In this document: positions 1-39,036 of the stretch, one piece after another
Layout: the number at the start of each line of letters is the position of its first letter
Position numbering within the stretch: the stretch's first letter is position 1
Source of the DNA: Rhodocyclaceae bacterium
GTDB taxonomy: Bacteria; Pseudomonadota; Gammaproteobacteria; Burkholderiales; Rhodocyclaceae
Reading direction: 5' to 3'
Assembly (NCBI GenBank): GCA_025361105.1
Contig: JANYAW010000330.1
Coordinates: 1 to 39,036 of the forward strand
Length of the DNA: 39,036 bases
Program-made: the position numbers and the translations under genes
The notes under the pieces: generated by a model
Databases searched by the model: none
Told to the model about the DNA's origin: nothing
Seen by the model: only the letters and a program-made list of their open reading frames with translations

Positions 1-130
1 CTGCGGGTGTTTCTGTCTATCAGATGTGATAGCGCGCCTGAGTTCCGTTGTTTAGCGAGGTTTAAATTCGCGGACGCACAGCACCCACCCACTCCCCCTG
101 CTGAGCCGCCGAATTTTGTGGCCTCGGCGC

Positions 131-330
131 GGGAATTCCAAGCTGATGAACAAACTGCCTTAAGCTAAGCTCGCAAACGACGCGAGAAAAGCCTCAGCGC
201 AGCGTTGATTGAGCGTAGCAAGAAAGAACTCGGCTGTCGGGCCGAGTCCCGACTCGGACGTTGAGTAATCAACTATCTACATCGGATACCCACAAAACAA
301 AAACCAACGGCGTGCTGTCAGCACCAACTA
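131..330 (+). repeat. Diverged, expanded copy of the long-form intergenic repeat; it ends in the 22-mer motif
   Basis: Shares GGGAATTC, GCGTAGC, the CTCGGCTGT..GCCGAG hairpin (230-253) and the terminal GGCGTGCTGTCAGCACCAACTA (309-330) with the copies at 13581-13686 and 21615-21708, but has extra internal sequence. Confidence 0.4.
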
Positions 331-355
331 ACACGATGCCCCATCCCCACCCCAG

Positions 356-376
356 CCCTCCCCTTGAAGGGGAGGG
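356..376. repeat. GC-rich perfect hairpin (CCCTCCCC ttgaa GGGGAGGG), REP-like
   Basis: 8-bp perfect inverted repeat with a 5-nt loop, about 90 nt upstream of the fumC ATG. It accounts for the spurious [13 protein letters not shown]. Confidence 0.5.
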
Positions 377-462
377 AGGAACCGTCCATCGGCATTCGTT
401 GGAATGTCGAACGACCGCAGTTGCGCGTACTATTCACGCATCCAAATCACCAAGGAATTCTC

Positions 463-1854
463 ATGCCCACGCCACGAATCGAATCCGACAGCTTTGGCCC
501 GATTGAAGTTCCCGCTGAACATTTGTGGGGCGCACGAACGCAGCGCTCTTTGCTGTTTTTCGCAATCGGCGCTGACCATCTGCCGTATGAACTCGTCATG
601 GCCCTGGTTCGGGTCAAACGGGCGGCGGCGGCGGCGAATCTTGAACTTCATTTGCTCGACGACGACATTGCCAAAGCGATTATCAAGGCTGCCGATGAAG
701 TGCTCAACGGACTATGGCCGGATGAGTTTCCGCTCTCGGTTTGGCAGACGGGTTCGGGCACGCAAAGTAATATGAATGTGAATGAAGTGTTGGCCAATCG
801 CGCTTCGGAATTGCTCGGCGGCGAGCGCGGAATGGCGCGCTTGGTGCATCCGAATGATCAGGTGAATTTATGCCAATCGTCGAACGATGTTTTCCCTACC
901 GCAATGCATGTCGCGGCGGTGTGGCAAATTGAATTTTCGCTGCTGCCTGCGCTGGATATTTTGATCGCGACCTTAAAAGAAAAATCTGCCACTTTTGCCC
1001 ACATCGTCAAGCTCGGTCGCACGCATTTGCAGGACGCTACGCCGATAACGCTGGGGCAGGAATTTTCTGGTTATGTGGCGCAATTGGAAATCGCGCGGCG
1101 CGGCATTGTGGCAGCATTGCCTGAGCTAAAAACCCTAGCGCTGGGCGGCACGGCAGTGGGAACGGGTTTGAACGCGCATGCTGAATTTGCACAACATGCG
1201 GTAGCGCATTTGGCCTATGTCATTGCGGACACAGCACTAAATTTCTCATGCGCAGAAAATCGTTTCGCTGCGCTGGCGGGTCACGAGCCGCTAGTGTTCG
1301 CGCACGGCGCATTCAAAACTTTGGCTACCGCGCTGATGAAAATCGCTAACGATATTCGTTGGTTGGGCAGCGGGCCGCGTGCTGGTTTTGGTGAATTGCT
1401 TTTGCCCGAAAACGAGCCGGGGAGTTCCATCATGCCGGGCAAAGTTAACCCTACGCAATGCGAGGCGCTAACTATGGTCTGTGCACAAGTTTTGGGTAAT
1501 GATGTCGCTATCAATATCGGTGGCGCGATGGGGAATTTTGAGCTGAATGTTTTCAAGCCGCTGATCGCCTACAACTTCCTCCACAGCGGGCGGCTGCTGT
1601 GCGATGCGATGCGAAGTTTTGAGGCGCATTGTGTACGTGATTTGCAAGCCAACTCGGTGCGAATAGCTGAATCGCTGGAGCGCAGTTTGATGTTGGCCAC
1701 CGCACTCGCGCCGCATATCGGCTACGACAAAACGGCCGCGATTGCCAAAGCCGCACATTTGAGCGGCAGCAGTTTGCGCGACGCGGCCATCGCTTCGGGG
1801 TTTGTGAGTGCGCAGGACTACGACCAATGGGTGGTGCCGGAGAAAATGATTTAG
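463..1854 (+). CDS. fumC: Class II fumarate hydratase
   Basis: 463 aa from the internal ATG ([17 protein letters not shown]...). Carries the fumarate lyase signature [11 protein letters not shown] and is full-length FumC-like. Confidence 0.95.
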
Positions 1855-1866
1855 TCGCACCGGTAG

Positions 1867-3249
1867 TTATTTTTGAGTGACGGCTCTGGTGACCATAGTC
1901 ATCGCTGTCACGGCCTGCGCGGCGACGTGACGGAAATAAAGTGTGACGGAAACACCCGCCATCCCAAGACCGGCAATCGCCCCCATCCAGAAACCCGCCA
2001 CGCCGCATGGTGCTCCGAAGGTATCGGTGAGACCAAGCACATAACCTCCCGCGAGACCGACACCCCACAAGGCCAGGGCGTAAATCACCATGGGTACGGT
2101 GGCGCGTTTGTAGCCGCGCAGAATTTGCGCGAATATGCCTTGCAAAGCATCAAATGGATGGAAAAACAGCACCAGCAAAAGCAGACTGGCTGCAATCCGG
2201 CGCACCGTTTCATCGGTAGTGTAAATCGCCGCCAGGTTTTGTGCATTGAGCGCTACCGCGATGCTCAAGGCGGTTGAAATCAGCATGCCGATTTTCGCCC
2301 CCAACCAGCCCGCATTCCGCGCCTTCGCCGGTTCACCGGCGCCTAGTGATTGGCCGACCAGTACGCCGGTGGCGTTACCCAGCGCCATCGGAAATGTGTA
2401 TAAAAATATGACCACACTGGAAATTATTTGGTGCGCGGCAGACGTTGCGGCACCCAGTCGTGCAACGAACAAGGCCATGAAAGTGAATGCAGTGACGTCC
2501 ACCAAGAACATCAGGCCTGTCGGCACACCGAGGCGTAAAAATTCCTTGATCGGCGTCCATTGTGGCCAGTCGAAACGGGCAAACACGCCGTAGGCCGAAA
2601 GCTGGGTTTCGCGGTAACACCATACCCAGGCAACCAACGCCAATGTACTCATGGTCAAGGCCGACGACCAGCCCGCACCGGCACCGCCCATGGCAGGAAA
2701 GGCGAGATAGCCGAACATCAAAATGGTATTGAACATCAGCTTGAGCGCCAAGCCCAAAATGTTGAGCATCATCACCGGACGCGGACGCGAAATGCCGATC
2801 GTGAAACCATAAAAAACCCGGAAGAACAACATCCCGGGAACCGACCAGGCGATGCCGCCCAGATAGGCACGCACCTTGAGCTCCAGCGTCGGTTCCAGCT
2901 GAGAAAACGCCAACAGCGGCTCGGGAAATTTCAGCGCTGTAAACGCGGCGATGGACAAAAACAAGGCCAGCCAGGCGCTTTGACGCACATCACTGCCGAT
3001 ATCAAGGTAACGCCCGGCGCCGTAGTGATGGGCGACGATGGGTGGTAAGGCGAGCAAGACGCCCATCGCCGAAACAAACACGGTGGCATAAATGCTGGAA
3101 CCGACACCAACCGCCGCCAGGTCGGCGGGCGAAATCTGACCGGCCATCAAGGTGTCGATCAGCGAATTGGCCATCACCGCCGCTTGCGCCACCAGCACTG
3201 GCCAGGTCAAATTAAACAACTGCCGCGGCAGGGAGATGGTGGGATTCAT
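1867..3249 (-). CDS. MATE family efflux transporter
   Basis: 460 aa, about 12 hydrophobic helices, with a NorM/DinF-like N-terminus (WPVLVAQAAVMANSLIDTLMAG). Confidence 0.85.
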   Translation of the reverse strand: MNPTISLPRQLFNLTWPVLVAQAAVMANSLIDTLMAGQISPADLAAVGVGSSIYATVFVSAMGVLLALPPIVAHHYGAGRYLDIGSDVRQSAWLALFLSIAAFTALKFPEPLLAFSQLEPTLELKVRAYLGGIAWSVPGMLFFRVFYGFTIGISRPRPVMMLNILGLALKLMFNTILMFGYLAFPAMGGAGAGWSSALTMSTLALVAWVWCYRETQLSAYGVFARFDWPQWTPIKEFLRLGVPTGLMFLVDVTAFTFMALFVARLGAATSAAHQIISSVVIFLYTFPMALGNATGVLVGQSLGAGEPAKARNAGWLGAKIGMLISTALSIAVALNAQNLAAIYTTDETVRRIAASLLLLVLFFHPFDALQGIFAQILRGYKRATVPMVIYALALWGVGLAGGYVLGLTDTFGAPCGVAGFWMGAIAGLGMAGVSVTLYFRHVAAQAVTAMTMVTRAVTQK

Positions 3250-3271
3250 CTTTGGATTTTAACGACTCGGA

Positions 3272-3313
3272 AGTTGGTGCCGGCTACACGCCGTGTTGGC
3301 GCTACCAACTGAT
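3272..3313. repeat. Palindromic copy of the motif family (AGTTGGTGCCGGCTACACGCC gtgtt GGCGCTACCAACTGA)
   Basis: Reverse-orientation near-copy of the 22-mer plus an inverted partner. Terminal 7 bp AGTTGGT/ACCAACT pair perfectly. Lies in the divergent MATE / oxidoreductase spacer. Confidence 0.75.
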
Positions 3314-3361
3314 GCCCTAAAATGTTTCATCCGTCCACGCCGCTTCACTTGGTCACTTTGC

Positions 3362-6300
3362 ATGAACACCCGTCTGCGCGAAATCCCCTATAACTACACC
3401 TCATTTTCTGATCGCGAAATTGTGATTCGCTTGCTCGGCGCACCGGCCTGGGAAGTGGTCAATGAGTTGCGTGGCGAACGGGTGACGGGGCGCTCGGCGC
3501 GGATGTTGTATGAGGTGCTCGGCGACATTTGGGTAGTGCGGCGCAATCCGTATCTGGAAGATGATTTGCTCGGCAACCAAAGCCGCCGCAAAGCCTTGAT
3601 TGATGCGCTACGCCATCGTTTGCGCGAGATTGACAAACGTCGCGATGGTGAAGATGCGCGTGTCGTTACTTTGCTGGCGGCGGCCAACGCAGCGGTCAAA
3701 TCCTTCGAGCAGTGGTTTGTGCAGACCAGCGAGTTGCGCTATCGCGCGATGAAGGTGTATTCGCGCCACACCAAAAAGGACAACATCTGTTTTGACGGCC
3801 TGGCGCGCGTCTCGCACGTCACCGATGCGACCGACTGGCGGGTTGAATATCCGTTTGTGGTGTTGACACCGGATACGGAAGCAGAAATCGCTGCACTCGT
3901 GAAAGATTCGATTGCGCTCGGCTTGACCATTATTCCGCGTGGCGGCGGCACGGGTTATACCGGCGGCGCGGTGCCCCTTGATGCGCTTTCTGTGGTCATC
4001 AATACCGAAAAGTTGATGGACATGGGCGCGGTGGAAATTCTCCGCCTGCCTGAAACCATAAAGGACTACGCCACTGTGCGCACCGGCGCAGGCTTGGTCA
4101 CGCGGCGCGTGATGGAAGCTGCAGAGGACGCAGGATTTGTTTTCGCCTGCGATCCGACCTCGGCCGATGCCTCGTGCATAGGCGGCAATATCGCCATGAA
4201 CGCGGGTGGCAAAAAGGCCGTGCTGTGGGGCACGGCGCTGGACAATCTGGCCTCGTGGAAAATGGTCACGCCGGATGGCGAGTGGCTGGAAGTTGAACGA
4301 CTGAATCACAACTTCGGCAAGATTCACGAGCAGGAACTGGTCAGCTTTCGTCTCACTCGTTTTGATGCCAGCGGCAAGAATAATCTCGGCGTTGAACGCC
4401 TCGACGTGCCAGGCAAAAATTTCCGCAAGGAAGGTTTGGGCAAAGATGTCACCGACAAATTTCTCGCTGGCGTGCCGGGGATACAGAAGGAAGGCACCGA
4501 TGGGCTGATTACCTCGGCGGTATGGATTTTGCACAAGATGCCGCCGGTGACGCGCACTGTTTGTCTGGAATTTTTTGGCCAGGTTCGCGATGCAGTGCCA
4601 TCGATAGTCGAGATTACTGATTACCTGAAAACCCGGCCGGGCGGCGCGCTGCTGGCAGGTTTGGAACATCTGGACGAGCGCTATGTCAAGGCCGTCGGCT
4701 ACGCAACCAAAGCCAAACGACATGGTCGGCCGAAAATGGTTTTGGTCGGTGATATTGTCGGCGATGACGAACGGGCAGTGATGAGTGCCGCGTCCGAAGT
4801 GGTGCGCATCGCCAACTTGCGCGGCGCAGAAGGTTTCATCGCCGTTAGCCCGGAAACACGCAAAAAATTCTGGCTCGATCGCGCGCGCACGGCGGCGATT
4901 TCGCGCCACACCAACGCCTTCAAAATCAATGAAGACGTGGTGATTCCGCTGCCGCGCATGGGCGATTATTGTGATGGCATCGAGCGCATCAATATCGAGC
5001 TGTCGATGAAGAACAAGCTCGAATTGATCAGTGCGCTGGAGACATTTTTTGCCAGCCCTTTAAGTGATTGGCCGCTGCCTGCCGAGGTGGCAAATCTTGA
5101 TCGCGAGGAATTGCTCGGCGATGCGCGACTGGATGCGCTGGAGCTTTTGTCGACCACCCGCACACTATGGCAAGGCTATATCGACAGCCTCGATGAACTG
5201 TTTCCGCAAATGCAGGATTACCGCTTGCGCGTGTCGTGGAAGACGGAACTAAAAGCGCCGCTGGAAACAATTTTCGATGGCGTTTTCATGCGTGGGGTAA
5301 TGGACAAAATCACCGCGATACACAAGGAGATTTTGCGTGGCCGCGTGTTCGTCGCACTGCATATGCATGCCGGTGATGGCAATGTGCATACCAACTTGCC
5401 GGTGAATTCCGATCACTACGAAATGCTGCAAACCGCCTACAAAGCCGTCGATCGCATCATGGCGCTGGCGAAAAGTTTGGGCGGCGTGATTTCCGGCGAA
5501 CATGGCATTGGCATCACCAAGCTCGACTATTTGTCTGACGAGGAAATTCGTCCCTTCCGCGAATACAAACAGCGCATCGACCCGCAAGGCAATTTCAATC
5601 GCGGCAAGCTGCTGAACTCGCCTGAGCTACGTGGCGACCTGACCAATGCCTATACACCTTCGTTTGCCTTGCTCGGTGTCGAATCGCTGATCATGGAGCA
5701 ATCGGAAATCGGCAAGATTTCCGAGTCGATAAAGAACTGCCTGCGCTGCGGCAAATGCAAGCCGGTTTGTTCAACCCATGTGCCACGCGCCAACTTGCTG
5801 TATTCACCGCGCAACAAAATTCTCGGTACGTCTTTGTTGGTCGAAGCCTTCCTCTACGAAGAGCAGACGCGGCGCGGAATTTCCCTGCAACATTTTGATG
5901 AATTTTCCGACGTCGCCGACCACTGCACGGTTTGTCACAAATGCTTTAACCCTTGTCCAGTCGACATAGATTTTGGCGATGTGTCGATTGCCATGCGTAA
6001 TTTTTTGCGCGTACAAGGCAAAAAGAAAACCAGTCCCGGCACAGCACTGGCGATGGCGTTCTTGACCGCAAAAGATCCGGCGACGATCAAGCTGATGCGG
6101 CTCGGCATGATTCAACTTGGATTCAAAGCACAACGCCTCGGCTATCGTCTCGGCAAGTGGTTGGGCCTCACTGGTGGCACGGTGAAAGCCCCACCGGCGA
6201 CTTTGGGAAAACCGTCTATCCGCACCCAGGTTATCCATCTGATTAACAAGCCCATGCCGCGCAACGTGCCTGCTCGCACCTCACGCGCGTTGCTCGACAT

Positions 6301-7168
6301 TGAAAGCGACACACTGATTCCGGTGATAAGAAATCCTGCGCAATTGGATGAAAGCGACGCAGTGTTTTATTTCCCCGGCTGCGGCTCGGAGCGCTTGTTC
6401 TCGCAAGTCGGACTTGCCACCCAGGCCATGCTCTGGCACGCCGGTGCAACGACAGTGTTGCCACCGGGCTATCTGTGCTGCGGCTATCCGCAAACGGCGG
6501 GCGGCGAGGAAGACAAAGGGCAGGCGATTTCCACCAGCAATCGCGTACTGTTTCATCGCGTCGCCAACACGCTCAACTACCTCGACATCAAGACCGTGGT
6601 GGTGAGTTGCGGCACTTGCATGGATCAGCTGCTCAACTATCAATTCGACAAGATTTTCCCCGGTTGTCGCTTGCTCGACATCCACGAATATTTGTACGAG
6701 AAAGGCATCAAGCTTGATGGCGTGAAGGGTGTGCAATACATGTACCACGAGCCTTGCCACACGCCGATGAAACATCACTCGGGCATCAAAGTGGTGAATG
6801 AGTTGATGGGTCAAAAAGTTGATTTGAACGATCGCTGCTGCGGTGAATCCGGCACGCTGGCAGTGACGCGGCCAGATATTTCCACGCAAATTCGCTACCG
6901 CAAGCAGGAAGAGATGGAAGCTGGTGCGGCGAAGATTCGTGACCGAAATTTGCCAATTGGTACTGGTGATACGCCGTCAAATTCCGCCGTGAAAATCCTC
7001 ACCTCCTGCCCATCCTGTCTGCAAGGTCTCGCCCGCTATTCTGATGATGCAAATGTTGAAGCCGACTACATCGTGGTTGAAATGGCCAAGGCGATTCTGG
7101 GGCCAAACTGGATGCAGGATTATTTGAGCAAAGCCGGTGCCGGTGGGGTTGAACGGGTGTTGCTATGA
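3362..7168 (+). CDS. DUF3683-containing FAD-binding and (Fe-S)-binding oxidoreductase (GlcD-like FAD domain fused to GlcF/HdrD-like Fe-S and CCG domains; YdiJ-related)
   Basis: 1268 aa from ATG 3362 ([21 protein letters not shown]). FAD PCMH motif [13 protein letters not shown]; ferredoxin-type clusters [11 protein letters not shown] and [12 protein letters not shown]; C-terminal cysteine-rich CCG repeats. Confidence 0.9.
6954..6978 (-). repeat. Intragenic near-copy of the motif (CAATTGGTACTGGTGATACGCCGTC)
   Basis: 19 of 22 matches to the reverse consensus CAGTTGGTGCTGGTGACACGCC. Translated in the host gene as PIGTGDTPS. Confidence 0.7.
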
Positions 7169-7846
7169 AGCCGATGGGGAAACCTGTCTGGACAAAAGCT
7201 CGCTGAATTCCCATTTATCTCGTTCATTGAATTGATGGACGAGATTTGGTTTGGCAATGCTTAAAAAGCTTGCGTTAAAGCTGTCAAAAGACAGGTCGCC
7301 GAGCACCGGTTTCAGCTTTTCATAGGTATAGATCGGATCCCTGATCAGTCTTGGGTAGTTAATCAATGTGACTGGAATACCCGAGTTCGACAGACCCAGA
7401 AAAAGTTGGTAGACCTTGTTTAGCAACACTTCTTCCTGGCCATGTCCTGCTGACGTTTGCCACAAACCGCCGACGATTTTTCGCTTCCTGATCTTGTTCT
7501 TGATCTGTTTGTACCAAGGAAGATTTGCAACAGCAATGTCGTCGACAAAACGCCGACTTTCTGCGGCAGCGTTGAGATCGCGGATAGGCACAAAGACATG
7601 CTCGATGAAAATATCGTCGCGGGAAATTACTTCGTCGACGTAATCGCAGAAATGCGGATTCTTGATGACGTAAGGCGCATCTTCATCACGGATGTCGGTT
7701 TCAAGGCCGGCTCTGGCTGTCCTATCTTTCTTGCCTTGCAGGCTGTCCGGCGAGAAACCAGTGTCCAACCCCAGACAAGTCATGAGCTCAACCAGAAAAC
7801 TGGTGCCGGCCCGACCTGTTCCAGAAATAACAACATGGCTCCTCAT
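7163..7846 (-). CDS. Hypothetical protein, P-loop / sulfotransferase-like
   Basis: 227 aa. N-terminal [12 protein letters not shown] resembles the PAPS/phosphate-binding loop of sulfotransferase-fold proteins. GGGGAA lies upstream of the ATG. G+C is visibly lower than in neighbouring genes. Confidence 0.6.
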
Positions 7847-7889
7847 TGTTATTTCCCCAGTGACATTTTCAGCGTGTCCATACTCTCGA

Positions 7890-8426
7890 TTAGCGCGATG
7901 TCGGCCGGGGTGCCCCCTCCAACCGTACTGCGGAGCGTGCGCCGGGATACGCTGTTGGTAGCGTCGTCACCAATAGTTCATCCGCCAATCTTTGCTGATC
8001 TGTATCGAGTCCGGCATAGAGTCGGTTTGCAGCGCTGGCGACATCTTCCAATGCCGTTAACAGATTGCGCGCCGTATCCAGCTTGCGTTCTATCTGTTGC
8101 TTTGCGTTCCCCTGACTGGCGGCGCTGGCGCGTGGTACGCGCATTTGATCACTGACGAAAGCGAATACCTGATCACGATAGCTTGCCCAAAGCGGCGCTT
8201 GTGCTGGTGTCAGTTTGAGTTGTGTCGCCACCTTGTCGATTTGTATCGATATATCGTCGGCCAGATTGGGCGCCGTGCCGGCGGCTGGACAGGGTGTAGT
8301 TCCTTCAGGCGGGTGGTTCTGTCTGTGGCCTCCGCCACCCATGCCGCCACCGCCAAACTGTGCGGCGGCCTGCATGGAGAAACCCAGCAAGAAGCCAATG
8401 ACGATGATGTTGCACCGTAGTTTCAT
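7890..8426 (-). CDS. Periplasmic Spy/CpxP-family (LTXXQ-motif) protein
   Basis: 178 aa with a signal peptide (IVIGFLLGFSMQAAAQ), a Gly-rich stretch and LKLTPAQ (LTXXQ-type motif). Strong RBS GGGAGG. Confidence 0.65.
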   Translation of the reverse strand: MKLRCNIIVIGFLLGFSMQAAAQFGGGGMGGGGHRQNHPPEGTTPCPAAGTAPNLADDISIQIDKVATQLKLTPAQAPLWASYRDQVFAFVSDQMRVPRASAASQGNAKQQIERKLDTARNLLTALEDVASAANRLYAGLDTDQQRLADELLVTTLPTAYPGARSAVRLEGAPRPTSR

Positions 8427-8703
8427 GTTCCTGTGCCTCCCTAGCGTACACGGCCAAATGAGAATGTGGCGAGCGCTGATAAGTTCATGAGCTATTCGGT
8501 TGAATTGCTGACAAGCGAAGTTTCAATCAACATCCGGCCAACTGATGTTTCGGGAAGGTAAAGAAACATTAAGGCTTGCAACGAATCGTTAGACGATGGC
8601 GACTCGCTGATATTCAGCAGGCTTAGGCGGTTGTGGCCGTAATTTCTTGACCCCAACACTTTGGTCGCCAACACCGCTTGAGCGTCGCAGCAAATCTCTG
8701 TGT

Positions 8704-9306
8704 TCAGACTTGAGGAGGAACACCAATGCTGCGCCCAAATCGGGCCACGCGCTTATCAAGCCGTGCTACATCGTCGCGCAAGCTATCCACTTCGCGTGAA
8801 AAATCGCTGACGGCGGCGCGTTGGGCGATTAGGGGGTTTTCTTCGGTGAAGTATTCGGCGAAATTTCCTGCGAGATTTTGGGCTGCGCTGGCATTCCATG
8901 TGCCAAAGCGTTTTGCGCCGTCGACGAGGCGATGGGCGGCGATGTCGCCGACGACTTTGGACAAGTCTTCTTCGACATCCCATTTGAGATTGCGGATGAC
9001 AAAACTCAAGGCTTCGGCAAAATCTACCGAGCCGGATAACTTGACGGCGCGCATCAGCGTAGGCAAGCCTTGCAACAAGAGCAGTGGTGCGTTGGCGGGC
9101 AGATTGATGGTGACATCAGCTTGTGTCTGGTCGTCTGCCGGCGAAGAGAGATAGCCGTTGTCGAGCACAACAATATTCGCATCGAACGGCGGCATGACCA
9201 CGCGCGCGCTACGCCCGGCGAACGCGGCCAATTTTTCACGCGCCCAGTCGGCTTGACCGAGTACGTGATTGATGGCCGCCAACGCGGGAATCGGAAGTGC
9301 CGCCAT
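8704..9306 (-). CDS. ubiJ: Ubiquinone biosynthesis accessory factor UbiJ (SCP2 domain)
   Basis: 200 aa, SCP2-like N-terminal half, in the conserved position after ubiE and the Tim44-like gene. Confidence 0.8.
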   Translation of the reverse strand: MAALPIPALAAINHVLGQADWAREKLAAFAGRSARVVMPPFDANIVVLDNGYLSSPADDQTQADVTINLPANAPLLLLQGLPTLMRAVKLSGSVDFAEALSFVIRNLKWDVEEDLSKVVGDIAAHRLVDGAKRFGTWNASAAQNLAGNFAEYFTEENPLIAQRAAVSDFSREVDSLRDDVARLDKRVARFGRSIGVPPQV

Positions 9307-9309
9307 ACG

Positions 9310-10227
9310 CTAGCTGATTTGCTGTATGCCAGCGATCTGCCAGCCGCGTGAGCCATCGGTGGGTTTGGTCAAATGCCAGATTTCTTCAAAGGCTTGTGGT
9401 GCGTTGTGGATGTCTTCGCGCAATTGGCCGAAGTAACGCACGCTGGCGATTTGGCGATTGTCTTCGGTGACTACGCTCAATAATTCAGCATCAAGTTGGA
9501 CAACATCCGTTTGTGATTTGACGCTGCCACGCTCGTGCAATTGCATCTGGATTTCGGCGAAAACTTCCGGCGCGGTGAATTGCCGAATGTCGTCTAAATC
9601 GCCGCGATCGTTGGCGGCTTGCAGGCGAACGAAATTGAGCTTGGCTTGGCGCAGAAATCCGACAACATCGAAATCAGCGGGGATGTTGCTAACGACAGTT
9701 GGCGGCGCACTTGACGGCGTGTCACCAGCACCAACTGGCAAGCTTGGCGAAGGCGATGGTGGTATCGCATCAAAGTGCATAGGCGTTGCAGATGATCCCG
9801 CACCGGCGTATTGCGTACTCAATTCAGGCTCGCGCTTTCGCGTCAGCCAGCGGAACAAAAACAACGCCGCCATGGCCAACAAGGCAATCATCATGAAATT
9901 TGCTACGCCTTCACCCATGCCGAAATGCGACAGCAATGCGGCCAAGCCGACACCAGCGGCAAGACCCGCCAGCGGTCCCAGCCAGCGACTCATTCCTGGC
10001 TTCGCTGCCGCCGCAGCGGGTGCGGGCGCAGGTGCGCTGGTGGTGGCATTCGATGGCACGGCATTTTGCACTGGCGCAGCTGGTGGTGCAGATTGGCGTG
10101 GAGTGCTGCGCGTCATGCCAATAGACTTACCGCCACCGAGGCGCGCGGCTTGTGCGTCACTTACAGCCAGGCCAATTGTGAACGCAAAGGCGATGAGCAC
10201 CAGGAGAAAATTTTTTGAACGATTCAT
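9310..10227 (-). CDS. Tim44-like domain membrane protein
   Basis: 305 aa from ATG 10227 (MNRSKNFLLVLIAF...). Has a signal/anchor, an Ala/Pro-rich linker, a TM segment and a C-terminal Tim44-like domain. The longer ORF would overlap ubiE. Confidence 0.85.
   Translation of the reverse strand: MNRSKNFLLVLIAFAFTIGLAVSDAQAARLGGGKSIGMTRSTPRQSAPPAAPVQNAVPSNATTSAPAPAPAAAAAKPGMSRWLGPLAGLAAGVGLAALLSHFGMGEGVANFMMIALLAMAALFLFRWLTRKREPELSTQYAGAGSSATPMHFDAIPPSPSPSLPVGAGDTPSSAPPTVVSNIPADFDVVGFLRQAKLNFVRLQAANDRGDLDDIRQFTAPEVFAEIQMQLHERGSVKSQTDVVQLDAELLSVVTEDNRQIASVRYFGQLREDIHNAPQAFEEIWHLTKPTDGSRGWQIAGIQQIS
9696..9738. repeat. Complete palindromic unit of the motif family (CAGTTGGCGGCGC acttgac GGCGTGTCACCAGCACCAACTG)
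   Basis: Exact consensus 22-mer at 9717-9738 plus a left arm at 9696-9708. Terminal CAGTTGG/CCAACTG pair perfectly. Lies inside the Tim44-like CDS. Confidence 0.85.
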
Positions 10228-10264
10228 ATGAGTTTTACCAATGAGGACAAAAGCAAATTTAGCT

Positions 10265-10996
10265 TCAAAACTTGTAACCACGATGCAATGCCACCACGCC
10301 CGCAGCCAAGTTAAATACTTCGACTTTCTCCAAGCCGATTTGTTCCATCAAAGCCTTCAAAGTTTCTTGATCGGGATGCATGCGTATCGATTCGGCAAGA
10401 TAGCGGTAGGAATCAGCATCGCCAGCAATTTTCTGTCCCAGCCACGGCAGTACTTTGAACGAATACAAATCATAAAGCGGCGCTAAAGGTGCAGCGACTT
10501 TGGAAAATTCCAGCACCAGCAAACGCCCGCCAGGCCGCAGTACGCGGCGCATTTCGGCCAGTGCCAAGTCTTTATGCGTCATGTTGCGCAAGCCAAAAGC
10601 CACGGTGACAATGTCAAAATAATCATCCCGGAAGGGCAATTTTTCGGCATCGCATTGCGCTACCGGCAGCATCCGGCCTTCATCGAGCAAACGGTCGCGG
10701 CCGACGGTCAGCATCGCGTTATTGATATCGGTGAGCCAGACTTGCCCAAGTTTGCCAACGCGCTGTGCGAATGCCGAGGACAAATCGGCGGTGCCGCCAG
10801 CGACATCCAATACATATTCCCCGTTGCGCGGCGCGGCGATTTCTATCGCGAATTTTTTCCACAATCGATGCAGACCCGCCGACATCAAGTCATTCATCAC
10901 ATCGTAATTTTTTGCCACCGACGAGAACACCCCTTCGACCCGCGATGCCTTGTCGCGTTCGTTGACCTGCTCAAATCCGAAATGCGTATCAGCCAT
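10265..10996 (-). CDS. ubiE: Demethylmenaquinone / ubiquinone biosynthesis C-methyltransferase
   Basis: 243 aa, SAM motif [11 protein letters not shown], full-length UbiE similarity. Confidence 0.95.
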
Positions 10997-11032
10997 ATCT
11001 ATCAGCCCTGATTTTTCACCATTGATCGCTCT

Positions 11033-11455
11033 TTAGTGACTGCAACCGCCACCATGTTGGTGCGCAGTCGGTGCAGTGGTATCTATATCGCGACTGGCAC
11101 ACGCTTTTGCAAGTTGTTCCAAATAATTTGCCATCAGTTGATCAGCGTGTGTACCCAAATCGTGCAGCAAATCCCACGAGTACAAACCCGTATCGTGACC
11201 ATCGGAAAACACCAATTTCAGTGCGTAATTGCCAATCGGTTCGATGGCCGTGATGCCGACATTGCGTTTGCCTGTTTGTAGTACTTCCTGACCTGGCCCA
11301 TGACCTCTGACCTCGGCCGAGGGTGAATAAACGCGGAGCAATTCGCAGGGCAAATTGAAGCGCGCGCCATCCGAAAAATGCAGTTCCAAGACACGCGATT
11401 TGGCGTGCAAAATTATCTCGGTGGGCGTGGGAGTCGTGGGGCTAAGGCCAGCCAT
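11033..11455 (-). CDS. DUF971 (gamma-butyrobetaine hydroxylase-like N-terminal domain) protein
   Basis: 140 aa; LELHFSDG...LLRVYSPSAEVRGHG...GNYALKLVFSDGHDTGLYSWDLL is typical of DUF971. This family is commonly found upstream of ubiE. Confidence 0.8.
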   Translation of the reverse strand: MAGLSPTTPTPTEIILHAKSRVLELHFSDGARFNLPCELLRVYSPSAEVRGHGPGQEVLQTGKRNVGITAIEPIGNYALKLVFSDGHDTGLYSWDLLHDLGTHADQLMANYLEQLAKACASRDIDTTAPTAHQHGGGCSH

Positions 11456-11577
11456 GGTGTTTGTCGTTGCGAGTGCGCAGGGCGAGGCACGTATGATAGT
11501 CCAACGCTCTCAGTAATAATTCCGTCACGTGAGCGCAATAAACTGCCGCTTGAACTTTTGTGCGTGCGAGAAAACCT

Positions 11578-12270
11578 ATGGCCGTGACAATTTTGGTTGT
11601 GGAAGACGAACCAGCGATACGTTCGCTGATTGAAATCAATCTGCGCCGCGCTGGCTATGCCGTGGCGCTTGCGGCTGACGCCAACGCAGCGCAGGTTATT
11701 ATCAATCAGAGCTTGCCCGCGCTGGTATTGCTCGATTGGATGTTGCCCGGCGTTTCCGGTATCGAATACGCACGCCGTTTGCGCCGCGATGCGCGCACCA
11801 AGATGCTGCCTATCATCATGCTCACCGCAAAGAGCGAGGAGCGCGACAAAGTTGACGCGCTTGAAGGTGGTGCTGATGACTATGTGACCAAGCCGTTTTC
11901 GGCGCGCGAATTGATGGCGCGCATCAAAGCCCTGCTGCGACGGAATGCGCCGCATAACACGGATGATTTAATCAAGATTGGCGATCTGTTACTCGACCCG
12001 GTGAGCCATCGTGTCAGCGCATTGGATGAAACTGTGAGCCTAGGCCCGACCGAATTTCGCCTGCTACATTTTTTTATGGCGCACCCCGAGCGCGTACATA
12101 GCCGCACGCAATTACTCGACCGTATTTGGGGAGACGGCGTGTACGTCGAAGAGCGTACCGTCGATGTGCATATCAGACGGCTTCGTGCAGCGCTGGAGTC
12201 GTCGAAATGTGATGACATGATCCAGACTGTGCGCGGCACTGGTTACCGTTTCTCTGCTAGCGGACGATGA
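11578..12270 (+). CDS. phoB: Phosphate regulon response regulator
   Basis: 230 aa from ATG 11578 (MAVTILVVEDEP). Receiver domain plus OmpR-type winged helix. ATGA overlap with phoR. Confidence 0.92.
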   Translation: MAVTILVVEDEPAIRSLIEINLRRAGYAVALAADANAAQVIINQSLPALVLLDWMLPGVSGIEYARRLRRDARTKMLPIIMLTAKSEERDKVDALEGGADDYVTKPFSARELMARIKALLRRNAPHNTDDLIKIGDLLLDPVSHRVSALDETVSLGPTEFRLLHFFMAHPERVHSRTQLLDRIWGDGVYVEERTVDVHIRRLRAALESSKCDDMIQTVRGTGYRFSASGR

Positions 12271-13580
12271 ACGACGCACGCGCGGCTTTTTTTGGCGGCA
12301 TGTTGTTATTGACGCTGTGCGTCGTGGCCGCCGGTTTGGTGTTCGGTTGGCCGCATGCGGCAATTACCGCGCTGAGTTTTTGCGTGTATTTTTTACTGCG
12401 GCAAATGCAAGAAATCGGTCGTCTGCTCGATTGGGTGCGGCAGCCGCTGGGCACACCGCCACCGGTGGCAATGGGCGACGGGGTGTGGGATATGGTGTTC
12501 GGCGGGCTGACCCGCCACCATCGCGATAGCATGCTGGAACGACATCAATTGAATTTGGCCTTGGATCGCTTTCGCCTCGCCGCCGAAGCTTTGCCCGATG
12601 GGGTTGTCATCCTTGACGATGCGCAGCAAATCGAATGGATGAATCGGCAAGCCGGGTTGTGCTTGAGTCTGCATGCCACCGCTGATGTCGGTACCCGCAT
12701 TTTGCATTTGTTGCGCGAGCCTGAATTTCAAATCTATCTGGCGGATCCCAACAATTTTGACCATGCGCTGTTGCTATCGACCACGCGCAGTCCGGGACGT
12801 TTTCTGCAATTGCAAATGATGCCGTTTTCGGCAGGTCGCTCGTTGCTGTTGGTGCGGGACACCACTCAACTGGTGCGCATGAGTACCATGCGGCGCGACT
12901 TTGTGGCCAATGTTTCGCATGAACTCAAAACACCACTGACCGTGACCTTGGGTTTTCTGGAAGCGCTGGAAGACGCACCTGCCGAAACGCCGCCAGAAGA
13001 ACGGGCGCACTACGTACAAATGGCGAGCACACAAGCGCGGCGGATGCAATCACTGATTGAAGACCTGCTCACGCTGTCTATGCTGGAGACAGATGCGCAG
13101 CCCAAGGACGAATGTGTTGATCTATTAAAGCTCATCGAATCAGTTCTGGCGGACGCACAGGCCTTGTCAAAAAATCAACATGAAATTTTGCTTGAAATTG
13201 ACTCGCCAGTAATAATTATTCATGGCGACAAATCCGAATTGCATTCGGCCTTGCTCAACCTCGCCAGCAATGCAGTGCACTACACGCCTGCGGGTGGTCG
13301 CATCGTTTTGCATTGGCGAATTTTGGAAACAGGTGAAGGCGAACTGGGCGTGACCGACAATGGCATCGGTATCGCATTGTCCGATATTGACCGACTTACC
13401 GAACGATTTTTTCGCACGGATAGGGGTCGCGCCAGAGTCGGCAACGCGAGCGGCACAGGGCTGGGTTTGGCCATTGCCAAACAGGTCGTTGAACGCCACC
13501 ACAGCAAGTTGATGATACGCAGCGTGCTCGGCCAAGGCTCGACGTTTTGCATTGTTTTTCCGGCGGATCGCTTGGCCTAA
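12267..13580 (+). CDS. phoR: Phosphate regulon sensor histidine kinase
   Basis: 437 aa with an N-terminal TM segment, a PAS-like region, the H-box FVANVSHELKTPLT and a HATPase domain (GTGLGLAI). Confidence 0.92.
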   Translation: MNDARAAFFGGMLLLTLCVVAAGLVFGWPHAAITALSFCVYFLLRQMQEIGRLLDWVRQPLGTPPPVAMGDGVWDMVFGGLTRHHRDSMLERHQLNLALDRFRLAAEALPDGVVILDDAQQIEWMNRQAGLCLSLHATADVGTRILHLLREPEFQIYLADPNNFDHALLLSTTRSPGRFLQLQMMPFSAGRSLLLVRDTTQLVRMSTMRRDFVANVSHELKTPLTVTLGFLEALEDAPAETPPEERAHYVQMASTQARRMQSLIEDLLTLSMLETDAQPKDECVDLLKLIESVLADAQALSKNQHEILLEIDSPVIIIHGDKSELHSALLNLASNAVHYTPAGGRIVLHWRILETGEGELGVTDNGIGIALSDIDRLTERFFRTDRGRARVGNASGTGLGLAIAKQVVERHHSKLMIRSVLGQGSTFCIVFPADRLA

Positions 13581-13686
13581 ACTGGGTTATCCGACGGCGG
13601 CGGAGAAGGGAATTCGCAAAGCACCGCTTTGCGCCTGTGTAGCGGCTCGGCTGTGCAATGCCGAGACTCCACGCCAGCACCAATTG
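13581..13686 (+). repeat. Long-form intergenic repeat, copy A
   Basis: Aligns with 21615-21708. Hairpin 1 is CGCAAAGC acc GCTTTGCG (13615-13633) and hairpin 2 is CTCGGC tgtgcaat GCCGAG (13646-13665). It ends in CCAGCACCAATTG, related to the 22-mer. Confidence 0.8.
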
Positions 13687-13709
13687 CGTTCAGTTGCGAA
13701 GGAATTTTC

Positions 13710-14663
13710 ATGCTCAGTTCCATCATTGATAGCGCACTGACGCGAACCGCTAAATTTTTTTCGCGCGAACGTATGCCCGCCGTCGCCACCATATCATTTC
13801 GACAAGTGGAAACATCCGTTGGCAATGTCCGCTTGTACGACTCCGCGCCAAATGACGCAGATGACGACGCGAGTAAACCATGTGTGGTGTTTGTGCCCGA
13901 TGGCCCGAACGTGATTGAACATCACGCGGCACTTTTTGCCTTACTTACGCCGCACCTTCGGGTGGTCTGTTTCGACATGCCGGGCTTTGGATTTTCATTG
14001 CCTAGCGCAAGCTATGGACATGGTTTGAATCAAGGCGCCGCCGCAGTGATTGGTGTGCTTGATGCGCTGGCGATTTCAAAAGCCTGGTTGGCGTTTAGTT
14101 GCGGCAACGGTTTCTATGCGATGCGCACGGCGCAGTTGGCACCCGATCGGGTGGCCGGATTATTCCTCACGCAAACTCCGGCGCTCAGTGTGATGGCACC
14201 ATGGACGCGACGTATTTTGCCGCGCGTTCTACGCACGCCGGTGCTCGGACAAATTCTGGTGTGGCTGACACGCAAGAAATTAGCCCACGGTTGGTATCAC
14301 ATTTCCTTGCCGCGTAACACGGACGCCAGCACCTATCAAACGACGGCCAATGACGCACTGACGGCAGGCGGCAGTTTTTGTTTGGCCGGCATTACACAAG
14401 GTTTGGCGCGCGAAATCGACACGCCGATGAACGGCATTCGTGCGCCGTGCACTTTGCTTTGGGGTGAGAAAGATCACTCACACAAACACATCGATCCGAC
14501 GTCCTTGCTCAAAGATATTCCACATGCCGAAATCATCCGCTTTGCTGATTGCGGACATTTTTCCGACTTGGAACAGCCAGCGCGTTATGCAGAATTGCTG
14601 CTGGCGCGGATTGGTGGGCTTAGCAACGGCGTATCGCCAGCACCAACTGGCGGGGTTGTTTAA
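13710..14663 (+). CDS. Alpha/beta hydrolase fold protein
   Basis: 317 aa from ATG 13710. CVVFVPDGPNVIEHH...FDMPGFGFS...ADCGHFSDLEQP is typical of the fold. The nucleophile position reads AFSCGNG rather than GxSxG. Confidence 0.8.
   Translation: MLSSIIDSALTRTAKFFSRERMPAVATISFRQVETSVGNVRLYDSAPNDADDDASKPCVVFVPDGPNVIEHHAALFALLTPHLRVVCFDMPGFGFSLPSASYGHGLNQGAAAVIGVLDALAISKAWLAFSCGNGFYAMRTAQLAPDRVAGLFLTQTPALSVMAPWTRRILPRVLRTPVLGQILVWLTRKKLAHGWYHISLPRNTDASTYQTTANDALTAGGSFCLAGITQGLAREIDTPMNGIRAPCTLLWGEKDHSHKHIDPTSLLKDIPHAEIIRFADCGHFSDLEQPARYAELLLARIGGLSNGVSPAPTGGVV
14608..14648. repeat. Palindromic unit of the motif family forming the 3' end of the hydrolase gene
   Basis: GATTGGTGGGC ttagcaac GGCGTATCGCCAGCACCAACTG, translated as IGGLSNGVSPAPTG. 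Confidence 0.85.
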
Positions 14664-16318
14664 GGTTTCTTTTTCACGGGAACCGCTTCAAACGTACAAC
14701 GCTCGAACTCATTGCCTCGATCAAGCACGTGCAGTAGCGTCACGCGCTCGTTGATGCCTTCATTGAACACGTCGACAAATCGACCGATGCGGAAAGTTCC
14801 AGCCGGAACAACAATCGCTTCAGGTTCATTCACCGCTGGCATGGCGGGTAGGCGCATGCCTTGGTAATAAGGCTCATTGGTTTTCGGATCGATGACGCGC
14901 ACCGCAACTGGTAGCGCGGTGCCGGGGAATAATTGGATGCCGATACTGACGGTTGGATTTTCGCCATCTTCTTGCAAAATCCAGCGTACGCCGCCGACCA
15001 TGAAACGCGTCGAACCGCCAAGCTTGATGGCGATTAGCTGGCCGCTGCCGACGCGAACGCCGACCTTGAGCGGGCGTTGCAAGCGCACCCCGTTGGCCGA
15101 TTGATCGAGCAATTGCCAATCATCAATGAGCGACCAGTTTTCAACCTGATAGCCGTGGGTGTCGCTGTAATTTTCGTCTTGGCGACGCGCGCGCTGGCCG
15201 AATGCGGCCATTTCTTCGCGTTCTGCAAGCAGCATCGTGGAATCAATCACTGGCGGATGGAACGGTTTTCTGCCCGACAAATAGTAATGCACGGCTTCAA
15301 AGCCGACGATAAATTCACAACCACCCGAGACTGGCCGACGGTCATGCTTGCGCTTGGCGCCGCCCTTGCACCAACGTTGATAAACACGTTCAAGCAGCAA
15401 GCTGGTCGCGGGTTGCGTGCAGTCCTCGCCCAAATGCAAATGTGCAGGAAGTTCGCCTTGTTGCAGCATCACCAGTCGCGCTTTGATGCTCTTGCGCAGT
15501 TCGTCGGTATCAAGCCAGCGCGCACCAGGCACATCACGCGCGATATACCCGGCCGGCCGGTCGGAATCAATATCAACGAATAAGGGCGAAGCACGCGTGC
15601 CATCGGTTGGCGCACCACCAGTGAGCAATGCAAGCTTGTTGGCCCAACGACGCGACCAACGCGCAATCCAATCCAGGTGGCGCGATGGCAACTCGAACGG
15701 GCTGGCAGCGTGGAGTAAATGCGATTCGCCATAGGCCGCTAGTACGTTGGTTGGCTCATTGCCGTGACGCGCTGCGTCGCGCACTTCAAGCGTGGTGAGT
15801 TTGAGTTTTTCGGCCAGCGCGAACACCGAATGAAGGCGTCGCCAAAAACTTCCGTCGGGTAATTTTTCGCCACGACACAAATCGACTTCCCAATCGGCAA
15901 ACACCGAGAGTGCACGCTGCGCGATTAAAGCGCCTTGACCTGCCACTCCCGCATCACCACCCGCCACCGCATCAAACAGGCGCAAATAACCGACGAGCAT
16001 GGCTTGCCAAACCGCCATCGTGCCATCAAGCGCGGATTGCTCTGGAGGACTTAAGGGCAGCGGTCTATTGGCAAATTTTTTCGCCACATCGCGTTGCACT
16101 TCAATCACCGTTTGACGTATCGCTTCGAGCAATTTGAGCCGTGCCGACGATGCCAATGAAAAGCGGTGGAGCAAGTTTAATTGGCGCAGCAACATGACTT
16201 GTGCTTGCGACGGATTGGCCATCGGTACGGAAGCCAGCCAGTCGTTACAGGCCGTCACCGTCAAAAAAGCTGGCGGGAATTCGGCGTAAGTGTCGGGTAG
16301 ATCGAAATGTGTGCTCAT
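14660..16318 (-). CDS. Hypothetical protein with C-terminal PilZ-like domain
   Basis: 552 aa. The C-terminal third looks like a beta-barrel and carries DQSANG (DxSxxG) about 30 residues after QRARRQ. ATGA overlap with the upstream HIT gene. Confidence 0.6.
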   Translation of the reverse strand: MSTHFDLPDTYAEFPPAFLTVTACNDWLASVPMANPSQAQVMLLRQLNLLHRFSLASSARLKLLEAIRQTVIEVQRDVAKKFANRPLPLSPPEQSALDGTMAVWQAMLVGYLRLFDAVAGGDAGVAGQGALIAQRALSVFADWEVDLCRGEKLPDGSFWRRLHSVFALAEKLKLTTLEVRDAARHGNEPTNVLAAYGESHLLHAASPFELPSRHLDWIARWSRRWANKLALLTGGAPTDGTRASPLFVDIDSDRPAGYIARDVPGARWLDTDELRKSIKARLVMLQQGELPAHLHLGEDCTQPATSLLLERVYQRWCKGGAKRKHDRRPVSGGCEFIVGFEAVHYYLSGRKPFHPPVIDSTMLLAEREEMAAFGQRARRQDENYSDTHGYQVENWSLIDDWQLLDQSANGVRLQRPLKVGVRVGSGQLIAIKLGGSTRFMVGGVRWILQEDGENPTVSIGIQLFPGTALPVAVRVIDPKTNEPYYQGMRLPAMPAVNEPEAIVVPAGTFRIGRFVDVFNEGINERVTLLHVLDRGNEFERCTFEAVPVKKKP

Positions 16319-16773
16319 GGGGCGATGGCCTTGTTCAAATCTTTCAATTCATCTGCAAGCATTGCAGAAAGTGTAGCGCAAGACACGGAGATGCGAGTTG
16401 GTGCTGATAACACACCGTCATTTGCCTTCCCCCAGATCGGTGCAGGAAAATGACTGTCGTCCCTCCATCTTGGAATGATATGCCAATGCAGATGCGGTAC
16501 CACATTGCCGAGGCTGGCGAGATTGATTTTGTCTGGATTGACCAAGCGCCGTAGCACAAGTTCGACCGCCAACACGACCCTCATCAAGTGCATACTTTCG
16601 CGCGGCGACAATTCACTCATTTCGGCGCAATGTTGATTCCAAATCACGCGACAAAACCCTGGGAAAGCTTGTTGCTCTGCGCCTTCAACTTTGACTACGC
16701 GACAAAGATAAAGATCGTCTTGCCAGACGAACTCGCCGCCGAGTGACTCACACAAAGGACATGGCGTATCCAT
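16315..16773 (-). CDS. HIT family (histidine triad) hydrolase
   Basis: 152 aa; histidine triad HLHWHIIPR. Confidence 0.85.
   Translation of the reverse strand: MDTPCPLCESLGGEFVWQDDLYLCRVVKVEGAEQQAFPGFCRVIWNQHCAEMSELSPRESMHLMRVVLAVELVLRRLVNPDKINLASLGNVVPHLHWHIIPRWRDDSHFPAPIWGKANDGVLSAPTRISVSCATLSAMLADELKDLNKAIAP
16395..16419 (-). repeat. Intragenic copy of the motif (GAGTTGGTGCTGATAACACACCGTC)
   Basis: Contains the exact core GTTGGTGCTG. Translated in the HIT gene as DGVLSAPTR. Confidence 0.75.
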
Positions 16774-16845
16774 AAGTCACAGAACAAAAATGAAATGGCG
16801 AGTGAATGCGTTAGCCGCTCAAGAAACTATTTAAGTTTGCTTAAC

Positions 16846-16903
16846 GGCGCCTCACCAGCACCAACTGACGAAAATCGCTTGGCTGATGCTGGTGAAACCG
16901 GCG
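16846..16903. repeat. Inverted pair of motif copies forming a hairpin downstream of psiF
   Basis: Forward copy GGCGCCTCACCAGCACCAACTG (16846-16867) and degenerate reverse copy CTGATGCTGGTGAAACCGGCG (16883-16903). CACCAGCA (16853-16860) pairs perfectly with TGCTGGTG (16887-16894). Confidence 0.75.
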
Positions 16904-16906
16904 AAT

Positions 16907-17197
16907 TTATTTCGCCGCCGCTGCGTCAGCTTCGCATTTCTTCATGAAAGCTTTTTTGGCCGCGCCTGCCAGTGGCTTGCCAGCTTTGCTGACGGCTTTT
17001 TCAGCACAACCAGAAGCTGCCTTGGGTGCTACAGCTGGTGCCGCGCCACCTTCGCATTTTTTCATGAAGGCGGTTTTGGCCGCGCCTGCCAACGGCTTGC
17101 CGGCTTTGCTAACAGCCTTGCTCTCGCAGGTTTCGCCAGCAAAAGCAAATTGGGCTACAAAAATTGAAGCAATTGCAATACCGGTCAATGCGCGCAT
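16907..17197 (-). CDS. psiF: PsiF-repeat protein (phosphate starvation-inducible PsiF family)
   Basis: 96 aa from ATG 17197, preceded by AGGAG. Signal peptide, then two copies of KAVSKAGKPLAGAAK.AFMKKCE (120-bp period in the DNA). Confidence 0.85.
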   Translation of the reverse strand: MRALTGIAIASIFVAQFAFAGETCESKAVSKAGKPLAGAAKTAFMKKCEGGAAPAVAPKAASGCAEKAVSKAGKPLAGAAKKAFMKKCEADAAAAK

Positions 17198-17299
17198 CGT
17201 GATTCTCCTTGAGTTGGTAGTAACGAACATGCGGACGAAAGTACAGCGGGTGAATCAGGTGAAAATCTTGCGGTGATACTAAGCCATTTAGTACACTTT

Positions 17300-18250
17300 T
17301 TACGCTGATTTATCGGGTTCGGCGAGTTGCAGCGCGGCCTGTTGTCGGTCTACAAATTCTTGCATGCTGTCGATGCCACGCACCAGCAAAATGGTTGAGC
17401 GTACCGCCGCTTCGAGCAGCACGGCGAGGTTGCGTCCGGCGGCCACCGGGATAGTCACGCGACGAATCGCAACGCCGAGTATCGTCTCATTTTGTGCGTC
17501 CAATGGCAAACGCGCGGCCTCGGGCACACCACGATTTGGCCTTTGCAAATACACCACCAGTTTCAAGCGCATTTTGCGGCGACAGGCGGTCTCGCCGAAA
17601 ACGGTGCGGATATTGAGCAAACCAAGACCGCGCACTTCGAGAAAATCGCGCAGCATTTCCGGGCAACGGCCTTCCAAAATTTCCGGTGCGACGCGCGAGA
17701 CTTCAACGACGTCATCGGCGACCAATCCATGACCGCGCGAAATAAGTTCCAAGCCCAACTCACTTTTACCGACACCCGAATCGCCTTGAATCAACACGCC
17801 CATGCCTAGCACGTCCATGAAAACACCGTGCAAGGTAATCGTTTCTGCTTGCTGACGCGACACGTAGGCACGTAAAAAATCAATCACTCTCGCAGCAGCG
17901 GTCGGCGTAGAAAACAGCGGTACATCACGCAGTTCGCATTCCCGTTTTATCGTCTCGTCAGGCTCGCAACCGTCCGCAACAATAACCGCTGGTGGATTGG
18001 CAGCAAACACATCTCGCAAATGCTTGCGCAAGGCTTCGGCGGGCAAACGTTCGACCCAAGCCATTTCCGGTGCGCCAATAACTTGCAGACGTTCGGGATG
18101 GATCAAGTTCAGATGGCCAACCAAATCGGCGGGCGACATATTGTCATTGGCCACCATCAAAGTGCGGTTGAGGTCGCCAGAGATCCACGTCAGATTCAGC
18201 GCGGTGCGATTATTTTCAAACAGCTCGGCGACAATTAATGGGCGCGACAT
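17300..18250 (-). CDS. hprK: HPr kinase/phosphorylase
   Basis: 316 aa, P-loop GDSGVGKSE, full-length HprK similarity. Confidence 0.93.
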   Translation of the reverse strand: MSRPLIVAELFENNRTALNLTWISGDLNRTLMVANDNMSPADLVGHLNLIHPERLQVIGAPEMAWVERLPAEALRKHLRDVFAANPPAVIVADGCEPDETIKRECELRDVPLFSTPTAAARVIDFLRAYVSRQQAETITLHGVFMDVLGMGVLIQGDSGVGKSELGLELISRGHGLVADDVVEVSRVAPEILEGRCPEMLRDFLEVRGLGLLNIRTVFGETACRRKMRLKLVVYLQRPNRGVPEAARLPLDAQNETILGVAIRRVTIPVAAGRNLAVLLEAAVRSTILLVRGIDSMQEFVDRQQAALQLAEPDKSA

Positions 18251-18267
18251 TGCTTGGCTCTGAGTGC

Positions 18268-18744
18268 TTAGTCGGACTGCCAGTTGGAAAACAATTCGAG
18301 CAGCGCGGTGTTGTCCGGCGCGCTTTGCAATAATTCACGAAAACGTCGCTCAGAAAACATTTGGGCAAGTTCGGAGAGCAATTGCAAATGTTGCTCGTTG
18401 GCGCTTTGCGGCACCAGCAGCACAAACACCATTTGAACGCCGACACCATCTGGTGCATCAAAAGGAATCGGAGAGGCCAAACGAAAGAACGCAGCGACCG
18501 CCGATTTCAAACCTTTTATACGTCCATGCGGGATGGCGACACCGAGCCCCAGTCCGGTTGAGCCAAGTTTTTCGCGGGCGAACAGTGCGTCATACACGGT
18601 GCTACGAGCAAGCTGTTGGCTGTTTTCAAATAACAAACCAGCTTGTTCAAAGACACGCTTTTTGCTGCTGGCATCGAGGTCTACCACGATGCGCTCAGGG
18701 CGCAGCAAGCTGGCAATGTGGTTCAAAGAAGTTGTGGTGGTCAT
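18268..18744 (-). CDS. ptsN: PTS IIA-like nitrogen regulatory protein
   Basis: 158 aa, phosphorylatable His context GLGVAIPHGR. Confidence 0.92.
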   Translation of the reverse strand: MTTTTSLNHIASLLRPERIVVDLDASSKKRVFEQAGLLFENSQQLARSTVYDALFAREKLGSTGLGLGVAIPHGRIKGLKSAVAAFFRLASPIPFDAPDGVGVQMVFVLLVPQSANEQHLQLLSELAQMFSERRFRELLQSAPDNTALLELFSNWQSD

Positions 18745-18844
18745 GGATAGATGCTGTAAAACGGCGGCGAGTATAGCGCGCTGCGCGATGGATTATTGTG
18801 AGATGCAATGCCGGAAAAGACTGTTGCGCGCAGACAACTCATTC

Positions 18845-18897
18845 GTCATTCCGGTTTCCACAGGGAATCCAGGGGGTGCAGAGATCGCCGGAATGAC
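18845..18897. repeat. REP-like palindromic element (GTCATTCCGG ... CCGGAATGAC)
   Basis: 10-bp perfect inverted repeat separated by 33 nt, with an inner ATTCC..GGAAT sub-palindrome. It resembles the ATTCCC-N-GGGAAT class of proteobacterial intergenic repeats. Lies in the hpf-ptsN spacer. Confidence 0.6.
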
Positions 18898-18928
18898 AGC
18901 ATAAGGTGATGATTTTTATTGGCACTTT

Positions 18929-19243
18929 TTACTCGGCCGCCACTCGCTTGTCGTGCGTATGGTCAGAGACTCTTTCCTTGTGTTTGACAACCTGTCGGTC
19001 AAGCTTATCGGCGACCAAATCAATCGATGCATACAGGTTGGCATCCGTAGCGTCGGCGAAAATATCTTTGCCTTTGACATGTAGCGTGACTTCGGCTTTT
19101 TGCACAAGTTTGTCGACGGAGAGAATGACATGGACGCTGGTGACGTGATCAAAGTGGCGTATCACGCGCTCTAGTTTGTTCGTCGCATACTCGCGAATAG
19201 CGGGGGTAAGCTCGACATGATGTCCGGTGATGTTCAGGTTCAT
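18929..19243 (-). CDS. hpf: Ribosome hibernation promoting factor
   Basis: 104 aa; MNLNITGHHVELTPAIREY... is typical of HPF/RaiA. RBS GAGGAG. Confidence 0.92.
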   Translation of the reverse strand: MNLNITGHHVELTPAIREYATNKLERVIRHFDHVTSVHVILSVDKLVQKAEVTLHVKGKDIFADATDANLYASIDLVADKLDRQVVKHKERVSDHTHDKRVAAE

Positions 19244-19287
19244 GATCTCTCCTCAGTTGGGTGCAACGTTAAGTGCGGCAAAATTAA

Positions 19288-20769
19288 TTACAAGGTCTTG
19301 CGATGACTTACCGGCGGTATGCTCAGCAGGTCGCGGTACTTGGCGATGGTACGCCGCGCCACAACAATGCCTTGTTCGCCGAGGACTTCTGCCAAACGGG
19401 CATCCGAGAGCGGCTTCCGGCCATCCTCGGCGCCGACCAGTTGCTTGATCAGCGCCCGAATTGCAGTACTGGATGCCGCGCCGCCGGAATCTGTGGCAAC
19501 GTGACTACCAAAAAAATATTTGAGTTCAAAAATGCCGCGCGGACTGGCGATGTATTTTTGGGTGGTCACACGAGAGATGGTGGACTCGTGCAAATTAACA
19601 ATCTCAGCAATTTCACGTAACGTAAGCGGTCGCATTGCGACTTCGCCATGATCGAAAAACGCCCGCTGACGATCAACGATTGCTTGCGAGACGCGCAAGA
19701 TGGTATCGAAACGTTGTTGCACGTTTTTGATCAGCCATTTGGCCTCTTGCAATTGTGTGGCAAGGCCAGCATTAGAGCCAGCACCGCTGCGTTGGCGCTG
19801 CAAAATACCCGCGTATAAACGATTGATCCGCAGACGCGGCATTGCGTCGCCATTCAAGCTGCAGACCCAGTTGTGGCGGATTTTTCTTACCGAGACATCA
19901 GGAACGACATAACGCGTATCCATCGCCGCAAACGCCGCACCTGGACGTGGGTTGAGCGTGGCAATGAGATCGAGCGCGTAGCGTAATTCGTCGTCGGCAC
20001 AGCCCAAGGATTTTTTGATGCGGACGTAATCGCGACTGGCCACCAGATCTAAATGCTGCTTGACTAATGCCAGCGCCAACTCGCGTTCGGGGTTGGCCAC
20101 GCCGGCATCAAGTTGCAGAATCAGGCATTCACGACAATTGCGTGCGGCAATCCCTAACGGGGAAAAATGTTGCAAATGGCGCAGAGCGATTTTTAGCTCA
20201 TCGAGCAAATTTTCGCGAGTTTCGTCCGCTGTTTCGTCGGCGATGTCTTCAACCGGCAACACCTCCAATAATTCCTCTAGCGATTGCGCCAAATAACCGT
20301 CATCGTCAAGCGCTTCTATGAGGAAGGCGACCAAAGCACGGTCGCGTGCACTTAATTGCGTGAGCCCCAATTGCGCGTTGAGGTGTTCGCTTAAGGTAAT
20401 GCAGGCCGACTGTGTCTGGCCGCTGTCCATGTCTTCGTCATTGAAATCACGCGGGCTGTTGCCGCTGCCAATGTCAGCACCCCAACCATCATCGGCAAGC
20501 CCTTCGTAGGGACTATCAGGTTCGGCATTTTCATCCATTTTACTGGCCGTCGCTTCAGTCGGTTCCAGTGTCGATTTACCGCTGTCCTGACCTGCCGTGA
20601 AACCCGCGTCGCCCGCCTCGATGCGCTCTAACATTGGATTGTCATGAAGCGCTTGTTCAATCTCGGCATTGAGTTCCATTGTCGAGAGCTGCAATAAACG
20701 AATCGCTTGCTGGAGCTGCGGCGTGAGCGCCAGATGCTGGGAAACTCTGAGTTGTAAGGCCTGTCTCAT
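19288..20769 (-). CDS. rpoN: RNA polymerase sigma-54 factor
   Basis: 493 aa with a Gln/Leu-rich N-terminus, an acidic region, and the C-terminal RpoN box ARRTIAKYR. Confidence 0.96.
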   Translation of the reverse strand: MRQALQLRVSQHLALTPQLQQAIRLLQLSTMELNAEIEQALHDNPMLERIEAGDAGFTAGQDSGKSTLEPTEATASKMDENAEPDSPYEGLADDGWGADIGSGNSPRDFNDEDMDSGQTQSACITLSEHLNAQLGLTQLSARDRALVAFLIEALDDDGYLAQSLEELLEVLPVEDIADETADETRENLLDELKIALRHLQHFSPLGIAARNCRECLILQLDAGVANPERELALALVKQHLDLVASRDYVRIKKSLGCADDELRYALDLIATLNPRPGAAFAAMDTRYVVPDVSVRKIRHNWVCSLNGDAMPRLRINRLYAGILQRQRSGAGSNAGLATQLQEAKWLIKNVQQRFDTILRVSQAIVDRQRAFFDHGEVAMRPLTLREIAEIVNLHESTISRVTTQKYIASPRGIFELKYFFGSHVATDSGGAASSTAIRALIKQLVGAEDGRKPLSDARLAEVLGEQGIVVARRTIAKYRDLLSIPPVSHRKTL

Positions 20770-20788
20770 CTAGTGTGGCGCGGCTCAA

Positions 20789-21601
20789 TCACATCCGGAA
20801 ATGTTCGCCCAGATACACGCGGCGGACGGCTTCATTATCGACAATCTCGTCGGGATGTCCAGCGGCTAAAACGATGCCTTCATTGATGATGGTCGCGCGG
20901 TCGCAAATGCCTAAGGTTTCGCGCACATTGTGGTCGGTAATCAGCACGCCGATGTCGCGATCTTTGAGGAAATGAATGATTTTTTGGATGTCCAAAACAG
21001 CAATTGGATCAACCCCCGCGAAAGGCTCGTCCAGCAAAATGAAGCTTGGCCTTGTCGCCAACGCGCGCGCAATTTCGACGCGTCGCCGTTCGCCACCTGA
21101 GAGCGACACCGCAATATTTTTGCGGATGTGGTCGATGTGCAATTCTTCGAGCAATTCACCCAATCGTGTTTCCAGATTGACCGCGTCGAGGTCTTGCAAT
21201 TCCAGTACGGCGCGAATGTTATCTTCGACCGAGAGCTTGCGAAATACCGAATTTTCTTGCGGTAAATAAGACAATCCCATGCGCGCACGGCGATGTATCG
21301 GCAAGTGCGTGAGCCGTGTATTGCCGTGGCCGCCGCTCAAACGAATCTCGCCACCGTCGGCGGCTACGAGGCCAACGACCATATAAAAACACGTCGTTTT
21401 CCCAGCGCCATTGGGGCCGAGCAATCCCACAACTTCTCCCGCTCCGACATCAAAAGACACGTCTTTAACGACTGTGCGGCTTTTATATTTCTTGCGCAAA
21501 TTGTGCGCGGAAAGACGTGCCGGTTGCGGCGTAATGTCGCCTTCATTGGCAACACCTGCGAAGAGATCTGGCGTGAGTATGTCGGGGACAATGTGTTTCA
21601 T
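20789..21601 (-). CDS. lptB: LPS export ABC transporter ATP-binding protein
   Basis: 270 aa from ATG 21601. A GTG at 21619 is possible but would run into the repeat. Walker [10 protein letters not shown]; ABC signature LSGGERRR. Confidence 0.92.
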
Positions 21602-21614
21602 CGTGCGCTTTCTT

Positions 21615-21708
21615 GACACGGCGGCGAAGCAGGGGTTTCACGATGCACTGCTTCGCGCCTGCGTAGCGGGTCGGCTGTGCAATGCCGACACTCCCCACCA
21701 GCACAAAC
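21615..21708 (+). repeat. Long-form intergenic repeat, copy B
   Basis: Aligns with 13581-13686. Hairpin 1 is GCGAAGCAG ... CTGCTTCGC (21624-21656) and hairpin 2 is GTCGGC tgtgcaat GCCGAC (21670-21689). It ends in CACCAGCACAAAC. Confidence 0.8.
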
Positions 21709-21740
21709 GGGCGAACTGTTATGCGGTGCGTGGCAATAGC

Positions 21741-22277
21741 TCATTTGTTTGCCTCGCCAGATTCCATTGCGGCCTCTTTCGCGTCGCGCAAAATCCGGCG
21801 TATCACGTCAGTGGAGAATCCCCGATACTGTAAAAAGCGCGCTTGCCTTGCCCATTCCTTGGCATCCTTAGGCACCTCACCAAATTTTCGATTCCATAGC
21901 GCAGCGGCGCGATGGAATTCGTCGTTGTCGGTTTCGGTGGCTAGCTGCGTGTCGAGTTGGTCGGCGGCAAGTTCATTGCCGATTCCTTTGCTGCGCAGAG
22001 TCTGCGCGAGACGTGAACGACCTAAGCGCGCCGCGTGGCTGCGGACGTAGCTGGCGGCGTAGCGCTCATCTGACAATAGCCCCAGTTCAGTTAGCTCGTC
22101 CAACACGATGGAGATTTCATCCACCGTGCCGTGCTCTGCTAATTTTTTGACCAATTCCGCGCGGCTGCGTTCACGACCAGCAAGCAGACGAATAGCGCGC
22201 TGGCGCAGGCTCAATGAGTCTGTACCAGTGCCAGCGCCAAATTTTGCGCCAATTGTTTGCTTGTTTTCGCCACCCAT
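21741..22277 (-). CDS. recX: Recombination regulator RecX
   Basis: 178 aa from ATG 22277 (MGGENK...SLSLRQRAIRLLAGRERSRAELVKKL). The longer 305-aa ORF overlaps recA and is not credible. Confidence 0.85.
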   Translation of the reverse strand: MGGENKQTIGAKFGAGTGTDSLSLRQRAIRLLAGRERSRAELVKKLAEHGTVDEISIVLDELTELGLLSDERYAASYVRSHAARLGRSRLAQTLRSKGIGNELAADQLDTQLATETDNDEFHRAAALWNRKFGEVPKDAKEWARQARFLQYRGFSTDVIRRILRDAKEAAMESGEANK

Positions 22278-22332
22278 CGCTACTTGCAAAAAACCTCCTG
22301 CTACGTTTGCGCGGTGACGCCAAACGCCGCCT

Positions 22333-23370
22333 TTAGTCGTCGCTGTCTGACACCGCCGCTGACCTTGCAACACCCGGTGTCGCAACGCCGACAGCGGCGC
22401 GCACTTTACTTTCAATTTCGGTTGAAAGCTCGGGATGTTCGCGCAAAAATTTTCGCGCGTTGTCCTTGCCTTGACCGATTTTTTCACCCTTGTAGGCGTA
22501 CCACGCACCGGATTTTTCGACGATTTTGTGGATAACGCCCAATTCCACCACTTCTCCTTCGCGCGAAATGCCCTCTCCATAGAGAATATCAAAATGCGCT
22601 TCACGGAACGGCGGTGCGACCTTGTTCTTGACGACTTTGACTTTGGTTTCGTTGCCAATCACTTCATCGCCGTTTTTTATCGCGCCGGTGCGGCGGATGT
22701 CCATACGAACGGATGCATAAAACTTAAGTGCGTTACCGCCAGTGGTGGTTTCAGGGCTGCCGAACATGACACCGATTTTCATGCGGATTTGGTTGATGAA
22801 AATCACCAAAGTGTTCGTGCGCTTGATATTCGCCGTGAGTTTGCGCAGTGCCTGGCTCATCAATCGCGCTTGGAGGCCAGGCAATTGGTCGCCCATTTCG
22901 CCTTCAATTTCGGCGCGGGGCGTGAGTGCGGCGACCGAGTCGATAACGATTAAATCAACGCCGCCCGAGCGCACCAACATATCGGTAATTTCCAGCCCTT
23001 GCTCGCCGGTATCGGGTTGCGAAATCAGCAGATCGGGCACATTCACGCCGAGCTTGGCGGCATAACCCGGGTCGAGCGCATTTTCCGCGTCGATGTACGC
23101 GGCAACACCACCGGCTTTTTGGATTTCAGCAACAACATGCAAACACAAGGTGGTTTTGCCAGAGGATTCCGGGCCGTAGATTTCAACCACACGACCGCGC
23201 GGCAGACCGCCGATGCCCAAGGCGATGTCCAAACCCAGTGATCCCGTCGAAACGGTTTGAATGTCGTCGGAAGCGAGGCCTTCGCCCATCTTCATGATGG
23301 AGCCTTTGCCAAACTGCTTTTCGATTTGCGCCAGCGCGGCTTGTAGCGCCTTGGTTTTGTTGTCGTCCAT
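22333..23370 (-). CDS. recA: Recombinase A
   Basis: 345 aa from ATG 23370 ([26 protein letters not shown]). Walker [10 protein letters not shown]. Confidence 0.97.
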
Positions 23371-23488
23371 GTGCTCTCTTCTTTCCTTGGTTTCGATTAT
23401 GGCATGCGTTTTGCTGGAAATTTTCTTGCGCCTTTCAGTGACAATACCAGCGGTTTTTTGCAACGACTTCCCGTACTAATTCACATTG

Positions 23489-23983
23489 CTAATTCACTCC
23501 TCCGATACGACTCAATAAACCTTGCAAGGCATGGATGACGGCCTGACGACGAATGCTTTCTCGGTCGCCGATGAACTCGCATTGCTCAGTTTGTACAGCG
23601 TGGTCTTTCATGCACCAAGCAAAGCATACGGTGCCTACTGGCTTATCAGGTGAGCCACCGGTCGGCCCAGCAACACCAGTGATCGCCAGCGAAATTTGTG
23701 CTGCTGAATGACACAACGCGCCTGCCGCCATTTCGCCTGCCGTCTCAAGACTTACCGCGCCATACGCCTCAAGCGTCGCCAAGCGCACACCAAGCATGTC
23801 GATTTTTGCTTGATTGGAATAGGTCACAAAACCACGCTCAAACCACGCTGAACTGCCCGCCGTGTGAGTGATTACTTGCGCCACCCAGCCTCCGGTGCAT
23901 GATTCGGCTGTTGCAATCGCCAGTTGGTGCTGGCGACACGCCGTCCCCAGCACGACAGAAAGTTGGGCGAGTTGGTCATCCAT
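23489..23983 (-). CDS. pncC: CinA-family C-terminal domain protein / nicotinamide-nucleotide amidohydrolase
   Basis: 164 aa; the conserved TAESCTGGW motif lies near the N-terminus. Confidence 0.88.
   Translation of the reverse strand: MDDQLAQLSVVLGTACRQHQLAIATAESCTGGWVAQVITHTAGSSAWFERGFVTYSNQAKIDMLGVRLATLEAYGAVSLETAGEMAAGALCHSAAQISLAITGVAGPTGGSPDKPVGTVCFAWCMKDHAVQTEQCEFIGDRESIRRQAVIHALQGLLSRIGGVN
23921..23945 (-). repeat. Intragenic copy of the motif (CAGTTGGTGCTGGCGACACGCCGTC)
   Basis: Exact core. Followed by CCCAGCACGACAG (23946-23958), a degenerate inverted arm. Translated in cinA as TACRQHQLA. Confidence 0.8.
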
Positions 23984-23989
23984 CGCAAC

Positions 23990-24514
23990 TCACTTCCACA
24001 CCGCAGCAAACGCCATTTGCGCCAGCAAAATCGTCAGCACCGTATAGCCCGCCGCAACCACATCGTCCATCATTACGCCAAGGCCATTCTTGACCTGCGT
24101 GTCGAAATATTTGGCGGGCTGTGGTTTGACGATATCGTAAAAGCGAAACCACAAAAAAGCCGCCAACTGCCACGCCCAACCCATCGGTGTCAGGCTGGCG
24201 GAAATCAGTAATAGCACCGCCCAAAATGGCACGATTTCATCCCACACTATCGCTCCGTGATCGACCACGCCAAGCGTGCGACCAGTGATTTGACAACACC
24301 ACACGCCAAACGCAAACGCCACCAGCAAGAAAACGGCAAACACGGTGTCCATGTCCATCAGCGCACGCAGTGGCCAATAGGTTGCCCAAGCGAACAGCGT
24401 CCCCGCAGTGCCTGGCGCAAACGGCGACAAGCCCGAGCCAAAGCCCGTTGCAACAATGTGCGCCGGATGCTTGAACAAAAAAGCTAAAGGTGGTGGAGCG
24501 GATTTTTTTATCAT
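23990..24514 (-). CDS. pgpA: Phosphatidylglycerophosphatase A
   Basis: 174 aa, membrane protein, with PgpA-like GFGSGLSPFAPGTAGTL and VKPQPAKYFD motifs. Confidence 0.88.
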   Translation of the reverse strand: MIKKSAPPPLAFLFKHPAHIVATGFGSGLSPFAPGTAGTLFAWATYWPLRALMDMDTVFAVFLLVAFAFGVWCCQITGRTLGVVDHGAIVWDEIVPFWAVLLLISASLTPMGWAWQLAAFLWFRFYDIVKPQPAKYFDTQVKNGLGVMMDDVVAAGYTVLTILLAQMAFAAVWK

Positions 24515-24593
24515 GATTTGCTCGTCGGATTAGGCTTTGCGCTGGCATTAACTAATGCAAGCTTATGAAACATCAGCGAAAATATATTGTTAA

Positions 24594-24613
24594 TACTGTA
24601 TGCGCAACCAGTA
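24594..24613. promoter_or_regulatory. LexA (SOS) box TACTGTATGCGCAACCAGTA
   Basis: Fits the proteobacterial consensus TACTG(TA)5CAGTA. CTG-N10-CAG is present, the TACTG/CAGTA ends are perfect, and there is one mismatch in CTGT-N8-ACAG. Embedded in an AT-rich divergent promoter region. Confidence 0.75.
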
Positions 24614-24738
24614 TATAACGATAAATTGAACTATGCAAGATACGGTAAAAATGAACGCCACCTTGCCGTGCGCAGACACACGGTGGTAACAATCAAACGC
24701 ACAAGGTGAGAAAATGCGGTATCAATCGAGGAGCATTC

Positions 24739-25494
24739 ATGCCTTTTATCGGTCTGGGAATTCATATTTTGGTCGCCCTATTTTTCGCCATCCACGCGAT
24801 TCGGCGCGGACAGGAGCTTTATTGGCTGATTATCTTGTTCACGTTTCCGCTACTGGGCAGTATTGTGTATTTTCTGGCGGTCTATTTGCCTGAAACAAGG
24901 CTTGAACGAGGCGCACGAAAAACCGTCGCCGCAGTCGCCAGATCACTTGATCCGACGCGAGAACTGCGGGAAGCACGGGCAGCTTTTGAATACACGGCGA
25001 CCGCACAAAATCAAATGCGGCTTGCCAAAGCCTTGCTTGAATCGGGTGCGATTGACGAAGCTGCCGATAACTACGAAGCTTGTTTGCAAGGGCCGTTTGC
25101 GTCTGATCCGGAAATCAAGTTTTTGGCGGCGCGCGCATTGCTCGAAAGTCATCGCTATGCCAACGCGGTGGCTCGACTGGAAGAGTTGCTTACACAAAAC
25201 GCCAAATTCAAACCTGAGCAAACGGCATTACTGCTCGGTCGTGCACTTGCCGGCGCGGGTCGGCAAACCGAAGCACTGGCGACGCTGAATGACGCAGTGA
25301 GTCGATTCGGCAGTTTTGAGGCACAGGCCGAATTGGCCATATGCGCGTATTGCGCAGGAGATTTCGCCACCGCTGAACGCCTCCAACACGACCTTGATCA
25401 AGCGATGCAACGATGGAGCAAACACACACGTGACATCAATGCTGAACTCGTACGCCGATTGAACGCAGCGAAAGCGTCCAAGCCAGTAAGTTAA
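24739..25494 (+). CDS. Membrane protein with PLDc_N-type N-terminal domain and TPR-like C-terminal region
   Basis: 251 aa from ATG 24739, preceded by GAGGAG. Two TM helices with LYWLIILFTFPLLGSIVYFLAVYLPE (PLD-nuclease N-terminal type), then Ala/Leu-rich helical repeats. Confidence 0.7.
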   Translation: MPFIGLGIHILVALFFAIHAIRRGQELYWLIILFTFPLLGSIVYFLAVYLPETRLERGARKTVAAVARSLDPTRELREARAAFEYTATAQNQMRLAKALLESGAIDEAADNYEACLQGPFASDPEIKFLAARALLESHRYANAVARLEELLTQNAKFKPEQTALLLGRALAGAGRQTEALATLNDAVSRFGSFEAQAELAICAYCAGDFATAERLQHDLDQAMQRWSKHTRDINAELVRRLNAAKASKPVS

Positions 25495-25513
25495 ACGCAA
25501 AAACGCGGCATTG

Positions 25514-28500
25514 CTACGCCGCTGTCGATTTACTGTTTTTCCCGCCCGAACGCCCAAACCAAGCCCCGACTCTATCCATATACAAATACACCACTGGTGT
25601 CAGGTATAGCGTCAGAAATTGCGATAGCAGCAAGCCGCCAACGACCGCCAATCCTAGCGGTCGCCGCACTGCGGCGCTGGCACCCCATCCGATGGCAATT
25701 GGTAGCGTGCCGGCCAGCGCGGCCATGGTGGTCATCATGATCGGGCGAAAACGCACGATGCAAGCGTCGAAAATTGCTTGTGATGGTGCGAGCGCTTCGT
25801 TACGCTGTTTTTCCAGCGCGAAGTCGATCATCAAGATGGCGTTTTTCTTGACGATGCCAACCAGCATGATGATGCCGACAAACGCATACAGGCTCAGGTC
25901 TACTTTGAAAATCAGCAAGGTGAGCAATGCGCCAAGACCGGCGGCGGGCAGGCCGGACAAGATGGTGACGGGATGAATGTAGCTCTCGTACAAAACGCCG
26001 AGCACAATATAGACCACCAAAATTGCAATCAGCAATAAGGTGCCAAGACCGACCAAAGAGGACTCGAAGGCTTGCGCGGTGCCTTGCAAACTAGTGGTGA
26101 GCGATGCGGGCAGACGCAGCTCGCGTTCCATTTTGCGGATTTGACTGACGGCTTCGCCGAGCGATACGCCAGGAAGTAAATTGAACGAGAGCGTGACCGA
26201 GGGGAGTTGCCCTTGATGATTGACGGTGAGCGCTTGTGTGCCACGGCTGATGCGTGCGACAGCATCGACCGAGACTAATTTTCCGTTGTTGGAGCGCACA
26301 TGAATTTTGCCTAGCGTGGCTGGATTCGCTTGGTATTCCGGCGCGACTTCAAGGATGACCTGATACTGATTTGTTGCCGCGTAGATGGTGGAGATTTGCC
26401 GTGCACTGAAAGCACTTTGCAGAGCATCTTCGACTTGTCCAAAATTCAATCCGAGTGGCCCTAATTTGTCGCGATCAATTTCTAAATGAACGACGGGGCT
26501 TTGGTTTTTCAGGTTGGAATTTACGTCGACAAACCCGGGCAACTGCCGCAACTTGGCTTCCAACGTGTCAGTCCAGCGATATAGCTCAGCCAGATCGGTG
26601 TCTTGCAAGGTGTATTGATATTGCGCGCTGGAAGATTGTCCGCCAATGCGTATGCTAGGTGGGTTTTGCATAAACACTCGCACGCCGGGGACGCTGGCGA
26701 GTTTGGGGCGCAGCCTGGCGATGACTTGATCCGGTGTCTCTTTGCGCTCGGATCGCGGTTTGAGGTTGATGACGATGGAACCGGTGTTGCTCACCGTGCG
26801 CGAACCACCCGCGCCGACAAATGAGCCCATCGACATCACAGCCGGATCGGTCGCGACGAGTTCCGCTACTGCGCGCTGACGCTGCATCATGGCTTCAAAC
26901 GAGACATCTTGCGGGCCTTCGATGGAGGCATTGATCTGACCGCTATCGCCACTGGGAATGAAGTCCTTTGGTACCGTCACAAACAGCACTGAAGCCAGCA
27001 TGACCGTTGCCACAAACGACAGCATCACCGCACGAGGATGTGCCATGCACCAAGACAGCGAGCGACGATAACTACTGAGTAGCGCGTCGAAAAATCGCTC
27101 GAAGACCATAAAAATGCGGCCGTGTTTTTGCTCGTGGTCATGGTGCAAATATCGCGCACAGAGCATTGGTGTCAATGTCAAGGAAACAAAGCTCGAAACC
27201 AAAATCGCCGCGCAAATCGTCACCGCAAATTCGTGCAAAAGTCGACCAACGATGCCTTGCATGAATAACAATGGAATGAACACGGCAACCAATGACATGG
27301 TCATCGAAATGATGGTAAAGCCAATTTCACTTGAGCCACGAATGGCCGCATCTAAAGTTGTTTCGCCGTTCTCTACATGGCGAATGATATTTTCCAAAAC
27401 CACAATGGCATCGTCGACCACAAAGCCGACTGAAAGCGTTAGCGCCAGCAGAGACAAATTATCGAGGCTGTAATCAAGCGCATACATTACGGCAAAAGTG
27501 CCGATGACTGAAATCGGCAAGGCGAGCGCCGGAATCAGCGTGGCCGAGATATTACGTAGGAACATCAGGATGACCAAAATCACCAAGAATCCAGCCAAAA
27601 TCAAGGTGAATTGCACATCAGCAATGCCATCCCGAATCGACACACTACGGTCATAAATTACTTTCAATTCCACCGACGCGGGCAAGTTTTCCTGGAACGC
27701 TGGCAGTACGCGTTTAATCGCGTCGACCGTTTCTATCGTGTTGGTGCCGGGCTGACGATTGACCGCGAGAATGATGGTGCGATTGTCGTTAAACCAAGCG
27801 GCAACTTTGCGATTCTCCACGCCATCAACGACGTGAGCCAACTCCTCAAGCCTTACTGGCGCACCATTGCGATACGCCACCGTGACTCGGCGATAGGCAG
27901 CCGCATCAAGCAATTGGCCGTTGGCTTGCAACGAGAAACTTTGCCGCGCACCGTCGAGCGAGCCTAGCGGCTGATTCACATTGGCCGCTTTAACGGCTTG
28001 TTGCAATTCGTCAATGCCGATGCCGCGCGAAGACAATTGTGAAGGGTCCGCTTCAATTCGCACTGCATATTTTTGCGCGCCATTGACTTGCACTTGCGCG
28101 ACCCCGGGAAGCGTCGACAAGCGTTGCGCCAACTGGGTTTCGGCGTACTCGTCCACCACCCAGGTCGGTAGTGTTGTCGAATACATGGCGATGAAGAAAA
28201 TCGGTGCATCAGCCGGATTCACCTTACGAAACGATGGTGGCGTGGGCATGTCCGGCGGCAGTTTGCGCTGCCCCGCCGCGATGGCGGATTGCACATCTTG
28301 CGCGGCAGCATCGATGTTGCGATCCAGTGAAAATTGCAATGTAATTGTCGTCGTTCCTTGCGCGCTACTTGAGGTCATTGAATCCAATCCAGCGATACTG
28401 GAAAACTGACCTTCTAGCGGTGTAGCGACAGATGCTGCCATCGTTTCCGGCGACGCACCAGGCAATGATGCGCTAACCGAAATTGTCGGGTAGTCGACAT

Positions 28501-28615
28501 TGGGCAATTCGGCCACCGGCAAGCTACGGTAGGCGACGACGCCGAATAACAGAATCGCTGCCATCAACAGCGATGTCATCACCGGTCGGCGTATGCAAAG
28601 TTCCGACAGTTGCAT
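25514..28615 (-). CDS. RND multidrug efflux permease (AcrB/MdtB/MdtC family)
   Basis: 1033 aa with typical 12-TM RND architecture and two large periplasmic loops. Confidence 0.93.
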   Translation of the reverse strand: MQLSELCIRRPVMTSLLMAAILLFGVVAYRSLPVAELPNVDYPTISVSASLPGASPETMAASVATPLEGQFSSIAGLDSMTSSSAQGTTTITLQFSLDRNIDAAAQDVQSAIAAGQRKLPPDMPTPPSFRKVNPADAPIFFIAMYSTTLPTWVVDEYAETQLAQRLSTLPGVAQVQVNGAQKYAVRIEADPSQLSSRGIGIDELQQAVKAANVNQPLGSLDGARQSFSLQANGQLLDAAAYRRVTVAYRNGAPVRLEELAHVVDGVENRKVAAWFNDNRTIILAVNRQPGTNTIETVDAIKRVLPAFQENLPASVELKVIYDRSVSIRDGIADVQFTLILAGFLVILVILMFLRNISATLIPALALPISVIGTFAVMYALDYSLDNLSLLALTLSVGFVVDDAIVVLENIIRHVENGETTLDAAIRGSSEIGFTIISMTMSLVAVFIPLLFMQGIVGRLLHEFAVTICAAILVSSFVSLTLTPMLCARYLHHDHEQKHGRIFMVFERFFDALLSSYRRSLSWCMAHPRAVMLSFVATVMLASVLFVTVPKDFIPSGDSGQINASIEGPQDVSFEAMMQRQRAVAELVATDPAVMSMGSFVGAGGSRTVSNTGSIVINLKPRSERKETPDQVIARLRPKLASVPGVRVFMQNPPSIRIGGQSSSAQYQYTLQDTDLAELYRWTDTLEAKLRQLPGFVDVNSNLKNQSPVVHLEIDRDKLGPLGLNFGQVEDALQSAFSARQISTIYAATNQYQVILEVAPEYQANPATLGKIHVRSNNGKLVSVDAVARISRGTQALTVNHQGQLPSVTLSFNLLPGVSLGEAVSQIRKMERELRLPASLTTSLQGTAQAFESSLVGLGTLLLIAILVVYIVLGVLYESYIHPVTILSGLPAAGLGALLTLLIFKVDLSLYAFVGIIMLVGIVKKNAILMIDFALEKQRNEALAPSQAIFDACIVRFRPIMMTTMAALAGTLPIAIGWGASAAVRRPLGLAVVGGLLLSQFLTLYLTPVVYLYMDRVGAWFGRSGGKNSKSTAA

Positions 28616-28633
28616 TTTCTTGGCTTAGTTAGG

Positions 28634-29782
28634 CTAATTGTTGGGTTTCGTGCCGCCATCGACGGGCTTTATGGGTTTCACATGCGCAGCAGCGGTAAGG
28701 CGCAACTGGCCTTCGATCACCACCGTCTCATCGACACTCAGGCCTTCGGCAATCACTGCTTGCGTCTTTTGCAGATTGCCAATTTTTACCTTGCGAATTT
28801 CCACTGTGTCATCCTGTTTCGCTACAAAAACAAAGCTGCCCTCGGCGCTTTGCTGTATTGCTTCGGCAGGGATGACCACGGCATTTTTAAGCTGGTCGAG
28901 CACAAGACTGACGGTAACAAACTGTCCACTGGTGAGTTTTTCTTGCTCGTTGGCCATCATGGCTTTGAGCAAAATTGTGCCGGTACTGGCATCCACGCCA
29001 TTGTCAATAAAACGCACTTGCGCGGCAAGCAATTCGTCGCTGCCCGGCAAAGCAATTCCCGCCGCCATTGTTTTGGTGCCGGTGTGCAGCGCCGTTTGCA
29101 GCACCGGTAGATATTTTTCCGGCACGTTGAAACTCACATACAAGGGTTTTATACGATTGACAACTGCCAGCGTAGTGTCATTGGCTTTGACTGCCGTGCC
29201 GGGGAACACCAGTTTCGCGCCGACAATACCGCTAATCGGTGCCTTGATGGTGGCGTACGACAACTGCAAACGGGCGAGTTCTGCAGCGGCTGAATCAGCA
29301 CTCGCGCTGGATTCCGCAGCCGCTGCGGCGGTGCTTAGTTCGGCGACTTTTTCATCCGAGACAAAACCTTTGGCACTTAGCGCAATGTAACGCTCGACAT
29401 CGGCGCGCGCCTTTTGCCATTGCGCGGTGGACTTGGCCTGATTGGCAAGCGCTTGACTGAGCTTGGCCTGAAAATCCGCCGGATCAAGTTGCAGTAAAAC
29501 TTCGCCCTGACCTACATGCTGACCCTCAGAAAAGCTCACTGTTTTCACTTGCCCATCAACGCGAGATTTGAGCGTCACCGTTTCGTAGGCTTCGGTGCGG
29601 CCGGTGATTTCCAACTGAACTGGCACATCTTGCAGGCTGGCTTTCGCCACCACTACTGGCACTGGCGGTGCGGCGGCTTTTTCTTTTTTCGGTGCGAAGA
29701 TTTCTGGCCGCGCGTAAAACCAAATCGTAGCGACACTTACCACCAAAATGGAAGCGATTGCTGCAGCACGTTTTCTCGTCAT
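28634..29782 (-). CDS. RND efflux periplasmic adaptor (membrane fusion protein)
   Basis: 382 aa from ATG 29782 (MTRKRAAAIASILVV). Coiled-coil hairpin and beta-barrel regions are typical of MFPs. Lies immediately upstream of the RND gene. Confidence 0.88.
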   Translation of the reverse strand: MTRKRAAAIASILVVSVATIWFYARPEIFAPKKEKAAAPPVPVVVAKASLQDVPVQLEITGRTEAYETVTLKSRVDGQVKTVSFSEGQHVGQGEVLLQLDPADFQAKLSQALANQAKSTAQWQKARADVERYIALSAKGFVSDEKVAELSTAAAAAESSASADSAAAELARLQLSYATIKAPISGIVGAKLVFPGTAVKANDTTLAVVNRIKPLYVSFNVPEKYLPVLQTALHTGTKTMAAGIALPGSDELLAAQVRFIDNGVDASTGTILLKAMMANEQEKLTSGQFVTVSLVLDQLKNAVVIPAEAIQQSAEGSFVFVAKQDDTVEIRKVKIGNLQKTQAVIAEGLSVDETVVIEGQLRLTAAAHVKPIKPVDGGTKPNN

Positions 29783-29790
29783 GGCGTCGC

Positions 29791-31071
29791 CTATGGTAAT
29801 AAAGATTCGAGCGCGAACAATTGCGCCGCGTTTTCGCGCTGTCGAATCAAATGTGCATCGCACCCATCGATCATCACTTCCACCGCACGGGGGCGTGTGT
29901 TGTAGTTCGATGCCATCGCCATGCCATAAGCACCAGCGGAAAGAATTGCCAGCAAATCGCCTTCATTTAGCGCCAAATTTCTATCGTGGCCGAGCCAGTC
30001 ACCGGATTCACAAACCGGGCCGACGATTTCGTAGGTTCGCTTCTGCAACGGCGTGTCATCAGCACCAACTGGCGTACTTTGTACTTTCACAATCTCATGC
30101 CAAGCGTCATACATCGCAGGTCGCATCAAATCATTCATCGCTGCATCGACGATAGCAAAGTTTTTGTCGATGCCATGCTTGAGCACATCCACGCGCGTCA
30201 ACAGCAACCCTGCATTGCCAACCAGAGAACGCCCCGGCTCAAAAATAAGTTTCTCTTTGCGGCTGGCCAATTTCGCTAGCGTCGGCGCGAGATATTCGGC
30301 AGTGCTCGGTGCAATTTCGTCGCTGCGGTAGGTGATACCCATGCCCCCGCCGACATCAATATGCTCGATGACAATGCCGTCTTCAGCAAGTGCGTCAACC
30401 AACGCCAATAATTTATCTACCGCTTCCGCCGCCGGAGCAGGATCGAGAATCTGAGATCCAATATGGCAGTCAATACCGACTACTTTGATATTTTCCAAGC
30501 TCGCGGCATGCCGATAAATGGCGCGCGCTTCGGTGTAGGCAACACCGAATTTGCTCGACTTTAGTCCGGTCGAAATATACGGGTGCGTTTTAGCATCCAC
30601 ATCGGGATTGACTCGTAGCGAAATTTTCGCGATGCACTCCAATCTTGCTGCCACCTCGTTTAGGGTCGTCAATTCGCTGGCTGATTCGATATTGAAACAG
30701 TGGATGCCAACTTTCAGCGCCTCGGTTATTTCAGCAGGCTTTTTGCCGACGCCAGAAAACACGATTTTGTCTGGCGATCCCCCGGCCGCCAACACGCGCG
30801 CCAACTCGCCGCCTGAAACAATATCGAAGCCAGCGCCGAGTCGTGCAAACACGTTGAGTACGGCAAGATTTGAATTGGCCTTGATGGCATAGCAAACCAT
30901 CGCGCGATCAATCAAGCCATGCGCGCGCAAGGTGTCGGTGTAGGACAAATAAGCTTGGGTCAGCGCGGCACGTGAATAGACATAGCAAGGCGTACCAAAA
31001 CGCGCGGCAATATCTGCTAGCGACACGCCTTCAACACAAAGGCTGCCGTTACGTTCAAAAGCTAGCGTCAT
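29791..31071 (-). CDS. lysA: Diaminopimelate decarboxylase
   Basis: 426 aa, PLP lysine context YAIKAN, GGGMGI, and VGPVCESGD. Confidence 0.95.
   Translation of the reverse strand: MTLAFERNGSLCVEGVSLADIAARFGTPCYVYSRAALTQAYLSYTDTLRAHGLIDRAMVCYAIKANSNLAVLNVFARLGAGFDIVSGGELARVLAAGGSPDKIVFSGVGKKPAEITEALKVGIHCFNIESASELTTLNEVAARLECIAKISLRVNPDVDAKTHPYISTGLKSSKFGVAYTEARAIYRHAASLENIKVVGIDCHIGSQILDPAPAAEAVDKLLALVDALAEDGIVIEHIDVGGGMGITYRSDEIAPSTAEYLAPTLAKLASRKEKLIFEPGRSLVGNAGLLLTRVDVLKHGIDKNFAIVDAAMNDLMRPAMYDAWHEIVKVQSTPVGADDTPLQKRTYEIVGPVCESGDWLGHDRNLALNEGDLLAILSAGAYGMAMASNYNTRPRAVEVMIDGCDAHLIRQRENAAQLFALESLLP
30027..30071. repeat. Intragenic unit of the motif family (..AGGTTCGC ttctgcaac GGCGTGTCATCAGCACCAACTG)
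   Basis: 22-mer at 30050-30071 with the exact core. The upstream spacer/left arm resembles those at 14608 and 16835. Translated in lysA as TPVGADDTP. Confidence 0.8.
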
Positions 31072-31214
31072 GCACGAATTACCGCTGCGGCGTGGCTGCT
31101 ATCATCACTGAACGAATTCAGCGCAGATGGTTGATACAGCGGACCTTTGGTGCCGCAAGCATTGAGTAATAGTGCAGCAAGGACGGTGAGCAACAAGCGA
31201 TTTGAATAAGGCAT
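31068..31214 (-). CDS. lptM: Small lipoprotein (LptM/YifL-like)
   Basis: 48 aa from ATG 31214, lipobox LLNAC. ATGA overlap with lysA. The position next to cyaY matches the known yifL context. Confidence 0.7.
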   Translation of the reverse strand: MPYSNRLLLTVLAALLLNACGTKGPLYQPSALNSFSDDSSHAAAVIRA

Positions 31215-31284
31215 GATTCGGGAAAATGTGATGGTCAGCGGGATAAAGGATGGTAGCACGCGATGAATGGAGGCATTGTTGCTC

Positions 31285-31623
31285 ATGGATGAACAGTTGT
31301 TTCTAACTGTGGCCGATGCACAGCTAGCGTGCATCGAAACGGCTCTGGAGCGCTTGATTGATGCGAGTGAAGCAGGCATTGATATCGAGCTAAAAGCCGG
31401 TGGCGTAATCGAAATTGAATGCACCAACGGCAGCAAAATCATCATCAATCGCCACGGCGCCGCGCGTGAGATTTGGATCGCCGCGCGCTCAGGGGGATAT
31501 CACTTTGCCTTTGATGGCAGCGCGTGGACAGCCGCCAAGGATGGCAGCGAGCTGATGAAGGTGTTAGCGCGCTGCTTGTCGGAGCAAACTGGCACGGCAA
31601 TTGACCTCGACCAATCCTGCTAG
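31285..31623 (+). CDS. cyaY: Iron donor protein CyaY (frataxin homologue)
   Basis: 112 aa from ATG 31285; GVIEIECTNGSKIIINRHGAAREIWIAARSGGYHF is typical of CyaY. Confidence 0.88.
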   Translation: MDEQLFLTVADAQLACIETALERLIDASEAGIDIELKAGGVIEIECTNGSKIIINRHGAAREIWIAARSGGYHFAFDGSAWTAAKDGSELMKVLARCLSEQTGTAIDLDQSC

Positions 31624-31717
31624 CGGGAATTTGGAAAAATGCCTAGCTACGTTAGAATGCTTGACACGCAGTTTTGCCTATTCGCTTTTGCCTGTTTGAC
31701 CCCCTCGAGGAGTGGTA

Positions 31718-32386
31718 ATGATGAAACGCTCGATGCTCACGATGTTACGTATTGCCGCCTTTGCACTGTTCGCGGCAACTTCTTTTTCTGTGTATGCCAA
31801 TGAGCCGCAAAAAACGGCGCAAAAAGGCGATGCAGAGCGCGGCAAAGTAATCGCCGCTGGTACTTGTGCCGCCTGTCATGGCGCTGATGGCAATAGCCAG
31901 ATTTCGACCAATCCAAAACTGGCTGGGCAACACCCTGAATATTTGTTCAAGCAAATGAAGAATTTCAAAGCCACCGACGGCAAACCGGCTGAGCGTGCCA
32001 ATGCGGTCATGGCGGGCATGATTTCCACATTGGACGAAGGACAAATGCGCGATGTCGCCGCATGGTTTGCCTCGCAAAAGCAAACTGGCGACAAAGCCAA
32101 AAATGACCCCAAGAGCTATCCCCAAGGACAAAAACTCTACCGCGCCGGCGATGTCGCAAAAGGTCTAGCCGCTTGTGCCGGTTGCCACGGCCCGGCTGGT
32201 GCAGGAATGCCCGCGCAATACCCGCGCATCGGCGGGCAGTTTGCCGACTACACCGAAACGCAACTCAAAGCTTTCCGCGACGGTGGGCGCGCCAATGATG
32301 CCAACACGATGATGCGTACCATCGCGTTAAAAATGACTGATGCGGAAATGAAGGCGGTGTCGGATTACGTGGCGGGTTTGCGCTAG
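31718..32386 (+). CDS. Dihaem cytochrome c4
   Basis: 222 aa from ATG 31718, with GAGG 7 nt upstream. Signal peptide and two CxxCH motifs (CAACH, CAGCH). Confidence 0.88.
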   Translation: MMKRSMLTMLRIAAFALFAATSFSVYANEPQKTAQKGDAERGKVIAAGTCAACHGADGNSQISTNPKLAGQHPEYLFKQMKNFKATDGKPAERANAVMAGMISTLDEGQMRDVAAWFASQKQTGDKAKNDPKSYPQGQKLYRAGDVAKGLAACAGCHGPAGAGMPAQYPRIGGQFADYTETQLKAFRDGGRANDANTMMRTIALKMTDAEMKAVSDYVAGLR

Positions 32387-32451
32387 AGCAAGATTAAGCT
32401 CCCTCTCCCGCACGCGAGGCGCGATGGCTAAAGCGGTGTTTCGTTATTGCA

Positions 32452-32498
32452 AGTTGGTGCTGGTGATGGAATGGCCCGTTCATCGGCCACACGCCGTT
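32452..32498 (-). repeat. Interrupted copy of the motif (AGTTGGTGCTGGTGA + 23-nt insert + CACGCCGTT)
   Basis: The two halves of the reverse consensus are separated by tggaatggcccgttcatcggcca. Confidence 0.6.
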
Positions 32499-32510
32499 AA
32501 ATAGGAAATG

Positions 32511-32541
32511 AAAAAGCCGACCTTGCGCGGTCGGCTTTTTC
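32511..32541. terminator. Bidirectional rho-independent terminator
   Basis: AAAAAGCCGACC ttgcgc GGTCGGCTTTTT: an 8-bp GC-rich stem flanked by an A-run and a T-run, between the convergent cytochrome genes. Confidence 0.85.
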
Positions 32542-32572
32542 ACGCCTAACAATTGAGGACTACTTAGGCCGA

Positions 32573-32908
32573 CTACTTAGCGCCAGCCAAAATCCACTTG
32601 ACCAAGGTCTTGATGTCGTCTGCTTTGACGGACGAATTCGGCGGCATAGGAATCGCGCCACCGTTAATTTCCTTCCAAACCTGTCCGCCCGTAGCTGCTG
32701 TGCCTTTGGTGACGCGATCAATCAGTCTGGCCTCATCGGCTGCCTTGTATTTTTTGCCGACATCTTGAAACGCAGGACCGACCAGCTTCGCGTCAACTTT
32801 GTGGCAGGACATGCAACCACTCTTGGTGGCCAAATCCTTGTTGGCGAATGCCGGCGCCGAAACCACAAGGCCACAGGCGACTAATGCCGATACGATGACT
32901 GACTTCAT
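32573..32908 (-). CDS. Monohaem class I c-type cytochrome (c-551/c8-like)
   Basis: 111 aa with a signal peptide and CMSCH. RBS AGGAG. Confidence 0.85.
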   Translation of the reverse strand: MKSVIVSALVACGLVVSAPAFANKDLATKSGCMSCHKVDAKLVGPAFQDVGKKYKAADEARLIDRVTKGTAATGGQVWKEINGGAIPMPPNSSVKADDIKTLVKWILAGAK

Positions 32909-33022
32909 TTTGAACTCCTAGCAAGTGAAAGTGGGATGACGAAATGGATTCTAGTGCTTTGGCGACGTATTTCAATAACGTACGTTGGACAAGCGCGTTG
33001 ACCGACGCAGATGATTACTGGC

Positions 33023-33415
33023 TCAAAGCCCAAATTTGTCAAAGATTTTGCCCATTTTTTCCTGCATGGTTTCGGCAGTGAATGGCTTGGTGATATAGCC
33101 CGACGCACCGGCTTGGTCGGCGGCGGTGATGTTTTCCTTTTTGGCTTCGGCGGTCACCATGAGGAAAGGCAAGCCGCTGAGCTTGGTATCCGCGCGTACC
33201 GTTTGCAGCAGGGTCAGGCCGTCCATATTGGGCATGCTCCAATCGGAGATCACGAAATCAATCCCCCCGAGTTGTAGTCGTGCAAGGGCGATAGCACCGT
33301 CTTCCGCTTCTTCGACGTTGGTAAAACCTAGTTCCTTGAGCAAATTGCGAATAATGCGGCGCATCGTCGCGAAGTCATCCACGACGAGGAACTTGAGGGC
33401 GGAGCGGTCTGCCAT
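33023..33415 (-). CDS. cheY: Chemotaxis response regulator CheY
   Basis: 130 aa, very close to enterobacterial CheY along its whole length ([15 protein letters not shown], ISDWxMPNMDG, [12 protein letters not shown], GASGYxxKPF). Confidence 0.9.
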
Positions 33416-33439
33416 GGTGCCTCCATGCAGCGATAGTCT

Positions 33440-33459
33440 GGCGGTGCGATGCCGACACT
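33440..33459 (+). repeat. Fragment of the long-form repeat core
   Basis: GGCGGTGCGATGCCGACACT matches 18 of 20 positions of GGCTGTGCAATGCCGACACT at 21673-21692. Confidence 0.5.
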
Positions 33460-33565
33460 ATGCCGCAGGGGTTAGCCCTTCAAAACGGCGAATACCGCTG
33501 AATGAACCCTCTATCAGTGGGGAAAGTCAGCGGCCATTTTCAGGCCGCGTGTATGCCAAGCGAGA

Positions 33566-35413
33566 TTACTTAAGTTGGCTTAAATCCCGTACCGCCCCGG
33601 TATCGGCTGAGGTGGTCATCGCAGCATAGGCCATCAGCGCCATCGAGACTTCGCGCTGCCGATTTGCTGGCTTCCAGGCTGTCGTGCCACGCGCGATCAT
33701 GGCTTGACGGCGTGTCGCCAGCACCAACTGATCGACTGCTAAATGAATCGTACGATTCGGGATGTCGATTTCTATCGCGTCGCCTTCTTCGACCAAGGCA
33801 ATAGTGCCGCCCGCTGCCGCTTCTGGCGACACATGGCCAATGGCAAGGCCAGAGGTGCCGCCGGAAAAGCGGCCGTCAGTGAGTAGCGCGCAGACTTTGC
33901 CCAAGCCCTTGGATTTCAAATAGGAGGTTGGGTAAAGCATCTCTTGCATGCCTGGCCCGCCTTTGGGACCTTCATAACGAACGACGACCACGTCGCCGGC
34001 GATAATTTCGTCGGCGAGGATTTTTTCTACGGCTTCTTCCTGCGATTCGCACACGCGTGCACGGCCGGTGAATTTGAGTATCGATTCATCGACCCCGGCG
34101 GTTTTGACGATGCAGCCTTTTTCGGCGATGTTGCCGGACAGCACAGCCAAGCCGCCATCTTTTGAATACGCGTTGGCCTGATTTCGAATGCAGCCATTGA
34201 CACGATCCAAATCCAGCTTGGGAAAACGTCTTTCCTGTGAAAACGCGACTTGCGTCGGCACACCACCGGGTGCAGCGCGATAAAAGTCTGTCACGGTCGA
34301 GTCGTTTGTAGTCGCCACATCCCACTGCGCCAGCGCGTCAGCCATCGTTTTGCTGTGCACAGTATACGTGTCCGTATGCAGCAAACCCGCACGGTTTATT
34401 TCGGCTAACAACGCCATGATGCCGCCGGCGCGATGCACGTCTTCCATATGATATTTCTGCGTCGCCGGTGCCACCTTGGCCAAGCAGGGAATCTTGCGCG
34501 ATAAACGGTCAATATCTTGCATGGTGAAATTGACTTTGGCTTCGTGCGCGGCGGCCAACAAATGCAACACCGTATTGGTCGATCCACCCATGGAAATATC
34601 TAGCGCAACGGCGTTTTCAAACGCCTCGAAACTCGCAATCGAACGTGGCAACACTGATGCATCGTCCTGTTCGTAATAGCGTTTTGCCAAATCAACCACG
34701 ATCCGTCCGGCACTCAAGAAAAGTTGCTTGCGATCTGCATGTGTGGCTAACAATGAGCCGTTGCCGGGTAAGGACAAACCCAGCGCTTCGGTCAAACAAT
34801 TCATCGAGTTCGCGGTAAACATGCCCGAACACGAACCACAAGTCGGGCAGGCAGAACGTTCCATCGCGGCGACATCGGCATCGCTGTTTTTACTATCGGC
34901 CGATTCAACCATCGCGTCGACCAAATCGACCATGCGATATTCGCCATGCCATTTCACTTTGCCCGCTTCCATTGGGCCGCCGGAAACGAACACCGTCGGG
35001 ATGTTGATGCGCAATGCCGCCATCAACATCCCCGGCGTAATTTTGTCGCAATTGGAAATGCATACCATCGCATCGGCACAATGCGCATTGACCATGTACT
35101 CCACCGAATCAGCAATCAGCTCGCGGCTGGGCAAGCTGTACAACATCCCGCCATGACCCATCGCGATGCCGTCGTCGACCGCAATGGTGTTGAACTCTTT
35201 GGCCACGCCGCCCGCGTCTTCAATTTCACGGGCGACCAATTGACCCAAATCTTTCAGATGTACATGTCCCGGGACAAATTGGGTAAAGGAATTGACCACC
35301 GCGATGATGGGCTTGTCAAAATCACCATCCTTCATGCCCGTCGCCCGCCACAAAGCGCGTGCGCCCGCCATGTTGCGGCCGTGAGTGGTAGTACGAGAAC
35401 GATAGACAGGCAT
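33566..35413 (-). CDS. ilvD: Dihydroxy-acid dehydratase
   Basis: 615 aa, [26 protein letters not shown]..., with [11 protein letters not shown]. Confidence 0.97.
33709..33730 (+). repeat. Intragenic copy of the motif (GGCGTGTCGCCAGCACCAACTG)
   Basis: Exact core preceded by CTTGAC. Translated in ilvD (minus strand) as QLVLATR. Confidence 0.8.
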
Positions 35414-35482
35414 GACAGCTCCGATGTATTACAGTGAGGTTAGACCGATTTTAGCGTGGCATGGCGCGGCTAAAATCAAACC

Positions 35483-36631
35483 ATGAATTCTCCCTTCGAC
35501 CAATCCCACAACCACCTCGCTTGGCATTCGTCCAAATGGGAAAAATATCGCGGCACCGACATCATTCCCTTGTGGGTGGCCGATATGGATTTCGCCGCGC
35601 CACCGGCATTGCAAGCGGCGCTTGCCGCGCATGTCGAGCATGGCGTTTTTGGCTACACCCGTGTGCCACGCAATTTGCCACATGTAACCGTGGAATATTT
35701 GCAGCGGCACTACGATTGGGCAATCGATGACGCCTCGCTAGTATGGCTGCCGGGCTTGGTACTCGGCATCAATTTAGCGGTGCGCGCGGTATGCGCCGAG
35801 GGCGACGCCTACGCGACATTCACGCCCGTCTATCCGCCGTTTTTAGACGCCGCAAAACACCAACAGCGTGGTTTGATTGCCTTGCCCTTGATCACCATGG
35901 TCAATGACGCCATGGATTTCCGCATTGATTTTGTGGCGCTGGAAAGCAGCCTCAGTGCCAATCCGCAAACACGACTGTTGTTGATTTGTCATCCGCATAA
36001 TCCGGTCGGCAAAGCCTGGTCGGCGGACGAACTGCGGCAACTCGGTGCCATCGCGGTGCGCCACGATTTGATCATTTGTAGCGATGAAGTGCATTGCGAT
36101 TTGATATTGGATGCCGCACAGCGACATCTGCCATTTGCGCTGGCAAACCCTGAATTGGCGGCGCGCACCATCACCCTGATGGGCATGGGCAAAACCTACA
36201 ACATCGCTGGTTTGGGTGTGGCATTTGCAGTGATTGAAGACGCAACGCTACGCGAAAAATTTCACGCCGCGATGACGCATTTGGTGCCGGATATCAATGC
36301 CTTTGGCTACACCGCGATGCTCGCCGCACTGACTGAATGCGAGCCATGGCGACAAGAATTACTGGCTTATTTGCGCGTTAATCGTGATTGCGTTATTGCG
36401 ACGATGCAACGCTTAAAGATTGCAGTAACACGTGTTGAGGCGACCTATTTGGCGTGGCTGGATTGCCGACATATTCCCGATGCACACCGGTTTTTTGAAC
36501 AGCACGGCGTGGGTCTATCGAACGGTGCGCCGTTTGGTGCGGCGGGATTTTTGCGACTGAATTTTGCTTGTCCGCGCAGCGTGTTAAATGAAGCACTCTT
36601 GCGCATGGAGCAATCTCTCGCGCCGATTTAA
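35483..36631 (+). CDS. PLP-dependent C-S lyase / aminotransferase class I-II (PatB/MalY family)
   Basis: 382 aa; [20 protein letters not shown] and the SDEVHCD...GKTYNIAG region (PLP Lys context) are typical of PatB/MalY. Confidence 0.85.
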
Positions 36632-36632
36632 C

Positions 36633-36654
36633 GGCGTGTTACCAGCACCAACTG
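36633..36654 (+). repeat. Intergenic copy of the motif (GGCGTGTTACCAGCACCAACTG)
   Basis: Exact core preceded by TTTAAC. Starts 2 nt after the lyase stop codon and ends 12 nt before the lgt ATG. Confidence 0.85.
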
Positions 36655-36665
36655 ATGGAATTGAA

Positions 36666-37463
36666 ATGCTAATCCACCCACAATTTGACCCCATCGCCAT
36701 TCAACTCGGCCCACTCGCCATACGCTGGTACGGCTTGATGTATTTGGCCGCCTTCCTGAGTTTTCTGTGGCTGGGCAAGCGTCGCGCACAAGCGCAATCT
36801 TGGCATGGGATTACTGTGCCGGATGTCGATGACATGCTGTTCTACGGCGTGCTGGGGGTGATTCTCGGTGGGCGCCTCGGCGAGGTGATTTTCTATCAGC
36901 CGGAATATTTCCTCGCGCATCCAAGTGAAATTCTCGCCGTGTGGAAAGGTGGCATGAGCTTTCACGGTGGTTTTTTAGGTGTGCTGTTCGCGATGGCACT
37001 GTGGGCAAAAAAACACGGCAAGACGTTTTTCCAAGTCACCGATTTCATCGCACCACTAGTACCCTTGGGTTTGATGACTGGCCGTATCGGCAACTTCATC
37101 AACGGCGAACTGTGGGGTCGGGTTGCCGATGCTTCATTGCCGTGGGCGATGGTTTTTCCATACGTTGACGCGCAACCGCGTCACCCCTCGCCACTGTATC
37201 AGGCGCTCGGCGAAGGTTTGTTGCTGTTCATTATCCTGTGGTGGTTTTCCAGCACCAATCGAAAATCCGGCACACACGGCGCGGTGTCGGGAATGTTCCT
37301 CGTCGGCTACGGCAGCCTGCGTTTCATCGCCGAATATTTCCGCGAACCCGATCACGGAATTTTCGGTATTTCGTATGTCGTCAGCATGGGGCAATGGCTG
37401 AGCTTGCCGATGGTGTTGGTAGGAATTTATTTGCTCTTGCGGCGAACACCCGTTGACGCCTGA
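36666..37463 (+). CDS. lgt: Prolipoprotein diacylglyceryl transferase
   Basis: 265 aa from ATG 36666 ([26 protein letters not shown]), with [13 protein letters not shown]. Confidence 0.93.
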
Positions 37464-37473
37464 ATCAACGCGC

Positions 37474-38334
37474 TCAGCGAAACACCACCGTCTTATTCCC
37501 ATGCAGTAACACGCGATCTTCGAGGTGATAGCGCAAGCCGCGCGCAAGCACGGTTTTTTCTATATCTTTGCCATAGCGTACGATATCTTCGACCGCGTCC
37601 GAGTGGTCAATGCGAATCACATCTTGTTCAATGATTGGGCCTTCGTCGAGCGCTTCGGTGACGTAATGGCAGGTGGCGCCGATGAGTTTGACGCCACGTG
37701 TGTAGGCCTGATGGTATGGTTTGGCACCGACGAAGCTGGGCAAAAATGAATGGTGGATGTTGATGATGCGTCCCGGATAGGTCGCGCAAAAATCTGCTGG
37801 AAGAATTTGCATATAGCGCGCCAAAACAATTGTGTCTGCCTTGCCGACATCAACAATTTTCCGGATTTCATCGAATGCGGTTTGCTTGTCAGCGGCCAAT
37901 ACCGGCACATGATGGAAGGGTATGCCGTGCCATTCGACCACACCTTGAAAGTTGAGATGATTTGAAATCACCGCGACGATGTCGCTGTTCAATTCGTTCG
38001 ATTGCCAACGCGCCAGCAAATCATATAGACAATGTTCTTGTTGACTGACCATCACCACCACGCGCTTTTTTTCCGCCGAATCGGTGATGCGCCAATCCAT
38101 TTTCAGTTCGGCGGCGAGTGGCGCAAAGCGCTGACGAAATTCATCAACACCAAACGCTAGCGAATCGGCACGCACTTCGATGCGCATGAAATAACGCTGA
38201 TCAATATCATCTGCGTGAAAGCTCGATTCAAGCAGCCAACCTTGGTGTTCAGCGATGAAGGCGGTGACGCGACTGATGATGCCGACTTGATCGGGACAAG
38301 AGGCGACCAGCGTGTAAAAGCGCGCCTTGTGCAT
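37474..38334 (-). CDS. purU: Formyltetrahydrofolate deformylase
   Basis: 286 aa with an N-terminal ACT domain and a formyltransferase domain (NIHHSFLPSF). Confidence 0.93.
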   Translation of the reverse strand: MHKARFYTLVASCPDQVGIISRVTAFIAEHQGWLLESSFHADDIDQRYFMRIEVRADSLAFGVDEFRQRFAPLAAELKMDWRITDSAEKKRVVVMVSQQEHCLYDLLARWQSNELNSDIVAVISNHLNFQGVVEWHGIPFHHVPVLAADKQTAFDEIRKIVDVGKADTIVLARYMQILPADFCATYPGRIINIHHSFLPSFVGAKPYHQAYTRGVKLIGATCHYVTEALDEGPIIEQDVIRIDHSDAVEDIVRYGKDIEKTVLARGLRYHLEDRVLLHGNKTVVFR

Positions 38335-38942
38335 CAGATGCGTTTTGATGCTTTGTCAATTTCGGCACGCATTTCGGTGTAGCTTAACGCGATGGGGAAC
38401 TGTGGAAATTCGGCAATCACGTTTTGTGGCGGATGAAACAAAATTCCCGCATGCGCTTCACTCAACATCGCGGTGTCGTTGTAAGAATCACCCGCTGCGA
38501 TGACTTTGTAGTTGAGTTCTTTGAAGCGCTGCACGGCTTCCTTCTTTTGGTTGGGCATGCGCAAGTGGTAGTCGACCACGAAGCCCGCAGCATCTGTTTC
38601 CAGCTTATGACAAAACAATGTCGGCATGCCCAAGTGCGCCATCAAAGGCATGGCGAATTCGTAATACGTATCCGACAAAATAATGACCTGGAAATCGCAT
38701 CGTAATTCATCCAAAAATTCACTCGCGCCGGGCATCGGACGCATGTCGCCAATCACGGCTTGAATATCGGGCAGACCGAGTTTGTGCTGGCGCAAAAGAT
38801 TCAAACGGAATTTCATCAAGCTGTCGTAATTCGGCTCATCACGGGTAGTACGACGTAGCTCTGGAATTCCCGTGCGTTCGGAAAACTCTATCCAGATTTC
38901 GGGAACCAGGACACCTTCAAGATCAAGACAAACTAGTTGCAC
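38334..38942 (-). CDS. thrH: Phosphoserine phosphatase / homoserine phosphotransferase ThrH
   Basis: About 202 aa from GTG 38942, with GGAGAA 7 nt upstream. The track ORF starts at TTG 38978. CLDLEGVLVPEIWI... and AAGDSYNDTAMLSEAHAGILFH closely match ThrH. 1-nt stop/start overlap with purU. Confidence 0.85.
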   Translation of the reverse strand: MQLVCLDLEGVLVPEIWIEFSERTGIPELRRTTRDEPNYDSLMKFRLNLLRQHKLGLPDIQAVIGDMRPMPGASEFLDELRCDFQVIILSDTYYEFAMPLMAHLGMPTLFCHKLETDAAGFVVDYHLRMPNQKKEAVQRFKELNYKVIAAGDSYNDTAMLSEAHAGILFHPPQNVIAEFPQFPIALSYTEMRAEIDKASKRI

Positions 38943-38993
38943 GAGCGTTCTCCAGTTTCGGCTATGGTACGGCGGCAAGGTTTAGCGCCACGA

Positions 38994-39020
38994 CCAAATT
39001 TTACTGGTGTCGTGCCGGTC
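38994..39020 (-). repeat. Degenerate copy of the motif (CCAAATTTTACTGGTGTCGTGCCGGTC)
   Basis: Most similar to the variant at 6953-6978 (CCAATTGGTACTGGTGATACGCCGTC). Lies upstream of thrH. Confidence 0.4.
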
Positions 39021-39036
39021 GGTGGGCCTAGGAACG

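Follow-up and report, generated by a model that had tools for sequence, protein, structure and literature searches.

The REP/REPIN–RAYT, BIME, NIME (dRS3) and BOX families of bacterial repeats are extragenic and palindromic, with the REP/REPINs being tied to a RAYT gene. The Rickettsia palindromic elements (RPEs), which Ogata et al. are said to have described in 2000, are reportedly palindromic insertions of 100–150 bp that lie in frame within genes. The known binding-site arrays of the bacterial chromosome (parS, matS, the SlmA and Noc sites, and Ter) comprise few sites, which are mostly palindromic. A further kind is HIP1 (GCGATCGC) of cyanobacteria, a hyper-abundant word that occurs in genes, shows conservation of the DNA itself and has an unresolved function (PMC5861425). 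Finally, sequence-specific DNA uptake signals are known only from the Neisseriaceae (DUS) and the Pasteurellaceae (USS) (bioRxiv 10.1101/2025.10.24.684340; PMC2817400). Shares of 65%, 49% and 34.5% of such uptake sequences have been reported to lie within ORFs, and positions of poor conservation are favored (PMC2817400).

The window analyzed here, i.e., the whole stretch of 39,036 nt, is ordinary chromosomal DNA with housekeeping genes. Our analysis showed that it carries 11 full copies (short, or S, copies) of a repeat word with the bipartite consensus ACGGCGT-N5-CAGCACCAACTG, along with three split copies, where essentially none would be expected by chance (Table 1). The word is about 24–30 bp in total length and asymmetric, being formed by boxes of 7 and 12 nt around a free 5-nt centre. 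The 11 S copies were recovered with the 24-mer ACGGCGTGTCACCAGCACCAACTG at ≤5 mismatches, while its 22-mer form gave 8 copies at ≤3 mismatches versus 0 expected. A preliminary description had counted the 11-mer CAGCACCAACT ten times (seven on the forward and three on the reverse strand) and placed it far above chance; an exact recount found the same ten occurrences at the same places, and 100 dinucleotide shuffles of the window yielded a mean of 0.01.

Table 1. Copies of the repeat word and its split alleles in the window
Feature	Position	Strand	Match and context
S copy	307..330	+	5 mismatches to 24-mer; intergenic, upstream of fumC
S copy	3271..3294	-	4 mismatches; between divergent MATE transporter and FAD/FeS oxidoreductase genes
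Inverted left-box fragment	about 3300-3307 (within 3298-3313)		beside 3271 copy; borderline PWM score 12.2
S copy	6954..6977	-	3 mismatches; C-terminal part of 1291-aa oxidoreductase ORF, reads PIGTGDTP
S copy	9714..9737	+	perfect; low-complexity linker of Tim44-like protein, reads PVGAGDTP
L allele	13593..13686	+ (ACGGCG...CAACTG reading)	arms and two nested hairpin modules; after phoR stop
S copy	14626..14649	+	2 mismatches; C-terminal tail of alpha/beta hydrolase, reads GVSPAPT
S copy	16395..16418	-	4 mismatches; C-terminal part of HIT-family ORF, reads GVLSAPT
S copy	16844..16867	+	2 mismatches; intergenic
Imperfect, partial inverted copy	about 16878-16897		3' of 16844 copy
L allele	21618..21710	+	recX-lptB spacer
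S copy	23921..23944	-	1 mismatch; pncC residues 14-21, reads TACRQHQL
S copy	30048..30071	+	1 mismatch; lysA residues about 333-341, reads PVGADDTPL
M1 allele	32451..32497	-	arms and 23-nt hairpin module
S copy	33707..33730	+	1 mismatch; C-terminal region of ilvD, reads QLVLATRR
S copy	36631..36654	+	1 mismatch; between aminotransferase stop and lgt start

The preliminary description had further listed near-copies and half-sites, which fared unevenly. Those at 3271 and 6954 are indeed S copies, but those at 13667-13686 and 21690-21708 proved to be arms of L alleles, and what had been taken for a simple copy at 32452-32498 consists of the arms of an M1 allele with an internal hairpin module. 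The supposedly clear near-copy at 16883-16903 survives only as a partial one, imperfect and inverted. In a PWM scan of the window, listing matches from a score of 8 where shuffled sequence reaches up to 11.5, the proposed half-site at 3298-3313 came out as a borderline box fragment, while the near-copy at 38994-39020 and the half-sites at 8534-8547 and 37249-37261 each fell below 8.

The copies have sharp borders and unique flanks, with a weak AT-rich extension (wwtyR ... RCraaw). The 24 highly conserved positions (about 36 counting the flanks) are shared by about 78–100% of the copies, the exception being position 11 (64% A, 34% G); as the strict search pattern fixes 20 positions, conservation at these is inflated, but the unscanned positions 1–2 still reach 94–98%. 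Differences between copies are mostly transitions. The mismatch spectrum of the 24-mer is bimodal, with 21 copies showing 0–5 mismatches and almost none 6–7. The short motif is not palindromic, and shuffled sequences fold equally well (z = −0.4 and +0.2). Copies occur on both strands at a density of ~1 per 3 kb, without strand bias (42 forward, 44 reverse) or a link to GC skew, and their spacing in the window is more even than under random placement (CV 0.57, P = 0.02). The segments between direct motif pairs have no homology in common, and the sharp borders displayed neither the terminal inverted repeats nor the target-site duplications of a MITE or other insertion element.

The motif recurs in no fewer than two Rhodocyclaceae MAGs from Danish activated sludge; in two MAGs, strict matches numbered at least 54 and were spread over many contigs. 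Short-read assemblies made independently by other projects contain it too, so that it is not a long-read artefact. Thus, the copies are neither confined to the window nor free of excess over a Markov expectation, the two outcomes that the preliminary description had named as arguing against a genome-wide signal. Apart from the nanopore basis of two of the MAGs, nothing speaks for an assembly or adapter artefact, local duplication or chance. We reject these explanations, which have a negligible probability given the near-zero expectation in shuffles, the unique flanks, the spread over many contigs of several genomes and into independent short-read assemblies, the predominance of transitions among the differences, and the in-frame reading of the copies. 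No copy was seen at ≤6 mismatches in 42 kb of DNA from two outgroups, one of them Sulfuritalea; the motif is restricted to one clade of uncultured sewage-sludge Rhodocyclaceae related to Sulfuritalea. A right-box variant, TCAGCGT, occupies both orthologous sites of a lineage with 77% identity (L066) and recurs on two contigs from a single metagenome, making it a possible dialect of the motif. As a separate observation, pilMNOPQ genes were seen at the outgroup loci L061 and L065, the motif-bearing genomes being covered in part.

About two thirds of the copies lie within genes: open stretches of ≥450 nt contain 75 of 114 (about 66%). All six frames are used, some of them strongly preferred over others, and the distribution is U-shaped, with enrichment towards the ends of the ORFs. 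In the window, identified CDSs hold 7 of the 11 short copies, and we could confirm the earlier readings in seven unrelated genes and four frames, as well as the claim that conservation acts at the DNA rather than the protein level. Direct reading likewise bears out that five of the six consensus frames are stop-free; the sixth becomes open in the common variant that has A>G at core position 11.

Six of the seven conserved proteins that we compared show no indel due to the motif. It aligns without a gap to solved homologs of PncC/CinA and to solved dihydroxy-acid dehydratases, the homologs of IlvD reading ELAxRR at this site. The alignments of CysN and DapB are also gap-free at the motif, with the CRQH peptide already present in the DapB of E. 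coli, and in MurE, one homolog of which reads PVGA, there is no net insertion. In LysA, the motif overlies an ancestral VGA(D/G)DT peptide: Sulfuritalea has VGADDT encoded by GC-rich codons, whereas the motif-bearing lineages keep GTT GGT GCT at synonymous sites. Since the homologs of LysA, DapB, IlvD and MurE already encode a similar peptide, the motif arose in them by substitution and not by insertion. The exception is PurH, where it lies in a loop 12–13 residues longer than in distant homologs. The coding copies are shown to occupy pre-adapted or poorly constrained protein positions.

The copies are also retained at orthologous sites. Down to a LysA identity of 75%, the window and its relatives L054, L055, L063 and L064 carry the motif at the same sites, including synonymous and intergenic positions, with perfect arms and a variable 5-nt centre. 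The pncC site is occupied in L054, L055 and L063 and the ilvD site in L054 and L064, while the lysA site has an S copy in L055, L063 and L064, an L allele in L054, and a 71-aa expansion in L062. The copy 5' of lgt forms, in L063, a perfectly conserved intergenic island next to an unalignable upstream flank. Across the regions compared, each short copy of a relative is matched by a copy of the window at the same site.

Taken together, substitution without indels, orthologous conservation, even spacing, the lack of strand bias and restriction to one clade fit the DUS/USS pattern. By this analogy, we tentatively favor reading the motif as an uptake-signal-like DNA word peculiar to its lineage, though at somewhat less than even confidence. 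Like DUS and USS, it is a word repeated on both strands, presumably in hundreds to thousands of copies, many of them in genes, in several frames, without indels and at tolerant positions; it likewise has conserved positions in core genes, clade specificity with a possible dialect and, as in USS, AT-rich flanks. Under such a mechanism, a sequence-specific protein, comparable to the one in the competence and type IV pilus uptake machinery of the Neisseriaceae and Pasteurellaceae, would prefer DNA bearing the word. Better-matching alleles would more often be acquired from dead relatives and enter the genome by recombination (molecular drive), and copies harmful to proteins would be purged by selection. 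With drive and selection against damage combined, the word would build up through point substitutions wherever a site tolerates it or resembles it already, followed by long retention.

Several features do not sit easily with the uptake-signal reading. The 24 strongly conserved positions in two boxes, versus 9–12 in DUS/USS, are two to three times those of any known uptake signal, and the density of about 1 per 3 kb compares with about 1 per 1.2 kb. Inverted pairs after genes, which the preliminary description had named as a trait of DUS/USS, do exist here but are rare (6 of 106 copies), unlike in DUS, where such pairs commonly act as terminators. Gradual drive might also have left more intermediates than the bimodal mismatch spectrum displays, and the longer PurH loop is not expected. 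Moreover, unlike DUS/USS, the motif has alleles with nested hairpin modules, whose confinement to two fixed internal points is not predicted by an uptake signal and needs an extra assumption. Finally, unlike the hosts of DUS/USS, the Rhodocyclaceae are not known to have uptake specificity.

The copies could also be an array of sites bound by an abundant, sequence-specific chromosomal protein with a cellular role, e.g., in nucleoid organization, topology control or the marking of self-DNA, and be kept by ordinary purifying selection instead of an uptake drive. This overlaps with the uptake reading, as an uptake signal must also be bound by a protein. Asymmetric boxes of 7 + 12 nt around a free centre would suit such sites, as would the orthologous conservation, even spacing, lack of polarity, single clade and possible dialect. 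However, selection at each of about 1000 sites, fixing even synonymous changes, would be demanding, and we know of no chromosomal protein with about a thousand 24-bp asymmetric sites inside genes. Hence, we regard this as an unlikely, if compatible, explanation. Both it and the uptake signal were among three candidates that the preliminary description had put forward without choosing; the uptake signal accords with the tests run, and the array is compatible with the same facts.

The third earlier candidate, a mobile palindrome of the RPE or REP type, fails for the short motif, which is not palindromic, adds no residues in six of seven proteins and lies in ORFs in about 66% of copies; it applies only in part, to the rarer long (L) allele. 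About 15% of the copies carry hairpin modules, defining the alleles M1, M2 and L besides S. All alleles share arms of 15 and about 8 nt, the modules always sit at the same two points within the motif, and none was found outside the arms. Two module-bearing copies, both L alleles, lie in frame inside genes: in the LysA of L054, to which it adds 20 aa, and in a loop of the DnaE2 of L042. Thus, like RPEs, the repeat can reside in frame in protein-coding genes, but unlike them its dominant short form is neither palindromic nor lengthens the protein. The hairpins of the L alleles exhibit compensatory pairs. The locus syntenic to the recX-lptB spacer in JADKHX lacks the L allele and has a degenerate short-like sequence (16/24, hand alignment), while the M1 copy at 32451..32497 lies within a stretch that L054 and L055 lack in their orthologous spacer, the one case of presence/absence polymorphism. 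We found no published description of such a motif and its modules. In the L allele, the second hairpin also resembles a REP stem-loop, and another hairpin repeat adjoins motif copies in 4 of 4 cases, with other REP-like hairpins close by.

A conventional REP/REPIN family moved by a RAYT (a Y1 HUH transposase) would account for the high copy number and small size, and for the REP-like hairpins in the L allele and nearby. Similarly, the motif is like the REP/REPIN, BIME, NIME (dRS3) and BOX families in being short and abundant, with optional hairpin modules and clustering with hairpin repeats in spacers. However, unlike these it is two thirds intragenic with an asymmetric core; its coding copies are not insertions; and a search for Y1/RAYT-like genes in about 520 kb of sampled DNA, a weak test with two Y1-transposase queries, returned no match. 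This explanation is therefore very improbable.

Alternatively, the motif might be a selfish modular repeat that overwrites arm-like resident sequence by arm-guided copy-paste, with a site-specific enzyme or template switching as the agent, S as the minimal allele and homogenization keeping the arms identical. Such a repeat would explain the discrete alleles with common arms and modules at two fixed points, their differences by site (S versus L in lysA, L versus degenerate S-like in the recX-lptB spacer), the M1 copy in a stretch missing from two relatives, the RPE-like in-frame L alleles of LysA and DnaE2, the compensatory hairpin pairs, the bimodal mismatch spectrum and the adjoining second hairpin repeat. 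Yet, as every short copy of the relatives has its counterpart in the window across the regions compared, turnover would have to be very low for a selfish element; six of seven protein sites are without indels; the window has no transposase-like gene, and the weak Y1/RAYT search above gave no match; and an enzyme able to overwrite patches of 24 nt at sites that are only similar is not known to us. A repeat of this kind thus appears unlikely, and we consider it still more doubtful that it represents a new kind of selfish DNA, spreading by overwriting as a 24–30 nt patch with an optional nested hairpin cargo. If this were true, the element would live in frame in essential genes at unchanged length, with concerted evolution keeping its copies identical.

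Under the uptake-signal reading, the nested modules would be a by-product: with about a thousand identical arms present, a module gained by one copy might reach others, either by arm-guided ectopic template switching or gene conversion, or by way of a small non-autonomous element that targets the motif centre.

Like HIP1, the motif is a hyper-abundant word inside genes that is conserved as DNA, but it is three times longer than this 8-bp palindrome and asymmetric. Should it be an uptake signal, it would be a third, independent case, in environmental Betaproteobacteria abundant in wastewater treatment, and its much longer bipartite form would imply that uptake specificity or other genome-wide DNA recognition evolves repeatedly and in very different form; a concrete 24-mer would then be at hand for binding and uptake assays. 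If it is not, we know of no longer word-type repeat that has entered genes without indels, and the hairpin modules nested in frame within it would pose a new puzzle. In practice, the word also provides a specific metagenome marker for its clade of Rhodocyclaceae.

The recurrence claimed in the preliminary description was reproduced: the 11-mer CAGCACCAACT occurs 10 times in the window (seven forward, three reverse), with 0.01 occurrences expected from shuffled sequences. Further, within the window the 22-mer has eight copies at three or fewer mismatches (none expected), and extension by two bases gives the core ACGGCGTGTCACCAGCACCAACTG, present in 11 copies at up to five mismatches. The borders of this core are sharp and the flanking sequence is unique to each copy, with a weak AT-rich extension (wwtyR ... 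RCraaw) around the core. Its conservation is bipartite: the boxes ACGGCGT and CAGCACCAACTG are almost invariant, and the five bases between them vary, chiefly by transitions. Folding of the short motif (allele S) recovered no significant secondary structure.

The window consists of ordinary chromosomal DNA (54% GC) and codes for fumC, a MATE transporter, an FAD/FeS oxidoreductase, ubiE/ubiJ, phoR, hprK, ptsN, rpoN, lptB, recX, recA, pncC, pgpA, an RND pump, lysA, ilvD and lgt. A phage origin was rejected (25 kb of the window without a megablast match), and searches of the window for Rfam families and tRNAs found none. No record matches its RpoN protein exactly. Two of its genes deserve separate mention. 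One, a TPR-repeat gene devoid of motif copies, separates pgpA from the RND pump, where the orthologous spacer of loci L054 (from the JADKHX MAG) and L055 is only ~180 nt. A small secreted-looking protein is built of 2–3 tandem repeats of the unit C-E-x-K-A-V-S-K-x-G-K-P-L-A-G-A-A-K-T-A-F-M-K-K-C-E, with the number of units varying between lineages. For the HIT gene of the window, the comparison with L063 met a different neighboring gene there.

We then scanned a strict 20-position pattern over 185,579 species-representative genomes. The matches listed came from two MAGs, both labeled 'Rhodocyclaceae bacterium' (JADKHX01, assembly GCA_016721505.1, and JADKDD01), and were spread over many contigs; the 417 kb examined hold 94 copies at five or fewer mismatches. 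The window belongs to a third species beside these (LysA identity of 85% with JADKHX and 76% with Sulfuritalea), and motif-bearing lineages extend to 75% LysA identity (L063, L064). Short-read contigs of other projects contain the same lysA copy; therefore, the motif is not a long-read artefact, which also rules out a nanopore adapter or barcode, and artefact or chance of any kind is scarcely credible. No copy at six or fewer mismatches was found in 42 kb of sequence from two outgroups, Sulfuritalea hydrogenivorans and one Rhodocyclales MAG. A GC-rich dialect in the Sulfuritalea outgroup was rejected, as the 7-mismatch matches are unrepeated and resemble ordinary GC-rich coding sequence. The consensus had no match in plasmid and phage collections, and a single IMG/VR contig carries one copy. 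This phage-like contig, which has a GC content of 49% and a gene for a tail protein close by, carries its near-perfect copy inside a 589-aa ORF, compared to the 3–4 copies expected at host density. A candidate dialect, in which the right box is TCAGCGT in place of ACGGCGT and the left box is unaltered, was seen in one lineage (L066) at both orthologous sites, lysA and pncC, as well as on two contigs from a single metagenome sample, of which L069 also bears M1-type copies.

In the syntenic regions compared, short copies lie at identical sites in the window, L054, L055, L063 and L064, namely in pncC, lysA, ilvD and upstream of lgt. At these shared sites the arms are perfect and the center is variable, and one copy forms a conserved island adjoining an unalignable intergenic flank. 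The mismatch spectrum is bimodal, with 21 copies at 0–5 mismatches and almost none at 6–7. Orientation is balanced (42+/44−) and unlinked to GC skew, which led us to reject a replication-polarity signal of the KOPS or Chi kind. Spacing in the window is more regular than random (CV 0.57, P = 0.02). An arrangement as inverted terminator pairs was also rejected (just 6 of 106 copies), as was the idea that direct motif pairs 1.1–1.4 kb apart delimit an IS element: the intervening segments share no homology, so this spacing reflects gene length. An array of binding sites for a chromosomal protein, akin to one of the explanations offered at the outset, we consider unlikely.

Protein comparisons bear on how the copies arose. 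PncC is gap-free at the motif site relative to solved homologs; IlvD (ELAxRR in homologs), DapB (CRQH already in E. coli) and CysN have no gap there; MurE shows no net insertion (PVGA in one homolog), and in PurH the motif falls in a loop 12–13 residues longer than that of distant homologs. The LysA peptide VGA(D/G)DT is found in 15/15 aligned Rhodocyclales sequences; Sulfuritalea encodes it with the GC-rich codons GTC GGC GCC GAC GAT ACG, and GTT GGT GCT at synonymous sites is common to all motif lineages. From these comparisons and the LysA codons it follows that the short motif is written over resident sequence, at sites already similar or loosely constrained, and not inserted. Such writing could be the work of a new selfish element of an overwriting type, which we consider unlikely. 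Open stretches of at least 450 nt hold 75 of 114 copies. The preliminary description had seven coding copies of the window read in four frames, as we also find; across the 114 copies every one of the six frames is represented, some clearly more often than others (PVGAGDTP 28, GVSPAPT 16, QLVLxTRR 13, TACxQHQL 12), and copies are enriched toward ORF ends. This intragenic pattern has the properties reported for the uptake sequences of Haemophilus, Actinobacillus and Neisseria (PMC2817400). As a separate observation, JADKHX pncC has a 15-nt in-frame insertion directly after its motif copy (five residues, TPPIT or PPITI by gap placement) that is absent in three other lineages.

About 15% of the copies are split by nested hairpin modules at two fixed points, CAGTTGGTGCTGGTG^ACAC^GCCGT, giving the alleles M1, M2 and L; searches for the modules outside the arms never found them. 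The L hairpins display compensatory pairs (e.g., CG 3 / GC 3 / UA 1), and the L allele folds better than shuffles (z = −2.65). In JADKHX an in-frame L allele lengthens LysA by 20 aa where four other lineages have S, and another lies in frame within a DnaE2 loop. The recX-lptB spacer has L in the window and none at the JADKHX locus, where hand alignment gives a degenerate short-like sequence (16/24); the window M1 copy lies within a stretch missing from two relatives. Thus, module-bearing alleles have taken over from short alleles at pre-existing sites, which implies arm-guided copying between loci. Several further arrangements were noted. The JADKHX DnaE2/ImuC-like ORF, an error-prone polymerase gene, combines its L allele with a short copy (SVGAGDTPL). 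In a lineage with 77% LysA identity, lysA has a 71-aa in-frame expansion at the same motif site, made of two tandem related hairpin-bearing units whose limits are the left arm and CACGCCGT. A second hairpin repeat, CCCTCTCCC ... GGGAGAGGG, was seen in four cases, each no more than ~60 nt away from a motif copy; in L005 it is flanked by two such copies inside a P-type ATPase ORF.

Coordinates of module-bearing alleles, variant copies and associated features
Feature	Description	Loci	Coordinates
M1	23-nt hairpin, first point	6	window 32451-32497
M2	39 nt, second point	2	
L	31 nt + 38 nt, both points	8	window 13593-13686, 21618-21710
Second hairpin repeat	near motif copies		window 32401-32410; L005 4074-4112; L013 4801-4873; L027 4889-4912
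Candidate TCAGCGT dialect	right-box variant		L066 1512-1535, 2782-2805; L068 4623-4646; L069 6501-6524
pncC insertion	JADKHX		L054 16368-16382
DnaE2/ImuC-like ORF	JADKHX		L042 3-3020
lysA expansion	tandem units		L062 3486-3720
IMG/VR copy	phage-like contig		L001 4849-4872
TPR-repeat gene	+ strand in window		window 24706-25494
Secreted-looking protein	− strand in window		window 16907-17230; L063 18794-19231

The behavior of the short motif is that of a word-type signal and not of an inserted element. A REP/RAYT origin is highly improbable. No transposase or recombinase genes were found among the scanned window ORFs, and tblastn for RAYT/IS200-like genes in about 520 kb, a weak test, returned no match. 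Among known systems, DUS/USS alone share this combination: indel-free intragenic copies that persist at orthologous sites, show no polarity, are evenly spaced and are specific to a clade, with possible dialects. We therefore propose, tentatively and at somewhat less than even confidence, that the motif may be an uptake-signal-like recognition sequence kept by drive plus selection. Four points count against this: the motif is long, its mismatch spectrum is bimodal, terminator pairs are rare, and modules are nested inside it. The population-genetic pattern is observed directly; uptake, a receptor and competence we infer. The motif sequence retrieved only unrelated primers from the indexed literature, which holds no paper pairing 'DNA uptake sequence' with 'Rhodocyclaceae', and we give a minority chance to the system being categorically new. 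Under the uptake-signal-like reading, drive and selection would together maintain the recognition word in these Rhodocyclaceae, and the modules would be hitch-hikers copied among its many identical arms.

Follow-up and report, generated by a model that had tools for sequence, protein, structure and literature searches.

The window, by which we mean the whole stretch of 39,036 nucleotides analysed here, comes from an uncultured Rhodocyclaceae lineage of about 54% G+C, and its gene content consists of housekeeping genes only. Two of its intergenic spacers hold copies of a long-form repeat. Copy A falls in the interval from the phoR stop codon (13580) to an ATG near 13711 that is probably the start of an alpha/beta-hydrolase gene on the same strand, with PhoR and the hydrolase both backed by Pfam matches. 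An earlier reading made from the letters of the window (hereafter the sequence-only reading) had the element begin right after the phoR stop; its place behind phoR stands, with the start shifted to about 10 nt beyond the stop codon (Table 1). Copy B is flanked by the recX stop (21741, minus strand) and by an lptB-like ABC-ATPase gene, also on the minus strand and with its probable ATG start at 21601-21603; since both neighbours are on the opposite strand, B is antisense to each of them. As had been proposed, A aligns with a second copy near 21615-21708: 13594-13683 and 21618-21707 are direct repeats with 83% identity over 90 ungapped nt, and the 32-nt core GTAGCGGSTCGGCTGTGCAATGCCGASACTCC occurs exactly twice in the window, with 0 occurrences expected in shuffles. 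A and B alike have ACGGCG as their 5' end sequence, and their 3' ends, CCAGCACCAATTG in A and CCAGCACAAACGG in B, are both CCAGCACCAA-like. The two halves of a much commoner short motif are thus found at the ends of A and B, which bears out the proposal that the ends of the long copies resemble these halves and that the long and short forms, having both ends in common, are related.

Examined singly, A and B have folding energies that are not unusual relative to shuffled sequence (z = +0.43, -1.43, +0.02 and -0.70). Neither a sigma-70-like promoter nor a T-tract terminator was found at either copy. Rfam gave 0 matches over the whole window at gathering thresholds and, at E <= 10 around A and B, only noise (E about 5-10) that nowhere overlapped the element core. 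The covariance model of the family described below (R1) scores copy A at 107.1 bits over 13590-13692. A and B are slightly degenerate intergenic copies, and nothing suggests that either serves phoR, recX or lptB.

Table 1 Long, medium and short forms of the repeat family in the window (window positions).
Feature	Position	Strand	Details
Short motif (4 mismatches), upstream of fumarase gene	307..330	+	
Two overlapping inverted short motifs (palindromic dimer), between divergent MatE and oxidase genes	3266..3314	.	
Short motif inside DUF3683/FAD-oxidase gene	6954..6977	-	Read PIGTGDTPS
Short motif inside Tim44-like gene	9714..9737	+	Read PVGAGDTPS
Long form, copy A, whole element	13591..13688	+	Best boundaries; a 105-base segment in the sequence-only reading
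Copy A, 5' end (5' half of short motif)	13591..13599	+	CCGACGGCG; family consensus TTRACRGCG
Copy A, P1 enclosing H1	13605..13638	+	P1 13605-13609/13634-13638; H1 13615-13622/13626-13633, loop ACC; from alignment pair counts
Copy A, hairpin H2	13646..13665	+	CTCGGC TGTGCAAT GCCGAG; pair 68-87
Copy A, 3' end (3' half of short motif)	13672..13688	+	CGCCAGCACCAATTGCG; family consensus CRCCAGCACCAACTGGCGAA
Short motif in last codons of hydrolase gene	14626..14649	+	
Degenerate short motif (5 mismatches), 3' part of HIT-family ORF	16395..16418	-	
Short motif, intergenic	16844..16867	+	
Long form, copy B, whole element	21613..21715	+	Covariance model R1 108.9 bits at 21614-21716
Copy B, helices	P1 21629-21633/21658-21662; H1 21639-21646/21650-21657; H2 21670-21675/21684-21689		H1 degenerate
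Short motif inside cinA/pncC	23921..23944	-	Read TACRQHQL; 24/24 match
Short motif inside lysA	30048..30071	+	Read PVGADDTPL; L050 ortholog site has the long form, in frame
Medium form, same ends with a different 26-nt hairpin cargo	32446..32500	-	TTTAACGGCG TGTGGCCGATGAACGGGCCATTCCAT CACCAGCACCAACTTGC
Short motif inside ilvD	33707..33730	+	Read QLVLATRR; 24/24 match
Short motif at aminotransferase/lgt junction	36631..36654	+	Same site conserved in distant relative L104

The window holds only two members of a family of which about 40 distinct long-form copies were collected, from one Rhodocyclaceae MAG and two metagenomes. The core pattern GTAGCGGN6TGTGCAATN6ACTCC had no match among the GTDB representative genome contigs, to which the source species evidently does not belong, and exact-protein look-ups of PhoR and IlvD returned no record. 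A genome scan with the short motif placed most matches in two activated-sludge MAGs, JADKHX01 and JADKDD01, both titled 'Rhodocyclaceae bacterium', and the host assignment follows these titles. BLAST of A and B against the loci from both MAGs yielded four further long forms, all in JADKHX, and a degenerate pattern that fitted all six copies yielded 32 more in metagenome contigs. Covariance model R1, built from 30 copies, contributed another five that the pattern had missed and that are free of its bias. Thirty full copies align over 103 columns with 0 indels, columns 53-90 of this alignment being partly fixed by the search pattern, and the unit length is about 96-100 nt (~32 codons). Subfamilies with linked changes could be distinguished, ACGGG/CCCGT going with CTCGGC/GCCGAG and the loop TGTACTAA, and the single copies L026, L094 and L095 carry private compensatory changes. 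A doubled profile of the element-encoded peptide retrieved three small proteins from the protein database and missed the known positive P0003, and so gives no guide to how widely the element is distributed.

RNAalifold and independent pair counts agreed on three helices. P1 (5 bp; (A/G)C(A/G)GG with CC(T/C)G(T/C); alignment columns 27-31/56-60) directly encloses, with a 5-nt bulge, the hairpin H1 (8 bp, loop ACT; CGCAAAGC-ACT-GCTTTGCG, family hairpin CGCRAAGC-ACT-GCTTYGCG; columns 37-44/48-55), and H2 is a 6-bp hairpin (GTCGGC-8 nt-GCCGAC). All three sit in a 72-nt module between the two motif halves, 5' TTRACRGCG and 3' CRCCAGCACCAACTGGCGAA. The cells paired amounted to 97% for P1, 97% for H1 and 98.5% for H2, copy A having one A·G mismatch in P1. 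Over 34 copies, 90.4% of cells were paired and both-sided changes occurred in 10 pairs; none of 500 shuffles reached the observed scores, and partners slid by 1-3 columns paired in only 26-39% of cases. The pairs that are free of the search pattern on both sides (27-60, 29-58, 40-52, 42-50 and 68-87) covary. Pair 27-60, for example, is GC in 16 copies, AU in 9 and GU in 7, and the model-only copy L071 5495-5597 has A-T at pair 38-54, a position at which the pattern admitted only C. The compensation noted earlier between hairpin 2 of A (CTCGGC/GCCGAG) and of B (GTCGGC/GCCGAC) recurs throughout the family, its outer pair, 68-87, being G-C in 25 and C-G in 9 of the 34 copies and broken in none. 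The helices are therefore kept by compensatory change, and the proposal of a selected single-strand fold is upheld by the covariation across these copies. By contrast, the 'unrelated stem sequence' ascribed to hairpin 1 of copy B proved to be a misreading: the 3' arms of A and B are homologous, the 5' arm of B departs from the family hairpin by two substitutions, and the stem proposed for B, GCGAAGCAG/CTGCTTCGC, is an alternative pairing that family covariation does not back. An outer helix predicted by RNAalifold at columns 20-23/64-67 is invariant and so uninformative. Columns 26/61 form a putative non-canonical pair (A/G versus C/A).

Wobble pairs were considered as a guide to the strand on which the fold acts. 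At the unconstrained pairs of P1, G·T outnumbered A·C by 10 to 1, and by 10 to 3 once the two further A·C of two decayed model-only copies, read by eye, were added. This suggests, not strongly, that the fold matters on the strand 5'-TTGACGGCG...CAACTG-3'. The terminal motif, read on the top strand, had the opposite tendency to P1 (A·C 35 vs G·T 14), which is at odds with a single strand being used by the element as a whole.

At least 17 long copies are in frame inside Pfam-supported genes, in four frames and in both orientations, and rough ORF calls put about 40% of the copies inside ORFs, mostly antisense (11 vs 4). Pfam domains flank or span the element in GatB, HrpA, an acyl-CoA synthetase, an amine oxidase, an IcmF-like B12/MeaB fusion, a GDSL lipase, an M23 peptidase, an outer-membrane efflux protein, ThiF, a cytidylyltransferase, IspH/LytB, DnaX, a class II aldolase, an IF-2B/MtnA-family protein and a GT2 glycosyltransferase, and the LysA of L050 is another host with an intragenic long copy. 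In GatB, 31 residues stand in place of a 6-residue loop in the P. aeruginosa GatB structure. The intragenic copies most commonly use bottom-strand frame 1 (SPVGAGVECRLSTADPLRRRKAVLCETPAPPPS), and the consensus is open in five of its six frames. In general, long copies lie in both orientations relative to genes. The element is absent from the recX-lptB spacer of the distant relative L104, a spacer too diverged to define the insertion boundaries of copy B. Intragenic copies in four frames and both orientations, together with the lack of a promoter or terminator at A and B, make a gene-linked RNA function very unlikely.

The short motif, of ~27 nt, is much commoner than the ~100-nt long form. The sequence ACGGCGTGTCRCCAGCACCAACTG has nine matches at <=3 mismatches in the window against 0.00 expected, and looser thresholds bring the number to about 12, on both strands, or roughly one per 3 kb. 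A set of 107 short copies comprised 54 intergenic copies and 53 in ORFs, where five of the six frames are used and (S/P)VGAGDTP(L/S) is the commonest. Several intragenic copies leave the length of their host unchanged. IlvD aligns ungapped with solved homologues, with QLVLATRR where these have EEELAQRR, and CinA aligns ungapped with the PDB homologue 5kol across the motif. The IspH loop of L057 is apparently as long as that of E. coli IspH. The LysA loop exceeds that of two solved homologues by 7 residues and that of a third, of about equal length, by 2. The length-neutral occurrence in IlvD and CinA means that insertion, whether cut-and-paste or copy-and-paste, cannot explain the short motif there. 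A putative hairpin of the motif (TCRCCAG/CTGGCGA) showed no covariation over 116 copies, its pair C19-G32 being CG in 45, CA in 35, TG in 18 and TA in 8, which is close to independence. The short form is accordingly a sequence motif, not a structural one, and a REP-like structural reading of it was rejected. The peptide VGA[GD]DT is widespread in LysA of the Rhodocyclales; 21 kb of Sulfuritalea DNA contained no short motif, and in L104 (53% G+C, LysA 75% identical) it is retained at three orthologous sites, namely in lysA, in cinA and at the lgt junction. The HIT-like ORF of the window and its L104 neighbour, compared as a case of insertion or substitution, were not homologous. To judge from these comparisons, the short motif is old, some lineages maintain it at the DNA level, and it can arise with no change of length; uptake-sequence-like drive or short-patch conversion could be its source.

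Sites with and without the long form, or with different forms, were found at several loci. In L072 and L078, an 81-nt unit (GGCGGAAC...ACTGCAAAAACGAA) interrupts another repeat, one that bears terminal inverted repeats, and the L090 and L025 copies of that repeat cleanly lack it. Comparison of the filled (L072/L078) with the empty (L090/L025) state, TTGCTC|81 nt|GTCGTAGC, revealed no target duplication at this one site. In lysA, the short motif of the window corresponds to a long form (+60 nt) at the syntenic L050 in MAG JADKHX (~87% identical), and in ispH a short form in L057 corresponds to a long form (+81 nt) in L087. The same ends also enclose other cargos: the medium form (Table 1) falls within ~105 nt that are absent from three close relatives, a 39-nt cargo occurs twice in L058 and once in L014, and L102 has a different 71-residue insertion within the same lysA motif. 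The family is thus modular, its ends being conserved and its centre variable. Most copies have TTRAC as the left flank, which is TTGCTC or TTGCTT in L072 and L078 and is inseparable from the short-motif half. Terminal inverted repeats are absent, TTRACRGCG and CCAGCACCAACTGGCGAA not being reverse complements of each other. Copies of the family have reached many loci without regard to gene context or orientation, lengthen the DNA at the sites they enter and survive inside ORFs.

These comparisons also bear on two relations of the long and short forms that had been proposed. A long form made of a short unit plus a cargo fits the 26- and 39-nt cargos between the same ends and the lysA and ispH site pairs. 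That the short units are simple internal deletions of the long form is not supported, given the length-neutral motif in IlvD and CinA, the lack of structural covariation in the short motif and the different bases at the junction. The bases next to the junction are TGT in the short form and GCGG...SCA in the long form, so that a simple recent insertion into the short form does not account for the long form either.

We think that copy A is a member of a dispersed non-coding, non-autonomous mobile repeat moved via a folded single-stranded intermediate, a reading to which we give somewhat better than even weight; for the broader claim, that the family consists of mobile structured repeats as opposed to an RNA gene, our confidence is high. 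The fold would be recognised on the single-stranded intermediate by a trans-acting enzyme, most plausibly an HUH/Y1-type (IS200/IS605- or RAYT-like) transposase acting on single-stranded DNA, and the long, medium and short forms would interchange at a site through their common ends. The left boundary of the element lies 16-19 nt 5' of H1, after a TTRAC-like pentanucleotide, and the right boundary 10-14 nt 3' of H2; in IS608, TTAC lies 19 nt before the left hairpin and cleavage takes place 10 nt after the right one. With no inverted terminal repeats and no target duplication, this boundary spacing gives a geometry that fits the HUH/Y1 idea. Against it, a regular-expression search for an HUH...Y transposase motif gave 0 matches over 630 kb of related DNA, a span that a single-copy gene located elsewhere would have escaped, and the orientation of the elements relative to local GC skew (12 versus 13, from short loci) does not show the replication-strand bias expected of IS200/IS605. 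Drawn by analogy, an IS200/IS605- or RAYT-like mechanism is given roughly one-third of the weight. A 552-residue ORF (14660-16318) with inverted short motifs on either side was considered as a transposase and rejected, as it had no Pfam or NCBIfam match and its positional counterpart in L104 is FimW-like.

Other explanations of the repeats deserve consideration. That A and B merely resemble each other by chance, or arose by a local segmental duplication, could be entertained while the window with its two copies was viewed by itself; with 0 matches expected in shuffles and ~40 copies at unrelated loci in other genomes, this explanation is already refuted and its probability is negligible. A functional RNA tied to the neighbouring genes (a phoR 3'-UTR stabiliser or terminator, a hydrolase or lptB leader, or a small regulatory RNA) would agree with the position of copy A, which follows the phoR stop in sense orientation, and with the conserved, covarying hairpins. 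It is hard to reconcile with a copy B antisense to both neighbours, with the share of copies inside ORFs and their mostly antisense orientation, with the ordinary fold z-scores and the missing terminator and promoter at A and B, with the lack of any Rfam match even at E <= 10, and with an L104 recX-lptB spacer that does without the element; we consider it very improbable. Hardly more probable is a SINE-like origin, in which a structured ~100-nt RNA of one or a few master genes would be reverse-transcribed and integrated, so that the covariation would record how the master RNA evolved and the dispersed copies would be inactive from the moment of integration. The strand-specific wobble tolerance in P1, the clear subfamilies with linked changes and the absence of target duplication and inverted repeats would all suit such a history. 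Yet neither a reverse transcriptase, nor a poly-A-like tail, nor a master locus was seen, the copies form no 5' truncation series, Rfam holds no matching RNA, and the private compensatory changes of L026, L094 and L095 suggest that many copy lineages stay under structural selection.

The strongest competitor, though we still hold it to be unlikely, separates two layers: the short motif would be no mobile element but a sequence signal that spreads length-neutrally, and the 72-nt module and the other cargos would be separate elements homing to its centre. Such a separation accounts well for a motif that appears without length change in IlvD, CinA and the IspH of L057, that occurs on both strands, about half in ORFs and in five of six frames with the benign frame SVGAGDTPL preferred, whose putative hairpin does not covary, and that is conserved at lysA, cinA and the lgt junction in a genome with a LysA only 75% identical; at least three unrelated cargos, and in addition the 71-residue insertion of L102, occupy the same central position. 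It accounts poorly for the 81-nt unit of L072 and L078, whose insertion site is no short motif, for motif halves that in the long forms are conserved like the core, as if travelling with it, and for junction-proximal bases that differ and leave no clean insertion point. An uptake signal of 24-30 nt would, moreover, be far longer than the 9-12 nt of the DUS of Neisseriaceae and the USS of Pasteurellaceae, and no literature was found linking uptake sequences to the Rhodocyclales. In its fullest version, which we rate just as low, the lineage would keep a ~27-nt genome-wide signal, written length-neutrally by drive or short-patch conversion, that provides the docking ends for structured single-strand cassettes of 26, 39 and 72 nt. 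If true, sites would switch between short and long even inside the essential genes lysA, ispH and gatB, and the whole would be a modular repeat system joining uptake-sequence and RPE/REP-like features; we know of no described counterpart of such a signal-plus-cassette system.

Returning to the reading of a mobile repeat with a folded single-stranded intermediate, the closest parallel in behaviour is with the Rickettsia palindromic elements (RPEs), hairpin-forming repeats that are intergenic and also often in frame in unrelated housekeeping genes (PMC10969869). Both kinds of element are ~100-150 nt, form hairpins and lie in frame in genes, the host protein gaining a peptide of ~30-50 residues; in the present family at least 17 of ~40 copies are intragenic and the host domains are intact. 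The two differ in that the host here is a free-living betaproteobacterium and the RPE host an obligate intracellular alphaproteobacterium, in that the unit here is shorter (96-100 nt), has bipartite ends in common with a 27-nt motif and takes interchangeable cargos, and in that at least four reading frames are used here instead of one conserved peptide frame. To our knowledge, the family does not resemble RPE sequences. The parallel is offered as a functional analogy only, with no claim of membership.

With the IS200/IS605-derived palindrome-associated elements (PATEs) and the REP/REPIN-RAYT system the family has in common asymmetric ends without terminal inverted repeats, no target-site duplication, subterminal hairpins (H1/P1 on the left, H2 on the right) and, as the wobble pairs of P1 weakly suggest, structure conserved on one strand. 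On the other side, the regular-expression search of 630 kb of related DNA found no TnpA or RAYT gene, and no replication-strand bias was detected in the skew comparison given above. The GTAG of REPs has no conserved counterpart here: 5' of H2 the copies read GTAG, GCAG, GGAG, AGAG, AAAG and so on, that is NNAG, with AG fixed by the search pattern. Unlike the extragenic REPs, about half of the 107 short copies and at least 17 long ones are in ORFs. Classical MITEs (Correia/NEMIS, ERIC, the Coxiella QMITEs) are likewise small, non-coding, multi-copy and able to fold, and the filled/empty and short/long site pairs give this family a presence/absence polymorphism. MITEs are sometimes reported as intragenic with in-frame fusion (PMC10969869; see also PMC5896051). 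The terminal inverted repeats and target-site duplication of classical MITEs are absent from this family. For the short motif only, a likeness to DUS and USS can be drawn: all are dense, on both strands and in coding as well as non-coding DNA, are gained in genes by substitution with a bias to tolerated frames, form inverted intergenic pairs and occupy conserved orthologous sites. At 24-30 nt the short motif is longer, and we know of no DUS or USS that doubles, as the short motif does, as the ends of insertion-type elements. Integron attC sites resemble the family in their short conserved ends, variable-length centre and single-strand structure conserved over sequence, and differ from it in that the ends here are not complementary to each other and have neither cassette ORFs nor an integrase context.

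The sequence-only reading had allowed that the family might be a known, annotated REP or MITE family; none came to light in Rfam or in the searchable literature. Literature searches with the motif sequence strings returned only unrelated primers, and searches on REP/RAYT, on such repeats or on uptake sequences in Rhodocyclaceae returned nothing relevant. The ~100-base mobile repeat of this wastewater Rhodocyclaceae lineage has therefore apparently not been described so far. In kind it is not new, as small structured repeats that invade ORFs in frame are already known from Rickettsia and from a few MITEs. Bipartite common ends, interchangeable cargos and a length-neutral short partner are not known to us from any family described so far.

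Structured repeats that invade housekeeping genes in frame are best known from Rickettsia, and RPE-like behaviour is now seen in a free-living, abundant wastewater lineage. For annotation, it means that ~32 residues are added to GatB, LysA, IspH, DnaX and others and that ORFs can be fused or extended. The occurrence of the short motif in genes without length change, together with its orthologous conservation, raises the separate question of the process that writes it. Dozens of copies, clear covariation and pairs of filled and empty or short and long sites make the mechanism approachable by comparative genomics and biochemistry.

In alignment A4 of the long-form copies, two unpaired positions flanking helix P1 (columns 26 and 61) carry A and G in 25 copies and C and A in 7, with 2 exceptions. 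This covariation is non-canonical; a non-Watson-Crick pair would account for it, or else linkage within subfamilies. Within the window, the sequence GGCGGTGCGATGCCGACACT equals the 3' half of hairpin H2 at 18 of 20 positions (repeat family D19) and lies immediately upstream of a response-regulator gene. It may be the leftover of a long form; the covariance model R1, built from 30 long-form copies, returned no reported match at this site.

The ends of the short motif also enclose other cargos. The medium form carries a different hairpin and lies within about 105 nt that are missing in the close relatives L105, L106 and L107. A third form was found in the metagenome-assembled genome JADKDD; its two copies in locus L058 share flanks and therefore both lie within a larger duplication. 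A separate repeat of about 270 nt, bounded by terminal inverted repeats, looks like a classical MITE. The 81-nt structured unit sits inside this repeat at loci L072 and L078, having invaded it there. Two 80-nt segments of the window, 84% identical and 120 nt apart (repeat family D6), fall inside a PsiF-repeat ORF and probably represent an internal protein repeat rather than a mobile element.

Coordinates of the short-motif pair, cargo-bearing forms and other repeats
Feature	Position	Description
Short-motif pair	window 3266-3314	overlapping, inverted; ~49-nt near-palindrome
Medium form	window 32446-32500, minus strand	short-motif ends, different 26-nt hairpin cargo
Third form	L058:2512-2581, L058:5905-5974, L014:3682-3751	39-nt cargo TTGGCGCTCCGCGAAGCGGACATCCCGCCATGCAGAGCA, ends as in short motif
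TIR repeat, ~270 nt	L090:1740-2010, L025:380-650, L072:400-720, L078:520-840	CCTAGAAACCTCAGTTG...CAACTGAGGTTTCTAGG
80-nt segment pair	window 16920-17119	PsiF-repeat ORF
H2-like sequence	window 33440-33459	GGCGGTGCGATGCCGACACT
lysA insertion	L102:3480-3730	in frame, 71 residues

The short motif itself (TTRACGGCGTGTCRCCAGCACCAACTGGCGAA, 24-30 nt) is spread over both strands of the window at a density of about one copy per 3 kb (12 sites, 307-36654). The near-palindromic pair sits between the MatE and DUF3683/FAD-oxidase genes, which are transcribed divergently. Conserved genes (ilvD, cinA) contain several perfect copies of the motif with protein length unchanged, and in this the motif is more like an uptake sequence than an insertion element. 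In the lysA gene encoding protein P0006, the motif is split by a different insertion that contains a unit of about 48 nt (TCCGCTACGGCGARGAGCGCGTCTTKTGCGCGACCGCCTTGTAGCGCA) twice, with TGT(T)TCATCA in front of each copy. Translated in its commonest frame, the motif gives VGA[GD]DT[AP], a loop peptide present in LysA of many Rhodocyclales (homologues P0009-P0061), among them Sulfuritalea, where the motif is no longer present in the DNA.
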